From contig CAVWEH010000002.1 of assembly GCA_963753975.1 (NCBI GenBank), positions 576,001-640,000 on the forward strand: 64,000 nt of DNA, written 5' to 3'. Positions 1-64,000 of the stretch are shown here, one piece after another. The stretch is from an uncultured delta proteobacterium. GTDB lineage: Bacteria; Desulfobacterota; Syntrophia; Syntrophales; Smithellaceae. Within the stretch, counting starts at the first letter, position 1. The number at the start of each line of letters is the position of its first letter. Below the pieces are notes generated by a model. The model was not told the DNA's origin, did not search any database, and saw only the letters and a program-made list of their open reading frames with translations. The position numbers were made by a program, and so were the translations under genes.

Positions 1-1068
1 GAACAACTTGTCAATCCGGATAGCTTTGCTTCCGTCGTGCTCTATTTGAACTCCCTGCAAACGCCCAATTCTCCTTTGCTGCCGACAACCTGGATTACCG
101 ATGCCGTTAAAGCCGCTCTTCAGGGTGAAATAAATAGTTCCCTGTTTAATATCGCCCTTGCCGGAAGCTGTGCTTTCATGCTTATTTTCATCGGCGATGT
201 TCTTGCCCGGGCCACGTACTTTAGGGGTTTTTCTAAATCGCAAACAACGTCGCCTCGCCTATTTAAGCCTTTAAAATATAAAGGCCTGAGCTGGGAAAGC
301 TTATTGAATTTCCTCCCGCGCGAATCAAAAGCGTTTGCCGTCAAAGAAATTAGAATATTCTTTCGCGATTCGACACAATGGCCGCAATTATTTCTGATGG
401 CCGCATTAATTATAATTTATCTTTATAATTTTTCCGTCTTGCCCCTGGACAAATCACCGATTAAAACGATTTATCTGCAAAATCTATTTTCTTTCTTAAA
501 CATGGGGCTGTCGGCTTTTGTGCTTTCGGCGCTTGCCGCCCGCTTTGTTTTTCCGGCAGTGAGCATGGAAGGAAATGCCTTCTGGATTGTTCAAGCAGCT
601 CCCGTATCGATAAAAAGATTCCTTTGGATTAAGTTTTTTTTGTACTATGTGCCTTTGATAATTATCGCGGAAATTCTGATAATTGTTTCCAACCTGCTTT
701 TGCAAGTTTCTCTGTTCATGATGATTCTATCTGCTGTAACAATGTTTTTTCTTGTTCCCGCGATAGTCGCCCTGGCCCTCGGATTAGGCGCTGTTTATCC
801 CGACTTTAAATCGGAAAACCCTACGCAGGTTGTGACCAGTTTTGGCGGCCTGCTGTTAATGATTCTCTGCTTTTTCTTAATTGCGCTGGTCATAATGCTG
901 GAAGCCGGCCCCGTGTATTACACATTTATGGCCGGTATCCACGGAAAGCATATTTCTGTACTGCAAATGATATGGTTGATTGCTTCCTTTGGTCTGGCTA
1001 TTTTTCTTTGCTTCTTATCCGTATTTTACCCCATGCGTCTTGGCGAAAAAAATCTCCGCATTAGATGA
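1..1068 (+). CDS. Putative ABC-2-type transporter permease (5'-truncated by window edge)
   Basis: Multi-pass hydrophobic ORF with KEIRIFFRD and SMEG-AFW motifs typical of putative ABC exporter permeases; reading frame open from the window start. Confidence 0.7.
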   Translation, partial: EQLVNPDSFASVVLYLNSLQTPNSPLLPTTWITDAVKAALQGEINSSLFNIALAGSCAFMLIFIGDVLARATYFRGFSKSQTTSPRLFKPLKYKGLSWESLLNFLPRESKAFAVKEIRIFFRDSTQWPQLFLMAALIIIYLYNFSVLPLDKSPIKTIYLQNLFSFLNMGLSAFVLSALAARFVFPAVSMEGNAFWIVQAAPVSIKRFLWIKFFLYYVPLIIIAEILIIVSNLLLQVSLFMMILSAVTMFFLVPAIVALALGLGAVYPDFKSENPTQVVTSFGGLLLMILCFFLIALVIMLEAGPVYYTFMAGIHGKHISVLQMIWLIASFGLAIFLCFLSVFYPMRLGEKNLRIR

Positions 1069-1236
1069 ACATTTTCTATTGCGATATTAAGCTGATCGGG
1101 CATTCCAATCGACGACGATTGCGAAACCAGAAAACGAAAATTGTCTTGATTTTACTTGCCGGATAAGCTAAACAAGCGCGCATTCTAATGAAATTGCTTT
1201 TTTTAAGATAGCACGGAAATATTGAAAGGAGCTTTC

Positions 1237-3318
1237 ATGGCCAAGTACGAATCTAAATCCTTGAGGAATTTAGCTGTAGTCGGGCACGGCGGAACGGGCA
1301 AAACCTCCCTTTGCGAATCTTTGTTATTTGTTTCCGGAAAAAACGAACGATTAGGAAGAGTCGATGATGCGACATCGTCCATGGATTTTGAGCCGGAAGA
1401 GCAAAAACGGCGCGTATCGATTAGTTCGGCGGCAAATTTTATCGACTGGGAAAAACATAAAATCAACATTATCGACACGCCGGGCGATTCCAATTTTGCC
1501 TATGACATAAAATGTTCGATGAGTGTCGTCGAAAATGCGGTCATTATCATTGACGCCGTCGGCGGCGTCGAATTTCAAACACAAAAAGTTTGGGAATTAG
1601 CCGATGAATTCAAACTGCCCCGCATTGTTTTCATCAACAGAATGGATCGTGAACGCGCCGGTTTTGAGAAGGCGCTCGAAAGCATCAAAAGCAAATTCGC
1701 CAAAAAAGTTACCCCTGTTTGCCTGCCTATCGGCGCGGAAGACAAATTCAACGGCATCGTTGATTTAATTAATTTTAAAGCTTACTTATTCAGCGATAAC
1801 AAAGGAATCGGTAAAACAGTGGATATTCCCGCGGAAATGATGGAGGAAGCAAAAAGTTTACGCGGAACTATGGTGGAAGACATTGCTGAAGCCGATGATG
1901 AACTGATGAATAAATATTTGGAAGCGGGTGAACTTTCCCTGGAAGAGCTAAAAGCAGGATTGAAAAAGGGCGTGACGTCGGGCAGCCTGATTCCTGTGGT
2001 CTGCGGATCGGCAATGAAAGGTATCGGCATCACCTTGTTGATGGATTTAATTGTCGGCTCTTTTGCTTCCCCGATTGACCGCGGCGTCGTAAAAGGCAAA
2101 AAACCGGGAACAGACGATATTGAAGAAAGAAAGCCTTCAGAAGACGCTCCTTTCTCGGCGATAGTTTTCAAAACAATTGCCGATCCTTACGCCGGCAGAC
2201 TGACTCTCTTCCGTGTCTATTCCGGCAAGCTCAACCCCGATTCCAGCATTTATAACTCCACAAAAAAAATAACGGAAAAATTCGGGCACATCTTTTTCCT
2301 GGAAGGAAAAAATCAAAAACAGGCGGAAGAACTTATTCCCGGAGATATTGCCGGTGTGGCCAAACTAAAGGAAACAGTAACGGGTGATACTTTATGCAAT
2401 GAAAAATCTCCCATTATTTTTGAAAAAGTTGCAGTCCCGCCGCCCATTATGTCTTTTGCGATTGAACCGAAAACGAGGGGTGATGAGGATAAAATTGCGT
2501 CATCCATCCACCGGCTCACGGAAGAAGATCCGACAATCGTATTTTCCCGCGATACGCAAACCAAAGAAATGATTCTTTCGGGTATGGGTCAGGTGCACAT
2601 CGAAGTCAACATCGAAAAAATGAAAAGAAAATTCGGGGTCGAAGTAAACCTGAACACGCCTAAAGTTCCCTACAAAGAAACGATTAAAGGGAAAACCAAT
2701 ATTCAGGGCAAATACAAAAAGCAATCCGGCGGGCGTGGTCAATTCGGAGACGCTTGGATTGATATTGAACCGCTGCCGCGCGGCAGTGGTTTCCAGTTTG
2801 CCGATAAAATTGTCGGCGGTGTTATTCCCGGTCAGTATCGTCCGGCTGTGGAGAAAGGCATTGTGGAAGCGGCGGCGAAAGGTGTTCTCGCCGGTTATCC
2901 TGTTGTAGATTTTAAAGTATCTCTCGTTGACGGTTCCTATCACACCGTTGATTCTTCCGAAATGGCCTTTAAGATCGCCGGCTCCATGGCTTTTCAAAAG
3001 GGTGTAATGCAATGCCAGCCTATTCTTCTGGAACCGATAGTGAATATCGATATAGAAATTCCGGAAGAGTACATGGGCGATGTGATCGGTGACTTGAATA
3101 GCAGACGCGGCCGGGTTCAGGGTATGGATGCCAAAGGTTCCAATCAAATAATCAAGGGCCAGGTGCCTCTCGCGGAGATATTAAAATACGCGCCTGATTT
3201 GCGTTCCATGACCAGCGGCAGAGGAAATTTCACCTATACTCATTCTCACTACGAAGAAGTTCCCGCATATATTGCGGAAAAGATTATCGCCGAGTCGAAA
3301 AAAGAAAAAGAAGAGTAA
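1237..3318 (+). CDS. fusA: Elongation factor G-like protein (EF-G2 paralogue)
   Basis: GHGGTGKT P-loop, DTPG, NRMD, KQSGGRGQFG and SSEMAFK; not in an rpsL-rpsG operon; AGGAG RBS before ATG 1237. Confidence 0.9.
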   Translation: MAKYESKSLRNLAVVGHGGTGKTSLCESLLFVSGKNERLGRVDDATSSMDFEPEEQKRRVSISSAANFIDWEKHKINIIDTPGDSNFAYDIKCSMSVVENAVIIIDAVGGVEFQTQKVWELADEFKLPRIVFINRMDRERAGFEKALESIKSKFAKKVTPVCLPIGAEDKFNGIVDLINFKAYLFSDNKGIGKTVDIPAEMMEEAKSLRGTMVEDIAEADDELMNKYLEAGELSLEELKAGLKKGVTSGSLIPVVCGSAMKGIGITLLMDLIVGSFASPIDRGVVKGKKPGTDDIEERKPSEDAPFSAIVFKTIADPYAGRLTLFRVYSGKLNPDSSIYNSTKKITEKFGHIFFLEGKNQKQAEELIPGDIAGVAKLKETVTGDTLCNEKSPIIFEKVAVPPPIMSFAIEPKTRGDEDKIASSIHRLTEEDPTIVFSRDTQTKEMILSGMGQVHIEVNIEKMKRKFGVEVNLNTPKVPYKETIKGKTNIQGKYKKQSGGRGQFGDAWIDIEPLPRGSGFQFADKIVGGVIPGQYRPAVEKGIVEAAAKGVLAGYPVVDFKVSLVDGSYHTVDSSEMAFKIAGSMAFQKGVMQCQPILLEPIVNIDIEIPEEYMGDVIGDLNSRRGRVQGMDAKGSNQIIKGQVPLAEILKYAPDLRSMTSGRGNFTYTHSHYEEVPAYIAEKIIAESKKEKEE

Positions 3319-3323
3319 ATAAC

Positions 3324-3512
3324 CACGGGTATGAACTCCAGAGATAGTTGCGGAGTATCATACCCTCCGCTTCGCGGGATTGTTTCCAATCTCGATGCAT
3401 CGTGATTGGATAATTCGACCTGCAAGCTTCAGCGCACTCCGTTTCTGAAACTTGGGTCTCATTACAATTTACCAATTCCGCTACGCTTCGCTTTCGTAAT
3501 TGGAGTTTCACA
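3324..3512 (-). repeat. Composite hairpin repeat element, copy R1 (2 core units plus tail modules, both conserved ends)
   Basis: Minus strand: tgtgaaactc-caattacga-aagcgaagcgta-gcggaattg-gtaaattgt | aatgagaccc-aagtttcag-aaacggagtgcg-ctgaagctt-gcaggtcgaatt | hairpin | atcccgcgaagcggagggt ... ggagttcatacccgtg. Confidence 0.9.
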
Positions 3513-4007
3513 ATGATCCGCGCCGGAATTATAACGGTAAGCGACCGTAGTTCTCAGGGTATCCGTGAAGATGCCGGCGGCCCTGTCCTTGCCGCCGTGC
3601 TTGCGGATGCCAAGATAGAAGTTTGTAAATCTCTCATCATTCCGGATGAAAAAAGCGAAATAAAAGATGCAATAATAAAATTCGCTGATAAAGAAAAACT
3701 TGATTTGATTTTAACCACCGGCGGCACCGGCGTCAGCCCCCGCGATGTAACTCCGGATGCGACAGGGGAAGTAATCGACAAACAAATCCCCGGCATGGCC
3801 GAAGCCATGCGGCATCAAAGTATGAATATCACTCCCTATGCCATGATTTCCCGTGCCATAGCGGGAATCCGTGGACGCTGTCTGATAATTAATCTCCCCG
3901 GAAGCCCGAAAGGAGCCAAAGAAAACCTGGCTATAATTCTGCCCGCGTTGAAACATGCCGTCGAAAAAATTAAAGGAGACGACACCGAATGCGCGAGCCC
4001 CATCTAG
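3513..4007 (+). CDS. mog: Molybdopterin adenylyltransferase MogA/MoaB
   Basis: TVSDR, TTGGTG, RDVTP and NLPGSPKG motifs. Confidence 0.9.
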   Translation: MIRAGIITVSDRSSQGIREDAGGPVLAAVLADAKIEVCKSLIIPDEKSEIKDAIIKFADKEKLDLILTTGGTGVSPRDVTPDATGEVIDKQIPGMAEAMRHQSMNITPYAMISRAIAGIRGRCLIINLPGSPKGAKENLAIILPALKHAVEKIKGDDTECASPI

Positions 4008-4063
4008 TCTCATTTTGTGCCATGGGATTTGCCGCTAATTTTCGTAAATCATCAAAGATTTTT

Positions 4064-4549
4064 TTATAACCCGTCATGAAAATTGACCAGGTGTTTTTCC
4101 AGGAATTGCAGAGCATTGCGCTGATGCGTCCCCGTCCAATAAATATTGTGACAGGAAGGACACTGATTATACCGGGTGCAATTTTCAAAGACATATGCAG
4201 GCACTTGATTGCGCACTTCTTCAGCGGAAACCGAATGAAGCTTTTTGTTGCATCTAAGGCATATTGTAAACATCTTTTGCTTATCTATCTTCAGAGAAAA
4301 TTTATCGATGATATCATTTAGTTGATGGACGATATCATTGTCTTTAATCAGATATAAACACCCGGAAAACTGACGCTCCACCATGTCTATTCTTTTTGTC
4401 AGCACAATTCTTCCTTCGGCGGCGGCTAAACGCAGCATTTTCCTTCCGGCTTCTTGCGGAAAAACTACGGTATCGTAACCTAAAAGCCGTAACCATTTAG
4501 CCAGCTTTCCCAAGGCAGCGTCGACAATAAATTGGGGATTGTCAAACAT
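4064..4549 (-). CDS. Mut7-C RNase domain (PIN-like) protein with zinc ribbon
   Basis: F-VD--LGKLAKWLRLLGYDT, CxxC...CxxC-x-x-IYW-GTH. Confidence 0.85.
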   Translation of the reverse strand: MFDNPQFIVDAALGKLAKWLRLLGYDTVVFPQEAGRKMLRLAAAEGRIVLTKRIDMVERQFSGCLYLIKDNDIVHQLNDIIDKFSLKIDKQKMFTICLRCNKKLHSVSAEEVRNQVPAYVFENCTRYNQCPSCHNIYWTGTHQRNALQFLEKHLVNFHDGL

Positions 4550-4564
4550 TTTTTGGAGACATTA

Positions 4565-4867
4565 TTATGACATTTTGGATTCATGAACGACCGGCGGAGG
4601 CTCGTCGGCACGGAGTTCCTTACGCAAATCGCGAATAGTTCTGTTCAAACGACTAATTGTGCGGTTCAAACGAAAACGCTCCACTATCCCCCATAAACTC
4701 GTAATTATTACTCCGGCAAGAAGAGAGCCAAAAATCAGCATATAAGCCGGCACAACAACATCCAAATGCTTGTAATATTGCAGATGTACCGGCGCCGAAT
4801 TCAATTGGGAAAAAGTCACGCTAAAAATAATAAATATTAAAGTTAAAATCAAATAAATTACCTTCAT
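4565..4867 (-). CDS. LapA-family (lipopolysaccharide assembly protein A-like) membrane protein
   Basis: Two transmembrane segments with a conserved N, followed by a basic coiled-coil tail; start placed at ATG 4867. Confidence 0.65.
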   Translation of the reverse strand: MKVIYLILTLIFIIFSVTFSQLNSAPVHLQYYKHLDVVVPAYMLIFGSLLAGVIITSLWGIVERFRLNRTISRLNRTIRDLRKELRADEPPPVVHESKMS

Positions 4868-4871
4868 CGCA

Positions 4872-5357
4872 TCATACCTCCTGATGATATTTTCTAAAGA
4901 GAGGAGCAAGATTAGCCGCTGTCGTAGCCACATCCTCCGGTATTACACGCACATTGCCAACCACACTCATAAAATTAGTATCGCCTTCCCAACGCGGAAC
5001 TACATGAAGGTGAATATGATCCTCAATGCCGGCTCCGGCTGCCTTGCCTATGTTCATGCCGACGTTGAATCCGGCCGGATTCATCGCTTCCCGGAGAGCT
5101 TTAAATGACGTTTCTAAAAGGTTGAAGATTTCTTTTCTTTCTTCGGGAGACAGATCCGAATATTCACCTGTATGCCGATGGGGAATAATCATCAAATGAC
5201 CGCTTATGTAAGGATATCTGTTCATCATCACAAAAGTGTATTTGGCTTTATAAAGGACATAATCATCACACTTGACTAAACATTTACAGAAAATGCACTC
5301 TTTAGTCTTTTTGCTTTTAATATATTCCATTCTCCAGGGCGCAAAAATTGTTTCCAT
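4872..5357 (-). CDS. HIT family hydrolase (Ap4A hydrolase-like)
   Basis: APWRMEYI, CIFC, NRYPY, GAG..HIHLHVVPRW. Confidence 0.9.
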   Translation of the reverse strand: METIFAPWRMEYIKSKKTKECIFCKCLVKCDDYVLYKAKYTFVMMNRYPYISGHLMIIPHRHTGEYSDLSPEERKEIFNLLETSFKALREAMNPAGFNVGMNIGKAAGAGIEDHIHLHVVPRWEGDTNFMSVVGNVRVIPEDVATTAANLAPLFRKYHQEV

Positions 5358-5375
5358 ATATTTTAAACCCGCTAA

Positions 5376-5868
5376 TTAGATGTTAATTATCCTACCTGCC
5401 ACTTCCTTGTCAATTTCTAATATGCCGATAGTCTTGGAAGACGCAAAATGCCGGTCTGCGGCCGAGCCGGGATTAAAGAACAGCACATTACCCTTTTTAC
5501 AATTTGCCGGTTTATGCGTATGTCCATAAACGATACAATTCGCATCACTAAATCTGGTCAATATTTTTTCCTCCATGCCCCGGGGAGATCCCCAGCCGTG
5601 AATCAAAGGCGAACTTAAATCCTTTTATTTCAAAAAGCAAATACTCAGGCAATTTTTCTTTAACGGAAAGATTATCCATGTTGCCGCATACCGCCAAGAC
5701 TTCTTTCCCCGCGAAAATTTCCAAAACACTAAGATCGACCAGATCTCCGGCATGAAGAATCATATCTACATCGCCGAAATGTTCAGCGATGCATCTTCTC
5801 ACATTATCATCATAACCTGTCAGATGAGTGTCGGAAATGACCCCAACCTTTACCTTCTTCTCTTCCAT
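5376..5868 (-). CDS. Metallophosphoesterase YfcE/MJ0936 family, split by a +1 frameshift near 5605
   Basis: ISDTH, HAGD and GNMD in ORF 5548-5874; HG, GHTH and NPGS in ORF 5376-5606; removing one T joins them. Confidence 0.85.
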
Positions 5869-5922
5869 AATCAACTGCCAAAGTATTAGCGATAAGAAAT
5901 AAAAAAAACAAGTTTTATTTAT

Positions 5923-6000
5923 AATGAAACTCAGATTTTATAAGCGTAGCGCAGTAAAATCTGCAAGTTGAATTATCCTGGGTGCGAAGCACATCAGGAT
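5923..6000 (+). repeat. Hairpin repeat copy R2 (1 core unit plus GAA-loop tail hairpin)
   Basis: aatgaaactc-agattttat-aagcgtagcgca-gtaaaatct-gcaagttgaatt then atcctg-ggtgc-gaa-gcac-at-caggat. Confidence 0.9.
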
Positions 6001-6102
6001 ATCTTTGAAGTAAAGCTCTACATAGCGAAACGGGATCATCAACCACTATATCCAATTAACAGGAAAAGCTTTTAATTTGACTTTAGTATTAAGTAAAGTT
6101 AA

Positions 6103-8121
<2,019 letters not shown>

Positions 8122-8155
8122 TACCGCTTCGTTTTCAAGGAATAACGAGGCGGTA
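8122..8155 (+). terminator. Hairpin immediately after the ligA stop (possible terminator or stabiliser)
   Basis: taccgcttcgtt ... aacgaggcggta inverted repeat; no U-tract. Confidence 0.4.
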
Positions 8156-8287
8156 GTGAAACTCAAATCTCAGGAACGCAGTGAACTGGAATTAGTTAGT
8201 TGTAATGAGATCCAAACCTCAGAAACGAAGTGCACTGAAGTTTGTTGATCGAATTATCCAATAGCCTTTAGCTATGGGGAACTATCC
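8155..8287 (+). repeat. Hairpin repeat copy R3 (2 core units plus atccaatagcc tail hairpin)
   Basis: agtgaaactc-aaatctcag-gaacgcagtgaa-ctggaatta-gttagttgt | aatgagatcc-aaacctcag-aaacgaagtgca-ctgaagttt-gttgatcgaatt | atccaatagcctttagctatgggg. Confidence 0.9.
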
Positions 8288-8360
8288 AGCATGAGCTGTG
8301 GCTAGGAGGGAGCTGACGACGAAGCCAACAAAGTTAGCCGAAGGAAGCGATGCGAGATTT

Positions 8361-8633
8361 ATGAAAAGAGTTCATGTTTATGTGAGCGGCAGAGTGCAGG
8401 GAGTATTTTTCCGTGCGGAAACTCAGCGCACGGCGATGAATTTTAATCTCACCGGCTGGGTGAAAAATACAGCCGACGGCCGGGTGGAAGCTGTTTTTGA
8501 AGGCAAAGATGAAAACGTCGATAAAATGATAGCCTGGTCCCATACCGGCCCGCCGCATGCCCGAGTTCAAGAAGTTATCACTAATGAAGAATCATACACG
8601 GGCGAATTTAGGAATTTCAGTATTAAATATTGA
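8361..8633 (+). CDS. acyP: Acylphosphatase
   Basis: VSGRVQGVFFR, GWVKN, GPP motifs; start placed at ATG 8361. Confidence 0.92.
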   Translation: MKRVHVYVSGRVQGVFFRAETQRTAMNFNLTGWVKNTADGRVEAVFEGKDENVDKMIAWSHTGPPHARVQEVITNEESYTGEFRNFSIKY

Positions 8634-8950
8634 CAAATACAATTTTGTCATTACCCGGCACACTTGATTTGACGGGCAGTGTTCAATTAAATCATATCTC
8701 CGTTATTGTTAACACCTACTAATATTTAGTGGCGGGCAGTATCTAGAATTGAGGATTAGGGTGGAAAGAGAGTAGCGGCAAGGATCAGGACACGTAAATC
8801 TTCGTACCAGCGAAGCTAATTCAACTACAAGAACAAATACTGACTAACGACAGAGAGGTTAACTCAATTCTCAATGACCATGCCCGGGATAGTGATCTGA
8901 GAGTCAATAGATTTGTCGAAGATGGGTTGGGGCATTGATCTTTCTAACCT

Positions 8951-9364
8951 TCAGACAGATTTCATCTTAAAAAGCTTTTTATTGACGGAGACCACCGGAC
9001 AAGGAGCCTCCAAAATAATATGTTGGGCGTTGGAACCAAAAATCAGTTTCCCCACCTTGGATTTCTTTTCAATTCCAATGAAAATCTGGTCTACATTATT
9101 ATCCTTGGCAAACGTGACTATATCTTCCCCCGGAAAAAGGCCACGAATCAGCAGGCGGGTATCGCAGAGAATGCCTTCCTTTATAATAGAAGCTTTTAAG
9201 TTCTCCAAATTACTTCCCATGGTTAAATCATCAACTTCCTTTGCGCTTTCCATTGAGTGGACAATATAAAGGGTGGCGTTAAAAAGTTTAGCATTTTTCT
9301 TGGCCAAAGCTAAGACAGCTTTATCCATTTCAGTCCCTTCGGCATACGCAACTAAGAATTTCAT
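8951..9364 (-). CDS. Universal stress protein (UspA family)
   Basis: 137 aa ending GKLIFGSNAQHIILEAPCPVVSV. Confidence 0.88.
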   Translation of the reverse strand: MKFLVAYAEGTEMDKAVLALAKKNAKLFNATLYIVHSMESAKEVDDLTMGSNLENLKASIIKEGILCDTRLLIRGLFPGEDIVTFAKDNNVDQIFIGIEKKSKVGKLIFGSNAQHIILEAPCPVVSVNKKLFKMKSV

Positions 9365-9601
9365 CTTGACCCCCTGTAGCAGATGTTAACTGTCGATTTA
9401 ATGATGCTGTACTTACTTTAAATTAGAATATAGAGAAATCAGTTATCTATGTCAACGAATTTCTAACGAACCAAAAAGCATCATATGCCATGATATTATA
9501 AACATTATTTCATCAATGTTTGAGCGTTTTCTTTTCATATAAAATCCTCTTGCTTTTTACCCTAAAAAACATACTGTAGTCTGTCTGGAAGGAGAAACGA
9601 T

Positions 9602-10111
9602 ATGGGTGCTATTAAAGATATTGTTGATCTTATTACTCAACTCAATAGTAGTATACTTAAGATTCAGACGTTGATACTTACGGTTCAAGAGGAAGATGCA
9701 GCACTGGTGTCTGAAAACCTTGATTTGAAAAAAAGGATATTTGAACTTGAAAAAAAGTATTCTACATTTGAGGAAAAGCGTTCTGCACTTCAAGAAAAAT
9801 CTTCTGCTGAAAATTTGCAAGATAAATACGAATTTATCAAAGAAGAAGAAAAGCATTCTGTGCTTCAAGAAAAATCTTCTGCTGAAAATTTGCAGGATAA
9901 ATACGAATTTATTAAAGAATTTGGCATCTATAAATCTAAAGAATCTGGAAATTATTTTTGCGCCTCCTGTTTAATGAAAAATATTGAATCTCCTTTAACA
10001 CAGAGACGAACCGGGTGGCGATGTGAATCAAAAGGTTGTGGTAAGTTTTATACCAACCCAGCATATCAAACGCAAAAACGTAAACCTCGTAAGTATTTTC
10101 AATGGAGTTAA
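9602..10111 (+). CDS. Hypothetical coiled-coil protein with C-terminal Cys cluster and a 25-aa tandem duplication
   Basis: GGAG RBS, AT-rich, CASC...CESKGC. Confidence 0.6.
   Translation: MGAIKDIVDLITQLNSSILKIQTLILTVQEEDAALVSENLDLKKRIFELEKKYSTFEEKRSALQEKSSAENLQDKYEFIKEEEKHSVLQEKSSAENLQDKYEFIKEFGIYKSKESGNYFCASCLMKNIESPLTQRRTGWRCESKGCGKFYTNPAYQTQKRKPRKYFQWS
9770..9919 (+). repeat. In-frame tandem duplication, 2 x 75 nt
   Basis: 9770-9844 and 9845-9919 encode EEKRSALQEKSSAENLQDKYEFIKE and EEKHSVLQEKSSAENLQDKYEFIKE. Confidence 0.9.
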
Positions 10112-10300
10112 TAAAAAGAGCATGGTTTTTTTATTCTCCTGTATCAAGTAAACTATCCCTGAAATTTGGTTTCGTATGTCAATTAAATATTGATTACCAT
10201 TTGAAAGAAGGTATGTATGTGAAAAATTCTAAATGCTCACTTGCAGGAAGAAGTGAATAAGAACAATCCTTATATCTGCCGTCAATTTCGACAAGCCACA

Positions 10301-11482
10301 CTATCGACATTCCTTGATTGCTTCCGCAAAACCTTCCATGGAATTAATTATCGTTGCATCATCAACGCAGAAGGCAATCCGAAAGTAGCCCGGTCCGCCG
10401 AAACCGCTGCCGGGCACAACCAGTATATTTCTTTTTAGAAGCATCTTAACAAATTCCATATCGTCGGGAATCGGGCTCTGCACAAATAAATAAAACGCGC
10501 CCTCCGGTTTTTCGAATTTGTAACCGGCTTTGGCCAATCCTTCACAAAGAAGATCGCGTTTCTTCTGATAAATCTTGGTATCTACTCTTGCATTCTGCAA
10601 TCTCGCGACGATTCTTTGCATAAAAGCCGGCGCATGGACATAACCCAATATTCTTGTGCAGAGAATCATGGCATTCACAAGGTCAGCGCCGTGTTCGATT
10701 TCGGGATTCATCGCGATATAGCCGATTCTTTCTCCCGGCAGGGAGAGAGTCTTCGAATAAGAATAAGCAACAATACTATTTTTATAGGCTTTCAAAATAC
10801 TCGGCACAACGACATCATCGTAGACAATTTCCACATAGGGCTCATCGGAGACGAGATAAATTATCTTGTTTAGCTCTTTGTTCTTTTCCGTCAAAAGCCT
10901 GACCAGATCGTCTATATTCTGCTGGCTGTAAACTTTCCCCGTGGGATTGTTCGGAGAATTGATCAAAACCGCCTTCGTATTTTCGTTGATCGCCGAGGCT
11001 ACCGCCTTGACGTCCAGAGAAAAGTCAGGATTGGTTTTGACCAATTTAACAACTCCCCGGTAATTATCGATGTAAAAAGGATATTCGACAAAGTACGGCG
11101 TCGGCACGATCACTTCATCTTCGGGATCAAGTATGGATTTGAAAATCACGTTTAAAGCACCAGCGGCCCCGCAGGACATCAGCACATGATCCGCTGTGAG
11201 CTGCAAACCGTAGGTTCTGTTAATTTTGTCTGCAATCGCCTGGCGGGTTTCAGCAAAACCAGCGTTCGGTGCATAGCCGTGCTTCATCGCTATCACTTCG
11301 TGCGCGAGCGCTATCAGCTCTTTCTTAAATTCATTCGGCGGTTCCACATTCGGATTGCCCAGACTGAAATCGTACACTTTATCGGCGCCATGTTTCTTTT
11401 TCATCAGCGCGCCTTCTTCAAACATTTTTCTGATCATTGACGATTTCGAAATAGATGATTTAATCTTCCGGGCGATAGACAT
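10301..11482 (-). CDS. PLP-dependent aminotransferase class I/II (aspartate aminotransferase-like)
   Basis: NSPNNPTG, SDEPY, SYSKTLSLPGERIG. Confidence 0.92.
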   Translation of the reverse strand: MSIARKIKSSISKSSMIRKMFEEGALMKKKHGADKVYDFSLGNPNVEPPNEFKKELIALAHEVIAMKHGYAPNAGFAETRQAIADKINRTYGLQLTADHVLMSCGAAGALNVIFKSILDPEDEVIVPTPYFVEYPFYIDNYRGVVKLVKTNPDFSLDVKAVASAINENTKAVLINSPNNPTGKVYSQQNIDDLVRLLTEKNKELNKIIYLVSDEPYVEIVYDDVVVPSILKAYKNSIVAYSYSKTLSLPGERIGYIAMNPEIEHGADLVNAMILCTRILGYVHAPAFMQRIVARLQNARVDTKIYQKKRDLLCEGLAKAGYKFEKPEGAFYLFVQSPIPDDMEFVKMLLKRNILVVPGSGFGGPGYFRIAFCVDDATIINSMEGFAEAIKECR

Positions 11483-11517
11483 AAATCCTGAGCTCCTTCG
11501 CGACAGCCGTGGAAAAA

Positions 11518-11835
11518 TTAAGCGTCGTGTTTACGGCGTCTGACCAAAATATACACGCCAATTAAAACCAGAACGGCCGGTAATATATATTGGGAATACT
11601 TGTATAGTTCCAGGCCGTAAAATTCCGTAATCAGAAACAACACACCGACAAAAGTGATAAACCATCCGCCAATATCCTTGAATCTCTGAATCAGAGTGCA
11701 AATGCCGACGACAATAAGCAATATCGGCCAGGTCCGCGAAAAAGAATATGCCCCCGATTTACTCAAGAATATTAATATACCAAGAGTAATTAAAATCATG
11801 CCGCCTGTAAGTACATTATATTTTTGTTTCGCCAT
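11518..11835 (-). CDS. Small 4-TM membrane protein (LiaF/DUF5668-like)
   Basis: G-ILI-LG, WP-LLI and P-VLVLIG repeats. Confidence 0.65.
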   Translation of the reverse strand: MAKQKYNVLTGGMILITLGILIFLSKSGAYSFSRTWPILLIVVGICTLIQRFKDIGGWFITFVGVLFLITEFYGLELYKYSQYILPAVLVLIGVYILVRRRKHDA

Positions 11836-11866
11836 AAAAAAATCTCCTTATTCGTATTATCTTCAA

Positions 11867-11890
11867 GCGGCCGGATTTTACTCCGGCCGC
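11867..11890 (-). terminator. GC-rich hairpin
   Basis: gcggccgga-ttttac-tccggccgc perfect 9-bp stem between the SPFH gene and the LiaF-like gene. Confidence 0.4.
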
Positions 11891-11897
11891 ATTAATT

Positions 11898-12122
11898 GTT
11901 GAAACTCCAATTTCAAAAACGTAGCGCATAATCTAATAACCTGAAGGTCGCAAGATGTCACACGTTGAAATTGGTAAATTGTAATGAGACCCAAGCTTCG
12001 GAAACAAAGTGCACCGAAGCTTGCAGGTCGAATTAATGAAACTCAGATATTACAAACGCAGTGCAGTAATATCTGTTAGCTGAATTAATCCCATAGCCAA
12101 AGGCTATTGGGGCTATCCCGCA
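11898..12122 (+). repeat. Hairpin repeat copy R4 (3 tandem core units, the first with a 36-nt insert, plus tail)
   Basis: Units at 11898-11982, 11983-12034 (aagcttcgg/ccgaagctt stem) and 12035-12086 (agatattac/gtaatatct stem); tail cccatagccaaaggctattgggg. Confidence 0.92.
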
Positions 12123-12130
12123 AAGTTGGC

Positions 12131-12895
12131 TCATAATTTTTCCGCTAACTTCAGAAAGGGCTTAAACAAATCAATGGGGATGGGAAATAACGTCGTAGAA
12201 TTGTGTTCCGCAGCAATCTGATTCAACGTTTGCAAGTAACGCAATTGCAGCGACATCGGCTGAGTCTCCATTAAAGCGGCGGCGTCAATAAGTTTCTGTG
12301 CAGCTTGAAATTCGCCTTCGGCATTGATAACCTTGGCGCGCCGTTCTCTCTCCGCTTCTGCCTGTTTGGCAATGGCCCTCTTCATTTCTTCCGGCAGATC
12401 TATCTGTTTCACTTCCACCAGCGATACTTTAATACCCCAGGGCTCGGTACTGCGATCCAGGATTTCCTGCAATTGCATATTGATCTTTTCCCGCTCGGAA
12501 AGAATTTCGTCCAGCTCCACCTGACCGCAAACACTGCGGAGTGTGGTCTGGGCAAGCTGAGAAGTGGCAAAGAGGTAATTTTCGACATTGATCACCGCCG
12601 CATTAGCGTCCATTACGCGGAAATAAACAACGGCGTTAACCTTGATAGAGACATTGTCTTTGGTGATAACATCCTGCGGGGGCACATCCATCGTAATCGT
12701 CCGCATGTCGATCTTCACCACTTTATCGACTACCGGAATTATGATGATCAAACCGGGGCCTTTGACGTCGCGAATCCGTCCCAAACGAAAAACCACAGCC
12801 CTCTCATATTCATTCAATACTCGAATGGCCGAAGCCAAAAACATTACGACCAATACTATAACGACAATTGTCGGCAAAGAAAAAGCTCCAAACAT
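12131..12895 (-). CDS. SPFH/stomatin-like (slipin) membrane protein
   Basis: [45 protein letters not shown]. Confidence 0.93.
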
Positions 12896-12931
12896 TTTGA
12901 TGATCCTCCTTTTATTGATTTCAAAAAATCT

Positions 12932-14236
12932 CTACTCTTTTTTCATTTCTTCCACGATCAATTTCAATCCTTCAATCTTGACAATTTTTACTTTTGCTCC
13001 CTTTTTTATAGGCTTTCCACTTGTCGCCTTCCAGTATTCGCCTTTAATAAACACTTTCCCTTCATTGGCAATGTCGGTCAAGGCTTCAGTTTCTGAACCA
13101 ATCATTGCTTCTGCTCCTGTTGATTTCTTCCTCATTTGCGCTTTAACAGCCATCCAAATAACGACAATAAAAAAACCGGAGACTAATATTACCGCCGGGA
13201 TTAAAACCTGCAAAGAAATCCGCAATGCCGGTTCCGGTGTATCAAACAAAAGCAATGATCCCAACACCAATGAAATCACGCCACCAACAGTAAGTATTCC
13301 ATGACTCATAACTTTTATCTCCGCAATAAATAAAATAACGCCGAAAATTATCAGCAAAATTCCCGTGTAATTTACCGGCAAGGTGGACAGCCCGAAAAAA
13401 GCCAAGAGTAAAGATATCCCTCCGATTACTCCGGGTAAAATCGCACCCGGTGTAGAGAGTTCAAAATATAAGCCGGCTAGGCCGATCAATAAAAGGATAT
13501 ACGAAATATTGGGGTCGGAAATTGCTGCCAGTATTCCCTGGCGCGTTCCCATCTCTTTATTATTGATTACTGCATTTTTTGTCGATAGTTTCTCCTTATT
13601 ACCGCTCGCCAGTGTCACTTCTTTTTTATCAATTTCGGCCAGAAGCTTCTCCACGTCAGGCGCGATAAAATCGATGACATGTAATTTAAGCGCTTCTTCG
13701 GCCGTTATGGATTCACTTTTTCGTACGGCTTTTTCCACCCATTCTTCAGAACGGCCCCTCGTTTTAGCAATGCTGCGGGCGTACGCGGCGGCATCATTTT
13801 CCACTTTTTCGGACATAGTTTTATCCAACTCTCCGCCGCCGAGGCCAATCGCCACGGGATGAGCAGCGCCGATGTTCGTGCCGGGCGCCATTGCGGCAAT
13901 ATGCGCGGCTTCCGTGATAATCACTCCGGCCGACGCGGCGCGCGCACCGGGAGGATAAACAAAAACGATTACCGGCAAAGGAGCGTTAAGAATGCTCTTG
14001 GCAATATCCCGCATCGCCGTATCCGTTCCACCCGGCGTATCCAGCAATATAATTAATCCTTCGGCGCCGGCTTTTTGCGCCTCTTCAATGCTCCCGGCTA
14101 TATATTTTGCCGAGGGCGACGTGATAACACCTTCAACTTTAATTACGTTGAATACAGGTTTTTTCTCCTGACCCCAAACTCCGCCGCTCAACAATATTAA
14201 TAATACGGCTAATGTATAAATTATTTTTTTGTCCAT
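12932..14236 (-). CDS. nfeD: NfeD-family membrane-bound serine protease (ClpP class)
   Basis: LDTPGG, AASAG, MAPGTNIGAAHP, TM bundle, C-terminal OB domain (GEYW); paired with the SPFH gene; start placed at ATG 14236. Confidence 0.92.
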   Translation of the reverse strand: MDKKIIYTLAVLLILLSGGVWGQEKKPVFNVIKVEGVITSPSAKYIAGSIEEAQKAGAEGLIILLDTPGGTDTAMRDIAKSILNAPLPVIVFVYPPGARAASAGVIITEAAHIAAMAPGTNIGAAHPVAIGLGGGELDKTMSEKVENDAAAYARSIAKTRGRSEEWVEKAVRKSESITAEEALKLHVIDFIAPDVEKLLAEIDKKEVTLASGNKEKLSTKNAVINNKEMGTRQGILAAISDPNISYILLLIGLAGLYFELSTPGAILPGVIGGISLLLAFFGLSTLPVNYTGILLIIFGVILFIAEIKVMSHGILTVGGVISLVLGSLLLFDTPEPALRISLQVLIPAVILVSGFFIVVIWMAVKAQMRKKSTGAEAMIGSETEALTDIANEGKVFIKGEYWKATSGKPIKKGAKVKIVKIEGLKLIVEEMKKE

Positions 14237-14268
14237 TATCTTCACCTTTTTGCCTTGACCCTTCCGAC

Positions 14269-14988
14269 CTAAACCCGAACTTCTTTCATTATCATTTGGA
14301 CATCTTCCCAGACAAGTTTTTTTGCCGAGGGATTTCTCAGGAGATATGCCGGATGATACGTCGGCATTAATTTTATGTCTTCGTAAGAATGAAAACGGCC
14401 CCGCAGCGCAGATATCGGAATATCGGTTTTGAGAAGCGTTTGCGCGGCAAAAGTTCCCAAAGCGCAGATTACCTGGGGCGAAATAACTTGCAATTGCTTC
14501 TTTAAAAACGGTTCGCATAACGCTATCTCCGAAGGCAAGGGATTACGATTGCCGGGTGGACGGCATTTAAGTATGTTGCAGATATAAACGTCCTTGCGCT
14601 TCAAACCCATAGCCTCTATAATTTTCGTCAAAAGCTGACCGGCTCTTCCGACAAAAGGCACGCCCTGTTCATCTTCGTCGGCCCCGGGAGCTTCACCCAC
14701 AAAAACAATGCGCGCGGAAGGATTTCCATCGCCAAATACTAAATTGCGTCTGGTCTTGCCCAGCGGACAAAGATGGCAGGCTTTCATCTCCTTATATATC
14801 TTTTCTAAATCCGCCCCTTTATTACCGGTAAGATTTTCGATTTTGGCGAGTGGTGGCGGTTTTTTTCCCCATTCCAGCCCGACGGACAAACTTTCTTGAT
14901 TCGCAACATATCCCTTGATCGCCTTAACTACGGACAACAATTCTTCATGCAGCTGATTGTTGGATGGTAACAAAAATAATTCCGCCAT
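14269..14988 (-). CDS. Uracil-DNA glycosylase family 4
   Basis: CxxC, GEAPG, PFVGRAG, KCRPPGNR, TYHPAYLLR. Confidence 0.93.
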   Translation of the reverse strand: MAELFLLPSNNQLHEELLSVVKAIKGYVANQESLSVGLEWGKKPPPLAKIENLTGNKGADLEKIYKEMKACHLCPLGKTRRNLVFGDGNPSARIVFVGEAPGADEDEQGVPFVGRAGQLLTKIIEAMGLKRKDVYICNILKCRPPGNRNPLPSEIALCEPFLKKQLQVISPQVICALGTFAAQTLLKTDIPISALRGRFHSYEDIKLMPTYHPAYLLRNPSAKKLVWEDVQMIMKEVRV

Positions 14989-16199
14989 TACTTTTTGCCG
15001 CCGCCTTTCTTCTTAACCAAGTTTTTGACATGATTCAGAATTTCTTCGGCCGCTTCGATTTTGGTCATTTTGCTCAAAGATTCAGTCTTGCCTTTGTCAT
15101 CAATTATCGTAATTATATTGGTGTCGGCCTGAAAACCGGCGTCATCTTGGCGCAAGTCATTGGCGACAATCAAATCCATATTTTTCTCTTCCAGTTTTGC
15201 CTTCGCATTGGCTAAGAGATTTTGTGTCTCCATGGCAAATCCGACCAATATGCGTTGGCCCTTGTTTTTCCCAATTTCCGCGATTATATCCGGATTTCTC
15301 GTGAGCGTGAGCGAGAGAGGTTTTTTATCCTTTTTGATTTTATCCCTGGAGAAAACACTCGGCCTGTAGTCAGCAACGGCGGCAGCCTTAATAATGATCG
15401 TAGCCGCTTTATAATTCTCCAATACTGCTTTATACATATCGCGCGCCGTCCGCACCTCGATTAATCTTTGCGCCTTGGGAAAAGGCAAAGAGGTTCGTCC
15501 GGTAATCAACGTTACATGAGCGCCGCGTCTGCCGGCAACTCTAGCCAAGGCGTACCCCATTTTCCCCGAGGACATATTCGTAATAAACCGCACCGGATCG
15601 AGCGGTTCCTCCGTCGGCCCCGCAGTAATTAAAATTTTTTCCCCGGCAAAATCCTTAGGAGTCAAGAGCGATTCAATTTCCTCGATGATTTCCTGGATAT
15701 CAGGAAGACGGCCGGCACCTTCGGTTTTGCAGGCCAATTCTCCCACGCCACTGTCCATAACGGCATAACCGTGACTTTTCAGTTTGTTGATATTTTCCTG
15801 CACAATGGGATTTGTGAGCATCTTATCGTTCATTGCCGGACAAATCAAAGTAGGTTTATCCGCAGCCATAATCGTCGTCGAGAGCAGATCATCGGCAATG
15901 CCTGATGCAATCTTTCCGATGATGTTGCCCGTCGCCGGCGCTATAACAAACGCATCGGCAAATTGTACAAGAGCGATATGAGCCATGTCATATTTATCGG
16001 TAAGCACAAACATTTCCGTGTACGCCATACCGCCGGAAAGAGTTTGCAGGGTTAAGGGAGAAATAAACGCCGTCGCGCTTTTGGTCATGATAACTTTTAC
16101 CTCGGCGCCTTCCTTAACGAGCGCGCGTGTTAATTCCGCCGATTTATAAGCGGCAATTCCACCCGTAATTCCCAAAACAATTTTCTTCCCTTTAAGCAT
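14988..16199 (-). CDS. coaBC: Phosphopantothenoylcysteine decarboxylase/ligase
   Basis: TGGIAAYK, PAMN, TAGPT, DPVRFITNMSSGKMG, AAAVADY; start placed at ATG 16199. Confidence 0.95.
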   Translation of the reverse strand: MLKGKKIVLGITGGIAAYKSAELTRALVKEGAEVKVIMTKSATAFISPLTLQTLSGGMAYTEMFVLTDKYDMAHIALVQFADAFVIAPATGNIIGKIASGIADDLLSTTIMAADKPTLICPAMNDKMLTNPIVQENINKLKSHGYAVMDSGVGELACKTEGAGRLPDIQEIIEEIESLLTPKDFAGEKILITAGPTEEPLDPVRFITNMSSGKMGYALARVAGRRGAHVTLITGRTSLPFPKAQRLIEVRTARDMYKAVLENYKAATIIIKAAAVADYRPSVFSRDKIKKDKKPLSLTLTRNPDIIAEIGKNKGQRILVGFAMETQNLLANAKAKLEEKNMDLIVANDLRQDDAGFQADTNIITIIDDKGKTESLSKMTKIEAAEEILNHVKNLVKKKGGGKK

Positions 16200-16545
16200 A
16201 ATCTTGCCTCTGTGGTTGGTTACTAGAAGAATATAACAACGTTTTATCACAAGATCAAGGCATAACTGTCTGAAAAATAGCGCTGTACGGAAAGGTTTAT
16301 CTTTTAATTTCGCTTTGCATATCAAGCGGTTTAAACTACAAAAAGAAAAAAGCGGCAGATTACTACGTGTTTCTGTGAAGGAAACTTACCATAATTTTTC
16401 CAGCTGTTAAAAAGGGAGAATTGTCGTGCAAGCGAAAATAATATCAATAGAAAAATGCGCATATAAAATGCTGAACAGCTGACCTGCCATTAGATCCAGC
16501 ATGCGCCGGATTAACGGCTTTAATCTTAGTATTCTGGTTCTGCCG

Positions 16546-17412
16546 TTAACTTTTGTTGATGTCACGATGGGTCAAATTGACCATGTACTTCATCGTGGAA
16601 AAGTAAGAACCCAATTCATTGGCCATAACTACAGAGCGGTGTTTTCCGCCGGTACAGCCCAGGGCAACATTTAAACGAGCTTTTCCTTCTTTTTCATAGA
16701 GAGGAATAAGTAAGGTCATTAAGTCCGATATTTTTTTCAAAAATTCCTTGCTTTCTTTGTTTTTCAAAACATAGTCTTTAACGGCGGCATGGTGGCCGTC
16801 GAAGTTTTTTAAATTTTCAACAAAGTAAGGATTGGGCAAAAACCTTACGTCAAAAACAAGATCGGCATCGGCGGGCAATCCGTAGCGATAGCCGAAGGAA
16901 GTAACATTAACGGCCATTTTATTATACCCGGAAGACGGAAGAAAATGCCTCTGTACTATATCTTTCAGTTGGTGAACGTTAATGGAAGTTGTATCGATAA
17001 TTTTATCCGCCATTTGTTTCAATGGCAATAATTTTTCTCTCTCCAACCGGATGCCCTCCATAACGGGACCTTTTTCCGAAAGAGGATGAATACGTCTTGT
17101 TTCGCTAAATCGATGCAAAAGAGAATCGTCACTGGATTCCAGGAAGAGAATGGCGATTTTGTAACCCTTGTCTTTCAAGCGCGTAAATATTCGCTGGTAC
17201 TTATCGAGGAAACTCCTTTCGCGCAGGTCCATGACCATCGCTACCCGATCTATTTCCGGCGAGGAATGAGTGGTGATATCAAGGAATTTCGGCAGCAGAA
17301 CAACCGGCAGGTTATCTACACAAAAAAAACCTATATCTTCCAATGCCCGCAGGGCTGTACTTTTACCGGAGCCGGAAAGGCCTGTGATAATTACAACTCG
17401 CAGATTTTTCAT
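16546..17412 (-). CDS. rapZ: RNase adapter RapZ
   Basis: [39 protein letters not shown]. Confidence 0.95.
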
Positions 17413-17900
17413 TCAACCGTCCTTTTAAACTGCTGAATGGCTTTTTTTAGCAGATTTTTATCAAAATAGCCAGAAGATGGAATTTTTACCTGCACACGGG
17501 GTAATTTAGTTCCGAGGACTTCCATCTCTCCGCTATCTAAAGAGAAGCGGGATACGACAGCCTTTCTAACTTCTATAATTCCTGCAAGAATTGTCTCTCT
17601 TTTAATCTTTTGGGAATCCAATACTTTTTTTACGGAAACGATTCCCGTTTCTTTTGTATGTAACAGGTTCCTGATTTTCGCATGCCCGCGGGCTATCAAT
17701 GCTCCCTTTTCATTTCTTTGGACAACGGCAATATCATCGGCAATCCAACAATTACCTTCCTTGGCCAACGCCAGAGCGGCCGTTGTTTTTCCTATTCCGC
17801 TCGGCCCTGTAATTAATATGCCTCTACCCTGACATTCAAAAACAACGCCATGGAAATTCGCAATTTCCTGCATTTTCTGGCTAATTAAACCTTCCCCCAA
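17409..17900 (-). CDS. hprK: HPr kinase/phosphorylase, short form (kinase domain only)
   Basis: HG...[13 protein letters not shown]...ADD; lies between ptsN and rapZ. Confidence 0.75.
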
Positions 17901-17966
17901 GTTTTGTACTCATTAAAAGCGTATAATTTCTAAGCGATTTTATTATCTAAGGCGAAATATAGCGGA

Positions 17967-18434
17967 TTAAAGGAGGCAGGATTCATCTTGATCGATAATT
18001 ATTTTATACAAATCGCCCCGGGAATTTGCTTCCAATAGCTTTTCGCGAAAACTAGCTACTTTCAACATTTTGGAGATTTTGGCCAAAGCTTTTAAATGCT
18101 GACCGGCCGAATTTTCCGGTGCTAAAAGCAGGAAAAAAAGATGGACGGGTTTGCCGTCTATGGAATCAAAGGCAATGCCTTCTTTGCTGCGCCCGAAAGC
18201 AACAACAAGTTTTTCCAGGTTGGGAACTTTGCCATGAGGAATGGCAATACCGTCACCTATTCCCGTGGAACCGAGATTTTCTCTCTGTTTTAAAACTTCG
18301 ACAACCGCGGCAGAATCGAGTTTAAGTCCTCCCTTGATTATTGTATTAACCAACTCTTGCAAGGCTTCATCTTTGTTCTTTGCCGACAAGTTATCATTAA
18401 TAAATCCACTGTTAAAAATCTGAGCCAGCTGCAT
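17967..18434 (-). CDS. ptsN: PTS EIIA-Ntr
   Basis: RENLGSTGIGDGIAIPH, FDSIDGKPV. Confidence 0.9.
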   Translation of the reverse strand: MQLAQIFNSGFINDNLSAKNKDEALQELVNTIIKGGLKLDSAAVVEVLKQRENLGSTGIGDGIAIPHGKVPNLEKLVVAFGRSKEGIAFDSIDGKPVHLFFLLLAPENSAGQHLKALAKISKMLKVASFREKLLEANSRGDLYKIIIDQDESCLL

Positions 18435-18632
18435 TTCGACACCTAATCGGCGATTTTCTGAAGAATTTTAGTACTTTATTTTTTCCGTTTTACGATTCAA
18501 AGAAGCCATAAATATTGCGGGCAAACATTTAATATATTTATGATTCTTTCCCTGCGCCGAACCTTTATTTTTTTTCATTTTCATATTTTAGTCAGGATTT
18601 TAGAATATAAGATCAATTGATACAATGGCTGG

Positions 18633-19166
18633 TCAGCTGTTTGTCTCGATCAGTGCATAATTCCCGTCATCGCGCCGGTAGACCAAACTTACCTTTTCGG
18701 AAGAGGAATCTCGATAAATTATAAAGCGGCTTTTGGTTCCTTCCAGCTCCATCACCGCTTCATCGAGCGACATGGGTTTCAGTACTATTTTGCGCGTTTC
18801 TGCGATTTTGTTTGCTACTGATTCTTCTGTCTGCGCTCCCTCATTTACGCTCTCCATGCTGCGGCGAATACTTTTAGGCTTATGTTCTCTGATTTTATCT
18901 TTTTGTTTTTTCAGCTGTTTTTCAATTTTCTCTATACAGTTATCAATAGCCGTGCGCATGTCTTTGGCTTCTTCCCTGGCATTTACATTCCACCCGTTCG
19001 CGCTCAGATTTATTTCCGCAAAATTTCTGAATTTTTCCACAGAGAGGATGATATGAACTTCGGCCGGCGCATCTACGTATTTATTCAGCCTCTGAATTCT
19101 TTCTTCGGCGTAAACTTTTTGCCATTTCTCACCTTCACCGCTTCTGAAAGTCACCGAAATTTTCAT
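18633..19166 (-). CDS. hpf: Ribosome hibernation promoting factor (long HPF)
   Basis: Follows rpoN; C-terminal KPMSLDEA...VYRR-DGNY-LIE. Confidence 0.9.
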   Translation of the reverse strand: MKISVTFRSGEGEKWQKVYAEERIQRLNKYVDAPAEVHIILSVEKFRNFAEINLSANGWNVNAREEAKDMRTAIDNCIEKIEKQLKKQKDKIREHKPKSIRRSMESVNEGAQTEESVANKIAETRKIVLKPMSLDEAVMELEGTKSRFIIYRDSSSEKVSLVYRRDDGNYALIETNS

Positions 19167-19319
19167 TATTTTACCTCCTCCTTAATACGCATCTCACGGT
19201 ATACGTTGTCACGGCTTGATAGCATGATGACAATAAAGGTAAGTGGTATATTAATGTAAAAGCCGAAAGTCAATTCCTTTTTATTTTTTCTTTTTTAATA
19301 ATGACCACTTATAATAATT

Positions 19320-20798
19320 CTAAAAATATTTTTTCCTTTTTGAAGAAGGTAAAATACCCATCATCTCCCTGTATTTGGCAACAGTACGGCGGGCGATATC
19401 AATACCGTTTTCTTTCAGCAAATCCGCTATTTCACAATCACTATATGGTTTTTTCGGTTTTTCTTTGGCGATTATCTTCTTAATTTCTGCTTTCACGCTT
19501 TTGGAGGCAATATTTTCCCCGGATACTCTTTGAATGGAACTGCCGAAGAAGTACTTCATTTCAAAGATTCCCCGCGGCGTATGCATGTATTTATTGGTCA
19601 CTACGCGGCTAATGGTGGATTCGTGCATTTCCACATCATCGGCAATATCACGCAATACCAGCGGCTTGAGAAAATTGATGCCCTTGTCAAAAAAATCCTT
19701 TTGATATTTAACGATGCTTTCCGCGACTTTATAGATCGTTTTTTGCCGCTGCTGGATACTTTTAATCAACCAAGTGGCCGACTGCACTTTCTCTCTGATG
19801 TATTTTTTTCCGTTTTCTTCATTGTTGCGGCCGTGAGCGCCAATTCCCGCCATAATTTCACGGTAAAAATTACTGATGCGCAAATGAGGTAAACCATCAT
19901 CATTGAGAATTATTTTATATTCATCTCCGGATTTGACAACATAAACATCGGGAATGATTGCTTGAATTTTTTCTTCGGAATAAACGCTGCCCGGTCGGGG
20001 ATCCATGCTGCTGATCAATAATACCGCCTTCTCTATTTCGTGCAGGTGTATTTTTAATTTGCGGGCAATATGGACATAATTTTTCAGTTCCAAATCCTTA
20101 AGATAGTCTCTGATAATAACTTCAATAATCGGGTTTTTATTCACGCCCAGCATTCGCGCTTGGATTAACAAACATTCCTGCAAACTGCGGGCGGCTATTC
20201 CGGGCGGATCGAATTCCTGAATCTTTTTCAGAACGGTTTCCACGAATTCTTCACCAACATTTTCGAGAACGGCGATTTCCGCCACAGTCGCACATAAATA
20301 GCCATTCACGTCAAGATTGCCGATAATTTGGGTGCCGATACGCATTTCCTCTTCAGTAAAAGGTGAAAGCTTCATTTGCCACATCAAATATTTTGTCAGC
20401 GATTGACTTTCGGTAAGAACATTATCCCAGGAAGGCGCTTCCGTATCTCTGCGGCCGTAAGTTACCCCGACCGGACCATAATCTTCCAGATAGTTATTCC
20501 AGTCAAATTCCTCACGCCCGTCTCCTTCTCCGGTAACCTCTCCCGTACGTTCTATCTGTTTTACATCTTCTTCACGTTCAATAGATTGAACATCATCTTC
20601 GCCTTGGGCCTGAACTTCCTCCTCATTTCCTTCGTCCGGGGAAACTTCTTCCAGGAGGGGATTTTCTTCCAATTCCTGATTGATTGTATCGACAAGTTCC
20701 AGTCTGGATAGCTGCAGTAATTTTATGGCCTGCTGCAGTTGCGGTGTCATAATTAACTGTTGGGAAAGTTTTAGATTCTGTTTTAACTCAAACGCCAT
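19320..20798 (-). CDS. rpoN: RNA polymerase sigma-54 factor
   Basis: MTPQLQQAIKLLQ, HESTISR, RpoN box ARRTVAKYRE. Confidence 0.97.
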   Translation of the reverse strand: MAFELKQNLKLSQQLIMTPQLQQAIKLLQLSRLELVDTINQELEENPLLEEVSPDEGNEEEVQAQGEDDVQSIEREEDVKQIERTGEVTGEGDGREEFDWNNYLEDYGPVGVTYGRRDTEAPSWDNVLTESQSLTKYLMWQMKLSPFTEEEMRIGTQIIGNLDVNGYLCATVAEIAVLENVGEEFVETVLKKIQEFDPPGIAARSLQECLLIQARMLGVNKNPIIEVIIRDYLKDLELKNYVHIARKLKIHLHEIEKAVLLISSMDPRPGSVYSEEKIQAIIPDVYVVKSGDEYKIILNDDGLPHLRISNFYREIMAGIGAHGRNNEENGKKYIREKVQSATWLIKSIQQRQKTIYKVAESIVKYQKDFFDKGINFLKPLVLRDIADDVEMHESTISRVVTNKYMHTPRGIFEMKYFFGSSIQRVSGENIASKSVKAEIKKIIAKEKPKKPYSDCEIADLLKENGIDIARRTVAKYREMMGILPSSKRKKYF

Positions 20799-20825
20799 AA
20801 CAAATATTCATAATTCGCTGATTTT

Positions 20826-21566
20826 TTACAAATTGAAATTTTCCCCAAAGTAGAATTTTCGGGCAAGTTCACTGCAAGCGATTTCTTCCGGTTCGCCTTC
20901 AACAAGTATTTCCCCTTCGTTGACAATATAAGCCCGGTCACAACAGGAAAGGGTTTCGCGCACATTATGGTCGGAAACGATGATACCGATTCCCTTGTTT
21001 TTTAACTTGGCGATAATTTTTTGGATGTCGGCAACAGCAAGCGGATCAATACCCGCAAAAGGTTCGTCCAAAAGGATGTATTTGGGCGACGTAACCAGTG
21101 CCCGCGTTATCTCCACCCTTCTTCTTTCACCTCCGGAAAGAGAATAGGCATAGTGTTTCGCCAAAGAGGTAAGATCAAGTTCTCCCAGAAGCTCCTGAAG
21201 CTTTTCCTTTCTCTCTTCCTCCTGCATATCAAGGGTTTCCAATATGGCTAAAATATTTTCTTCGACGGTCAGCTTGCGGAAAACAGATGGTTCCTGCGGC
21301 AGATAATTTAAACCTTTGCGCGCCCGCTGATACATGGGATACAAGCTAATGTCTTCACCATTTAAAAATATTTCTCCGCCATCCGGTTTGATCAAGCCGA
21401 CTATCATATAAAAAGTGGTTGTTTTCCCTGCGCCATTGGGACCCAGTAAACCCACTACTTCACCCGGTGAAATCGATAAATCAATCCGATTGACTACTCT
21501 GCGCTTATTATAAATTTTGGTTAGTCCTTTTGCCGATAATTTACTTTTTGCCGATAATTTATTCAT
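20826..21566 (-). CDS. lptB: LPS export ABC ATPase
   Basis: GPNGAGKTTTFYM, YLPQE-S-FRKL, LSGGERRR, DEPFAGIDP. Confidence 0.95.
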   Translation of the reverse strand: MNKLSAKSKLSAKGLTKIYNKRRVVNRIDLSISPGEVVGLLGPNGAGKTTTFYMIVGLIKPDGGEIFLNGEDISLYPMYQRARKGLNYLPQEPSVFRKLTVEENILAILETLDMQEEERKEKLQELLGELDLTSLAKHYAYSLSGGERRRVEITRALVTSPKYILLDEPFAGIDPLAVADIQKIIAKLKNKGIGIIVSDHNVRETLSCCDRAYIVNEGEILVEGEPEEIACSELARKFYFGENFNL

Positions 21567-22174
21567 AATTTTCCATCGCCCACTGATTCCTGCTTATTTT
21601 GCTCAATCTTTTTTTCCGGCGGATAAAGTACGGCTTTGACTCTTTCTTTTTTCTCCTGATCACATACTTCAACTCTGCCTCGTTTTTCATTCACGTAAAT
21701 AATCACTCTGCATCCTTTTATGGAATTTTTCCCTTCCTTGAGCAAAGCGTTACCGGTCAAAATAATCTGACCGGTATCATGATAATATACCCCCTCATCA
21801 CCGGTGGCGATTCTTTCTCCCTGAGTTACTGAAACATTTCCCTTTGCTTCAATTTTTTCCAGATCGCCTGTTCCCTCGATTTGCATTGTCCCGACTTTGT
21901 CATTTTTGGCGGGCTCTTTTTTATAATATAAAAGAAGCTGGTCTGCCTTCAATACCCGGTCTCCCTGCTTGGCTATTGCGTTACCGGTAAATATTATCAG
22001 CTTCTTTTCATTAAAAGCGTCCATGTGATCGGAATCAATTTCAATAGGTTCATTTTTTTTAATTAGATCTTCCGCAGCGACATTGTTATCTTGAGCATAA
22101 AGACGGGGGGAAACCAAAAGAACAATCAACAAGATAAAGAAGTATATTTTTCTATTAATCATTTCGTTTCTCAA
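21563..22174 (-). CDS. lptA: LptA/OstA family protein
   Basis: Signal peptide; PIEIDSD, FTGN, A-GNV and LTGN repeats; synteny. Confidence 0.85.
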   Translation of the reverse strand: MRNEMINRKIYFFILLIVLLVSPRLYAQDNNVAAEDLIKKNEPIEIDSDHMDAFNEKKLIIFTGNAIAKQGDRVLKADQLLLYYKKEPAKNDKVGTMQIEGTGDLEKIEAKGNVSVTQGERIATGDEGVYYHDTGQIILTGNALLKEGKNSIKGCRVIIYVNEKRGRVEVCDQEKKERVKAVLYPPEKKIEQNKQESVGDGKL

Positions 22175-22729
22175 CTATTTTATTTTTGCTTTTACCATGG
22201 AGGAAAGCTTTAATTGTCCTTTCTTAATGAAAAGGGTGAGTCCCACACCTTTTATTTTCATGAATTTATTTTCCATGGTCACCGGCGCATCGGTAAAAAA
22301 TTTTCTTTCTTCTTCATTATAATTCAAATAATCGGTGTGAAACTTATCGCCGGTATCGGACGTTATTACCACGTTACCTATTATTTTAACGTCTTTCGTA
22401 TCCGTAAACATCTCGCCTTTATCCGCCGTCAATATGAAAGATTTTCCGTCAGGCATATTTATTTTTATTTGCACCCGGTCAAACAAAGCAAGATTCTTTT
22501 TTCTGTAATAAGTGGCGGTATCGGCCTTCATTTCCCATTGGGAAGCGCCTTCGCCGACTTCCGTGTAGACGAAGCCTTTAATTTGCAAGTCGATCTGTTC
22601 CGGTAATGCTTTTAACAAATCTTTCGTTCTGGTATCTTTAATTTTAAATATCACCGCGACAATAATTATGACGACCACGCAGGCGATTGCTATTGACGAT
22701 ATAAGTATTGTTTTTTTACTTAATTTCAT
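22175..22729 (-). CDS. lptC: LPS export protein LptC
   Basis: N-terminal TM, W---A and TAD-G motifs; synteny. Confidence 0.85.
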   Translation of the reverse strand: MKLSKKTILISSIAIACVVVIIIVAVIFKIKDTRTKDLLKALPEQIDLQIKGFVYTEVGEGASQWEMKADTATYYRKKNLALFDRVQIKINMPDGKSFILTADKGEMFTDTKDVKIIGNVVITSDTGDKFHTDYLNYNEEERKFFTDAPVTMENKFMKIKGVGLTLFIKKGQLKLSSMVKAKIK

Positions 22730-22880
22730 TATCTCACCTAACTCCGATTTTCCCCTCTATAGCAAAAAGCATTTTTTGTTATATCATTCAAGATGTCGCC
22801 TGTAAAGATATAAGGAAGATTAGCGGAGATACCCGAGAAATGCTGTTGCTTTTATATAAGATATTCTACTGTTAGCCTTT

Positions 22881-23420
22881 TCAATCGTGCTTCGCAAACT
22901 CATACTTGGCGGCGATTTCCGGCCATTTGCCCTGGGCTTGCAAAATCAACTCACAAATCTCGCGCACCGCGCCGTGTCCGCCTCTGCGCTTTGTTATGTA
23001 ATCAACCGATTTTTTCACGACATCGAGGGCATCAGCCACTGCCGCGGAGAATCCCGCCCGTTTCAACACGGGTATGTCCACTATATCGTCACCTAAGAAA
23101 GCCACCGCGGTTGCCGGCAAATTATGTTTTAGTAAAATTTTTTCGAAGACATCCTTTTTGTTCAATGCGCCCTGATAGACATCAGCAATATCCAAATCAC
23201 GCGCCCGCAGTCGGACAACTCCCGATTCCCGCCCTGTCAGCAGCGCCACTTTAATCCCATAACGCTGGATTATCTTGACGCCGTGTCCGTCACGAACATC
23301 AAAATTCTTCATCTCGCGTCCGTCATCATCCATTATTATCCGGCCGTCCGTCATGACTCCGTCCACATCCAATATCAGCAGTTTTATGCCTTTGAGCTTT
23401 TCTTTAATATTTTTTTTCAT
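22881..23420 (-). CDS. kdsC: KDO 8-phosphate phosphatase
   Basis: DVDGVMTDG, DG-G, GDD, GGHGAVRE. Confidence 0.92.
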   Translation of the reverse strand: MKKNIKEKLKGIKLLILDVDGVMTDGRIIMDDDGREMKNFDVRDGHGVKIIQRYGIKVALLTGRESGVVRLRARDLDIADVYQGALNKKDVFEKILLKHNLPATAVAFLGDDIVDIPVLKRAGFSAAVADALDVVKKSVDYITKRRGGHGAVREICELILQAQGKWPEIAAKYEFAKHD

Positions 23421-23421
23421 T

Positions 23422-24243
23422 TCAGCCTTTCTTAACCATCTCGTCAATCTTTTTCAACATTATCAACAGTTCTTCCAGCGAATCGAGATACAAAGAATTA
23501 GCGCCGTCGCAAAGCGCTTTTTCCGGGTCTCGGTATACTTCCAAAAATATACCGTCCACGCCCGCGGCTACCGCTGCCCGCGCGAGATAGGGCACCATAT
23601 CCCGCTCGCCGCCTGATACTGTTCCTTCTCCTCCGGGCAATTGCACAGCGTGGGTCGCATCAAAGATTACCGGATATCCCATTTTTCTTATAATAGGCAA
23701 GGACCGCACGTCAAAAATAAGGCTATTGTAGCCAAACGATGTACCGCGTTCGGTAATCATAATGTTTTCATTGCCTGCCGCCCTCACCTTTTCTATGATA
23801 TTGGCGGCATCCCAGGGCGCCAGAAACTGCCCTTTCTTAACATTGATTACCCGCGCTTTTTTGGCAATTTCTATCACAAAATCAGTCTGACGGCACAGAA
23901 ATGCCGGCACCTGCAGGACATCCAACACTTGTGCGGCAGCATCAATTTCTTCAAAGCGGTGCACATCGGAAAGAAGCGGCACACCCAGCTTCTCTTTTAT
24001 TCTTTTAAGAATCGCCAATCCCTCTTTTATTCCCGGACCGCGGTAAGATTTAATCGAAGTTCTGTTGGCCTTATCGTAAGAAGCCTTGAAGATAAAGGGA
24101 ATCTTCAATTTAGCCGTAAGTTTTTGCAGATATTGAGCAACATCCAAAGCGGCTTTTTCATTTTCCAGAACGCAGGGACCCGCGATTAAAACGAATCCCG
24201 CGCTACCTCCGATAACAAAGTCCCCCATGTCGATTTGCTTCAT
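23422..24243 (-). CDS. kdsA: KDO 8-phosphate synthase
   Basis: IAGPC, KASYDKANRTS, KKGQFLAP, ERG-SFGY, DATH. Confidence 0.95.
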   Translation of the reverse strand: MKQIDMGDFVIGGSAGFVLIAGPCVLENEKAALDVAQYLQKLTAKLKIPFIFKASYDKANRTSIKSYRGPGIKEGLAILKRIKEKLGVPLLSDVHRFEEIDAAAQVLDVLQVPAFLCRQTDFVIEIAKKARVINVKKGQFLAPWDAANIIEKVRAAGNENIMITERGTSFGYNSLIFDVRSLPIIRKMGYPVIFDATHAVQLPGGEGTVSGGERDMVPYLARAAVAAGVDGIFLEVYRDPEKALCDGANSLYLDSLEELLIMLKKIDEMVKKG

Positions 24244-26273
24244 GATTTATTACTCTCCTTGGTTTGTTTCTGTCTCTTTTTCTGCAAAAGTAGAATTTTA
24301 AGCTTGGGAATTTTTCTGGTGGCTTTTGCCGATTCGGGATTGAGTTCATAGGCGTTGGTGTATGCCTTTAGCGCCTCCTGATACAACCCTTTTTTCTCGT
24401 AAGCTTCTCCCAGGTTACTATATAGCTCATCATCCTCCCGGTCATATTTCAGCGCAATCAAGTAATTCTCAATGGCCTTATTCCAATCGCGGCGAGCGGC
24501 ATAAGCATAACCTAAACTGGAATAAGACGCAGCTTTTTTCGGCTCCAGAGCAACTATTTTCTTGTAATATTTTATTGCCGTTTCGTATTTTTTTTCTTTC
24601 AGGTAATACTGCGCAATAATACTTAATACCTCCTTGGTCGGGGGAGAGATTTTTTCATATTGGGCAATCGCTTCTTTTCCCTTGCCTAATTTGCCGTAGG
24701 TATAGGCTAAATTATAGTACACATTTGAACTTTTAGCGCCCTGTTTAATTGCCTTTTCGTAATTTTCGGCTGATGCCGCATACTTCTTTAATTCACCGTA
24801 GGCGAAACCCAGGCTGACATAAATCGAGGCTTGTTGGGGAAATTTTGCCGCCAATTTTTCGTAGTACTTTACGGCCTGGTCGAATTTCTTGTTTCTGAAG
24901 GCCAGATCGGCCAGGCGCTCCAGAGCGTCCGTATCTCCCGAATTGATTTTTAAGACCTGTTCGTACTCGTTGACCGCTTCCGCGTCCATTTTTCTTTTTT
25001 CGTAGGCCACTCCCAGGTTAAAGCGGATTACCGGTTCGTTAGGACTAAGTGAAACCGCCTTTTTCAAAGCTTCCAATTCTTCCTGCGGTTTACCTCGGCC
25101 GGCATAAGCCGAAGCAAGATTGGCGTACGCGGCGGCCTGATTGGGTTGATTTTTGATAATTTCCTTATAATACTTAATGGCCTGATCATATTTTTTGAGT
25201 TGCAAATAAACATCCCCCAAGGCAATCACGGCTGCATCCTTTTCCTTTTCTTTCGAATGCTCGGCAACATATTTGTATTGCTCGATCGCCAAACTCGTCA
25301 TCTTCTTTTTTGTATACGCCTCGCCCAACTTGAACCTTAGCGGATAGTTTTCGGGTTCCAGCCGCACCGCTTCACGATAATTTTCTATAGCTTTATCCCA
25401 CAGCCCTTTTCCCGCCAGGGCAAGGCCCAGGCTGATATAAACCTCCGCTTCCTGCGGACTTATTTTGACCATTTTTTTCGATACATCAATAGCGCGGTCA
25501 AATTCATCTTTCTTAAGATAACACTTGGCCAATTCGGCAAGAGCCGTGGTATCGTCGGGCTTGATCTCCAATATATCTTTGTATTGGCTTATGGCATCAT
25601 CGAGCCTCCCCTGCCGCAGGTAAATACCTGCCAGAATCTGGCGTACTCCGATATCCTGCTTATCCAAGGCTATAGCTTTTTTTAAATATTCGATTTGCTC
25701 TTTAATATTGCCCGAATCCTTGGCAAACCTGAGCCAGTCTTGCGGCATGATTTCAATCTTAAGCGGAACGGCCGCGATCATTTCATTTAGATAATTTACG
25801 CGAATTTTGTAATCGGTTATGACGGTTGAGTCTTGAGGCATAGATCCGCTTTTTATTATTTTATTGACCAGATCGACTCCGCGCAAGAGGACGCCGATAT
25901 CATTATCGCCCTTGCTTAATCCTTCGACAATAACTCCCGTGTATCTGCCCAGTAAATCGTCACTGACTACAGATTTCACCACGAATTCGTCCCGGTAAGT
26001 CAACTCCAGCATTTCATTCGCCGCCACGCGGATATTTTTGCCGTTTTTTTCCATTTCCAGATAATAGAAATGCGGCTTTTCTTTCAATACATAATAGGAA
26101 AAAGTATTTTTTACTCGCAAGGCCTGGTCACTGAAAGTTCGAATGGTCCGGGGATAAAAATAATAGAGAAAGGCAAAAGCCGCGATAAGAATAACCAAAA
26201 AAATCAGTATTCTTCCGATGGGAATCCGCCTTTTCCTTTTTTGCAATCTGCTATCTATAAGTCGATCAATCAT
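24240..26273 (-). CDS. Membrane-anchored multi-TPR protein
   Basis: N-terminal TM followed by many TPR motifs (LG-AY...A---Y-KA---P); overlaps the kdsA start by 4 nt. Confidence 0.85.
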   Translation of the reverse strand: MIDRLIDSRLQKRKRRIPIGRILIFLVILIAAFAFLYYFYPRTIRTFSDQALRVKNTFSYYVLKEKPHFYYLEMEKNGKNIRVAANEMLELTYRDEFVVKSVVSDDLLGRYTGVIVEGLSKGDNDIGVLLRGVDLVNKIIKSGSMPQDSTVITDYKIRVNYLNEMIAAVPLKIEIMPQDWLRFAKDSGNIKEQIEYLKKAIALDKQDIGVRQILAGIYLRQGRLDDAISQYKDILEIKPDDTTALAELAKCYLKKDEFDRAIDVSKKMVKISPQEAEVYISLGLALAGKGLWDKAIENYREAVRLEPENYPLRFKLGEAYTKKKMTSLAIEQYKYVAEHSKEKEKDAAVIALGDVYLQLKKYDQAIKYYKEIIKNQPNQAAAYANLASAYAGRGKPQEELEALKKAVSLSPNEPVIRFNLGVAYEKRKMDAEAVNEYEQVLKINSGDTDALERLADLAFRNKKFDQAVKYYEKLAAKFPQQASIYVSLGFAYGELKKYAASAENYEKAIKQGAKSSNVYYNLAYTYGKLGKGKEAIAQYEKISPPTKEVLSIIAQYYLKEKKYETAIKYYKKIVALEPKKAASYSSLGYAYAARRDWNKAIENYLIALKYDREDDELYSNLGEAYEKKGLYQEALKAYTNAYELNPESAKATRKIPKLKILLLQKKRQKQTKESNKS

Positions 26274-26451
26274 TTATTCCTCAACGGTTGAATTTACCCC
26301 GCTGCAGAAAGCTCCCGTTTCCCGCCGGCGGTGAATGCTTTCTGCAAACCGCGGGATGTCGCGTTTAGGACAGGTGCCTCCGGCACCTGCCGAAGGGGCT
26401 CCACTAGTTAAATTTTTCCCAATCGAGGCCAGTCACTAAATATGCCGTCCG

Positions 26452-27343
26452 TCAGCTCCGGGGATGATATTTATGATGTATTTCTCTTAACCTTTCCCGT
26501 GTTATGTGCGTGTAAATTTGCGTCGTGGAAATGTCGGCATGTCCCAGCATTACCTGCACGATGCGCAAATCCGCGCCGCCTTCCAGCAAATGCGAGGCAA
26601 AAGAATGGCGAAAAGTGTGCGGATGAACCTTCTTTTGCAATCCGGCTTTTTTAGCATAACGGACGACTATTTTCCAAAAACCCTGCCGGGTAAATTTTCC
26701 TCCGAAACGGTTTAAAAACAATACATCCGTGCTTTTTTTTTGCATCAATTGCGGCCGGGCCTTATCTATATAAACTCTTACGCAATCGTAAGCGGTTTTG
26801 CCGACAGGAACAATTCGTTCCTTACTGCCTTTGCCCATAACAGTCACGAAGCCCACCTGCCAATTAATGCTGTTCATCGTCAAATTAATCAACTCCGAAA
26901 CACGAATCCCCGTTGCGTACAGAAGCTCCAGCATGGCGCTGTCCCGGAGCGCCAAAGGCCGTCTGGTCTCCCGGCTGAGATAAAATAACATTCATTTCTT
27001 CCTTGCTTATCGTATCGGGAAGCCGCATCCATACTTTGGCCAGTTCTATGTTGGCTAGCGGCGTCTCATCGATTTTCTTTTCTTGCAGAAGGAATTTGTA
27101 AAACCCCCGCATAGCCGCGAGCGACCGGTTCATGGAATTAGCCGATAATCCCTCTTTCTTAATCTGCGTTAAATATTCAATAATTACCTCCGGTGTAACT
27201 CCCGCAAGCTCAGTTATGCCTTTTTCCCCCTCAACAAACCGAAGAAACCGGCGCAAATCACGGCCATAGGCTTCCAGCGTATTTTGGGCAATGCCCCGTT
27301 CAATTAACAGATAACGGAAATACTTCTCCAGCAATTCCTGCAT
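26452..27343 (-). CDS. xerD: Site-specific tyrosine recombinase XerD, split by a +1 frameshift near 26960
   Basis: NTLEAY-RDL SAM-like domain; LYATGIRVSEL, GKGSKER, HTFRHSFASHLL, LGHADISTTQIY, HPR. Confidence 0.9.
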
Positions 27344-27457
27344 GGAACTTTTTAACGCAAATACGCCGGCGAAGCAAAGTTTTTTTATTGACTTATTTGC
27401 AAATCTCGTAAAAATGATAATGGAGAAATTAAAGAAAATAACTCTAGGAGATTTCTC

Positions 27458-27904
27458 ATGAAAAAAATCATTATTGCTTCCGATCACGGCGCCGTAGCTC
27501 TAAAAGCCGAAATTGTATCCTTTTTAAAAGCGAAAAATTGCGCGGTAAAAGACATGGGCGTAAATAGCGAAGATTCGGTGGATTATCCCGATATCGCTCT
27601 CGCCGCATGCAACGAATTTAAGACCGGAGGGTATGATTTCGGCATTTTGCTTTGCGGCACGGGAATAGGAATGTCCATCATCGCCAACAAAATCAAGGGT
27701 ATCCGCTGCGCACAAGTTTTCGACCTTTTTACCGCCGAGATGGCCAAAGCTCACAATAACGCCAATTTTATCGCTTTCGGCGGCAGAGTAAAATATTCCA
27801 TACCGGTTACGGAGATGATCGAAAAATTCATGAATTCAAATTTTGCGGGCGAGAGGCATGAAAGAAGAGTCGCCAAAATAATGGATATAGAAAACAAGTG
27901 TTAG
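27458..27904 (+). CDS. rpiB: Ribose-5-phosphate isomerase B
   Basis: SDHG, DYPD, CGTGIG, HNNAN, RH-RR. Confidence 0.93.
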   Translation: MKKIIIASDHGAVALKAEIVSFLKAKNCAVKDMGVNSEDSVDYPDIALAACNEFKTGGYDFGILLCGTGIGMSIIANKIKGIRCAQVFDLFTAEMAKAHNNANFIAFGGRVKYSIPVTEMIEKFMNSNFAGERHERRVAKIMDIENKC

Positions 27905-27932
27905 AGCCCCGCTCATAACTCAGGTATCTGAT

Positions 27933-28794
27933 ATGGCGGAAGTTTTCGACAAAAAAAAGATTCGCCGGGTATTCCGCAACGTGCAAAAGCACCTGCTAAT
28001 CGGAGAATTAATCCGTCAATTTTCCACCAACAAAGAAGACATCAGGAAAACCGCCTTAAGCCAGATTGATTTATCCCATTGCCAAAATGTTTTGGAATTA
28101 GGCTGTGCTTTCGGGGCTTTTACCGAAGCCCTGCAAGGCAAACTTCATCCGCAGGCCCAAATCACCGGCCTGGATATTATTCCTGAATATGAGCACTTCT
28201 TTCTCGCAGCATGCCGACGCGCGGGTTACACCGGAACATTTTCCGCCGCCGGAGTCGAGCAGATTAAAAAGTACCCCGCCCGTTCTTTTGATTTGATCAT
28301 TTGCAGTTATGCTTTATACTTTTTTGTCGGTATGATTCCGGAAGTTTCCCGCATCCTGAAAAGAGACGGAATTTTCGTTAGCATCACTCATTCCCAATGC
28401 GACATGCAGGAGTTGGTAGAGATTATCAAAAAAATCATGAAGCGAAACGACTTGCTCAATGATAAATCAATCCCTGCCGATAGAAATTCTTGTCGGCCAA
28501 TTTTCCGCCGAAAACGGCGAGACACTTCTGGCTCCATTTTTTGGCCAAATACGGGCAATCGATTTCAAAAATAAGCTGGTTTTTCAGCCCCAGGAAATTG
28601 ATTATTTTCTGGAATATTTTCAGTTTAAAAAATCTTTTTTTCTGATGGAAACTGATGCCCACAAAAAAAATATAGTTGATAAGCTTGTGCGGGAGTTGAA
28701 AGATACAGCGATAGAGGGAAAGACTATCAGCATGTGCAAGGATGATAAGATTTTCATTGCTTCTCAACCCCTGATGCCGAAGGAACCATCATGA
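27933..28794 (+). CDS. Class I SAM-dependent methyltransferase, split by a +1 frameshift near 28465
   Basis: VLELGCAFG, FDLI, RILK-DG; continues in ORF 28459-28794. Confidence 0.75.
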
Positions 28795-29813
28795 AAAAAC
28801 AGCGCCAGCATTGCCTTTACTGCGGTCGTGCCACCATCAAGAAATATGAAGACAACGTCCGGCGGGACTTCTGCCCCTCCTGCCAGTCGTTTTTTTATGA
28901 AAATCCACTGCCGGTGGTTTCCGCGATTCTCGATTCTTCACGCCGGATACTTTTAGTTAAGCGCAGCCGGCCTCCATTTAAAGGTATGTGGTGCCTGCCG
29001 ACAGGCTTTGCCGAAGCGGGAGAAAGCATCGAAGATGCGGCCCTGCGCGAATTGCAGGAAGAAACCGGCATTAAAGGCCGGATTGTAAAACTCTTGGATG
29101 TTGATTCCTACAAGAGCCGCTTTTACGGCGATTTGCTTTTTTTGACCTTTGTCGTCGAAGAAGCAGGCGGAAAACTTGCCGCCGGCGGTGATAGTGAGCA
29201 AGCCCGGTTTTGGCCGGTAAACAAACTGCCGCCTTTGGCCTTCCCTCCCAATAAACGCGCCTTGGATGCCTATATAAAAAGCAAGAGGGATTACTGGGCG
29301 ATATTCGATTCTATCGAACACGCGAATGAAAAAACACCTTCGCCCAAGATAACAAAAAATCCTTTAACACGAAGGCTCGTCAATTTCATCCTGAAGAATA
29401 AGGAAGACATCATCAATCAATGGCTGGAAGACGTGGCGGCAAATCCGTCCACTACCGAATATCGTAGTGTGGAGAGCCGCACACTATATAATATCTGCGA
29501 CAGGATACTTTCCCAGATAACGCTCTGGCTGGGCGGCCTGCACGATGTTGACAGGATTAGGAGTTTCTACACCAAACTGGGCCGGGAAAGAAAAAAAGCC
29601 GGTTTTAAAATCAGTGAAGCGTTGAGCGCGCTCAGCCTCATCCGCAAGCACATTTGGACGTTCGCGCTAGCGCAGGATGCCCTCTCGAAAAATCTGGAGC
29701 TTTACATGACTTTTGAACTGCAACGGCAAATGACCATCTTCTTCGATCTGGCTACTTTTTATCTAACTCGCGGGTATGAAGAAAATAATGAGACTCAAGT
29801 TTCAGAAACATAG
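28791..29813 (+). CDS. NUDIX hydrolase with N-terminal Zn ribbon and C-terminal helical (RsbRD-N-like) domain
   Basis: CLYCG/CPSC, YENPLP, Nudix box GFAEAGESIEDAALRELQEETG; C-terminal LGRERKKAGF--SE. Confidence 0.8.
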   Translation: MKKQRQHCLYCGRATIKKYEDNVRRDFCPSCQSFFYENPLPVVSAILDSSRRILLVKRSRPPFKGMWCLPTGFAEAGESIEDAALRELQEETGIKGRIVKLLDVDSYKSRFYGDLLFLTFVVEEAGGKLAAGGDSEQARFWPVNKLPPLAFPPNKRALDAYIKSKRDYWAIFDSIEHANEKTPSPKITKNPLTRRLVNFILKNKEDIINQWLEDVAANPSTTEYRSVESRTLYNICDRILSQITLWLGGLHDVDRIRSFYTKLGRERKKAGFKISEALSALSLIRKHIWTFALAQDALSKNLELYMTFELQRQMTIFFDLATFYLTRGYEENNETQVSET

Positions 29814-29954
29814 TGAACTGAAACTTGTAAGCCGAATTAATGAAACTCAAATATTACAAACGCAGTGCAGTAATATTTGCTAGTTGAATTATCCCGCTGT
29901 AGGCGGAGGAGATCGAAGATATCCGCGGTATCCCGCAGGCGGAGCCTGTCGGGA
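29787..29954 (+). repeat. Hairpin repeat copy R5 (2 core units plus GC-rich tail)
   Basis: aatgagactc-aagtttcag-aaacatagtgaa-ctgaaactt-gtaagccgaatt | aatgaaactc-aaatattac-aaacgcagtgca-gtaatattt-gctagttgaatt | atcccgc... Confidence 0.92.
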
Positions 29955-29986
29955 CAAGATTCAATAATGCCCTTAGGAGGGTTGTT

Positions 29987-30629
29987 ATGGAATTCAAAGA
30001 TGCAATGAAACAAAGACGAGCCGTGAACTATTTTGATCCTACCAAAGACGTAACCGATGCCCAGATCAAAGATATAATAGAAACCGCTTCGCTCGCGCCT
30101 TCCGGATTTAATCTTCAGCCGTGGAACGTAATCGTTGTCAAGGATAAGGCAAAAAAAGAAATCCTGAGAAAGGTCGCGTGGGATCAACCCAAGGTAACTG
30201 AAGCGCCTGTTGTCCTGATTGTTCTGGGCGATCGTGATGGCTGGAAAAATGGCCACAGCACTTTTGAGAAGGATTTCGTCGAAATGGTTAAAATCGGCGC
30301 AATGAAAAAGGACCAGCATGACTGGTTTGCCGGTGCGGCAAAATCTATTTATGGATTAAACCCTGATCAGAAAATGGCGTTTGCCTGCAAAAATGCCGGT
30401 TTTTTCGCCATGTCGCTGATGCTCGCCGCCAAGAATGCCGGACTCGACTTCTCATCCGATGGACGGACTTGATGTTGAAGGCGTTAAGAAGGCTTTTAAC
30501 ATACCCGATCAATACTGGGTTCCTCTTTTACTGGCAATCGGTCATTTCGATAAAAGCAAAACTCTTCTTCCGGCAAAATGGAGAAAAAGCTATAATGAGA
30601 TAGTAGTGAGTTTTAATGACACTCGCTGA
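29987..30629 (+). CDS. Nitroreductase family protein, split by a +1 frameshift near 30450
   Basis: RRAV, APSGFNLQPW, then HPMDG...LLAIG in the next frame. Confidence 0.85.
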
Positions 30630-30702
30630 AAACGAGTATCGCGAAGTTTGAAGCGTAAGTGGAATTATCCCAGGAGCGTAGCGACGCGGGATTAATGACA
30701 CC
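30615..30702 (+). repeat. Hairpin repeat copy R6 (1 core unit plus tail)
   Basis: aatgacactc-gctgaaaac-gagtatcgcgaa-gtttgaagc-gtaagtggaatt | atcccaggagcgtagcgacgcgggat. Confidence 0.8.
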
Positions 30703-30753
30703 TTAATCGAAAAAAGCGATGTTTGTATATTAATTGTTAGGAGTAATAAAAGA

Positions 30754-30995
30754 ATGTCAGAAAATGATTGCAAGTCGCTACCAGACGAGAGACTTATTAA
30801 AATGACAAAAGAACCTCCATCGTCATCGGATCATGTAAAGGCCGCTATTGAACTTCATAAAAGACAAAAAAAAGAGATGATAAGATATATTCTGTCGAGG
30901 ATTCAACTAGAAAAATGACCTTTATAATTCTTGTTGTCACAATCTTATCTTTCTTGGCTATTTTGTATCAATGCGTTAAGCTTTATGTTTACTGA
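30754..30995 (+). CDS. Small (~80 aa) hypothetical protein with a C-terminal TM helix, split by an extra A in an A-run; absent from the ORF track
   Basis: AGGAG upstream; MSENDCKSLPDERL...HKRQK then RDDKIYSVEDSTRKMTFIILVVTILSFLAILYQCVKLYVY*. Confidence 0.5.
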
Positions 30996-31113
30996 ATTAA
31001 ATTCCGGGAACAGTATGCTAACTATTAAAATATCGTAATCGGATCACCTTTTTATTTTGTGCCGAACGTAGAACTGTTACTTCATTGATAATTGCGCAAG
31101 TACGGAGGTCTTT

Positions 31114-31782
31114 ATGTTTGGATGGATGAAAAAATCTGGTAAAAATGGCCTGGTGGCTGCTGCTAATAAACAATTTGAACTTTCTTTGCCCAATGTAATT
31201 CATTTTTTAGAGTTTATCGATGCCGACAGGAAAAAGTTAACCGACGACGACCTTTGGCTTCTGCGCTCGTATCAACTGAGCATCATACTGCGTTGCCTCT
31301 CGATGGAAAATGCCTATCAAAAAACTGGCCAAGACCATAACTTCAATCATTTGTTTGCTGTCACTATGACCCCTTTTATTCGGTCCCATCGAGATGATGG
31401 TGGAGACGCAATTCAATTCTTTGCAGAACAACAAGATGCTCCCAAAGTCGCTGAATTCATCTTGGATGTAATCGGGCTGAATGCGCCTAACCCTCTTTCT
31501 TATATTCAACTATTCTGGGATGAAGTATGCTTGGTTCCATGCATTTCAAAAAAACCTTTTGTCATGAATCTATATTGGGACCTATTTTGCTCCGCAGGAA
31601 TTGTCATTGAGGATGGCCTTGGTATTTCTAAATATAAGAATAAATTTGACCAAATACTCAGACATAAAGAAACTGAACTGCTCGAATTAAAACATATTGT
31701 GGACTCTGTGCCTTCTGCTGCCCCTGATATATACCATACCATGCGACCACTATTTCCAGGAAAGACAGATAACAAGAAATAA
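31114..31782 (+). CDS. Hypothetical protein
   Basis: 222-aa ORF with GGAGGT RBS; no recognised motif. Confidence 0.6.
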   Translation: MFGWMKKSGKNGLVAAANKQFELSLPNVIHFLEFIDADRKKLTDDDLWLLRSYQLSIILRCLSMENAYQKTGQDHNFNHLFAVTMTPFIRSHRDDGGDAIQFFAEQQDAPKVAEFILDVIGLNAPNPLSYIQLFWDEVCLVPCISKKPFVMNLYWDLFCSAGIVIEDGLGISKYKNKFDQILRHKETELLELKHIVDSVPSAAPDIYHTMRPLFPGKTDNKK

Positions 31783-31814
31783 CAAATGATAAATAATAAT
31801 ATTGCCCTGTCTAT

Positions 31815-32279
31815 ATGAATGACCTAATCATTACTGAAGCCCTAAAAGAAGATTTGCCCGTCATTCTTGATATACAAAGAAAAGCATTTCTGGAGGTGGC
31901 TAAAACCTTCCATCTAAAATCCATGCCGCAGATAGAACAAACGCTGGAAAGCTTGAAAGCTGAATTTAAAAATCACACCATCTTGAAGGCTTCCCTCGCC
32001 GATAGAATAGTCGGCTCCGTGCGCGCGTATGCCCAAGGCGATACCTGCTACATCAGCAGATTAGTAGTTCTTCCGGAATATCAGAACAGAGGCGTTGGCA
32101 AAGCCTTGATGAATAAGGTAGAAAAGCAATTCAAAAATAATGTTAAGAGATACGAATTATTTACCGGCTCTCGGGATCAAAGAAACCTCTATCTTTATAA
32201 TAAGCTGGGATATAAATCTTTTAAAACAGAAAAGCTCAATCCCCAAATAACTTTTGTCTTTATGGAAAAAAGCGCGTAA
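31815..32279 (+). CDS. GNAT family N-acetyltransferase
   Basis: IVGSVR, V-PEYQNRGVG, N--LY-KLGY. Confidence 0.88.
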   Translation: MNDLIITEALKEDLPVILDIQRKAFLEVAKTFHLKSMPQIEQTLESLKAEFKNHTILKASLADRIVGSVRAYAQGDTCYISRLVVLPEYQNRGVGKALMNKVEKQFKNNVKRYELFTGSRDQRNLYLYNKLGYKSFKTEKLNPQITFVFMEKSA

Positions 32280-32325
32280 AATCATCGGCAACTGAAATGA
32301 TCTTCTTTCATAAAGAAAGAAACCG

Positions 32326-33915
32326 ATGACCGCCGATTTATTTGTAATTATTTATGATTTAATCCTCTTTGCCGCCTTCGCTGTTGTCGGATGGATTGTC
32401 ATTGTTACCTGGCGCTGGGGGCGGGCTCCCGGTTCCCGATCACTGATGATCATGATGATTGGAGAAGGATGGTGGACATTATGTTACGCTATCCATCTTT
32501 CGAACTGCATTCGGCCGGAACCTTATTTCTGGTCGAAGCTCATGTTTCTGGGTGTGGTGATGGTGCCCGCGGGATTTCTGGTCTGGGCATCCCGTTATAC
32601 AAAACGCGACGGCTGGGTGACTAACCGCTCTATAAGCCTGCTTCTCATCGAACCGATAATATTCAACATAATTATCTGGACCGATCCCTGGCATAGATTG
32701 TTTTCCGGCAGCTATCCAACAACGGCTACTTTAGGAGTTGCATTCTGGGTACACAGCGCCTATTCTTATATATTGCTTACCATCGGCGGCGTAATGCTTT
32801 TCCTCAACTGGCTGCAGGTAACTGACCCCTACCGGAAACAAGCTTTTCTGGTCTTGCTGGGGTTGCCGATCTCCTGGCTCGCTAATATAATCACTATTTT
32901 CCAACTTACTTCCGTCAGGAATATTGATTTTTCACCATTGGGTTTTTTTGCCGCCGGTGCAATCTTTACCTATGCGCAACTACGTCACCGCCTGTTTGAC
33001 CTTCTCCCGGTAGCCCATCACACAGTTTTAGAAAACATGCGCGACGGCGTTATGGTGCTCGACACGGAAGATCGAATTATTCATCTGAACAAATCGGCAC
33101 AGGAAATTCTGGGTATAAATATCAATGAAGCGCTGGGCGAGGCGGCAGGTTCTGCCCTTCCCGCCTGGCAAAAAACGGAAGTCCAGTCAGCACTCAAAAA
33201 AGATGCGCATGCCGAATTTCTTCTTGAGGTCCCGGAAAAAAGAAATATAGATCTTTTGACGACAGCCCTTTACGACCGCAGAAATCAGCCCTATGGTAAA
33301 CTGGTCATTTTACGGGACATCACCAATATCAAGCATATCGAAAACGCCTTGAGAGAAACTAATGAAAATCTATCGCAGAAGCTTGCGGAAATTGAAGCTC
33401 TGCAGATAAAATTGAAGGAAGAGGCGATTCGCGATCCACTCACCGGTCTCTACAACAGAAGATTTTTGCAAGAAACCCTGAACCGCGAAATTGCGCACGC
33501 TAATCGCGCGGCCATACCGCTTAGTCTGGCTATGATTGATCTGGATCACTTTAAAAAAATCAATGACACCTATGGACACGCAATCGGCGACCTCTTTCTT
33601 ATTACCCTGGGAAATTTGCTCGCCCAGAAAACCCGCAGCAGCGACGTTTCCTGCCGTTACGGAGGCGAGGAATTCGTTATCGTAATGCCCGCCGCCACAC
33701 TTGCGGAAGCCGCACAGCGCATTGAACAATTACGGGTGGAATTCAGCGCAATTAAAATAGATGTCGGCAACGGGAAAATATGCATCACCTTATCGGCCGG
33801 AGTAGCAGGCTATCCTATGCACGGTGATAACGACAAAAGCCTGCTCGACGCCGTCGACCACGCTCTTTACGCGGCTAAAGCCGCGGGACGTAATCGCGTG
33901 GTAGTTGCTCAGTAA
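32326..33915 (+). CDS. Diguanylate cyclase with HisKA-7TM sensor and PAS domain
   Basis: 7 TM helices, DG--VLD PAS, DPLTGLYNRR, RYGGEEF. Confidence 0.9.
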   Translation: MTADLFVIIYDLILFAAFAVVGWIVIVTWRWGRAPGSRSLMIMMIGEGWWTLCYAIHLSNCIRPEPYFWSKLMFLGVVMVPAGFLVWASRYTKRDGWVTNRSISLLLIEPIIFNIIIWTDPWHRLFSGSYPTTATLGVAFWVHSAYSYILLTIGGVMLFLNWLQVTDPYRKQAFLVLLGLPISWLANIITIFQLTSVRNIDFSPLGFFAAGAIFTYAQLRHRLFDLLPVAHHTVLENMRDGVMVLDTEDRIIHLNKSAQEILGININEALGEAAGSALPAWQKTEVQSALKKDAHAEFLLEVPEKRNIDLLTTALYDRRNQPYGKLVILRDITNIKHIENALRETNENLSQKLAEIEALQIKLKEEAIRDPLTGLYNRRFLQETLNREIAHANRAAIPLSLAMIDLDHFKKINDTYGHAIGDLFLITLGNLLAQKTRSSDVSCRYGGEEFVIVMPAATLAEAAQRIEQLRVEFSAIKIDVGNGKICITLSAGVAGYPMHGDNDKSLLDAVDHALYAAKAAGRNRVVVAQ

Positions 33916-33999
33916 ATTGATAAGAAGCCCACTGAATGGAAAAAAGCGTTCAATAATGCCGGGGGTCGTTATTAATTTTCGTCAGGAATCAAAACTTAT

Positions 34000-34215
34000 T
34001 TATGTGTCCCCCTTCGGGCCGAACCAGGGCCTGGTGTTATCCAAAAGATAATCGTCGTCGTTATCGATCATGCATTCCGGACAGAGGTGAACCAGCATGT
34101 TACTTTTAATATGCCGGACAATCAGCAGCCTCGGCCCATTTTGATTGCAGCAAAAGCATCTGTCTGCAACATCCTTTTTATGAAAACGATAGCTTTCTTC
34201 ATCGTAGTATTTCAT
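34000..34215 (-). CDS. Small hypothetical Cys-containing protein
   Basis: CFCC...HLCPEC, 71 aa. Confidence 0.6.
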   Translation of the reverse strand: MKYYDEESYRFHKKDVADRCFCCNQNGPRLLIVRHIKSNMLVHLCPECMIDNDDDYLLDNTRPWFGPKGDT

Positions 34216-34274
34216 AGAGGTTCTCTTTTTGACTTATTGCGAGTGTACCTGAAAGGCATGATTCTTCAAATGGA

Positions 34275-35412
34275 TCAGCAAGCTTGAAGAGGATTTTTTT
34301 TGGACGTATTTATACTGGCGGGAAACGTCAGTACAAACGTCGTCCCTTCTCCTTCTCTTGACGAAGCTTCTATTCCGCCATTGTGTGATTCCATGATTTT
34401 TTTGCAGAAAGTCAAGCCCGAGGCCGGAGCCTCTGATTTTTTCGTCTTTTCCCTTGCAGCGGAAAAAAGGCTCGAAAATCAACGAGAGCTGATCATGGGG
34501 AATGCCAATTCCCGTATCCGATACGTTGACGGTGGTGTAATATTCGTCGCTTTTAACGGTGACGGTTATTTTGCCGCCGGCCGGAGTATATTTTGTCGCG
34601 TTACCGATAATATTCGTAAATACCCTGACCAGGCTTTCCCCATCTCCTGTTATCTCCGGTAATTTTTTGGGGATATTTGTTTCCAGAGAAATGCCCTTCT
34701 TCCGACAGAGGGGGGTCATCTCTTCCACGCTTCGGGCGATAATGGAAGCCAGGCGCAGAGAGACTTTTTGTTGGGCCAGGGTTCCATTCTCTATGCGGCT
34801 GATGTCCAGCCAGTGTTCAACCATTTCCTCAAGACTCTGGATTCGCTTTCTGCATCGTTCAATGATTTCTTTGACATCTTTATCGAAACTCTTTCCCGCT
34901 ATTTCGTTCAGCGCCTCAATGTATTGCCGGATAACGACAAGCGGCGAACGCATTTCGTGGCTGACGAAGGTGATGAAGTTCTTTTGCATCTGATCTTTTT
35001 CTTCTTTTAGTTTTCTTGCTTCTATTCTAAGAGTGCGATGATCCAATCCCCTTTTAACGAGAACTCTTAACTGGTCGGGATTGAATGGTTTGGGAAGGTA
35101 ATCATGAGCTCCTTTTTGCATTGCTTCCACGGCGGAAACAATAGAGGCATAACCGGTAATCATGATAAGAATTATGTCCGGAATATCCTGGGAAAGAATT
35201 TCCATAATCTCCATTCCCGACATATTAGGCATTTTGAGATCAACCAAAGCCAGTGCCGGCTCATGCTGCCTGGCTAGATTAATGCCTTCGATACCCAGTT
35301 CGGCTGTAAGAACGGAATAGCCGCACTTTTCCAGCACCTGCCTGCATCCATCCCGCAGGGCCTCCTCATCATCAATAATGAGAATCAGAGGTTTTCGAGA
35401 TTGATCGGTCAT
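34275..35412 (-). CDS. Hybrid response regulator/histidine kinase, +1 frameshift near 34418 in the G2 box
   Basis: REC domain, SHEMRSP H-box, NA-KYT, DTG-GI, GSGLGL; corrected frame TFCKKIMESHNG...TTFVLTFP ends at 34275. Confidence 0.88.
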
Positions 35413-35414
35413 CT

Positions 35415-35807
35415 CTATTTGCCGCTCAGTTCCTGAGCAACGAACCGGAGAAGATCATCCGCCTTTATAGGTTTATGCAATACTTTGTTGACTTTCGGAA
35501 ATTCCGGGGGAGGTTCAAAGGAATTATAAGGACCTTGAAGATCGACAGCGCTCAGCATGAAAAGGGGTGTATCTTTTCCGGTATCGGTGGCGCGGATTTT
35601 GTTCAGTACGGAAAAGCCCTCGCCCCAGGTTTCCATCATCATATCGATGACGGCCAGGTCCGGAGATATGGATTTCCACATCTCCACGCCGGCTTTTCCG
35701 TCTTCCGCCATAAATACCTCGTATCCGCCCTTTTCCAAAATAAGCTTGGTGGCAAATAAAAAGTCTTTGTCATCGTCTATTAGGAGTATTTTCTTTTTAA
35801 TCGTCAT
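35415..35807 (-). CDS. Single-domain response regulator
   Basis: ILLIDDD, DMMM, KP; GAGGTG RBS before ATG 35807. Confidence 0.88.
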   Translation of the reverse strand: MTIKKKILLIDDDKDFLFATKLILEKGGYEVFMAEDGKAGVEMWKSISPDLAVIDMMMETWGEGFSVLNKIRATDTGKDTPLFMLSAVDLQGPYNSFEPPPEFPKVNKVLHKPIKADDLLRFVAQELSGK

Positions 35808-35844
35808 GATGAAACACCTCCATAATACTTTTGTGCTATATAAG

Positions 35845-35860
35845 AGCAAGGATAATGCCA
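35845..35860 (-). promoter_or_regulatory. Sigma-54 promoter (-24/-12)
   Basis: Minus strand TGGCAT-TATCC-TTGCT matches TGGCAC-N5-TTGCW. Confidence 0.8.
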
Positions 35861-35865
35861 GATTG

Positions 35866-35878
35866 TAACATATTGATT
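35866..35878 (-). promoter_or_regulatory. IHF binding site
   Basis: Minus strand AATCAATATGTTA matches WATCAANNNNTTR; lies between the UAS and the sigma54 promoter. Confidence 0.55.
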
Positions 35879-35921
35879 TATTTATGAATATTAAAAAAGC
35901 TGGGGCGCTAAATTCATTTTG

Positions 35922-35938
35922 AGGGGTAAAATACCCCT
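35922..35938. promoter_or_regulatory. Putative upstream activator site (palindrome)
   Basis: AGGGGT-AAAAT-ACCCCT; same motif as 37481-37519. Confidence 0.6.
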
Positions 35939-35941
35939 AGG

Positions 35942-37294
35942 TCACGACTCTGTCTTTATCCCGTAGTTGCGCAATTTGATCCTCAATGTCTTTCTGTCAA
36001 TGCCGAGGAATTTTGCCGTTTTATTGATTTGAAAACTAAAGTGGCTGAGAGCTTTTTCGATGTGTTCTTTTTCGACATCGACCAAAGTCACCCTTCCCGA
36101 TGAAGAATCCACTACCGGCGCCTTCGCGCCTTCGCCCTGGCCATAGTAAAAGATATCGGATAAATTTACCGTTTCATGGTCACTCAGAACGCACAGACGT
36201 TCAATCGTGTTTCTCAGTTCCCTGACGTTTCCGGGCCATTTGTAGGACAGCAGCGATTTTTTTGCTTCTTCGGACAGACAGCGCACCTTGCTTTTATATC
36301 TCTTTGTGTACAAGTCGAGATAATGTTCGGCGATAGGAAGGATATCGGCCTTGTGCTCCTTCAATGGTTTGATATCCAAAGGCACGACGGAAAGCCGGTA
36401 AAACAGGTCCTCCCGGAATTTTCCCGCCTCTATTTCCAGCCGGATATCCTTGTTGGTCGCGGCAATAAGCCTGACATCCACCTTCTCGGACGATGATTTG
36501 CCGACCCGCGGCACTTCCTGCTCCTGAATTACCCGCAATAATTTTGCTTGAATATTGAGGCTGATGTTGGAAATTTCGTCGAGGAATAAGGTTCCTTTAT
36601 CCGCCATCTGGAAACGGCCGTCACGTGATTCCGTTGCACCGCTGAAGGCCCCTTTGACGTGGCCGAACAATTCGCTTTCCATCAGGCTCTCGGCGAGCGA
36701 AGAACAATCCACCGGGATGAATGGCCTTGCGGCCCGTTTGCTTAATTGATGAATGGTACGTGCGACAAGCTCTTTCCCCGTGCCGCTGCCTCCCGAGATA
36801 AGAACGGTACTGTCGGCCTGCGCGATTCTCTTGATCGAATCTTTAAGCTCTTTCATGCAGTCGCTGGATCCGATCAACATGGGAATATCTTTTTCATCTT
36901 TATCCAGCTCAATCGATTTAAGAGCATTGCCCACCGCGTCCCTGAGTTGACCCGCGGAGTACGGTTTCGTGAGAAAATTGAAAGCACCCTGACGCATGGC
37001 CTCGACAGCCAGCGGTATGGTTCCGTATCCGGTGATAATGATAACCTTCGCCGAAATGTTATTTTCTTCTTTGAGTTTTTTCAGGATATCCAGTCCGCTC
37101 ATTTTCGGCATTCTGATATCCAGCAGAATCAAGTCATAGTCATCCTTTAGCGCCATCTCCAGGCCACAAACAGCCTCTCCCGAACTTTCAACATGATATC
37201 CTTTTCGCGTGAGAATTTGATAACATCCGTCCCGGATGGATTCCTCATCATCAATAATAAGAATTTTCCTGCTCGTTTTCGCCAATTTCTCCAC
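35942..37294 (-). CDS. Sigma-54-dependent response regulator (NtrC/Fis family)
   Basis: REC, G-SGTGKE, ESELFGHVKGAFSGA, FLDEI, WPGNVREL, Fis HTH; GTG start after GAGGA. Confidence 0.93.
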   Translation of the reverse strand: MEKLAKTSRKILIIDDEESIRDGCYQILTRKGYHVESSGEAVCGLEMALKDDYDLILLDIRMPKMSGLDILKKLKEENNISAKVIIITGYGTIPLAVEAMRQGAFNFLTKPYSAGQLRDAVGNALKSIELDKDEKDIPMLIGSSDCMKELKDSIKRIAQADSTVLISGGSGTGKELVARTIHQLSKRAARPFIPVDCSSLAESLMESELFGHVKGAFSGATESRDGRFQMADKGTLFLDEISNISLNIQAKLLRVIQEQEVPRVGKSSSEKVDVRLIAATNKDIRLEIEAGKFREDLFYRLSVVPLDIKPLKEHKADILPIAEHYLDLYTKRYKSKVRCLSEEAKKSLLSYKWPGNVRELRNTIERLCVLSDHETVNLSDIFYYGQGEGAKAPVVDSSSGRVTLVDVEKEHIEKALSHFSFQINKTAKFLGIDRKTLRIKLRNYGIKTES

Positions 37295-37480
37295 GAGTCC
37301 TCTCAAATGAGACTATCCGGAATTCTGTTCAAATAACTGCAATCAGACTGTATTCAGGTCGCCACGTAACGACGAATTGTGAGATTGTTATGCTATTTTA
37401 TATGATTGTGCAAGTGAAAGGTTGGCTCCGCCGGAGATGCTGCTAACTGTTTGTGTTACACCTGGATCAAAAAATCACTA

Positions 37481-37519
37481 AGGGGTAATACGACCCTAAA
37501 AAGGGGTGATATTACCCCT
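37481..37519. promoter_or_regulatory. Tandem palindromic upstream activator sites
   Basis: AGGGGT-AATACG-ACCCT (37481-37497) and AGGGGT-GATATT-ACCCCT (37502-37519), 21 bp apart. Confidence 0.65.
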
Positions 37520-37583
37520 CAGAGCGGCATATATGCTCTACTTAATAGCTCACACATTATGGAAATTTAAGAATAAAATCATA

Positions 37584-37599
37584 TGGCATCAGTATTGCT
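37584..37599 (+). promoter_or_regulatory. Sigma-54 promoter of the flavoprotein-mvhDGA operon
   Basis: TGGCAT-CAGTA-TTGCT. Confidence 0.8.
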
Positions 37600-37675
37600 A
37601 TATATGTGATCCGATATGGTGAGTAGTTAGCCTGAAGCGCTCTATACGTGCCGGAAAAAATGAGGAGGAAACAAG

Positions 37676-39475
37676 ATGTGGGATACCATTAACGTCGGAG
37701 AAACATGTGTGGAACCTGCTATTAAGCAGTTTCTGCCGCCTTGCCAGAAACAATGTCCTGTCAATGAAGATATCCAGCGTACAAACGTACTTATCTCCCT
37801 ACTGCCGGAAGATCCGGCGCAGGCCAAAGATGGATTGATCCAGATCGGGGATTATCTTTTCGAAAATAACCCCCTTTTCCCGATTTGCGGCTACGTATGC
37901 GGCATCTGTGAGATGGGCTGCAATTATCAGAGTAAGGGAGGTGCCATCAGACGCCGGCTACTGAAACGGTTTGTATCCGACTTTTACCTCAATCACTTGG
38001 ATAAGAAAAAAGAATACGATGTCGTCAAGGACAAGGGAAACGTGGCAGTGATCGGCGGCGGTCCGGGCGGTTTGATGTGTGCCTTTCACCTAAGCAAAAA
38101 GGGCTATAGAGTTACCATCTTCGAGGCAACAAATAGATTGGGAGGGGCTCTTTGGCTTATCCCCCACTATCGTTTACCCAAGCTTGTTCTCCAGAGGGTC
38201 ATTGAAAACATTCTGAGAATTGCTGCTATCGAAGTAAAATACAATTCCAGGATCGGCGAAGGGAATCTGACTCTCGAAAAACTCAGGAAGGACGGATACA
38301 AAGCAGTGTTTATTGCCAAAGGCACACCCGCACCAAGGGTGCTTACATTTGGCCTGGAATTTGTGGAAAATCAGGATCTGGAAGGCATCGTGTACGGGCA
38401 GACATTCCTATACGAGATCAGCCGCGGAATCCTGATGAGAGATTACCTTGGTGGTAAAAAGGTTATTGTCATAGGCGGCGGCAACGTTGCCTTCGACGTG
38501 GCGCGATCAGCCAAGAGATTGGGAGGTGATATCACCGTAGTTGCCCTCGAAAGTGAGGACAAGACATCGAAGGACGGCATTCCTGCCGATCATGAGGAGA
38601 TCAGGGGCGCATGGGAAGAGGGTATCAGAATCATTTATTCCCGTGGGGTAAACAAAATACTGGGTAAAAAAGGACAGTTTGCTGGTATCGTATCTCCTAA
38701 GTGCACCCATGTCTTCGACGAAAAGGGCAGATTCAATCCCGCTTTCGACCTCAATGATGCGATCACCATAAATGGCGATATACTTATCATCACTGTGGGG
38801 CAGATTGCAGACAAGGATTTTCTGGAAAAAGAAGGCTTTCTTGATGAATACGGCCGGCTGGTTGTCGATTCCCTTACCCTCCAAAGTAATATCAAAGATT
38901 GGGTCTTTATCGGCGGCGATGTCCGAAAAGTTGGCTTCATGGTGAATGCCATGAGGGAGGGACAGGAAGCGGCGGAGTCTATCGAGCGTTATCTCAAGGG
39001 TCTGGACATCAAGGCAGGCAGGAAAAGGGAATACGAAGGATTCGATATTCCCCAGTTGAAAGATGCCGATTACAAACATGAACCCGATGTCGTGTGGCTT
39101 CCGCCGGACAAACGGATACACTTTCAGATGTACGAAAAAGGGTTTAGCCTCAAAGAGGCCATCGATGAGGCCAAGCGCTGCCTCTGCTGCGGCCCGTGTG
39201 TTTCCTGCAGGGCGTGCGTATCAATAGGCATTCAGGATGAACTGCCCTCTGTCGTCGTTCACGAGGACCTTTGCAGCGGCTGCGGTATCTGTGTTTCCTC
39301 CTGCCACTACGGCGCGGCCCAGCTCAAAGCAGTAAACGGCCACCTGGTATCCTCAACGGACATGTTCAAATGTAAGGCTTGCGGTATGTGCGTATCTGCT
39401 TGCCCGGCCGGAGCCAGGGAGTTGACCGGGTCCGACATGGAAAAGCGCATCTTGGAAATCTATGCTTCGCTTTAA
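37676..39475 (+). CDS. GltD/NfnB-like FAD-dependent NAD(P) oxidoreductase with C-terminal 2[4Fe-4S] ferredoxin domain (HdrL-like fragment)
   Basis: PPCQKQCP, CGYVC--CE--C, GGGPGG, GGGNVAFDVAR, EAKRCLCC, two CxxCxxCxxxC motifs. Confidence 0.8.
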   Translation: MWDTINVGETCVEPAIKQFLPPCQKQCPVNEDIQRTNVLISLLPEDPAQAKDGLIQIGDYLFENNPLFPICGYVCGICEMGCNYQSKGGAIRRRLLKRFVSDFYLNHLDKKKEYDVVKDKGNVAVIGGGPGGLMCAFHLSKKGYRVTIFEATNRLGGALWLIPHYRLPKLVLQRVIENILRIAAIEVKYNSRIGEGNLTLEKLRKDGYKAVFIAKGTPAPRVLTFGLEFVENQDLEGIVYGQTFLYEISRGILMRDYLGGKKVIVIGGGNVAFDVARSAKRLGGDITVVALESEDKTSKDGIPADHEEIRGAWEEGIRIIYSRGVNKILGKKGQFAGIVSPKCTHVFDEKGRFNPAFDLNDAITINGDILIITVGQIADKDFLEKEGFLDEYGRLVVDSLTLQSNIKDWVFIGGDVRKVGFMVNAMREGQEAAESIERYLKGLDIKAGRKREYEGFDIPQLKDADYKHEPDVVWLPPDKRIHFQMYEKGFSLKEAIDEAKRCLCCGPCVSCRACVSIGIQDELPSVVVHEDLCSGCGICVSSCHYGAAQLKAVNGHLVSSTDMFKCKACGMCVSACPAGARELTGSDMEKRILEIYASL

Positions 39476-39504
39476 TGCGATATACTTTGCATAAGGAGGA
39501 CAAT

Positions 39505-39900
39505 ATGACGGAGTTCACCCCCAAACTGGTATGCTTCTCCTGTAAGTTCGGGTGGGGTTATCTGAACACCAACGGCTATGAGAAACAGTTGAAAAACCTT
39601 ATTCCGGTTACCTGCAGCGGCAAGGTGGATACCACCCATATCATCGATGCCTTCAAGGAAGGGGCAGACGGAGTGCTTGTTCTCGGCTGTCCCGACAGGG
39701 AATGCCATTTCCAGACCGGCAATTACCAGGCAAGGAAGAGGATTCTGCTGTTGCGTAAAGTCCTTAAGGAATTCGGCATCGATCCCGGACGTCTGAAGAT
39801 TGCATTAAGTATAGACCCTGAAGGAACCCAGATCCCTGTCGTCATTGAAGCAATGAAAAAGGAGATTAAGAGTCTGGGGCCGTTAAGGTCTGCGGTGTAA
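39505..39900 (+). CDS. mvhD: Hydrogenase iron-sulfur subunit MvhD/FlpD
   Basis: PK---F-C, CSGK, GADGV---GC----CHF--GN, GI---RL. Confidence 0.88.
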   Translation: MTEFTPKLVCFSCKFGWGYLNTNGYEKQLKNLIPVTCSGKVDTTHIIDAFKEGADGVLVLGCPDRECHFQTGNYQARKRILLLRKVLKEFGIDPGRLKIALSIDPEGTQIPVVIEAMKKEIKSLGPLRSAV

Positions 39901-39954
39901 AATCGAAAGACAAAAACCGTAACAAAAAGTCTCAAAGTTAGATCGGAGAATATT

Positions 39955-40926
39955 ATGGCAGAAAAACCCAAAGTGGCAATTTACTGGCTGACGGCCTGCG
40001 GCGGCTGCGACGAAGCAATTGTGGATCTGAACGAAGCGATACTCCTGGTTGCCGACGCGATTGATATCGTACTCTGGCCGGTCGCTATGGACTTCAAGTA
40101 TGAAAGCATCCGGAAGATGAAAAAGGGCGAGATAGCGCTGGCCATCCTGCATGGGGCTGTACGAAATTCAGAACAGGAAGAAATGGCTAAATTGCTGAGA
40201 GAAAAATCGCAGCTCGTGCTCGCTTTCGGCGCCTGTGCCTGCTTTGGAGGCACCCCGGGACTGGCGAATTTCCGGTCAAAAGAAGACATTTTCAACTGGG
40301 TCTATCGGGATGCGCCGACAGTGGTAAACCCGAAAAATAACCGGCCGCAGACCGTATTCTCAGTCAACGGGAACAAGCTGACCTTGCCGGAATTCTTTGA
40401 CCGGGTTCATCCGCTACGCGATATCATCGATGTGGACTATTACCTGCCGGGATGCCCGCCGCCGCCGGATCTTATTGCCAATGCAGTGTTTGCCGTCCTG
40501 GAAGGCAAGTTGCCCTCCAGGGGTGCCACGCTGGCACCGAGCAAGCCTCTATGCGACACCTGCTCCCGGAATCAATCCAAACCGCAAAAGATAGAAATCT
40601 CGGAATTTAAAAGGATACACGAAGTGGAAGCAAAGGATGATCTGTGTTTCCTGGCGCAGGGAATTATCTGCCTGGGACCGGCGATCCGTTCCGGCTGCGG
40701 CGAAACATGCATCAGGACGAATGTTCCCTGCCGGGGCTGCTTCGGTCCGGTTGATGGTGTGGACGATGCCGGCGCAAAATTTATCTCCGGGCTTGCTTCG
40801 CTCATCAGTGCGGAAACTGAAGAAGATGCGCAGAAAACCATCGACGGAATTGCTGATCTGGCCGGTTACTGCTACCGTTTCAGTCTCCCTTCCGCATCGC
40901 TGAAACATAAAAATAAGGAGAAGTAA
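39955..40926 (+). CDS. mvhG: [NiFe]-hydrogenase group 3c small subunit
   Basis: YW--ACGGC, G-CA--GG-PGLAN, LPGCPP, C-GP--R-GC, CRGC-GP. Confidence 0.85.
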   Translation: MAEKPKVAIYWLTACGGCDEAIVDLNEAILLVADAIDIVLWPVAMDFKYESIRKMKKGEIALAILHGAVRNSEQEEMAKLLREKSQLVLAFGACACFGGTPGLANFRSKEDIFNWVYRDAPTVVNPKNNRPQTVFSVNGNKLTLPEFFDRVHPLRDIIDVDYYLPGCPPPPDLIANAVFAVLEGKLPSRGATLAPSKPLCDTCSRNQSKPQKIEISEFKRIHEVEAKDDLCFLAQGIICLGPAIRSGCGETCIRTNVPCRGCFGPVDGVDDAGAKFISGLASLISAETEEDAQKTIDGIADLAGYCYRFSLPSASLKHKNKEK

Positions 40927-40928
40927 AC

Positions 40929-42389
40929 ATGGCGCGAAAAATTACAATAGATCCCATTACCAGGTTGGAGGGGCATGGAAAAATAGAAATTCTTCTCGAC
41001 GAGAAAGGTGAGGTAACGGATGCCTTCTGGCAGGTTACTGAACTGCGTGGTTTTGAGCGCTTCTGCCTCGGCAGACCCGCGGAAGAGATGCCGAGAATCG
41101 TACCGAATATATGCGGGGTATGCCCTTCCGCGCACCATATGGCTGCCACCAAGGCCCTCGACGACCTCTACAATGTGGAGCCCACGCCTGCCGCACGGCT
41201 GATCAGGGAACTGGAATTTAACGCCTTCTATATTGAGGACCATTATATCCACTTTTTCTTCCTGGCCGCCCCCGACTTCGTCGTCGGTCCGGACGCCGAT
41301 CCAAAAGAGCGGAATATCCTTGGCGTCATCGGCAAAGTGGGGAAGGAAATAGGGCTGAAGGTCATTGAGGTCAGAAAAAGAAACCGGGATATCATACGGC
41401 ACATCTTCACCAAGGCGCCGCACCCGGAAGGCGGGCTCGCCGGTGGCGTACCGCGGGGATTTACCGAGCAGGACCGCAAATGGGTGAAAGATACCGCTGT
41501 ATTTTCTCTCGACTTCGCCAAGTTCGCCATTCAGCTATTCAAGGATGTCGTGCTGGCAAATAAGTCTTATGTGGCTCTGATCCTCAATGATGCCTACAAA
41601 CTGAAGACTTACTACATGGCCCTGGTGGATGAGAACGACCGGGCTACGTTTTACGACGGAGTGGTCAAAGTCATCGATCCGGAAGGCAAGGAATATGTGA
41701 GATTCGCCCCCCGGGACTACGATAAGTATATCGGCGAATGGGTGGAGCCGTGGACCTACATCAGGCTTAACCATTTAAGGCAGCTTGGCTGGCAGGGACT
41801 GAAGGAAGGAAACGGCACATCGCTCTACCGTGTCGCCCCCCTTGCTAGGCTTAACGTAGCCGATGCCATGCAAACCCCGCTGGCACAGAAGGAGGCGGAG
41901 ATCATGTTCGATACCCTGGGAGGAAAACCCGCTCATCAGACACTCGCCACCCACTGGGCGCGCCTCATCTGCGCGTTACAGGCGGCGGAAAACAACGTGA
42001 TCATCGCAGATGAACCTCAACTTACCAGCAAGGACATCCGAAACATGAACCTCAAACTGAGAAACAAAGGCGTAGGCTGCGTGGAAGCTCCCCGTGGAAC
42101 GCTCTTCCATCATTACGAAACCGACGATAAAGGCATCCTCACGAAGGTTAACCTCATCGTAGCCACGCAGAATAATGCCGCTCCCATCTGCCTGTCGGTA
42201 AAAAAGGCCGCCAAGGAATTCGTCCATGGCCCGGACGTGAAAGAGGGTTTCCTGAACATGGTGGAAATGGCCTTCAGGGCTTACGATCCTTGCCTCTCCT
42301 GCGCCACACACTCTCTGCCGGGGACAATGCCTCTGGATGTAAAGATCAGAGATCATGAAGGCAAAGTAATCAGGGAGATCAGCCGCTGA
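40929..42389 (+). CDS. mvhA: [NiFe]-hydrogenase group 3c large subunit
   Basis: TRLEGH, ICGVC, EAPRG, RAYDPCLSCATH plus C-terminal extension. Confidence 0.88.
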   Translation: MARKITIDPITRLEGHGKIEILLDEKGEVTDAFWQVTELRGFERFCLGRPAEEMPRIVPNICGVCPSAHHMAATKALDDLYNVEPTPAARLIRELEFNAFYIEDHYIHFFFLAAPDFVVGPDADPKERNILGVIGKVGKEIGLKVIEVRKRNRDIIRHIFTKAPHPEGGLAGGVPRGFTEQDRKWVKDTAVFSLDFAKFAIQLFKDVVLANKSYVALILNDAYKLKTYYMALVDENDRATFYDGVVKVIDPEGKEYVRFAPRDYDKYIGEWVEPWTYIRLNHLRQLGWQGLKEGNGTSLYRVAPLARLNVADAMQTPLAQKEAEIMFDTLGGKPAHQTLATHWARLICALQAAENNVIIADEPQLTSKDIRNMNLKLRNKGVGCVEAPRGTLFHHYETDDKGILTKVNLIVATQNNAAPICLSVKKAAKEFVHGPDVKEGFLNMVEMAFRAYDPCLSCATHSLPGTMPLDVKIRDHEGKVIREISR

Positions 42390-42399
42390 GAACAAATTT

Positions 42400-42915
42400 A
42401 TGAAAATACTTATCCTCGGTATGGGCAACCCCATCCTGTCAGACGACGGTGTGGGGTTATTGGCAGCAGAAAAGCTCCGGCACAGAATCCCCGGGGCGGA
42501 TGTGGCGTCAAGCGCCATGATTGGCCTTTCCCTCTTCGATCTGATTATCGGTTACGATGCGTTCTTTATCATCGATGCCATGACCACGCGGAACGGAAAA
42601 CCGGGAGAACTGAAAAAGATCGGCGAAGATGACCGGCACGGCACGCTGCATCTCTTCTCTTCCCACGGTCTGAATATCTTTGAACTGATGGAGCTCGGTG
42701 TTCGCTGTGGTTATGACATGCCCCGACTTTCGGCAGTTTATGGGATTGAAATAGGCAACGAAGTTGCCTTCGGTGAAACACTTTCGTCCTCGCTAAATGA
42801 GAAACTTCCCGCCATAGTCGAAGAAATCATCGACGACATAAACATTATCCTCTTCTCTTGGAAACAGATCAAAACGCCGAACTGCATCATGCTGCGTCAT
42901 TCCGAGAAGCGGTAG
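42400..42915 (+). CDS. Hydrogenase maturation protease
   Basis: LGMGN-ILSDDGVG, IIDA, SSH. Confidence 0.88.
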   Translation: MKILILGMGNPILSDDGVGLLAAEKLRHRIPGADVASSAMIGLSLFDLIIGYDAFFIIDAMTTRNGKPGELKKIGEDDRHGTLHLFSSHGLNIFELMELGVRCGYDMPRLSAVYGIEIGNEVAFGETLSSSLNEKLPAIVEEIIDDINIILFSWKQIKTPNCIMLRHSEKR

Positions 42916-42923
42916 CGACGAGT

Positions 42924-44903
42924 TTATTTCCCATTGTATGCGGGTAAAGATATAATAAAACTCGTTCCAGCGTCCGGGTTGCGTTCCGCATCGATGGTGC
43001 CGTTGTGTTTTTGGATAATTCCGTACACGATGGAAAGTCCCAGTCCCGTTCCCTGACCTGGTTCCTTCGTCGTGAAGAATGGTTCAAAGATGTGAGAAAG
43101 GTGTTCCTCGTCTATCCCCTTACCCGTGTCTGATATGGAAATTCTGACGGAATTGTTCTTCTTACTCAACCCACTAGAAATCTTCAGCTTTCCGCCGCCT
43201 TTCATGGCATCGGCTGCGTTGATAAAAAGATTCAGGAAAACTTCTTCCAGTCTTGATCTGTCACACTTCACTTCGGGAAGATTTTCCGCAAGCTTGGCTT
43301 CGATTTCTATCCCGTGAAACATGGATTGGTCTCTGACCAGTTTGAGAGAGGTATTGATGACCTGATTTATCTGCAGAGGAAGCATTTCGCCTGTCGGCGC
43401 TCTCGCAAAATCCAGCAGACTATGCACAATTTCTTTACAGCGGTTCGTCTGATAGATGATCTTCTGCATATTTTCCCGTGCGGGGCTATCCTCCGGGATA
43501 TCTTCCAGGACGATGTTGCTGTACAGAAGAATTCCACCCAGTGGATTGTTGATTTCGTGGGCGACACCCGCCGCCATCTCACCGAGGGCAGTCAGTTTTT
43601 CGGTTTTTGCGAGTTGTTGATGCATTTTCTGCAATTGATCATTGTGGTCTTTGAGGGAGCTGGCCATGTCATTGAAGGCTGCATCCAGCATAGCAAAACC
43701 CGATATATTATCAGGCGCTAGTTTGTAGTCCAGGTTGCCGGAGGCGATGGCTTCCGTAGCCTTCTTGAGGATGCGTATTCTCTTGATGATGGTGTTACCC
43801 AAATAAAGAGAAATGATAAACGCTATAATCATTCCCAGAGTTGTTATTCCCAGGTTTATCCAGATCATTTCCTTTTGTATGTCCCGGTATTTGGCTTCGA
43901 GAATCCCTGTGTAAAGCACGCCGATGAGTTTTTTATCGATGTTAAAAATAGGGGTATAAGTGGTAATGTACCAGTCTTTCACAACAAAAGCCCTGCCCAC
44001 CCAGTCTTTCCCTTCCTTGATGACCCGGTCATAAACTTCTTTGGAAAGAATAGTGCCAATGGCCCTTTTGTTATCTTTTGTCATAACGTTGGTGGATATA
44101 CGCACACCCCCCTGAAATATAGTGGCCACGCCCATTTCCTGACCTTTGTATTTTTCGTCGTGATACACGGTCTCTTTAATCTTATCCACTATCTCATTGT
44201 CCTTATTAATCAGAACGCCTCCGACCAAAACGCCCAACAACATGTTACTGTTTCTATCCATTACCGGATATGCAACTTTCATGACCATGCCTTCCGAGAG
44301 TTTATCTTCCCTGATTTCGGCGGACAAAGGCGTTTTCACAATATCCATTTTCGCCCGGTCCGAAAGCGCGGGATTTTCTCTTACAATGTTTTTAATGGAC
44401 ATGAGTTCGGTTGAGGAGAGGGGGATTTTTTTTTCTATGCAGTTTTTGACGAGGGGATCCTTCAGAAGGCTGTCCCCTCTGATTGCCGGATTAGACGCCC
44501 TGTACAATACCTTCCCTCCGGCATCAACAAGCGTGAGCATATCAAGCAAAATATGGTCATTCCCAGGCTGTGCTCCTGTCCCGCTGCGGATGAGTGCTTT
44601 CATATAGGCCATGCCGGAGATATCATGCCTGTTGATAAGCTCATTCAGGTCGGACCCCTCGGCGGTAAACTGAATCAGGGACATAATTTTATCGAGCTTA
44701 TTATTATATATCAGCTTGGCCGTATTGATATCGAGGCGCACCCTGTCCTGCACCTCCGCAATAGTGTTCCTGTTGATTGTCCATATGCTGATAATGGTGG
44801 CAAAGATACCTGTAAGGCACGTGACAATCAGAAATCCAAACGCAAGACGGCTTTGTAAGTCCAACTTAAAAAGCCGCCGTATTTGTTTATTATTGATTTT
44901 CAT
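42924..44903 (-). CDS. Membrane sensor histidine kinase (Cache, HAMP, HisKA, HATPase)
   Basis: 2 TM, RISTNV...RAIGT Cache motif, AHEINNPL, FEPFFTTK, GTGLGL. Confidence 0.92.
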   Translation of the reverse strand: MKINNKQIRRLFKLDLQSRLAFGFLIVTCLTGIFATIISIWTINRNTIAEVQDRVRLDINTAKLIYNNKLDKIMSLIQFTAEGSDLNELINRHDISGMAYMKALIRSGTGAQPGNDHILLDMLTLVDAGGKVLYRASNPAIRGDSLLKDPLVKNCIEKKIPLSSTELMSIKNIVRENPALSDRAKMDIVKTPLSAEIREDKLSEGMVMKVAYPVMDRNSNMLLGVLVGGVLINKDNEIVDKIKETVYHDEKYKGQEMGVATIFQGGVRISTNVMTKDNKRAIGTILSKEVYDRVIKEGKDWVGRAFVVKDWYITTYTPIFNIDKKLIGVLYTGILEAKYRDIQKEMIWINLGITTLGMIIAFIISLYLGNTIIKRIRILKKATEAIASGNLDYKLAPDNISGFAMLDAAFNDMASSLKDHNDQLQKMHQQLAKTEKLTALGEMAAGVAHEINNPLGGILLYSNIVLEDIPEDSPARENMQKIIYQTNRCKEIVHSLLDFARAPTGEMLPLQINQVINTSLKLVRDQSMFHGIEIEAKLAENLPEVKCDRSRLEEVFLNLFINAADAMKGGGKLKISSGLSKKNNSVRISISDTGKGIDEEHLSHIFEPFFTTKEPGQGTGLGLSIVYGIIQKHNGTIDAERNPDAGTSFIISLPAYNGK

Positions 44904-44954
44904 TGCGTCTGCCTGCTGTTAGAAATTACCTGTACACTAGCACAGATAAAATAA

Positions 44955-45086
44955 CATTATCAAACGTTCTTTGAAGGAGTCGGCACGCAACCTGATGCCT
45001 CCGAAGGAATTGACTCTTTTCTGAAAAAGCGCGAGCCGCAATGGAAGATGTCGGTCAGCCGCGACTTTCCGGATTTCTTGAGATAA
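44955..45086 (+). pseudogene. Remnant C-terminus of an enoyl-CoA hydratase/crotonase
   Basis: Reads ...GTQPDASEGIDSFLKKREPQWKMSVSRDFPDFLR* (crotonase D--EG--SF-EKR-P-W/F tail); preceded by an in-frame stop, no start. Confidence 0.6.
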
Positions 45087-45176
45087 GACAAAGAAAGGAT
45101 AATACGCATTTTTGTTCTTTATTGGGAAAAACGTAGCCAATAATCCAAGGTTTTTTCACTTCCGGGAATAATTTTA

Positions 45177-45244
45177 TTGACAGTCAAGTTTAATTTATGA
45201 TACTCAAACGGCCAAGAAAGATTCATGTGAAATTAGAATTTCAC
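45177..45244 (+). promoter_or_regulatory. Sigma70-like promoter and palindromic operator upstream of the second hydrogenase cluster
   Basis: TTGACA (45177)-N16-GATACT; GTGAAATT-AG-AATTTCAC at 45227-45244. Confidence 0.5.
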
Positions 45245-45308
45245 TTAATTATATCAAATACTTTCTTTATTCCAGGAAACGCTGTATTTTTTTGATGAGG
45301 AGCGGACA

Positions 45309-45668
45309 TTGAAACTGCGTGAAGTAAAAGAAATACTCAAAGCCGATGTAATTGTCGGCAAAGAAAATTTAGATATGGAAGTCAAAACAGCGTTTGGAGC
45401 CGATTTGATGAGTGACGTTCTGGCCTTCGCGAAAGCGGGCAGTCTTTTGCTAACCGGGCTCACCAATACGCAGGTCATCAGAATCGCCAATGTTCTGGAC
45501 ATTGCCGCTATAATTTTAGTTAGAGGGAAAAAGCCGACGGCAGAAACTATGGATCTGGCCAAAAAACTTCAAATTCCCATTTTAACGACAAAATATATTC
45601 TATTTGAAACGGCGGGGCGTCTTTACGCCAAAGGTATCGTTGGTTGCCTGGAAAAAGTTGAAAATTAA
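45309..45668 (+). CDS. DRTGG domain protein
   Basis: ADLMSDVL, LLTGL-N-Q--R-A, VRGK; TTG start after GAGGAG. Confidence 0.85.
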   Translation: MKLREVKEILKADVIVGKENLDMEVKTAFGADLMSDVLAFAKAGSLLLTGLTNTQVIRIANVLDIAAIILVRGKKPTAETMDLAKKLQIPILTTKYILFETAGRLYAKGIVGCLEKVEN

Positions 45669-45669
45669 A

Positions 45670-46107
45670 GTGTGCGCAACTGAAAGTGCTTTATATAAGA
45701 ATAGTTTTTATATTGAAGGCGGTAATTTTAGCGATGCGGGGACTGTTTCCACCCGTATAAAATCGATCCTCAAACAAATGGGGTTACCCAACGACATCGT
45801 TAGGAAATCAGCCATTATTTGTTATGAAGCGGAAATTAATATCGTTTCTTATGCGAGAAAAGGAAAAATCAATCTTACAGTCACTCCCAAGACTGTCGAA
45901 ATTGAGGTAGTTGACGAAGGACCGGGAATACCCGATATTGAATTAGCAATGCAGGAAGGATATTCCACGGCGAGCCAGCAAATAAGAGAAATGGGTTTTG
46001 GCGCCGGTATGGGACTACATAACATCAAAAGCTATTCCGATACATTCAACATCTCGTCAGAAGTGGCCAAAGGAACTTTCTTGAAAATGATTATTAACAC
46101 CCAATAA
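45670..46107 (+). CDS. Anti-sigma-factor-like Ser/Thr kinase (RsbW/HATPase_c)
   Basis: YEAEINI, DEGPGI, GYSTA---IREMGFGAGMGL. Confidence 0.85.
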   Translation: MCATESALYKNSFYIEGGNFSDAGTVSTRIKSILKQMGLPNDIVRKSAIICYEAEINIVSYARKGKINLTVTPKTVEIEVVDEGPGIPDIELAMQEGYSTASQQIREMGFGAGMGLHNIKSYSDTFNISSEVAKGTFLKMIINTQ

Positions 46108-46124
46108 CACCCTCAAGGTTTATC

Positions 46125-46466
46125 ATGGATATTGAAACTATTGTTAAAAAATTTAATTTAAAAGTAAGGTCTGCGTCAGACAGACTTAAGAATAATGTCA
46201 CAGGAGGTTACACGGGAGATCTCTTAAGCGATGTAATGGCAAATTCTCACGAGGGAGATATCTGGATAACAAGACAGGTGCACCAAAATATAGTTGCCAT
46301 AGCCACGTTGAAAGAACATGCTGGTATAATTCTGGTTAATTCCTGCGAACCGGCCAGGGAAACGCTGGAAAAAGCCGCTCAAGAAAACGTGCCCATCATG
46401 GTTTCCAACTTGTCCGCGTTCGAGCTGACGGGCAAAATTTACAACTTGCTGGCAGAAAAAAAATAG
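46125..46466 (+). CDS. DRTGG domain protein
   Basis: GGY-GDLLSDVM, WIT-Q-H-NIVA-A. Confidence 0.85.
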   Translation: MDIETIVKKFNLKVRSASDRLKNNVTGGYTGDLLSDVMANSHEGDIWITRQVHQNIVAIATLKEHAGIILVNSCEPARETLEKAAQENVPIMVSNLSAFELTGKIYNLLAEKK

Positions 46467-46537
46467 TCGCAGATGTATCGGCTTTTTATTAGAGCCGTCT
46501 GCCTATGGCCATTTTTGGTTAATTCCGAAAAAAGACG

Positions 46538-47278
46538 ATGCTTAAAGTTTTTTATTGTGATTTCCATATTCACACTTGCCTATCGCCTTGCGCCGATCTG
46601 GATATGCACCCCCAAGCCCTGGTAGAAAAAGCCCTCGCAGCAAAACTCGATATCATCGCTATCTGCGATCACAACTCTTCCGAAAACGTACCTTATGTTA
46701 TCAAGGCGGCGGAAGGAAAAAATCTAAAAATATTGCCGGGAATGGAAATAACGACAAGCGAAGAAGTGCATCTCATCGCCATTTTTAATTCCTTGTCCGA
46801 TCTGGCGGCGCTGCAAGTGCTTGTGTATCAACACTTGGCGGGTACAAACGATGAGCAAAAGTTCGGTGTTCAGGCGATTGTCAACGAGAAGGGCGAAGTG
46901 GAAGGAATAAACGATAAATTATTAATCGGCGCCACCGATCTTCCGTTAAATGAATTATTGAATTATTTACATGAACTGAACGGATTGGCCGTAGCGGCGC
47001 ATATTGACAGGGAAAGCTTCAGCGTTTTGAGCCAACTGGGCTTCATCGATGAAAAGACGCATTTTGACGCATTGGAGATAACAGCGGCAACAGGATTTGC
47101 ACAGGCAAGGGTCAAATATAAAGAATTGAGTAATTATTCTTTTATCGTGTCGTCCGATGCCCACTTTTTGAAAGACATCGGGAAGGCGGCAACGAAAATT
47201 GTCCTTGAGGAGCCGACCTTCGCCGAATTGAAAATGGCCTTCGCCGGACAAAAAGGCCGTCACATTCTGGAGCAATAA
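46538..47278 (+). CDS. PHP-family phosphoesterase
   Basis: D-HIHTCLSPC, DHN, GME---EEVH, AHIDR, SDAH. Confidence 0.88.
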   Translation: MLKVFYCDFHIHTCLSPCADLDMHPQALVEKALAAKLDIIAICDHNSSENVPYVIKAAEGKNLKILPGMEITTSEEVHLIAIFNSLSDLAALQVLVYQHLAGTNDEQKFGVQAIVNEKGEVEGINDKLLIGATDLPLNELLNYLHELNGLAVAAHIDRESFSVLSQLGFIDEKTHFDALEITAATGFAQARVKYKELSNYSFIVSSDAHFLKDIGKAATKIVLEEPTFAELKMAFAGQKGRHILEQ

Positions 47279-47826
47279 TGCTGGAGCTTGCCGAGCACAT
47301 TCTCGACATTGCCGAAAACTCCGTTCGCGCCGGTGCCAAGATAGTGGAAATTGTCATCAACGAGGATTCGGCAAAAGATTTGCTCACTATTGAAATCAAC
47401 GATAACGGCAGTGGAATGACAAAAGAAGAAATTAAAAAAGTTGAAGATCCGTTTTATACGACAAAAACCGTGCGGCGGGTGGGATTGGGAATTCCTCTAC
47501 TGGCCAACGCCGTCGCAATGGCCGGCGGCTCTCTCAGCCTGAAATCCGCAAAAGGAAAGGGAACCAAACTTACAGCGACCTTTCAACTCAGTCATTTAGA
47601 CAGGCAACCCCTGGGAAATATTACGACGACAATGCTGACTCTTATTGCCGGAAATTCAGATATTGACTTTATTTACAAACATAGGCATAGTGACCGGCGG
47701 TTCATATTGGACACGCGTCAGATACGTAAAGAAATCGAGGATGTACCCATTAATCATCCTGAAATAATTAAGTATATTCGGGGCGTTATTGACGAAGGAC
47801 TTCGCGAAATAAAACCTACGGCCTGA
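47278..47826 (+). CDS. Histidine kinase-like ATPase
   Basis: ENSV-AGA, DNG-GM, DPFYTT, GLG-PLL, H-DR-PLG. Confidence 0.85.
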   Translation: MLELAEHILDIAENSVRAGAKIVEIVINEDSAKDLLTIEINDNGSGMTKEEIKKVEDPFYTTKTVRRVGLGIPLLANAVAMAGGSLSLKSAKGKGTKLTATFQLSHLDRQPLGNITTTMLTLIAGNSDIDFIYKHRHSDRRFILDTRQIRKEIEDVPINHPEIIKYIRGVIDEGLREIKPTA

Positions 47827-47853
47827 CTCACCCGACAATCGAGGAGGAATTTG

Positions 47854-48349
47854 ATGAAAGCGGAAGATAATGAACTTTTAAATGATTTTACACCGGAACA
47901 GGTAGCCGAACTCGACAAAATTATCACGCAAGCACAAAGGCAAACCCGGCGGATTGATTCCGGTGCTGGAAGAAGCGCAAGTGGCTCTGGAATACCTGCC
48001 CATGTCCGTGCAAAAAAAGATTGCCCAAGAATTGAATTTGCCTTTGAGCCGTGTTTACGGCGTTGTCACCTTTTATTCATTCTTCACCATGACACCGCGC
48101 GGTAAGCACACTGTCCGTGTTTGCCTGGGCACAGCTTGTTATGTCCGCGGCGGTAAAGCCATTAAGGAAACTCTCGAGAAAGAATTCGGCATTAAAGAGG
48201 GCGAAACCACTCCGGATAGAATGTTCACACTGGAAACAATCCGCTGTTTGGGCGCCTGCGGCCTGGGGCCTGTGGTTGTTGTGGATGAAGATGTGCATGG
48301 CCGGATGAAGCCATCCAAAATCAAGGAAATGATGGTTCAATATAGATAG
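47854..48349 (+). CDS. HydC/NuoE-like [2Fe-2S] subunit, split by a +1 frameshift near 47930
   Basis: LIPVL, GVVTFYSFF, CLGTAC, CLGAC. Confidence 0.88.
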
Positions 48350-48388
48350 CGCATTTTTTGCAAGCAAAAAAAATAGGAGGAAACGCCG

Positions 48389-48772
48389 ATGGCGAAATTA
48401 ACTATAGATGATTTAAAAAAAATAAAAGAAAAAGTGCATAAGGAAATGTCTCTGCGGGACGGCGATCGCCGCGTCAAAGTTACAGTTCATATGGGAACCT
48501 GCGGTATCGCTTCCGGCGCCAAAGAGGTCATGGATACACTATTGCAGGAAATTGAGGCCGCCGGCGCGAATGACGTTGTCGTAACCACTTCGGGCTGTAT
48601 GGGATTATGCAGCCGCGAACCTCTGGTTACCGTGGAAGTATTAAACCAGGAACCGATAAAGTACGAATATATGAACCCCAACAAAATGAGGCAGGTGTTT
48701 AAAAGGCACATTTTGGCGGGAGAAATTCAGACGCCCTTTGTTCTGGCAAAAGGCGCTGAAGTAATCAAATGA
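48389..48772 (+). CDS. Thioredoxin-like [2Fe-2S] ferredoxin (HydD/HndB-like)
   Basis: MGTCGIASGA, GC-GLC--EP. Confidence 0.85.
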   Translation: MAKLTIDDLKKIKEKVHKEMSLRDGDRRVKVTVHMGTCGIASGAKEVMDTLLQEIEAAGANDVVVTTSGCMGLCSREPLVTVEVLNQEPIKYEYMNPNKMRQVFKRHILAGEIQTPFVLAKGAEVIK

Positions 48773-48837
48773 TTTTTTCGCCTATCATGCTTTAGATGCT
48801 GAATGCATGATAATTTCTCAAGGAGGATGTAGGCTAA

Positions 48838-51800
48838 ATGAAGGTTTTTCGTTCACACTTATTGATCTGCGGAGGCACGGGTTGTCAATCTTCCGGCAGT
48901 CATGCCGTAAAAACAGCTTTGTTGGAAGAGGTCGATAAAAGGGGATTGGCTGAAGAAATAAAGATTGTGGAAACAGGTTGTAACGGTTTTTGCGCTTTGG
49001 GTCCCATTATGGTTGTTTACCCCGAAGGCGTCATTTACGTATCTTTAAAGCCGGAAGATATCCCGCAATTAGTCGAAGAACACTTAATCAAAGGAAGGGT
49101 CTTAAAACGGCTTTTATACAGAGAACCCGTTACCGATCAGATTATTCCTACAATGCAGGATATTCCCTTTTTTGCTCTTCAGGAATTGCGGGTGTTGCGG
49201 AACCGCGGATTAATTGATCCCGAAAAAATAGATGAATATATCGCCCGTGACGGTTACGCCGGTATGGCCAAAGCGCTTACGGAAATGACCCCGGAGCAAA
49301 TTATTCAAGAAATTCTTAATTCCGGTTTACGCGGGCGCGGCGGAGCGGGATTTCCCACTGGACTGAAATGGAAGTTTGCCTCCCAGTCCAAAGGTGATGT
49401 TAAATATGTTTTGTGCAACGCCGACGAAGGCGACCCGGGCGCTTTCATGGATAGAAGCGTGCTGGAAGCAGATCCTCACGCCGTCCTGGAAGGAATGGTC
49501 ATCGCGGCCAAAGCCATCGGCTCTCATCACGGATACATTTATTGCCGCGCTGAGTATCCCTTGGCCATTCACCGTTTAAATGTCGCCATTGCCCAGGCCA
49601 AAGAAGCCGGATTACTAGGCAAAGATATCTTGGGCACGGGTTTTGATTTTGATCTGGAGATTTACCAGGGAGCCGGCGCTTTTGTCTGCGGTGAGGAAAC
49701 AGCGCTGATGACTTCCATTGAAGGAAAAAGAGGCATGCCGCGGCCGAGACCACCCTTCCCCGCCGTTGCCGGACTTTGGCAAAAGCCCAGCATCCTGAAT
49801 AACGTGGAAACTCTGGCTAATATCGGCCAGATTATTTTACGCGGCGCCAAGTGGTATGCTTCTGTGGGCACGGAAAAAAGCAAAGGAACAAAGGTTTTTG
49901 CTCTTACCGGAGATGTCGCCAATGTCGGTCTGGTGGAAGTTCCTATGGGAACGACATTAGGCACCATCGTTTATGATATCGGCGGCGGAATCCCCAAGGG
50001 GAAAAAATTCAAGGCCGCTCAGTTGGGTGGTCCTTCCGGCGGTTGTATTCCCGTGCAGCACCTGAACGCGCCCGTAGATTATGAAAAGGTTGTTGAACTC
50101 GGCGCGATTATGGGTTCCGGCGGCTTGATCGTCATGAACGAAGACAAGTGCGCGGTAGATATGGCGCGCTTTTTTATGGATTTCTGTCAGGATGAATCCT
50201 GCGGCAAATGCACTCCCTGCCGTGAGGGAACAAAACGCATGCTGGATATTTTAACCAATATCACTCTGGCTAAAGGCAAAGAAGGAGATATCGAGCTTCT
50301 CGAAGAAATGGCCGGAGTTATCAAAAATGCAGCTTTATGCGGTCTGGGTCAAACCGCGCCTAACCCGGTACTGAGCACCATTCGTTATTTCCGCAAAGAG
50401 TACGAGGAACATATACGCGAACATCGCTGCCGTGCCGCTGTTTGTTCGGCAATGTTTAAATCTCCCTGCCAGCATACCTGCCCCATTGGCATGGATATAC
50501 CTTCTTATATTGCTCTTGTCAGGGCGGGAAGATTCGATGACGCTTATAAAATATTGCTCTTGACCAACCCCTTCCCGTCTGTTTGCGGAAGAGTCTGCGA
50601 CCATAAGTGCCAGAGCAAGTGCCGCCGCGGCAATCTGGACGAACCTATAGCCATCAAATTTCTGAAAAGATTTATCACGGATAATGCCGGCCGCCCGAAA
50701 ATTGAGCTGGTGCCGCAAACGAGAAAAGAAAAGATCGCCGTGGTGGGAGCAGGTCCGGCTGGACTTACCGCTGCGCGCGACTTGGCTTTAAGAGGTTATA
50801 AGGTAACGGTTTTTGAGGAGCTTCCCCAGCCGGGAGGAATGATGTACTGGGGCATTCCTTCTTATCGCCTGCCCCGTAAAGTATTGGATAAAGAAATCGA
50901 CGACATCCGGGCACTGGGTGTCGAAATCCGTTTGAATACGCGCGTCGGCAAAGATATTACGTTTGCCAAACTGGAAAAAGATTTTCATTATGTTTATCTT
51001 GCCTCGGGAGCGCATAAGAGCCAGAAGATGAATGTCCCCGGCGAGGATTTGAAAAATGTTTTTGGCGGCGTGGAGTTCCTGCGCGATTTTAACGCCAATG
51101 AGGATAAATGGTTAAAAGGCAAAAGCAAGCTGGGTAAAAAAGTTGCTGTTATCGGCGGCGGTAATTCCGCCATCGATGCCGCCCGCATTGCCGTGCGTCT
51201 GGGAGCGGATGTAACGATTCTTTACCGCCGCTTAAGGCAGGATATGCCCGCGGCACCGGAAGAAATCAAAGCCGCCGAAGAAGAAGGAATCAAGATTGAA
51301 TATCTCATTGCCCCGTTAAAAATTGAAGGCACTAAAGAAAAAGTCGGCTCTATTACCTGCCAGCGCATGGTTCTGGGCGACTTTGACTCGAGCGGCCGTA
51401 AAAAACCGGCCGCAATTGCCGGCTCAGAATTTACCTTAAAGGTCGATTCCGTTATCGCCGCCATCGGCCAGATTCCCGATATGAGTTTTATTGATAAAAA
51501 AACCGGCATTACAATAAACAAACGGGATTGTTTTGATGTAGGTAATGACTATAAATCACGCACACCTAACCCCCGCTACTTCGCGGGCGGTGACGCCGTA
51601 ACCGGCCCGGATACCGTAATTGCCGCCATTGCCGCGGGACATCAAGCGGCAGACGATATAGATTCAGCTATCCGCAAGGCCAACAATGAGCCGGCTTATG
51701 AAAAACCGGTGCCGGAAAAAATTGATGTGCCCCTGGTTATTGATGAAGAAACGGTTGAAGCAATCCAAATGATAATGCCGGAAATATCGGACTCTAAACG

Positions 51801-51894
51801 TAAAATGAGTTTTGCGGAAGTGGAATTAGGTTTCAAGAAAGCGGACGCCATTAAAGAAGCATCGCGTTGTTTACGCTGTGACGCTGAATTATAA
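48838..51894 (+). CDS. HydB/NuoF-like FMN-NADH subunit fused to a GltD/NfnB-like FAD domain
   Basis: GRGGAGFPTG, NADEGDPGAFMDR, GGPSGGC, CGKCTPCREG; then CQHTCP, CGRVC, GAGPAG, GGGNSA..YRR, EASRCLRC. Confidence 0.9.
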   Translation: MKVFRSHLLICGGTGCQSSGSHAVKTALLEEVDKRGLAEEIKIVETGCNGFCALGPIMVVYPEGVIYVSLKPEDIPQLVEEHLIKGRVLKRLLYREPVTDQIIPTMQDIPFFALQELRVLRNRGLIDPEKIDEYIARDGYAGMAKALTEMTPEQIIQEILNSGLRGRGGAGFPTGLKWKFASQSKGDVKYVLCNADEGDPGAFMDRSVLEADPHAVLEGMVIAAKAIGSHHGYIYCRAEYPLAIHRLNVAIAQAKEAGLLGKDILGTGFDFDLEIYQGAGAFVCGEETALMTSIEGKRGMPRPRPPFPAVAGLWQKPSILNNVETLANIGQIILRGAKWYASVGTEKSKGTKVFALTGDVANVGLVEVPMGTTLGTIVYDIGGGIPKGKKFKAAQLGGPSGGCIPVQHLNAPVDYEKVVELGAIMGSGGLIVMNEDKCAVDMARFFMDFCQDESCGKCTPCREGTKRMLDILTNITLAKGKEGDIELLEEMAGVIKNAALCGLGQTAPNPVLSTIRYFRKEYEEHIREHRCRAAVCSAMFKSPCQHTCPIGMDIPSYIALVRAGRFDDAYKILLLTNPFPSVCGRVCDHKCQSKCRRGNLDEPIAIKFLKRFITDNAGRPKIELVPQTRKEKIAVVGAGPAGLTAARDLALRGYKVTVFEELPQPGGMMYWGIPSYRLPRKVLDKEIDDIRALGVEIRLNTRVGKDITFAKLEKDFHYVYLASGAHKSQKMNVPGEDLKNVFGGVEFLRDFNANEDKWLKGKSKLGKKVAVIGGGNSAIDAARIAVRLGADVTILYRRLRQDMPAAPEEIKAAEEEGIKIEYLIAPLKIEGTKEKVGSITCQRMVLGDFDSSGRKKPAAIAGSEFTLKVDSVIAAIGQIPDMSFIDKKTGITINKRDCFDVGNDYKSRTPNPRYFAGGDAVTGPDTVIAAIAAGHQAADDIDSAIRKANNEPAYEKPVPEKIDVPLVIDEETVEAIQMIMPEISDSKRKMSFAEVELGFKKADAIKEASRCLRCDAEL

Positions 51895-51935
51895 ATCTTA
51901 TGTGAGCTTATTAAATATTTTGCAAGGAGCAGGAA

Positions 51936-53723
51936 ATGGAGAAAAAAGTACCTTTAACAATAGATGGAAAAAAAGTGGAAGCTTTTGCGGGCCAAACCAT
52001 TTTAGAATGTGCCAATGAAAACGGCATTTTTATCCCCACGCTTTGTAACCATCCTGCACTCTCTCCTATTGGGGCTTGCCGGATGTGTCTGGTAGAAATA
52101 AAAGGGCAACGTAATTTGCAGACCTCGTGTACATTTCCTGTAACCGATGGAATGGAAATACAAACTGATTCCAAGGCGGTAATTGATGCCCGCAAGCTGG
52201 TTCTGGATATGATCTTTTCGGAAAGAAATCATTTTTGTCCCTATTGTGAGATGAGCGGCAATTGCGAGTTGCAGGATCTCGGTTACCGTTATCGCGTTGA
52301 TCACTGGGTATTCCCCACTTATACGAAAGCTTTTCCACTGGATGCCACCCATAAATACTACCTGATGGAACACAACCGGTGCGTCCTTTGCGAAAGATGC
52401 ATTCGTGCCTGCGATGAGCTTGTGGCTAATCACACCCTGGGTTTAAGACAGCGGGGAAGTGAGAGTATGGTTCACGCCGACGGCAATATTCCGCTCGGTG
52501 AATCTACCTGCATATCCTGCGGCACCTGTACTCAGGTTTGTCCAACGGGAGCTCTATTTTACAAAAGAAGCGCTTTTATGGGCAAAGACAGCGTGACTAA
52601 ACAAGTAAAAAGCACCTGCAATCAATGCAGCATCGGCTGTGGTACGGAAATTGTAACACGCGGCGGAAATGTTCTCTGCATTATGGGCGATTGGGATGCT
52701 CCGGTTAATAAAGGGCTACTTTGCAAAATGGGCCGTTTTGAACCCTTATATGACAGCCGCCAGAGACTGACCAAGCCCCTTTTACGCACTAAAGGGAAGT
52801 TCGAAGAAATAAGCTGGGAAAAAGCAATCCAGACGCTGGCCAAGCAGATTAACACAATCAAAGCTCCGGAAATAGGCGTGCTTGCCGGCAGTTATTCCTC
52901 CAACGAAGCACTTTATTTGATTAAAAAATTATTCAAGCAGGAATTGCACGTCTCCAATATCGGTCTCATCAATATGGCGGCACCCAGGATTTTCAACAAA
53001 GCTCAGAGTAAACTGGAAGATATTGCCCAAAGCGATATTATTCTTGTCATCGGTTCCGATCCGCTAAATGACCAGCCGGTCGCTTCCTTCATCATTAAGC
53101 GCGCCGTAGACAAGGGAGCAAGACTTATTGTAGTTGATGATAAGAAAAATGGTTTGGCTCCGTTTGCCTTCCTGAATATCGCTATGGCCGATATAAGCAA
53201 AGCAATGGAAGTTGCCAAAAGAGCCAATAATCCGTTTATTCTTTACGGCGCCAGTATTACCAAACCGGCCCTAGCCGAGCTCAAGAAACTGGAAGATAAA
53301 GCAAAATACATCATCGTCGAATCGGGCGTCAATACCGTAGCGGCAGCGGCATTGGGATTAAATAACGGTTATGATCCCGCCTCCCTCAAACTTGTATATG
53401 TCTTACTGGGTGAGCAAAATTACGCGGGCGACGATCTATTCAAAAAAATTCCTCAAAATGCATTTATCGTGGCACAGGCAAGCTATTTATCGCCTCTCAC
53501 AGAGAGGGCAGACCTTGTGTTACCTGCGGCAATCTGGTCGGAACAAACGAGCAGCTTGACCAATATCGAAGGAAGGATACAGAGTATGAATCGCGCGGTG
53601 GAACCTTTAGGCGATGCTAAACCGGATTGGGAAGCATTGCAATTATTATCAATACAACTGGGCAAGGATATTTCCGTGTCTATAAATGAAGCTTCAGCTG
53701 AAGTGATCAAGTCTCTTAAATGA
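51936..53723 (+). CDS. HydA/NuoG-like Fe-S subunit without H-cluster (degenerate molybdopterin-oxidoreductase fold)
   Basis: IPTLC..GACRMC, H-CPYC---G-C, two CxxCxxCxxxC, CNQCSIGC...LC; no H-cluster motifs. Confidence 0.85.
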   Translation: MEKKVPLTIDGKKVEAFAGQTILECANENGIFIPTLCNHPALSPIGACRMCLVEIKGQRNLQTSCTFPVTDGMEIQTDSKAVIDARKLVLDMIFSERNHFCPYCEMSGNCELQDLGYRYRVDHWVFPTYTKAFPLDATHKYYLMEHNRCVLCERCIRACDELVANHTLGLRQRGSESMVHADGNIPLGESTCISCGTCTQVCPTGALFYKRSAFMGKDSVTKQVKSTCNQCSIGCGTEIVTRGGNVLCIMGDWDAPVNKGLLCKMGRFEPLYDSRQRLTKPLLRTKGKFEEISWEKAIQTLAKQINTIKAPEIGVLAGSYSSNEALYLIKKLFKQELHVSNIGLINMAAPRIFNKAQSKLEDIAQSDIILVIGSDPLNDQPVASFIIKRAVDKGARLIVVDDKKNGLAPFAFLNIAMADISKAMEVAKRANNPFILYGASITKPALAELKKLEDKAKYIIVESGVNTVAAAALGLNNGYDPASLKLVYVLLGEQNYAGDDLFKKIPQNAFIVAQASYLSPLTERADLVLPAAIWSEQTSSLTNIEGRIQSMNRAVEPLGDAKPDWEALQLLSIQLGKDISVSINEASAEVIKSLK

Positions 53724-53737
53724 AAGGAGAAGCCTAG

Positions 53738-54283
53738 ATGGCAAAAGTCAAGATAGCGACAGACTGGTTAGCAGGCTGCGCCGGATGTCATATGTCGTTA
53801 CTGGATATTGATGAGCGTATTGTAGGGCTATCGGAATTGGTTGAATTTACGTCAAGTCCGATAACAGACCTCAAGCATCCGCCTAAATCAGGCGTAACCG
53901 TGGGTATTCTGGAAGGAGCTATCTGCAACACTCACAATATTGAAGTCGCCAAGCAAATGCGCGAACGCTGCGATATCCTCATTGCAGTTGGCGACTGCGC
54001 AACATTCGGCGGTGTTCCGGCCATGCGTAATCTGGTGGGTACTGATGTGGCCTTAAAGCGTGCGTATCTGGAAACGGAAAGCACTGTTGATGGAGTTATT
54101 CCGGATTCTTTGGAGCTGGGAAGGCCTCTGGATTTTGTCGTGGGAGTTGACAAAATCGTCAAAGTTGATCTGTTCATTCCGGGTTGTCCGCCGAGGGCGG
54201 ATGCATTTTATTATGCCTTAACGGAGTTGCTTGCGGGTCGCACACCGGTAATATTGCCGCCCGAAGTATTTACATATGATTAG
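53738..54283 (+). CDS. [NiFe]-hydrogenase small subunit (HydS/HoxY-like)
   Basis: WLAGCAGCHMS, GDCA--GGVP, IPGCPP; proximal cluster only. Confidence 0.88.
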   Translation: MAKVKIATDWLAGCAGCHMSLLDIDERIVGLSELVEFTSSPITDLKHPPKSGVTVGILEGAICNTHNIEVAKQMRERCDILIAVGDCATFGGVPAMRNLVGTDVALKRAYLETESTVDGVIPDSLELGRPLDFVVGVDKIVKVDLFIPGCPPRADAFYYALTELLAGRTPVILPPEVFTYD

Positions 54284-54295
54284 AGGAGAACATTT

Positions 54296-55724
54296 ATGGG
54301 TCGGAAGATAACTATTGAACCTGTAACACGTATTGAAGGCCACGGACGTGTAACAATACATCTGGATGATCAAGGTGCGGTGGAACAAACTTTTTTCCAC
54401 GTTGACGAATTCCGTGGTCTGGAAAAATTCTGCGAAGGGCGTCCGTATTATGAAATGCCGCAAATTACACAACGCATATGCGGAATCTGCCCGATCAGCC
54501 ATCACCTGGCAGCGTGCTAAAGCCGGGGATGCAATTTCTCGTGTCGAGCCTCCGCGTCCGGCCAAATTATTGCGCGAGTTGATGCACATGGGACAGGTTG
54601 TTCAGTCGCACGGCATGCATTTTTTTCATCTGGCGGCGCCGGATCTGCTCTTTGGCTTTGATGCGGATCCCGCAACGCGTAATGTTTTCAGAATAATTAA
54701 GGAAAATCCAAAACTGGCACTGAAGGCCGTGAACATGCGCCGCTATGGTCAACAGATCATAGAGCGGCTGGGCGGAAAACGCGTTCATGCGAATTTTGCG
54801 GTTCCCGGCGGAGTCAATGCTCCATTGACTGAAGAAAATCGTAAAGCCATAGCATCCGAACTAAAGACGATGACTGCAACAGCTCAGGAGGCGATAAGCA
54901 TAGCTAAAGGCTGGCTCGAAGCCAATCAGGAAACGGCAGCAACTTTTGCCTCTTTTCCTTCCAGTTATATGGGGCTGGTGGATGCCGAAGGAGGTCTGCA
55001 GCTGTATGACGGTGAAATTCGCGTGAAAGACGCGCAAGGCAATTTTCTGGCTCAGTTTAAGCCGGAGCACTATCTATCTTTTATTGCCGAACACGTTGAA
55101 CGGTGGTCCTTTTTGAAGTATCCTTACCTGCGTAAGATGGGCTTTCCCCAGGGTTTCTATCGCGTTGGACCATTGGGCAGACTGAATGTCATTGATAAAA
55201 TCGGCACACCCCTGGCGCAGGAAGAATTCAAACTCTTCCGACAAATCAATAGCGGCATGCCTGTAGAAGGTTCTCTGTACTATCACTACGCGCGTATGAT
55301 TGAAGCTCTTTATGGTGTGGAACGTATTGGCCAGTTACTGGATGATCCGGATATTATGTCCAACAATGTTCGCGCCTATCCGCCGCTTTCGCAGGTTCCT
55401 AGTCAGGGTGTGGGTGTCATTGAAGCACCTCGCGGAACGCTTTTCCATGACTACAGCACAGATGAAAACGGTGTTTTGACCAGAGTTAATCTTATTGTGG
55501 CCACCGGCAATAATAATTGGGCCATGCATACTGCAGCCGGAGCCGTGGCTAAAGCTTGTGTTGACGGCACAAGATTGACTGAAGGAATGCTAAACAGAGT
55601 GGAGGCGGCTATTCGTTGCTATGACCCCTGTTTGTCGTGTTCCACGCATGCCTTAGGCAAAATGCCGCTGGAAGTTACATTGCTCGCGGCAGATGGCACC
55701 GTTCTTGATCGCATCAGCCGTTAA
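54296..55724 (+). CDS. [NiFe]-hydrogenase large subunit (HydL/HoxH-like), split by a +1 frameshift near 54515
   Basis: [33 protein letters not shown]. Confidence 0.9.
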
Positions 55725-55725
55725 T

Positions 55726-55784
55726 AACGGTTATGAACTCCAAAACAAGTTTTGGAAACCACTTCCCGGAATTGGAGTTTCACG
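55726..55784 (-). repeat. Minimal repeat element R7 (left and right ends only)
   Basis: Minus strand cgtgaaactccaattccgg ... tccaaaacttgttttggagttcataaccgt. Confidence 0.75.
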
Positions 55785-55804
55785 AATAAATACAAATAAT
55801 TTTC

Positions 55805-55842
55805 CAGGCGGATAAGTGTGATGCTTACCCGCCTGTTTTTTT
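55805..55842 (+). terminator. Intrinsic terminator after hydL
   Basis: caggcggataag...cttacccgcctg followed by T7. Confidence 0.7.
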
Positions 55843-55851
55843 CTGAAAAAT

Positions 55852-56068
55852 CACGGGTATGAACCTCAAAGCAAGCAAGCTTTGGAAACAAATTCCGCAG
55901 CAAGCTGCGGGGTATTAAACCCTCCGCTTCGCGGGATAATTTCCAATAGCCTTTGGCTATTGGATAGTTCGACTTACAAATTTCATTCTGCTGCGCTTAT
56001 GAAATTTGAGTCTCACTACAACTAACGCTTCCTATAGTCAGCGAGTCTCATTAAATTGGAGTTTCACC
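55852..56068 (-). repeat. Composite repeat element R8 (truncated, short and full core units, all tail modules)
   Basis: Minus strand agtgagactc-aaatttcat-aagcgcagcaga-atgaaattt-gtaagtcgaact | atccaatagccaaaggctattgga | atcccgcgaagcggagggt | ccgcagcttgctgcgg ... ttcatacccgtg. Confidence 0.9.
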
Positions 56069-56074
56069 AATAAA

Positions 56075-56569
56075 ATGGATTCCAAAACTATTATCATTGG
56101 ATATGGCAATATAGACCGCGCAGACGACGGCGTTGCCTTTGCCGTAATAAATGAGCTGCGCCGTCAACTGGGCCAGAAAATGCTGGAAGAGGGTGATACC
56201 GGTTTGGACGAGCTAAATTCCGAAAATGATTCAATTTTTCTATCCCAGCTGGTACCGGAAATTATGGAACTGCTCACGGGCTATAATAGAATAATGTTTG
56301 TTGATGCTCATGTTGGTGCTGATACGGAAGACTTCAACTGTTCACCGGTTCTGGCACAATACACTTCTTCTTCATTTACCCATCATATGACGCCGTCCAC
56401 ACTTTTGGCATTTCTCCAGACTATGTATCAGTGCGAACCGGAAGCGCATTTAATCTCCATACGCGGTTACGATTTTGATTTTAAGAGAACCCTTTCGCCT
56501 AAGGTGCGGGCGCTTGTGCAACCGGCAGTGAAGGCCATTTTGAAATTGATGAATCAATCACGGGTATGA
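56075..56569 (+). CDS. Hydrogenase maturation protease
   Basis: IIGYGN-DR-DDG, FVDA, THH; start placed at ATG 56075. Confidence 0.85.
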   Translation: MDSKTIIIGYGNIDRADDGVAFAVINELRRQLGQKMLEEGDTGLDELNSENDSIFLSQLVPEIMELLTGYNRIMFVDAHVGADTEDFNCSPVLAQYTSSSFTHHMTPSTLLAFLQTMYQCEPEAHLISIRGYDFDFKRTLSPKVRALVQPAVKAILKLMNQSRV

Positions 56570-56654
56570 ACCACAAGGTAAAGTTTGGAGGCCAATTCTA
56601 AAGCCCGCTGCAGGGTACTTATACGGGATCAATTCAACTAACAGACTTTACTGC
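56559..56654 (-). repeat. Degenerate repeat element R9
   Basis: Minus strand gca-gtaaagtct-gttagttgaatt-gatcccg ... ttcatacccgtg. Confidence 0.7.
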
Positions 56655-56682
56655 TCTGAGCGAAAATGTCTTTAATATAAAA

Positions 56683-56946
56683 TCAACATTTATAAGGATA
56701 GAAATGGCTATGGCAATACGATCCCGGATCACTTTGCGTCAACTCAACTTCTACTGAACATTGTGCCAGTATTTGGCCGGATATTGCTTTATAGTCAGGT
56801 AGTTTCTCCTCTAGTCTTTTGCAGTCCATGCAAATTGCTTCATGATCATAACAGGACAAAATTCTTTCGTCACGGAGACTTAAACTTTTATGGCATCTAA
56901 AACATTCGATTGCACACATAATTTTTTGTTTCCAGTCATCTTTCAT
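56683..56946 (-). CDS. Small Cys/His-rich hypothetical protein
   Basis: CFRC, RILS-YDH--ICMDC, YC-SHF-P--C; AAGGAG RBS. Confidence 0.65.
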   Translation of the reverse strand: MKDDWKQKIMCAIECFRCHKSLSLRDERILSCYDHEAICMDCKRLEEKLPDYKAISGQILAQCSVEVELTQSDPGSYCHSHFYPYKC

Positions 56947-57196
56947 TTTTTGCTCCTTTCAGTTCTTCTAAGAATATTGAAAAATAAAGCCCGACCTATA
57001 AAATTGCCTCTTAATTTAATGTTCAATGAATACCTTGTCAAGAAGCAGGGAAATAAGCCCCTGCATACTTGACAAATTATCTTGATGCGCTACCAGTCAA
57101 CTTGTAATTAAAAAATATTTCTGTATTTCTGACTTTTCTGTTTGACATAAATACGAAAGTTTAATATAGAGAAAAAAATTATCAAGGAGGTTTCTT

Positions 57197-57760
57197 ATGT
57201 CTGACAATTTTGCTAATCCGGCTCCACTTGGTTTGATGGGTTTTGGAATGACTACCGTTCTTTTAAACATTCATAATGCCGGCTTGTCCGGAATTAGCGC
57301 TGTTATTATGGCAATGGGTATTTTCTATGGGGGAATTGCCCAGATTATCGCAGGCCGTATGGAATTTAAAAAAGGAAACACGTTTGGTACCACCGCCTTC
57401 ACATCTTACGGACTCTTCTGGTTGACGCTTGTGTTTCTCGTTTATTTCAATGGGAAATTCGATATGCCCGTCAACCAGGTGGGATTCATGGCCTGGTATT
57501 TTTTCATGTGGGGGCTCTTTACATTTTTTATGTGGATCGGTACCTGGAAGATCAATCGAGGACTTCAGGTTGTCTTTCTGACGCTGACCATCCTGTTCTG
57601 GATGCTTGCGGCACGTGACGCGTTCGGCTGGACCGGAACATGGGCGATTGTAACCGGCTACGAAGGTATTTTCTGCGGCGCTTCGGCCATTTACTGTGCC
57701 ATGGCGCAGGTGCTCAATGAAAACTTCAAAAGAGTAGTCTTGCCGCTGGGCCAGAAATAG
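57197..57760 (+). CDS. satP: Succinate-acetate transporter, GPR1/FUN34/YaaH family
   Basis: ANPAPLGLMGFGMTT, YGG-AQ, NTFG-TAF-SYG-FW. Confidence 0.93.
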   Translation: MSDNFANPAPLGLMGFGMTTVLLNIHNAGLSGISAVIMAMGIFYGGIAQIIAGRMEFKKGNTFGTTAFTSYGLFWLTLVFLVYFNGKFDMPVNQVGFMAWYFFMWGLFTFFMWIGTWKINRGLQVVFLTLTILFWMLAARDAFGWTGTWAIVTGYEGIFCGASAIYCAMAQVLNENFKRVVLPLGQK

Positions 57761-57961
57761 TTTTAATGCCAATTCGCTTTGAATGTCCCGCCATAAGTGC
57801 GGAAATTCCCGGTAAGGCCAAGGATGTATTCGGAACATACACCTTTGCTTTTTCTCGGACGACGGCGCTAGCGGTTGTGGGGCGGGCGCGGGTTTGGCTT
57901 CCTTGAACCGCCGAAAAAGCATAAACACAATTGCAATTCTGATGGACACTGATTTTGAAGT

Positions 57962-57999
57962 AAAAAAGACTCTCTCGTGATGCCGGCGAGGGAGTCTTT
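57962..57999 (-). terminator. Intrinsic terminator (possibly bidirectional) between convergent genes
   Basis: aaagactctctcg...cgagggagtcttt with an A6 run on the left. Confidence 0.7.
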
Positions 58000-58083
58000 C
58001 CTTGTTGGAATTATCAATGATTTTTCTTTAATGCACGATCTTTGAAGTGCTCAAGACAGATAATATATACTAAAATTTCCAAA

Positions 58084-58851
58084 TTACATTTGTTTAAAAA
58101 GATATAGGTAGTTTCGGCTCACGGTGAGAGATTCTGGTCTCTTTCTGAGTTTTATAACTCCCCTACCTGTAAGCGACCGACTGATATTTTCAATTCTGGA
58201 TACGTTTACAATAGTTCCCCGATGAATCTGCCAGAATTGCTGAGGATCGAGTTCGCCAGATAGTTCTTTGATACTCTTTTTAATTAAAGATTCTCCCTGA
58301 GCCGTCATCACCAGGGTATATTTATCTTCGGCCTGAAAATAATCAATCTCTTCAACCGGTATCAAGCGGATATTATCTTTGTGTTGCGTTTTGATCCAGC
58401 GCAGATAATTAGCCTTGGCATTTCCCTGCAGGTCAGTAAGAACACGCGTAATCATTTCGGCAAGACCATCCGGCGGTTCCGGAGAAGCTTGAAGTTGTTT
58501 TTTTAAGCGCTGTATTGTTTGCGTCAATCTTTTTTTTGTTACCGGCTTGACTAGATAATCAACCGCTTCGCGCTCAAAGGCCTCTACAGCATATTGATCA
58601 AACGCGGTGACAAATACAATCCTGCAGATACTCGCAATTTTTTCGGCTACTTTAAGACCGGAAAGACCGGGCATTTTGATGTCCAGGAAAGCTACTTGCG
58701 GACGGCAAGATTCAACAAGCTTCAAGGCTTCTTTTCCGTTAGCCGCTTCGCCGCAAATCTCCAAATCCGGCCAGGTTTCGGCAAGCATTGTCCTGAGGTA
58801 TCCTCTCAACTCCTTTTCATCATCGGCAATGATGGCTTTATAAGTCATCAA
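58084..58851 (-). CDS. LytTR-family response regulator
   Basis: REC domain plus LytTR (DKYT, FWQIHR-TIVN, VSR-Y). Confidence 0.92.
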   Translation of the reverse strand: MMTYKAIIADDEKELRGYLRTMLAETWPDLEICGEAANGKEALKLVESCRPQVAFLDIKMPGLSGLKVAEKIASICRIVFVTAFDQYAVEAFEREAVDYLVKPVTKKRLTQTIQRLKKQLQASPEPPDGLAEMITRVLTDLQGNAKANYLRWIKTQHKDNIRLIPVEEIDYFQAEDKYTLVMTAQGESLIKKSIKELSGELDPQQFWQIHRGTIVNVSRIENISRSLTGRGVIKLRKRPESLTVSRNYLYLFKQM

Positions 58852-59908
58852 TCGGCACCTCGATTGTCACCCTGACACCATGGGGCTTGTTTTCTTCTAT
58901 CTTCAAGCGGCCTTTTTCTCCGAAGAGCAGGGCCAGGCGTTCGCGTACATTGGCAATGCCTACACCGGATTTATTAAAATCAGAGAATCCCAGACCGGTG
59001 TCCGCAACTTCGATTCTCATCAGGCTATTTTCCTCGGTCGCCCTGATCCCGATTTCACCGCCGTCAACTTTAGGTTCCAGCCCATGCTTTACGGCATTTT
59101 CCACCAGCGGCTGAAGCAACATTGGCGGAAAGGATTGTTGCCGCATATTATTCGGAACGTCAATCTTAAAATTTAATCGCTCATCCATTCTTATCTTTTG
59201 AATATTAAGATAAGCCTTGATCATCGCTATTTCCTGATCCAGTGTGGTTTTCTCCGGTAATGTTCGAGATAAAGAGATACGCAGATATTTAGTTAAATCC
59301 AGAAGCATTGATTTGCCCTTTGCCGGTTGTGTTTCGATCAGACTGACGATATTGGAAAGAGTATTGAAAAGGAAATGAGGCTCAATTTGAGCTTGCAGCA
59401 TTCGGAGATTAGCTAAAAGTGATTCTTTTTCCATAGCCATGCGGCTGGTTTTTTCCTGCTCGATCATTTCATTGCGATGCCGTAATCTGGATTTGGTAAT
59501 GAAAAAATATAAAGCGGCACCGCTGAACATAACTGCGGAAAGCATTATTTGCAGCATATGTTTCATTGGCAAATTCAAGGCGATAGAAAACATCTTCTTC
59601 AGAATAAAAAAACCGATATTTAGTCCGATAATTGAACCAGCGATGACGCCTGTAAATATAATTAAAATTAACGTCAGCCAACGCCGCGGCTTGAATACCC
59701 GGAACATAAGAAGGAAAATAGAACAGATTGTCAGGCCAAACGATTGCGATATGATAAAACTGACAATGAAGCGCGTGCTGGGACTGGACAAGGTCAATAC
59801 CAGTGCAATTGCCGTTGATATGACTATGGTATAAAAAAAATCTATTATAATATGCTTACCAGTCAAATAATATTCCGGATTAATTTCGTTTACACATTTT
59901 TGTTCCAT
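58838..59908 (-). CDS. LytS/YehU-type sensor histidine kinase
   Basis: LQAQIEPHFLFNTL, LQPLVENAVKHG, G-G--N--ERL. Confidence 0.92.
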   Translation of the reverse strand: MEQKCVNEINPEYYLTGKHIIIDFFYTIVISTAIALVLTLSSPSTRFIVSFIISQSFGLTICSIFLLMFRVFKPRRWLTLILIIFTGVIAGSIIGLNIGFFILKKMFSIALNLPMKHMLQIMLSAVMFSGAALYFFITKSRLRHRNEMIEQEKTSRMAMEKESLLANLRMLQAQIEPHFLFNTLSNIVSLIETQPAKGKSMLLDLTKYLRISLSRTLPEKTTLDQEIAMIKAYLNIQKIRMDERLNFKIDVPNNMRQQSFPPMLLQPLVENAVKHGLEPKVDGGEIGIRATEENSLMRIEVADTGLGFSDFNKSGVGIANVRERLALLFGEKGRLKIEENKPHGVRVTIEVPIDDL

Positions 59909-59949
59909 GATAATCGCCTAAAGCTCATTTTTTAAAGTTCCACAATTTT

Positions 59950-61311
59950 TTACAGAGTATATTTTATGCCGACCATAACATAATAATTCAGGAGATTCAT
60001 GAGGCTTCCCCCAAACTCCGTATCCCTGTCGCCACCACTGACAACACCAAGAGAGAACAATTCAAAATGATTGCCCAGAGAATATGTCATATATGCCGAG
60101 GCTTGACAAGAACCATCATCCAGATTCTGAGTCCAGCGCATGAAGATCTCTAATTTGTTTTTGATATTAGTCTGCGTATATTGCAGCATTGCATAATTCT
60201 TTCGCAGAAATCTCAGCCCCGGATTTATTGTCTGTCCCAGAGTCATCAGTCCTAATGCTCCGGGCATTCCGCCCATATTAAAAGCCGTGGCGCCATTGCG
60301 CCTTAATGTGTAGTACATTTCGGCTTCGTCACTGTTATAGCCGGGTGCGTTATAAGCATATTCCAGCGAAAAAGTGCCGCTTGCTTCCAGAGTATAGGAA
60401 CTTCCGACTAAAATAATCGGTTTAAGATCAGGATCATCCTCGTGGATTTTTTGCATCGAAGCGCCAAGGGGCGACGACATATCCTTTTGGGGGTATAAGG
60501 CATTGCTCCCTTGAGCTAAGCTCCCTTCGCCATAAAGCAGCACCGAGTCAGAAATAGTCCAGCCTCCAAAAAATCCCAATGTTTTTTTATAATCTTTCTG
60601 AGAGAGAATGATTGAAGCATAATTTTCCCGTCCCGTATAATCGGCTTTTAGAGCGTAAGTTTTTTCAAAGGGGTCGGGACCACCGAGCATGTTGCGTCCC
60701 TCGTCGGTATTAACTATGAAGGATGCTGTCCAGGAACCATAAGGGATCCAGACCACACGGGCAAAATCCATTCCGGGAATTTCCAGGAAGGGATTGCTGC
60801 GGCCGTTATCCTGGAAAAAAGGATTGGAAGGAGAAAAAAGAAAAGAAGGGCCCCATTGCAGATTCTCCCGGCCATAGGATACAAAGAGATTTTCCCTGGC
60901 TTTCAATCGCACGAGCCATTCATTAACATATACATCGCTTTTCCATTGAGTATCGCCACTGCGTGATCCTTCCTGCCAGATGTCGAACTCCAACCTTGCT
61001 CTGGGTTTTGCGGAAAACTCCAATGGCTCCAGGTTCAAGCGCAGATCGGGACGCAATTCGACATTTGCAGTGTAATGCGGCAATTGGAGAAAATTATTGT
61101 CTGGATTTTGAGAGGAATTGGTCGGCTCCTGAACAATTCCATAAGTCATAATTCGCCAATCTGCGGAAAAGCCTTCGTTGAATTTCTGAATAATCGATGG
61201 TTTTGTATCTCCGGAATCATCGGCGCCGGCAACGTGCGGCCACGATCCCCAACCAGCAATCAACAAGAAAATGATTACTGAAAGAATCTTTCTTACACAG
61301 CTTCGTCTCAT
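59950..61311 (-). CDS. Putative outer-membrane beta-barrel protein
   Basis: Signal peptide, GRENLQWG, C-terminal G-KY-L; located in a Lol-like cluster. Confidence 0.6.
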   Translation of the reverse strand: MRRSCVRKILSVIIFLLIAGWGSWPHVAGADDSGDTKPSIIQKFNEGFSADWRIMTYGIVQEPTNSSQNPDNNFLQLPHYTANVELRPDLRLNLEPLEFSAKPRARLEFDIWQEGSRSGDTQWKSDVYVNEWLVRLKARENLFVSYGRENLQWGPSFLFSPSNPFFQDNGRSNPFLEIPGMDFARVVWIPYGSWTASFIVNTDEGRNMLGGPDPFEKTYALKADYTGRENYASIILSQKDYKKTLGFFGGWTISDSVLLYGEGSLAQGSNALYPQKDMSSPLGASMQKIHEDDPDLKPIILVGSSYTLEASGTFSLEYAYNAPGYNSDEAEMYYTLRRNGATAFNMGGMPGALGLMTLGQTINPGLRFLRKNYAMLQYTQTNIKNKLEIFMRWTQNLDDGSCQASAYMTYSLGNHFELFSLGVVSGGDRDTEFGGSLMNLLNYYVMVGIKYTL

Positions 61312-61320
61312 TGGAAAACT

Positions 61321-62086
61321 CTATTTCGTCAGCAGGTTCAGATTGAAAGTGGCATCGGAAACTTTTTTGAGCACAGGTTTGTTATAGTACATGGTCGTTA
61401 CATCTTCTTTTATTATGGCGCTGGTAATAATCATTTTGGAGATAAACTCCCGCGGTTTTTCATTAATTGTGATGCTGTTTTTATATTCGAATGTTGCTGT
61501 TTTAAACATTTTACCGGAAACAGTGTAGAATTCAGCTTTCAGCCCCACGAGACGCTCCTTGGATATCCAGTATTTAATCCGGTCATAAGTAGCTCTGCTA
61601 TCCACCGCTTGTAAGTCCATCAGAAGACAAGCCTCACCGTTCGCTTTACTTTCCGCTGTGTGTATGATTTTGTAATCACCCGCATAGTTAGTGGAGGCAA
61701 TATCGCCATTGGCCGCGCCGCCCATAAGCTTTTGCCGCGGAGAAATGGGAACAGCTTTGGAAAGCCCCGGTTTGGCAAACCACATGTTGCGGTCCTGCAT
61801 CAACAGCTTTTGACCTTTCACATTAGCCGGCGCCAAAGTATCGGCCAGAGAATTATAGCCTCGGGCATATACCCGCAACGTCTCTGTGCTGTTCACGTCC
61901 TCCCTCAATGGAATCAATAGAAATCTCCCACTGGATTCCTTCGGCATTGCCACGGGCTTCATCCGCTTTTTGAAGCATTTCCTTGGGACTCATCTGCGTT
62001 TGGGCAGAGGAAACAGAAAAACTTAGACAATAAATGACTACAAAAATCATTGCCATTAAATATCGCTGTTCGAATCGTGTTTTCAT
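61321..62086 (-). CDS. Outer membrane lipoprotein-sorting (LolA-like) protein, split by a +1 frameshift near 61880
   Basis: Signal peptide; P---KG-K-L, PISPRQKL-G----GDI, TY--I-YWI. Confidence 0.8.
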
Positions 62087-62108
62087 TTTTTTCTCCTATT
62101 TTTTTATT

Positions 62109-62280
62109 TGTGAAACTCCAATTCCGAAAGCGTAGCGTATCGAAATTGGTAAGTTGAATTAATGAAACTCAGATATTACAAGCGCAGTGCAGTTAATATC
62201 TGTAAGCTGAATTAATCCCGCGTGCGAAGCTTAGCGGGGCAATATAATATCCCGCGAAGCGGAGGGTATAATGCCCGTAG
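62109..62280 (+). repeat. Composite repeat element R10 (2 core units plus tail modules)
   Basis: tgtgaaactc-caattccga-aagcgtagcgta-tcgaaattg-gtaagttgaatt | aatgaaactc-agatattac-aagcgcagtgca-gttaatatct-gtaagctgaatt | ... atcccgcgaagcggagggt. Confidence 0.92.
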
Positions 62281-62287
62281 TTTGTTT

Positions 62288-63526
62288 TTAAACATGTCCC
62301 AGAGCATCCACGATATTTTGTTTGGCTGCCCGTCTGGCCGGTATAATCGCCGCCAATAAAGAAAGCCCAACCATACAGAACATCATGATAAACAGAGCTT
62401 GTGGCACCAGATCCACAGTCAGTGACATAGATGTGGAAATGCCCGGAGGTGTATATTGGGGTGGATAAATTTTAATAATGGCCCATACGCATAAATGCAG
62501 TACAACTCCCATAAAGCTACCAAAAAGACCCAGCAGGGCGCCTTCGATAGAAAAGAGCAGCGATACTCCTCTGCGTTTTAAACCTAAAGCCCGCAGAGTC
62601 CCAATTTCTCTGGTTCTTTCGAGAATGGCCATACCCATCGTATTGACCGTGGTCATTACAACAATGACTATGACAATCGTAAAAAGGAAAGAAAACATCA
62701 TGTCGAGCATGCTTTTCGTTTTCAAATAGGATAAAGATAATTCTTTCCATGTCCTAATTTCACAGTCAATACCGGCAGCTTGAAGCTTCTTCAGCAGCGT
62801 TGTACGCATACGTTCAGTATCTTGCCAGTCTTTCAGCAAGACAACAATTCTTTCCGCTGAATGCGTATCAAGAAGGGACTGAGCAAAATCAAAAGTGAAG
62901 CGCATAAATTTATCATTAGAGAAATCAGAGCCGGTGTCATAGACACCCATTACTTGGATATCCAAAGCATTCATTTGCCCGGTCAGCGTGGAAGCCATGA
63001 CCACCCCTTCTTTACCGGGTGTTAAGTTGAGATATCTGGCCAAATCCTGGGCAATTTCTACACCATACTTTTTCTGATCGTCTAATTCTTTTCCCTTGAC
63101 TGGTCTGAAATTAGCCCAACCTCCTTTTATCGTTTTCTCATCTTTAGGAACGACACCCTGGGCGATAAAAATGGTCGAGGCGATGCCATTGGTTACAATA
63201 CCCGTTACTTGCATCTGGGGGGTAGCTAGAATAACCTCTTTCTCATCCGTAGCGAGTTTGATAATCTTTTCTGTCTCCTCTTTAGAGAACATATATTTCT
63301 CCGGTTCCAGCTTCCCCTTCTCCTGCCAACCGGCTCTGTTGATCCTTAAATGACCCAAGCCCTCTGCTTGAACAGCCATAACCCTTAACCCGTAATACGA
63401 ATTATGGATCCAACCGTAAAAGAGGTTGATCGCGGCAAAGCCCACACCGATTGCGAGCAGTGTGACAAAAGAGCGGCGTTTGTTTCTAAAAATATTCCTA
63501 ACTGCCAGTTTTATCCATTTCATCAT
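62288..63526 (-). CDS. ABC transporter permease (LolC/E/FtsX family)
   Basis: A-RN--RNKRRS, ERTREIGTLRALG, PARRA. Confidence 0.9.
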   Translation of the reverse strand: MMKWIKLAVRNIFRNKRRSFVTLLAIGVGFAAINLFYGWIHNSYYGLRVMAVQAEGLGHLRINRAGWQEKGKLEPEKYMFSKEETEKIIKLATDEKEVILATPQMQVTGIVTNGIASTIFIAQGVVPKDEKTIKGGWANFRPVKGKELDDQKKYGVEIAQDLARYLNLTPGKEGVVMASTLTGQMNALDIQVMGVYDTGSDFSNDKFMRFTFDFAQSLLDTHSAERIVVLLKDWQDTERMRTTLLKKLQAAGIDCEIRTWKELSLSYLKTKSMLDMMFSFLFTIVIVIVVMTTVNTMGMAILERTREIGTLRALGLKRRGVSLLFSIEGALLGLFGSFMGVVLHLCVWAIIKIYPPQYTPPGISTSMSLTVDLVPQALFIMMFCMVGLSLLAAIIPARRAAKQNIVDALGHV

Positions 63527-64000
63527 TGCTTTGTTCCTCCATCAACTATCTTTCCGTCTTCCAGGCGCACTAATCGTTTGACCCGGTCCAAAAGCCTTTG
63601 ATCATGAGTGGAAAAAATAAAAGTGATTTCGTCTTTTTCATTCAACTCACGCATGAGATCGATGATCAGACGGGCTGTTTCGGAATCAAGATTGGCTGTC
63701 GGTTCATCGGCAATCACCAAAGAGGGATTATTCACGAGCGCCCGCGCGATGGATACTCTTTGTTGTTGTCCCCCGGACATTTTCGCCGGACGATTATTGA
63801 TCAGGTCGCTTAAACCCACTTCCTCCAGACGGCTCAAAGCCTGCTTCCTGGCTTCTCCTGCCGATGCGCCTTTAATCTGCAGCGGCAGCATTACATTCTC
63901 CAGCGCGGAGAGAACCGGGACCAGGTTAAAACCTTGAAAGATAAAACCGATTGTTTCATTGCGATGTTCGCTTTTTTGATTATCCGTCAAAGATCGGACA
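63523..64000 (-). CDS. ABC transporter ATPase (LolD-like), 5'-truncated by window edge
   Basis: IGFIFQ-FNL, SGGQQQRV-IARAL, ADEPTANLD, STHD. Confidence 0.9.
   Translation of the reverse strand, partial: VRSLTDNQKSEHRNETIGFIFQGFNLVPVLSALENVMLPLQIKGASAGEARKQALSRLEEVGLSDLINNRPAKMSGGQQQRVSIARALVNNPSLVIADEPTANLDSETARLIIDLMRELNEKDEITFIFSTHDQRLLDRVKRLVRLEDGKIVDGGTKQ

Follow-up and report, generated by a model that had tools for sequence, protein, structure and literature searches.

The 52-nt hairpin that recurs across the window (the whole stretch of 64,000 nucleotides that was analysed) is probably a module of small mobile DNA repeats that are non-coding, non-autonomous, and self-nesting; the family to which they belong is lineage-specific, with high copy numbers in Smithella-type syntrophic bacteria. 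The window comes from a Smithellaceae genome of 2.43 Mb (95% complete). A dispersed hairpin unit of about 52 nt with fixed geometry had been proposed from the letters alone, and it is real: a strict pattern (AATGA-N4-C-N30-G-N6-GAATT, ≤1 mismatch) matched the window eight times versus 0.85 expected by chance, and eight matches were reached in 0 of 100 shuffles. An nhmmer profile built from 70 copies of the same genome (cut-off E ≤ 1) gave 15 matches in the window, comprising 13 complete and two partial units on nine loci. The matches start at 3412/3466 (minus strand), 5923, 8157/8204, 11900/11983/12035, 29787/29839, 30615, 55968 (minus), 56631 (minus, partial), and 62111/62161, so the earlier count of about 14 units at 10 loci was close. 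Genome-wide, 225 nhmmer matches were obtained at E ≤ 1, and a covariance-model scan yielded at least 140 (a lower bound, as 150 of 1081 candidates were scored). Fixed geometry was found in 137 units, 132 of them distinct. The copies were fairly diverged: the median difference from the nearest copy elsewhere was 5 of 52 positions, and only 10 of the 137 units had a twin elsewhere within one mismatch.

The unit is supported as a dispersed family in which the hairpin is conserved while the sequence changes. Single-sequence folds gave an AAT/ATT foot, unpaired GA/GA, a 4-bp helix, a 2-nt 3' bulge, a 10-bp stem, and a 12-nt loop with a mini-stem; the alignment fold recovered the 10-bp stem and also the mini-stem of the loop. 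The five 9-bp stem pairs and five basal 4-bp helices quoted in the sequence-only reading were all present where it had placed them. In the 13 complete window units, 94.2% of the cells were paired (76.6% in shuffles, and only 25–39% in slid controls), and their covariation score was reached in 0 of 500 shuffles. Changes on both sides were seen in 14 of 19 pairs in these units and in 18 of 19 pairs in 46 units from relatives (93.5% paired), which bears out the proposed covariation of the stems. The 58 perfectly paired units had 26 different 9-nt stem arms, and their pairwise identity was 0.81 in the foot, 0.65 in the loop, and 0.50 in the stem arms. Foot positions were nearly invariant (T3, G4, and A5 in 130–131 of 132 units, G48 in 128 of 132), and the basal helix varied, with counts of 32 for AACT/AGTT, 16 for GACT/AGTC, and 11 for GACC/GGTC. 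The loop had been said to hold usually a C-GNA-G motif; this applied in the window (10 of 13 units), and genome-wide to about half of the distinct units (69 of 132). GTAG was found in the units as one loop variant only, GCGTAGC (9 of 132).

The 52-nt unit is one module of composites that measure 93–393 nt and have a fixed head and a fixed tail, and in which the modules are chained and also lie inside each other's loops; the larger head-to-tail composites and loop-nested modules had been missed. The basic composite (about 93–135 nt) opens with a hairpin unit of the head type (..GTGAAACTCCAATT..) and closes with a GGGTAT/ATACCC hairpin plus the tail ..CATACCCGTG. Longer composites add 52-nt units, ATCC..GGAT mini-hairpins, and an 18–20-nt ATAACCT-type element, placed beside existing hairpins or within their loops, the module sizes being 18–20, about 25, and 52 nt. 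A tail was found within 93–393 nt for 30 of the 79 heads in the genome, and head (TGAAACTCC) and tail (GGAGTTCA/GGGGTTCA) were only weakly inverted. The units formed 132 islands of 1–6 units each, ordered head-to-tail. The ATCC.. mini-hairpin followed 96 of 137 units, and loop inserts were carried by units of 63–72 nt. Copies of the ATAACCT-type element numbered 87, of which 39 came after a unit's 5' half and 14 lay within a copy of the element itself. Composites recurred as whole blocks, chimeric outer units were present among the islands, and tandem amplification was seen with a 94-nt period and at least four copies.

Orthologous loci were compared in relatives (MAG-like assemblies; flanks orthologous and syntenic), and the copies were not fixed: five of eight comparable window loci were empty in the congener G011 (85–92% nucleotide identity) and two of five in G013. 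At 3319..3512 (minus strand), an inserted composite of about 190 nt separates the EF-G stop codon from the start (ATG) of a MoaB-like gene. It consists of a head unit (3464–3512), a 52-nt unit (3412–3463), a small hairpin (3385–3411), a CCCGC/GCGG hairpin, a GGGTAT/ATACCC hairpin, and the tail ..CATACCCGTGG. As single-stranded DNA, the element is predicted to form a chain of five hairpins (−38.9 kcal/mol, z −6.5), and its head supplies GGAG 7 nt ahead of the MoaB-like gene ATG. Five congeners (G013, G011, G006, G007, and G003) were empty here, having a spacer of 4–6 nt only, and no direct repeat was resolvable in the empty/filled comparison. Upstream of ligA (5923..6000, plus strand), a 52-nt unit (5923–5974) is followed by a small hairpin with a GCGAAGC loop (5975–6000). 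G011 and G013 had a unit in the same position; L011 and L014 carried a unit with a wholly different stem, and L021 was empty. Between the stop codon of ligA and the ATG of the acylphosphatase gene lies an array of roughly 236 nt (8122..8357, plus), which comprises a 34-nt hairpin (8122–8155), a head-type unit (8155–8203), a 52-nt unit (8204–8255), a small hairpin (8256–8280), and further sequence. G011 and G013 had 9 nt in its place; in nine relatives, the site was empty in six and differently filled in three.

At the fourth site (11899..12114, plus), a doubled ATAACCT-type element of 36 nt (11928–11963) splits the loop of the head unit (11899–11982), two 52-nt units (11983–12034 and 12035–12086) and a small hairpin (12087–12114) follow, and the tail is deleted. 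G011 and G013 share the position of the head, but each genome had remodelled the content in its own way. The G013 version resembles an exchange between arrays, and part of the spread could be recombination, not transposition. The locus 29787..29954 (plus) has two tandem 52-nt units (29787–29838 and 29839–29890) and two small hairpin modules (29891–29929 and 29930–29954); G011 had 42 unrelated nucleotides there and G013 at least the first unit. The locus 30615..30692 (plus), filled also in G011, has a 52-nt unit (30615–30666) of a subtype with an internal tandem G·A pair in the stem, and a small hairpin (30667–30692). Just upstream of a hydrogenase maturation protease gene lies a composite of about 217 nt (55849..56068, minus) with a head, a truncated unit, a 52-nt unit (55966–56017), a small hairpin (55942–55965), and a tail. 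The empty site of G011 had one AAT, and the filled site has AAT on both sides of the element; this 3-nt direct repeat was found at this one clean empty/filled junction only. In the degenerate composite 56556..56668 (minus), a tail module (56556–56581 region), common to G011, is accompanied by a partial unit (56631–56660), and 17 nt in G011 replace 56589–56668. The last locus (62109..62280, plus) comprises a head-type unit (62109–62160), a 53-nt unit (62161–62213), and small hairpin modules (62214–62240 and 62249–62280), and had no syntenic block in G011 or G013.

Whole composites were gained or lost between congeners at AT-rich gene boundaries. Such gain and loss of loci between close relatives fits mobility. 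Matches were found in 21 of 24 other Smithellaceae genomes, with counts from 0 to >130 inside one genus; at the order level, 13 of 121 genomes had matches, those outside the family 1–2 each. High copy number is confined to Smithellaceae. Chance palindromes or an assembly artefact would have nothing in their favour except the MAG-like assemblies; this explanation, of negligible probability, is already refuted by the excess of strict matches over the chance expectation and by the presence of the repeats in more than 20 independent assemblies with orthologous, syntenic flanks.

It is improbable that the units are structured RNAs, serving within transcripts as sRNA modules or as hairpins with a cis-regulatory, stabilising, or terminator role. 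Strong covariation and a conserved loop would suit such a role, many copies inside operons must be co-transcribed (e.g., 3319–3512 and 8122–8357), and the GGAG before the MoaB-like gene points the same way. Against it, units between co-directional genes were sense in 43 cases and antisense in 40, and units were enriched neither downstream of genes nor at convergent sites: the co-directional, convergent, and divergent settings (83, 16, and 17 units) matched the background spacers (1051, 234, and 263). Of the heads, 44 adjoined gene starts and 35 gene ends. The sense, antisense, and divergent placements listed from the sequence alone were all found. Most units (116 of 137) were outside called ORFs, and 19 of the 21 inside were in ORFs of ≤357 nt. 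Stem wobble pairs gave no strand signal, because G·T (47) was not commoner than A·C (70), and with RNA folding parameters the unit strand was better in 67 of 132 units, so that neither strand was favoured. Rfam gave 0 matches in the whole window at the gathering threshold, and the best sub-threshold matches of two arrays had E values of 0.059 to 0.79 (18–20 bits vs thresholds of 58–97). The loci are also dispensable between congeners. The single-stranded-DNA character proposed earlier received some support from the GA/GA foot, from the mismatch asymmetry (G·A 66 on the unit strand vs 13 on the other strand, C·T), and from folds with DNA parameters, in which the unit strand was more stable in 96 of 132 units; the Y1/HUH and IS110 enzymes named with it gave 0 matches in this 95% complete genome. 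No clear replication-strand bias of the units was seen (77 vs 60).

REP/BIME/REPIN elements of Proteobacteria are mobilised by RAYT Y1 transposases, and the sequence-only reading had called the family REP/REPIN-like. Its units are indeed short, high-copy, dispersed, intergenic hairpins with compensatory stem changes, a mosaic arrangement (as in BIME), and loops targeted by insertions; the tag, the RAYT, and the inverted doublets are lacking. That they are REP/REPIN proper, acted on by a RAYT (Y1 HUH) transposase like the elements of Pseudomonas and E. coli, is very improbable and already largely refuted for this genome, even if dispersed intergenic hairpins with compensatory changes are described for REPINs in PMC3116915 and the GA/GA foot and GNA loops suit a single-strand enzyme. 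A PF01797 search of the genome (G000; five candidates scored, E. coli control positive) gave 0 matches, as it did in the high-copy genomes G002, G005, G010, and G011. PF01797 was present where units are scarce (0 in G023, 1 in G018), and Y1 transposase presence in relatives did not track copy number. A REP, as defined in PMC3733652, is a 20–40 bp palindrome that carries the unpaired tag GTAG or CGTC at one of its ends. The present unit ends in AATGA.. and ..GAATT, the canonical foot being absent as claimed earlier, and it has 52 nt with a bulge, a GA/GA foot, and nested modules. The REPIN organisation (two inverted REPs in a larger hairpin) was rejected: units stood on both strands in only 1 of 132 islands. 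According to a title cited within PMC3116915, IS1397 inserts into palindromic units.

The proposal that the repeats are spread or read by an enzyme encoded elsewhere in the genome was not upheld: in addition to Y1/RAYT (PF01797), the 95% complete assembly had 0 matches to IS110 (PF01548), TnpB (PF07282), rve (PF00665), DDE_Tnp_1 (PF01609), DDE_3 (PF13358), and Mutator (PF00872). Arrays flanked no gene in RAYT fashion, the two array-flanked 4-kb blocks holding housekeeping genes, and no autonomous copy was found among distant head-tail pairs and array-flanked blocks, which hold ordinary genes. Tyrosine recombinases were Xer-like or integrase copies, equally found in low-copy relatives, and the one RVT_1 gene of the genome was not common to high-copy relatives. 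An enzyme could sit in the unassembled 5% or on a plasmid. The lack of matches to the seven transposase families would also agree with host-selected DNA structure sites at which, as has been proposed for REP/BIME, a nucleoid, topoisomerase, or replication protein binds, and which spread mainly by recombination or template switching between copies with no dedicated transposase. The mosaic, recombinant look of the arrays (the fourth site, chimeric outer units), the recurrence of composites as whole blocks, and the 94-nt-period amplification suit this explanation, which is nevertheless rather unlikely: an integration step is needed because copies appear de novo at non-homologous AT-rich sites between stop and start codon, a range of 0 to >130 copies in one genus is difficult to reconcile with an essential role for the host, and loop insertion at recurring positions looks targeted.

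The best reading is that the repeats resemble REP/BIME, BOX, and cyanobacterial SDR elements in how they work yet belong to none of those tested, BOX and SDR being compared by description. BOX of Streptococcus pneumoniae (boxA-boxB(n)-boxC) has strong secondary structure, is intergenic, and encodes no protein. The likeness to BOX, and also to ERIC and Correia/NEMIS, is in the modular head, repeated middle, and tail, judged by architecture, not sequence; to our knowledge, insertion of BOX modules into each other's hairpin loops has not been reported. Correia elements have TIRs and duplicate a known TA target, whereas AAT was repeated at one clean junction here. A MITE, as a non-autonomous derivative of an IS, would have terminal inverted repeats matching a resident IS and a target-site duplication; observed here were the AAT repeat at that junction, a head and tail that are only weakly inverted, and no match in the genome to the seven transposase families. 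According to what is reported of Elhai et al. 2008 (Genome Res 18:1484), SDR1-8 of Nostoc punctiforme and relatives are 21–27 nt, share a secondary structure backed by compensatory mutations, are nested in their own copies, are restricted to a single coherent lineage, and have no known transposase; an RNA intermediate was reportedly proposed. Nesting, compensatory changes, and lineage restriction are shared. The differences are in host (cyanobacteria vs Desulfobacterota), in size (the present modules have 18–20, about 25, and 52 nt), and in the RNA intermediate, as the lone RVT_1 gene here is not common to high-copy relatives. Integron attC sites and IS200/IS605 ends are bulged single-stranded DNA hairpins read by IntI or Y1 TnpA, and here too, what is conserved in the imperfect bulged hairpin on one strand is its structure and not its sequence. 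An attC identity was rejected, and the IS200/IS605 ends differ as well: neighbouring units abut in tandem or have mini-hairpins, and no cassette ORFs, between them, R''/R' boxes are not conserved because the GACC/GGTC subtype is without GTT, Phage_integrase matches are of the same kind in high- and low-copy genomes, and Y1 TnpA (PF01797) is absent from the genome.

For self-nesting mobile repeats of this kind, copies would spread only while the AATGA...GAATT strand can fold into a hairpin, so that the stem would have to remain paired and its sequence would be free. The GA/GA foot, bulge, and GNA-type loop may be recognition features of a putative trans-acting protein. Recombination between copies would further reshuffle the arrays, and the family may be mostly at rest in this genome. 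More tentatively, the repeats may be products of a hairpin-into-hairpin-loop insertion that needs neither Y1/HUH nor IS110, the single-strand transposases known, nor any of the common DDE enzymes. The mover would then be a so far undescribed protein confined to high-copy Smithellaceae, or else a replication/repair activity of the host on folded lagging-strand DNA. The repeats come and go between close relatives although the usual transposases are absent from their genome in the seven families searched. If the insertion into hairpin loops without such enzymes is true, the family would be a second, independent case of tiny self-nesting elements after the cyanobacterial SDRs, and its mover would be findable by gene-content comparison, because copies range from 0 to >130 within one genus.

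The 52-nt bulged hairpin unit (foot AATGA...GAATT, the strand reading so being called the unit strand) was searched for in the window and in the whole source genome (G000; 2.43 Mb in 6 contigs, 95% complete). In the window, whose gene content includes EF-G, LigA, sigma-54, and Mvh/Hdr-type hydrogenases, the strict pattern (AATGA-N4-C-N30-G-N6-GAATT, up to one mismatch) gave 8 matches vs. 0.85 expected, and none of 100 shuffles attained 8, which confirmed the dispersed unit proposed in the sequence-only reading. Across the genome, the same pattern gave 72 matches of length 52, with the 9-bp stem paired in 70. A profile search returned 225 matches at E ≤ 1 (15 in the window, spread over 9 loci), and a scan with a covariance model trained on 13 units of the window returned at least 140 (150 of 1081 candidates scored). 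The exact geometry was kept in 137 units genome-wide, 132 of which were distinct.

Single-sequence folds reproduced the shape described from the sequence: a 3-bp AAT/ATT foot, then GA facing GA in tandem, a helix of 4 bp, two bulged nucleotides on the 3' side, the C-G pair and 9-bp stem, and at the top a loop of 12 nt in which a mini-stem of 2 bp encloses three bases. Of these elements, the alignment fold also returned the 10-bp stem together with the mini-stem of the loop. The claimed covariation of the stems held as well: across the 13 units of the window, 94.2% of cells were paired (76.6% in shuffles, 25–39% in slid controls), both sides had changed at 14 of 19 pairs, and the covariation score was unmatched in 500 shuffles. 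Units from other genomes (46, of which 42 distinct) were 93.5% paired with double changes at 18 of 19 pairs, in an alignment that was model-fitted and thus biased toward the structure. Among 58 perfectly paired units of G000, 26 different upper-stem arms were counted, and pairwise identity was 0.50 for the stem arms, 0.65 for the loop, and 0.81 for the foot; therefore, the stem must pair but is free in sequence, and the foot and loop are held.

Several features bear on whether the folded strand is DNA or RNA. The foot was near-invariant in the 132 distinct units (T3, G4, and A5 in 130–131, G48 in 128, A49 in 117), and its purine-purine character is found on one strand only; a second tandem G.A within the stem defines one unit subtype. 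Mismatches were G.A in 66 cases vs. C.T in 13, or 34 vs. 13 when the internal-G.A subtype was excluded. The loop read R-C-G-N-A-G-Y in 69 of 132 units, with GCGAAGC as the commonest form (n = 21). GCGNAGC has been described as the motif of "mini-hairpin DNA", and great stability in DNA is reported for d(GNA) loops (PMC13037366, PMC3201870). With DNA parameters, the unit strand was the better-folding one in 96 of 132 units, with the complement ahead in 27 and no difference in 9; the p-value of this comparison is overstated because the unit sequences are related. With RNA parameters, the unit strand was ahead in 67 of 132. Wobble pairs (G.T 47 vs. A.C 70; 42 vs. 64 without the internal-G.A subtype) were uninformative as a test for the folded strand, and the lack of a G.T excess counts against a strand signal. 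On balance, a folded single DNA strand is modestly supported.

The earlier interpretation as a structure-selected, mobile-type repeat stood, but the modular and nested organization had been missed. The 225 genome matches formed 132 islands of 1–6 units each, arranged head-to-tail in all but one island. Directly 3' of the unit, a small ATCC..GGAT hairpin was found in 96 of 137 cases and another unit in 11, and the base before the unit was T in 104 of 137. These ATCC..GGAT modules are ~25 nt long and are located in the window at 5975–6000, 8256–8280, 12087–12114, 30667–30692, and 62214–62240. In many of them, the loop is GCGAAGC, which occurs at 366 sites in G000 (199 expected from base composition), 125 of these being outside ORFs of at least 150 aa. 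The head motif TGAAACTCCAATT, which is the 5' part of the head-type unit, was present in 79 copies and the tail motif in 48; for 30 heads, a tail was located 93–393 nt downstream. The shortest such composites (93–135 nt) comprise the head unit, a CCCGC/GCGG hairpin, a GGGTAT/ATACCC hairpin, and the tail, and longer ones have additional units and mini-hairpins between or within these basic parts.

Some units of 63–72 nt carry a loop insert. An ATAACCT-type element (core TAACCTRAAGGTCA, 18–20 nt, itself a small palindrome) was found in 87 copies in G000, 39 of which are within 40 nt after the 5' half of a unit and 14 within a copy of the element itself, as in the doubled form at 11928–11963; in unit loops, its insertions are at two recurring positions. 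Whole units with their mini-hairpin are also found inside another unit's loop, and nested composites of this kind are repeated at several loci. Folded as ssDNA, the composite at 3319–3512 forms a five-hairpin chain (−38.9 kcal/mol, z −6.5; complement −33.9, z −4.7). On another contig, at least four almost identical tandem copies with a 94-nt period were observed (L054, G000:C4:307575-307908), each consisting of a unit and a 42-nt GGGTAT/ATACCC hairpin module; their near identity suggests recent local amplification.

When the covariance-model check was extended to relatives, matches were present in 21 of the 24 additional Smithellaceae genomes and in 1 of 16 genomes sampled among the remaining families of the order. 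Even sampling across the order gave 13 matching genomes out of 121 at E ≤ 1e-8, including six outside the family with 1–2 matches each. Within the genus, the number ranged from 0 (G003, 95% complete, 40 contigs) to at least 139 (G011), with at most 143 candidates scored. A cyanobacterial origin, which the appearance of the repeats had suggested, was rejected, as HIP1 has just 27 occurrences and both genes and relatives are those of Smithellaceae.

The window is syntenic with contigs of two congeners (G011:C4 and G013:C1, 80–92% nucleotide identity), and presence or absence was compared at orthologous loci. Of eight array loci comparable with G011, five were empty (3319–3512, 8122–8357, 29780–29972, 55852–56068, and 56589–56668) and three filled (5923, the head at 11899, and 30615); two of five were empty in G013. 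Both congeners also have two units each in the syntenic region with no counterpart in the window. The site at 3319–3512 is empty in five congeners, with 4–6 nt from the EF-G stop to the next ATG, and the array is therefore an insertion in the G000 lineage. Its head supplies GGAG 7 nt before the ATG of a MoaB-like gene (3495–3515), and since the relatives' spacer is so short, the insertion gave an operon gene a different context for translation start. At 55849–56068, one AAT is found in the empty site and an AAT on each side when filled. In the array at 11899–12114, the head and flanks are common to G000, G011, and G013, and each genome has remodeled the content in its own way. The ligA-acylphosphatase junction, which was empty in six of nine relatives and held other inserts in three, seems to have been hit repeatedly. 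At the site upstream of ligA, the unit in L011 and L014 has a stem altogether unlike that in G000, and L021 is empty. At the ligA-acylphosphatase junction of L016 and L021 (Smithella sp. SCADC and D17, cultured consortia), a different ~70-nt insert with a GCGAAGC-loop hairpin was observed. The median difference from the nearest copy elsewhere in G000 was 5 of 52 positions, and a twin within one mismatch existed for 10 of 137 units; therefore, the family is not young. Its turnover takes place on the time scale over which species diverge.

By crude longest-ORF calls, 116 of 137 units were outside ORFs; of the 21 inside, 19 were in ORFs of ≤357 nt, which were probably created by the arrays themselves. 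Between co-directional genes, 43 units were sense and 40 antisense, and the sites (83 co-directional, 16 convergent, 17 divergent) tracked all spacers (1051, 234, and 263). Composites were considered as 5'-UTR or ribosome-binding elements with the head toward gene starts; heads were start-adjacent in 44 cases vs. end-adjacent in 35, so there is no such bias. Units matched the sign of the local GC skew in 77 cases vs. 60, which, the counts being non-independent, is not convincing as a replication-strand bias. Separately, a 75-nt direct tandem repeat (two copies, 92% identical) was noted at 9770–9919, within an ORF (9602–10111) having no NCBIfam match.

The resident Y1 or IS110 enzyme that had been expected to spread the units was not found: the 95%-complete G000 gave no match to Y1_Tnp, IS110 DEDD, the TnpB/Cas12f TNB domain, rve, DDE_Tnp_1, DDE_3, or Transposase_mut. 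Among relatives, Y1 transposases were not found in G002, G005, G010, or G011 (at least 119–139 matches each), whereas G023, with 0 matches, and G018, with 1, do have them, and they do not track copy number. Nor did a special tyrosine recombinase emerge, as the five Phage_integrase matches in G000 are of the same kind as those in low-copy G003 and G007. The single RVT_1 gene of G000 is not common to high-copy G011 and G013. In the window, a Xer-like tyrosine recombinase is represented by two overlapping ORFs of 179 and 200 aa (26452–27487, minus strand). Where the Pfam family matches, G011 has an open frame of 339 aa, against 179 aa in both G000 and G013; a frameshift or an indel of the assembly could explain the split.

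An autonomous parent copy was sought among head-to-tail pairs 3.1–5.8 kb apart and in two array-flanked ~4-kb blocks (L052, G000:C4:275500-282500; L053, G000:C4:293500-300800), and none was found. The pairs enclosed genes for nitroreductase, Cache, SHOCT, thiolase, response regulator, OMP, and aldehyde dehydrogenase, with no transposase. The blocks, where a transposase gene flanked by arrays might have been expected, likewise contained none, holding hydrolase, Sir2, CBS, OMP, nitroreductase, PolX, and a Lys/Pro-rich protein. Their flanking arrays are inverted (99 nt with 98% and 162 nt with 96% complementarity), and the blocks are possible substrates for inversion. Adjoining PolX, L053:4582-5457 (minus strand) encodes a 291-aa Lys/Pro/Ala-rich low-complexity protein of no Pfam family, which looks like a histone-H1-like DNA binder. 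The mover, if an enzyme, may be in the unassembled 5% of G000.

No already described Rfam family was matched (none at gathering thresholds in the window or, with the search opened to E ≤ 1, on two arrays), and 11899–12114 had no match in plasmid and phage collections. The literature search found no description of Smithella intergenic hairpin repeats and, beyond the REPIN paper, no comparable nested or small dispersed repeats; as far as searched, the family is undescribed in print. REP, BIME, BOX, ERIC, and SDR are common small intergenic repeats, and for most the spreading mechanism is not known. The Smithellaceae repeats work like REP/BIME and BOX and especially like the cyanobacterial SDR elements reportedly described by Elhai (2008), but they fall outside REP/REPIN by membership tests. 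The repeats are a structure-selected, mobile-type family without the canonical REP tag, as had been read from the sequence.

For the annotation and binning of Smithellaceae MAGs, it matters that arrays occupy stop-to-start gaps of operon genes, replace the ribosome-binding region in at least one case, produce spurious ORFs of 80–120 codons, and, as inverted repeats, can enclose gene blocks of 4 kb. The family combines four useful properties: a strongly covarying, well-defined structure; clear rules of nesting in which loops are the targets; a clean contrast of empty and filled sites among congeners; and a range of 0 to >130 copies within one genus, with the usual transposases absent. Together, these make the mover of transposase-less hairpin repeats directly testable.

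What the first reader, a model, noticed from the sequence alone, without database searches (positions are those of the whole stretch)
47854..55724. HydABCSL-like [NiFe]-hydrogenase whose HydB carries an NADP(H)-type flavoprotein in place of the terminal ferredoxin domain
Seen: hydC, hydD, a 1018-aa hydB fusion, an H-cluster-less hydA, and small and large NiFe subunits. HydB has the AFM, VFAL and GGPSG residues and the H-x5-C-x4-C site associated with bifurcating HydB. After that site it continues into a GltD/NfnB-like module (GAGPAG; GGGNSA...YRR) rather than the usual 2[4Fe-4S] domain that reduces ferredoxin. Established: NiFe-HydABCSL bifurcating hydrogenases and HydABC-core transhydrogenases exist separately. 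Inference: a hybrid that links H2 with both NADH and NADPH, with or without ferredoxin, which would matter for syntrophic H2 production.
Basis: partly seen in the sequence, partly recalled or inferred. Interest (0 to 1): 0.7.

Follow-up and report, generated by a model that had tools for sequence, protein, structure and literature searches.

The report
NiFe hydrogenase with NADPH-module flavoprotein
This peat-type syntrophic bacterium encodes a nickel-iron hydrogenase of the "electron-bifurcating" kind whose NADH-binding subunit carries an NADPH-binding module where relatives carry their ferredoxin-docking domain, a design seen in sequences before but never tested at the bench.

Summary
The operon is real: hydC-hydD-hydB-hydA-hydS-hydL plus a maturation protease. 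All five structural subunits have the Acetomicrobium mobile NiFe-HydABCSL (PDB 7T2R) as best solved relative. HydB (1018 aa) matches A. mobile HydB over residues 1-542. It then continues into a FAD/NADPH module colinear with the NADPH module of Nfn-Bfu/Stn subunit A, in place of the B3/B4 ferredoxin-like domain.

Every relative compared lacks both. Other genes of this genome are split too, and dN/dS is low, so assembly error is the likelier cause.

New here:
- The same HydCDB core sits before [FeFe] hydA (36), Sec-fdhA (11), both (1), NiFe genes (2) or no such gene (20) in the 80 closest loci; 10 were too short. The nearest FDH-linked copy is 95% identical.
- Cultured Syntrophus buswellii DM-2 has the fused HydB followed by both [FeFe] and NiFe genes.

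The fused HydB is already in print from sequence, in two 2024 papers, and this scan met it before on other DNA. No biochemistry exists. Coupling of H2 to NADH plus NADPH is inference.

The parts
45309..47826 (+). Five upstream genes kept with the hydrogenase core: DRTGG (45309-45668), HATPase-type (45604-46107), DRTGG (46125-46466), PHP (46538-47278), HATPase-type (47278-47826). Probably regulatory.
   Evidence: Pfam. A PHP homologue was found upstream of hydC in 64 of the 80 closest HydB loci. Several of the loci without it have too little upstream DNA.
47854..48349 (+). hydC (NuoE/BfuC-like [2Fe-2S] subunit, the mobile C1 cluster carrier). It is broken here by one inserted base at about 47929-47932.
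   Evidence: PF01257 E 1.7e-48 on ORF 47954-48349. The intact 165-aa copy is at L001:7017-7514. The insertion is absent from all 8 relatives aligned and from contigs of 3 DNA runs.
48389..48772 (+). hydD, a small thioredoxin-like [2Fe-2S] protein.
   Evidence: PF01257 at 21 bits, below the cut-off. NCBIfam 2Fe-2S ferredoxin, weak. A tblastn hit lies upstream of HydB in 79 of the 80 closest loci; the exception, L010, starts inside hydB.
48838..50457 (+). hydB residues 1-540: bifurcating-type NuoF core. It has the N-terminal [2Fe-2S] (C11, C16, C48, C52), the FMN/NADH site, the B1 [4Fe-4S] (C455, C458, C461, C501) and the B2 site (C438, H525, C531, C536).
   Evidence: 7t2r_B aligns 1-542 to 1-542, E 3e-243. 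B2 ligand numbering follows Feng 2022 (passages). Ligands are conserved in 15-23 of 23 fusion rows; the N-terminal [2Fe-2S] cysteines are the weakest at 15-18.
50458..51894 (+). hydB residues 541-1018: FAD/NADPH module with two [4Fe-4S] sites (C544, C548, C583, C587, C591, C595, C1011, C1014). It replaces the B3/B4 ferredoxin-like domain.
   Evidence: Matches: 9bov_A residues 101-567, E 5.9e-107; 9n5u_A; 8oh5_C; 4ylf_B. The order is permuted relative to NfnB. Pfam Fer4_20 and Pyr_redox_2.
51936..53723 (+). hydA: NuoG-like iron-sulfur conduit with a molybdopterin-type fold and no H-cluster domain.
   Evidence: 7t2r_A E 1.3e-93. Pfam Fer2_4, NADH-G_4Fe-4S_3, Fer4, Molybdop_Fe4S4 and Molybdopterin.
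53738..54283 (+). hydS, the [NiFe] small subunit.
   Evidence: 7t2r_E E 8.5e-54 over the full length. PF01058.
54296..55724 (+). hydL, the [NiFe] large subunit (RICGICP near the N terminus, DPCLSC near the C terminus). It is broken here by one inserted base at about 54514-54516.
   Evidence: Frames are shown. The intact L001 copy has 7t2r_D as best hit, E 3.3e-170. The insertion is absent from all 12 relatives that cover the site and from 3 DNA runs and 1 RNA run.
56006..56569 (+). Hydrogenase maturation endopeptidase.
   Evidence: NCBIfam TIGR00072, 60.1 bits against a cut-off of 47.45. No Pfam hit.

Best explanation
The region encodes a soluble group-3 [NiFe] hydrogenase built like the A. 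mobile electron-bifurcating HydABCSL.

**Proposed path of electrons (inferred).**
- H2 is split at HydL.
- Electrons pass through HydS and the NuoG-like HydA to cluster B1 and the FMN of HydB, where NAD(H) binds.
- In canonical enzymes the second, low-potential branch runs from FMN via the swinging [2Fe-2S] domain of HydC to clusters B3/B4 of HydB, and from there to ferredoxin.
- Here B3/B4 are replaced by the two [4Fe-4S] clusters, the FAD and the NADPH site of an NfnA-type module. That branch should therefore end at NADP(H).

**Predicted reaction (inferred).** 2 H2 + NAD+ + NADP+ <-> NADH + NADPH + 2 H+. In a syntroph it most likely runs towards H2. The more reducing NADPH pool would help pull NADH oxidation, and free ferredoxin would not be needed.

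**What is shown:** gene order, domain order, cofactor ligands, and conservation.

**What is inferred:** the path, the stoichiometry and the direction.

The HydC-HydD-HydB core is a portable module. In relatives it is joined to [FeFe] HydA, to Sec-formate dehydrogenase, or to the NiFe genes.

The two frameshifts in this window are most likely errors of a long-read assembly.
For: **Homology to HydABCSL.** All five subunits have 7T2R chains as their best solved relatives:
- HydB 3e-243
- HydA 1.3e-93
- HydL 3.3e-170, using the intact L001 copy
- HydS 8.5e-54

**The junction.** HydB is colinear with bifurcating HydBs up to about residue 540, just past H525/C531/C536. From 541 it is colinear with the NADPH module of NfnA of Nfn-Bfu, 9bov_A 101-567, E 5.9e-107.

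**Cofactor sites.**
- Eight cysteines for two [4Fe-4S] clusters are kept in 19-23 of 23 fusion rows down to 34% identity.
- The FAD glycines are kept in 21-22 of 23.
- GGGNxA is kept, the Asn in 16 of 23.
- Y796-R797-R798 are kept in 18, 19 and 23 of 23.
- The bifurcating-type GGPSG marker is present (the marker is described in Losey 2020, passage).

**Published mechanism.** The low-potential branch C1-B3/B4-Fd and the ferredoxin site beside the B3/B4 domain come from passages of PMC12018979 and PMC8880783.

**Structure model.** The AlphaFold2 model has pLDDT 93.3 and pTM 0.90. With the cores superposed, 5 of the top 14 BfuB rows extend into model residues 598-609.

**Selection.** dN/dS against L001 is 0.058 for hydB, 0.146 for hydA, 0.067 for hydS and 0.071 for hydL after the shift.

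**Physiology of this genome (95.1% complete).**
- No Rnf family match.
- No [FeFe] H-cluster domain.
- No Molydop_binding domain.
- A classical NfnAB pair is present.

**Expression in relatives (weak).** Contigs from a peat metatranscriptome cover much of the operon. One 1525-nt record spans 51348-52849, across the hydB to NiFe-type hydA junction.

**Frameshifts as error.**
- Relatives lack both inserted bases.
- The window holds other split genes: Metallophos_2 at 5376-5874 and an XerC/D-type integrase at 26452-27487. Elsewhere in the genome CstA is split.
- The contig is 755 kb and the genome lies in 6 contigs.
Against: - No assay of any enzyme with this HydB exists in the papers I searched.
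- Greening et al. 2024 assign 'likely ferredoxin' to the same domain of their archaeal HydB (passage).
- PMC11406978 suggests the FAD may be a second bifurcation centre.
- NADPH rather than NADH specificity rests on motif likeness only.
- H2 to NAD+ and H2 to NADP+ are both close to equilibrium. The need for gated coupling is therefore less obvious than with ferredoxin.
- The fold overlap of the module's FeS domain with B3/B4 is only about 12-20 residues beyond the core, and no coordinates could be measured.
- No run holds this strain: the best share of words was 0.18. The frameshifts could therefore be real, and the enzyme dead in this cell.
- The inserted bases are not in homopolymers.
- In 32 of 56 HydL loci with enough upstream DNA, hydASL stands without any hydB in cis. 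The NiFe module therefore does not strictly need this core next to it.
Confidence: 0.5

Rival explanations
1. The FAD/FeS arm still serves ferredoxin. The outer [4Fe-4S] of the GltD-type module reduces free ferredoxin, as the equivalent clusters of NfnSL do. The FAD may act as a second, Nfn-like bifurcation site, so the complex would link H2, NAD(H), NADP(H) and ferredoxin.
For: - The module is homologous to the NfnB/NfnL chains 4ylf_B and 5jca_L. That their FAD bifurcates and their clusters lead to ferredoxin is recalled knowledge, not from a call.
- Greening 2024 predicts 'likely ferredoxin' at the GltA-like domain of archaeal HydB.
- PMC11406978 raises a second FAD centre.
- The genome has ferredoxin-producing enzymes: POR-type subunits beside a canonical BfuBC.
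Against: - The module is closest to, and colinear with, the NfnA module of Nfn-Bfu. The authors of that work treat its FAD as a plain NADPH entry point, not a bifurcation site (PMC9304861 section 5; PMC12018979).
- No NfnS/PyrK-like partner is encoded in the operon.
- The canonical ferredoxin site lies between the HydC C-terminal domain and the B3/B4 domain, and that domain is missing here.
Confidence: 0.2
2. A non-bifurcating hydrogenase with two inputs. NADH at the FMN, or NADPH at the FAD, each reduces the chain independently. The module merely widens cofactor use, in the manner of NADP-reactive soluble hydrogenases.
For: - Both nucleotide sites look intact.
- Syntrophs are known to use ferredoxin-independent NADH hydrogenases (Losey 2020, abstract and discussion passages).
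- The redox gap between NADH and NADPH is small, so coupling may not pay.
Against: The core keeps every feature that marks bifurcating rather than plain NADH-dependent HydB:
- the N-terminal [2Fe-2S]
- the B2 His/Cys site
- GGPSG
- a separate HydC

Plain NADH-dependent homologues lack clusters B2-B5 (PMC9304861 section 5).
Confidence: 0.2
3. In this particular genome the operon is a recently inactivated pseudogene. The two 1-base insertions are real, and neither HydC nor HydL is made.
For: - There are two independent frameshifts in one six-gene operon.
- Both inserted bases lie outside homopolymers.
- No sequencing run of this strain could be laid to check them.
Against: - dN/dS after the shifts is 0.071 for hydL and 0.151 for hydC, over dS of 0.16-0.37.
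- Unrelated genes are split as well.
- This is the only HydB-linked hydrogenase. No [FeFe] hydrogenase or formate dehydrogenase domain was found in the 95.1% complete genome, so its loss would be costly.
Confidence: 0.2

Closest known systems
Acetomicrobium mobile electron-bifurcating NiFe-HydABCSL (NiFe-Bfu, Type 3; PDB 7T2R/7T30; Feng et al. 2022, PMC8880783)
   Same: - All five subunits are its homologues and each has it as best solved match.
- HydB aligns residue for residue over 1-542, including the B2 ligands C438, H525, C531 and C536.
- Its operon also holds hydD and a histidine-kinase-like gene.
   Different: - Its HydB ends in a roughly 55-residue ferredoxin-like domain with clusters B3/B4, proposed to reduce ferredoxin. 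Here that domain is replaced by a 478-residue FAD/NADPH module.
- HydA here is 595 aa, against 692 aa.
Nfn-Bfu / Stn transhydrogenases (S. ovata StnABC 8OH5; C. saccharolyticus NfnABC 9BOV; T. sibiricus NfnABC 9N5U)
   Same: - They carry the same NADPH/FAD/2x[4Fe-4S] module in the same permuted order, with the CxxC pair at the end of the module. 9bov_A 101-567 matches at E 5.9e-107.
- They have the same kind of BfuBC core.
   Different: - There the module sits in subunit A and delivers the third, mid-potential substrate. Subunit B keeps B3/B4 and reduces ferredoxin.
- Here the module sits on subunit B in place of B3/B4, and H2 is the third substrate.
'Sub-type I' BfuB of group A3 [FeFe]-hydrogenase clusters (PMC11406978, mSystems 2024; sequence and model only)
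   Same: It describes the same replacement of the B3/B4 domain by a DPD_II domain plus a FAD/NAD(P)-binding domain (passage). BfuD is also present there.
   Different: - The partner described is an [FeFe] HydA.
- The NiFe group 3d enzymes of that paper lack the extra clusters.
- No assay was done.
Archaeal hybrid [FeFe]/[NiFe] hydrogenase complexes (Greening et al. 2024, PMC11216029)
   Same: A HydB with a glutamate-synthase-like domain is encoded beside a NuoG-like conduit, HydC and a group-3 NiFe large subunit (passages).
   Different: - Those complexes are defined by a HydA-HyhS fusion protein with an H cluster. Here HydS stands alone, and the genome has no H-cluster domain.
- They are archaeal.
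- The authors guess ferredoxin as the acceptor.
NfnSL (NfnAB) transhydrogenase (4YLF, 5JCA)
   Same: The large subunit is homologous to HydB residues 542-945, E 1e-91 to 1e-99.
   Different: - The segment order differs: the CxxC pair is at the N terminus in NfnB.
- NfnSL needs a PyrK-like small subunit, and none is in this operon.
- A separate NfnAB pair lies elsewhere in this genome.

Membership tests
Bfu family (BfuABC) as defined by Schut et al. 2022 | BfuB has the NuoF FMN domain, the SLBB region and the NuoF [4Fe-4S] domain | tested here: met
   PF01512 E 1.6e-47 and PF10589 E 7.5e-36. SLBB scores 24.6 bits, below its cut-off of 27. GGPSG is at 397. The model aligns to BfuB chains at Z 52-55.
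Bfu family (BfuABC) as defined by Schut et al. 2022 | BfuB carries a ferredoxin-type 2x[4Fe-4S] domain (clusters B3/B4); 'invariant BfuBC core' with five clusters in BfuB | tested here: not met
   No Fer4-type family is among the 19 Pfam hits of HydB; Fer4_20 plus Pyr_redox_2 stand in its place. Alignments to nine canonical BfuB chains stop at residues 540-551. InterPro itself was not run.
Bfu family (BfuABC) as defined by Schut et al. 2022 | N-terminal [2Fe-2S] and the His/Cys B2 site in BfuB; NuoE-like BfuC | tested here: met
   C11, C16, C48, C52 and C438, H525, C531, C536 are present. The B2 ligands are kept in 22-23 of 23 fusion rows and the N-terminal cysteines in 15-18 of 23. hydC matches PF01257, but its frame is broken in this assembly.
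NiFe-HydABCSL (A. mobile type) | Five subunits A, B, C, S and L encoded together and homologous to 7T2R chains | tested here: met
   HydC was judged only by Pfam and NCBIfam.
NiFe-HydABCSL (A. mobile type) | Ferredoxin- and NAD-dependent electron bifurcation with H2 | not testable with these tools
   This needs enzyme assays. The domain proposed to dock ferredoxin is absent.
Group 3 [NiFe] hydrogenase large subunit | N-terminal RxCGxC and C-terminal DPCxxC nickel ligands, with a C-terminal tail for the protease | tested here: met
   RICGICP lies in the frame from 54296. DPCLSCSTH plus a 24-residue tail lies in ORF 54366-55724. The two halves are in different frames here. The protease gene is at 56006-56569.
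NADPH module of NfnA (Nfn-Bfu/Stn) | FAD GxGxxG, NADPH GGGNxA...YRR, eight Cys for two [4Fe-4S], permuted order with a terminal CxxC | tested here: met
   The alignment to 9bov_A, 9n5u_A and 8oh5_C is colinear. The C-terminal RCLRC aligns to the N terminus of 4ylf_B. Motifs are and conservation.
NADPH module of NfnA (Nfn-Bfu/Stn) | Module inserted in subunit A (the NuoG-like subunit) | tested here: not met
   Here it is the C-terminal half of subunit B. HydA has no Pyr_redox or Fer4_20 hit.
'Sub-type I' BfuABC(D) [FeFe]-hydrogenase (PMC11406978) | BfuB with DPD_II plus a FAD/NAD(P) domain in place of B3/B4 | tested here: met
   compared with the passage.
'Sub-type I' BfuABC(D) [FeFe]-hydrogenase (PMC11406978) | Catalytic partner is a group A3 [FeFe] HydA | tested here: not met
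   The downstream genes are NiFe-type hydA, hydS and hydL. PF02906 is absent from the genome. By contrast it is met in 37 of the 80 closest loci.
Archaeal hybrid [FeFe]/[NiFe] hydrogenase (Greening 2024) | HydA (H cluster) fused to a HyhS small-subunit domain | tested here: not met
   HydS is a separate 181-aa protein, and there is no H-cluster domain.

The most novel reading that the evidence does not exclude
This would be a ferredoxin-free electron-confurcating hydrogenase in which both coupled partners are pyridine nucleotides, NADH at the FMN and NADPH at the FAD. It would use the swinging HydC domain of the Bfu machinery to gate electrons between them.

Its HydC-HydD-HydB core would be an interchangeable 'plug'. 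Syntrophales would dock it, in cis or in trans, onto NiFe hydrogenase, [FeFe] hydrogenase or Sec-formate dehydrogenase modules. In Syntrophus buswellii it would serve two of them in one operon.

That would change the accepted picture that Smithella and Syntrophus 'confurcating' hydrogenases and formate dehydrogenases run on ferredoxin.
Probability: 0.3. Interest if true: 0.75.

Novelty: new variant of a known kind. Interest (0 to 1): 0.5.

Why it matters
Smithella and Syntrophus degrade fatty acids, alkanes and aromatics at the thermodynamic limit. How they get rid of NADH electrons as H2 or formate sets the H2 level at which they can live.

Published genome readings take their HydABC-type enzymes to be ferredoxin-dependent confurcating enzymes. 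An example is the Ca. Smithella cisternae paper (abstract).

If the ferredoxin arm is really an NADPH arm, the energy budget and the needed helper enzymes change: NfnAB rather than Rnf. This genome has NfnAB and no detectable Rnf.

The finding also gives the Bfu field a natural experiment on what the low-potential branch can be wired to. A cultured strain is available in which to test it.

Tried and rejected
- **Programmed +1 frameshift or recoding at the hydL stop (TGC TAA A).** Rejected. All 12 relatives covering the site have an uninterrupted codon series without the extra base, and so have the contigs of 4 runs.
- **Settling the frameshifts with reads of the same strain.** Not possible. 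The best run holds 0.18 of the sampled words. The four runs laid hold relatives, not this strain.
- **Fusion as an assembly artefact.** Rejected.
- **Description of the bacterial NiFe form in print.** Not found. Searches run:
  - 'HydABCSL': 9 papers
  - 'Bfu'+'GltD'+'bifurcating': 0
  - 'Smithella'/'NiFe'/'hydrogenase'/'NuoF'
  - 'NuoF'+'GltD'+'hydrogenase': 13
  - 'Smithella'+'HoxF': 0
  - 'buswellii'+'NiFe'+'hydrogenase': 7
  - 'BfuB'+'NADPH'+'NiFe': 4
  - Passages of PMC5736913, PMC7325909, PMC8892533, PMC5606693 and PMC7382037 mention nothing of it.
  - Supplements were not read; the operon tables of these papers could bear on this.
- **Schut 2022.** The words 'fused', 'fusion', 'glutamate synthase' and 'NfnB' do not occur in its main text.
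- **Inferring the ancestral partner of the fused HydB from the tree.** Not attempted. The second half of the rows was picked by HydL likeness, and the root is a midpoint.
- **Measuring cluster-to-cluster distances in the model.** Only aligned ranges could be read.
- **Third NiFe-like hit.** A weak hit at G000:C5:768265-768663 (30% over 143 aa) lies in a stretch of short ORFs. I did not resolve it.


Full report
**1. What is there**

On the + strand between 45.3 and 56.6 kb lies one co-directional gene row.
- Five small genes, probably regulatory: DRTGG, HATPase, DRTGG, PHP, HATPase.
- hydC (NuoE-like), 47854-48349.
- hydD (thioredoxin-like 2Fe-2S), 48389-48772.
- hydB, 48838-51894, 1018 aa.
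- hydA (NuoG-like, 595 aa), 51936-53723.
- hydS (181 aa), 53738-54283.
- hydL, 54296-55724.
- A hydrogenase maturation protease, 56006-56569. It matches TIGR00072 at 60.1 bits, above its cut-off.

Pfam reads HydB as an N-terminal 2Fe-2S domain, the NuoF FMN domain, the NuoF 4Fe-4S domain, then Fer4_20 and Pyr_redox_2. No ferredoxin-type Fer4 domain is found.

**2. Two broken frames**

- The hydL frame from ATG 54296 stops right after [15 protein letters not shown], and the rest of the protein follows in the +1 frame.
- hydC changes frame near 47930.
- The locus L001, from a Smithellaceae MAG, is 92% identical in DNA over 10.9 kb. It has both genes intact, at 165 and 475 aa.
- Against L001 the only single-base indels inside genes are these two insertions.
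- In a multiple alignment the window reads A[C]GC and T[G]CT where the relatives have one base fewer: 8 relatives at the hydC site and 12 at the hydL site.
- Contigs of relatives from three DNA runs and one RNA run also lack these bases.
- No run holds the window's own strain; the best share of words was 0.18. The point therefore cannot be settled directly.

I read the insertions as probable assembly errors, for three reasons.
- Unrelated genes are split too. In the window these are Metallophos_2 (5376-5874) and an XerC/D-type integrase (26452-27487). On another contig CstA is split.
- The genome is 2.43 Mb in six contigs, with a 755-kb contig holding the window. That suggests long reads.
- dN/dS against L001 stays low even behind the shifts: hydL 0.071 and hydC 0.151. 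For comparison, hydB is 0.058, hydA 0.146 and hydS 0.067.

A very recent real inactivation remains possible. I put it near 0.2.

**3. What it is**

Each structural subunit has the A. mobile electron-bifurcating NiFe-HydABCSL (7T2R) as its best solved relative.
- HydB 1-542 against 1-542, E 3e-243.
- HydA, 1.3e-93.
- HydL, using the intact L001 copy, 3.3e-170.
- HydS, 8.5e-54.

The join in HydB is sharp. Alignments to nine canonical bifurcating HydB/BfuB chains run through EYEEHIREHRCRAAVC and stop at about residue 540-551. That stretch holds H525, C531 and C536, the same numbers as the A. mobile B2 ligands given by Feng et al. (passage).

From residue 541 the protein is colinear with the NADPH module of subunit A of the Nfn-Bfu and Stn transhydrogenases:
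- 9bov_A residues 101-567, E 5.9e-107
- 9n5u_A
- 8oh5_C

It is also homologous to NfnB (4ylf_B), but with a permuted order. The last residues of HydB (…EASRCLRC) align to the N terminus of NfnB.

With that C-terminal pair the module has eight cysteines for two [4Fe-4S] clusters: C544, C548, C583, C587, C591, C595, C1011 and C1014.

In 23 fusion-type rows of alignment A1, down to 34% identity, conservation is as follows:
- The eight module cysteines are kept in 19-23 rows.
- The FAD glycines are kept in 21-22 rows.
- R798 is kept in 23 rows.
- The B1 and B2 ligands are kept in 20-23 rows.
- The N-terminal [2Fe-2S] cysteines are kept in only 15-18 rows.

An AlphaFold2 model built on A1 is confident: pLDDT 93.3, pTM 0.90. 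Its core superposes on BfuB chains at Z 45-55. In 5 of the top 14 rows the aligned range runs on to model residues 598-609. The FeS part of the module therefore lies roughly where B3/B4 sit, but only some 12-20 extra residues align. This is a weak point, and I could not measure distances.

**4. How it probably works**

The published picture for Bfu enzymes (passages of PMC12018979; PMC8880783; sections 4-5 of PMC9304861) is this.
- The third substrate feeds electrons through subunit A to B1 and the FMN.
- NAD(H) reacts at the FMN.
- The low-potential branch leaves via the mobile [2Fe-2S] domain of subunit C to B3/B4 of subunit B.
- Ferredoxin binds between that domain and subunit C.

Here the B3/B4 domain is gone and an NADPH/FAD/2x[4Fe-4S] module stands in its place. 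The simplest reading is that the second branch ends at NADP(H).

The predicted reaction is 2 H2 + NAD+ + NADP+ <-> NADH + NADPH + 2 H+.

In a syntroph it would run towards H2, with the more reduced NADPH pool helping NADH oxidation. The cellular potentials, about -280 mV for NADH and about -370 to -380 mV for NADPH, are partly from the abstract of PMC9304861 and partly recalled.

The genome context fits a cell short of ferredoxin-regenerating machinery. In a 95.1% complete genome:
- there is no Rnf-family match;
- there is no [FeFe] H-cluster domain;
- there is no Molydop_binding domain;
- a classical NfnAB pair is present;
- a canonical BfuBC lies beside POR subunits, the 'Por-Bfu' of Schut et al..

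Everything about path, stoichiometry and direction is inference. Two published guesses differ: 'likely ferredoxin' at this domain (Greening 2024), and a second FAD bifurcation centre (PMC11406978). I keep both as rivals, together with a plain dual-input, non-bifurcating enzyme.

**5. The core is a shared module**

The 80 genome loci closest in HydB (78-96% identity; Smithella, Smithellaceae, Syntrophus and other Syntrophales MAGs) almost all keep hydC and hydD in front of hydB. What follows hydB differs:

| Gene within 6 kb downstream | Loci |
|---|---|
| [FeFe] hydA (Fe_hyd_lg_C) | 36 |
| Both [FeFe] hydA and fdhA | 1 |
| Selenocysteine-type fdhA, split at TGA | 11 |
| NiFe hydA-S-L (L001, L074) | 2 |
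| None of these, with at least 3 kb available | 20 |
| Too little downstream DNA | 10 |

L002 has a HydB 95% identical to the window's but an FDH downstream. Its DNA likeness to the window ends at about 52045, some 110 bases into hydA.

Looked at from the other side, 56 of the 80 loci closest in HydL have at least 6.5 kb upstream.
- 21 have a fused hydB upstream. This counts L128, which my script missed and Pfam confirmed.
- 32 have hydASL with no hydB in cis. Most Smithella are in this group.
- 3 have another form: L165 has a canonical 57-residue tail, L117 has an 844-aa HydB with Fer4_20 only, and L154 has a weak core.

In Syntrophus buswellii DM-2 (complete genome) and in an uncultured Syntrophus, the order is hydC-hydD-fused hydB-[FeFe] hydA-NiFe hydA-hydS-hydL.

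I built a quick tree of 92 fused HydB sequences.
- 94 sequences were extracted from the 160 loci plus the window.
- Two duplicates were removed.
- ORFs under 950 or over 1100 aa, or broken, were left out.
- The window and L001 are sisters (97), and L002 (FDH) is next (99).
- The NiFe label needs at least 6-7 changes.

The second half of the rows was chosen by HydL likeness, so nothing is said here about the ancestral partner.

**6. What is known**

- Schut et al. 2022 define Bfu by a BfuB that includes a ferredoxin-type domain, and do not mention a fused form.
- PMC11406978 (2024) describes exactly this replacement in 'sub-type I' BfuB of [FeFe] clusters, from sequence and models.
- Greening et al. 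2024 describe archaeal hybrid [FeFe]/[NiFe] complexes whose HydB has a glutamate-synthase-like domain.
- I found no paper on the bacterial NiFe-HydABCSL form, and no assay of the arm in any form. The searches are listed under Tried and rejected; supplements were not read.
- The Ca. Smithella cisternae paper still reads these enzymes as ferredoxin-driven (abstract).
- This scan has reported the same design on other DNA several times, including NiFe operons. Those notes led me to the two 2024 papers, which I then checked myself.

**7. Verdict**

- The architecture is a new variant of a known kind: the HydABCSL catalytic side joined to an already noted fused HydB.
- The proposed function is plausible and untested.
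- The modular use of the core and the S. buswellii operon are the most useful additions, because they make the question testable in a cultured organism.

Noticed in passing
window 37676-42915 (+): A second [NiFe] hydrogenase cluster lies 5 kb upstream. It holds a 599-aa flavoprotein (Fer4_20, Pyr_redox_2 and a C-terminal 2x Fer4), an MvhD/FlpD-like gene (39379-39900, overlapping the previous ORF), a small subunit (39955-40926), a large subunit (40929-42389) and a maturation protease (42400-42915). It resembles Mvh/Hdr-type or group 3 enzymes.
   Followed up: partly
window 5376-5874 (-) and 26452-27487 (-): Two further genes are split into overlapping ORFs in different frames. One is a Metallophos_2 phosphoesterase (profile 2-86 and 86-153). 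The other is an XerC/D-type integrase (SAM-like N domain and catalytic domain). This is the same kind of damage as in hydC and hydL.
   Followed up: partly
L128:36-10425 (Syntrophus buswellii DM-2, NZ_CP175563.1) and L131: One gene row holds hydC, hydD, a fused 1019-aa hydB, a 608-aa [FeFe] hydA with an H-cluster domain, and then NiFe-type hydA, hydS and hydL. That is two different hydrogenase catalytic modules behind one NADH/NADPH core. It is a bacterial echo of the archaeal 'hybrid' hydrogenases, but without the HydA-HyhS fusion.
   Followed up: partly
L091-L113 and others (32 of 56 HydL loci with at least 6.5 kb upstream): In most Smithella genomes the NiFe hydA-hydS-hydL trio stands alone. 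Unrelated genes lie upstream on the other strand, for example an ABC-type protein and a PAS/GGDEF protein in L092, and a tRNA synthetase in L103. The fused hydCDB core lies elsewhere, and in 20 loci it has no catalytic gene beside it. Whether the two pair up in trans is open.
   Followed up: partly
G000:C5:728877-733435 (L087:4878-9436): A canonical NuoE-like gene and a 614-aa HydB with a C-terminal 2x Fer4 domain lie directly behind two POR-type subunits. This is the 'Por-Bfu' arrangement that Schut et al. 2022 predicted for syntrophic Proteobacteria.
   Followed up: partly
G000:C1 about 254453-256694 (L084:513-2754): A classical NfnAB pair is present: a PyrK-like 278-aa protein and a GltD-like 474-aa protein. 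A multi-flavin protein of more than 1128 aa with a GltD-like part lies at L083:1042-4425.
   Followed up: no
L087:11378-12344 and L087:2858-3385: CstA is in at least two pieces, and a fumarate hydratase ORF lacks the first 96 profile positions. These are more signs of indel errors, or of decay, in this assembly.
   Followed up: no
window 57197-57760 (+): A GPR1/FUN34/YaaH-family channel gene (acetate/succinate type) lies just downstream of the hydrogenase operon. Several relatives instead have FocA-type formate channels or MFS transporters near the fused hydB.
   Followed up: no
L002:11449-14149: The Sec-type fdhA behind the 95%-identical HydB is cut at the TGA, as expected. Its second part is further split into two overlapping ORFs (251 and 345 aa), which is probably a frameshift in that long-read MAG.
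   Followed up: no
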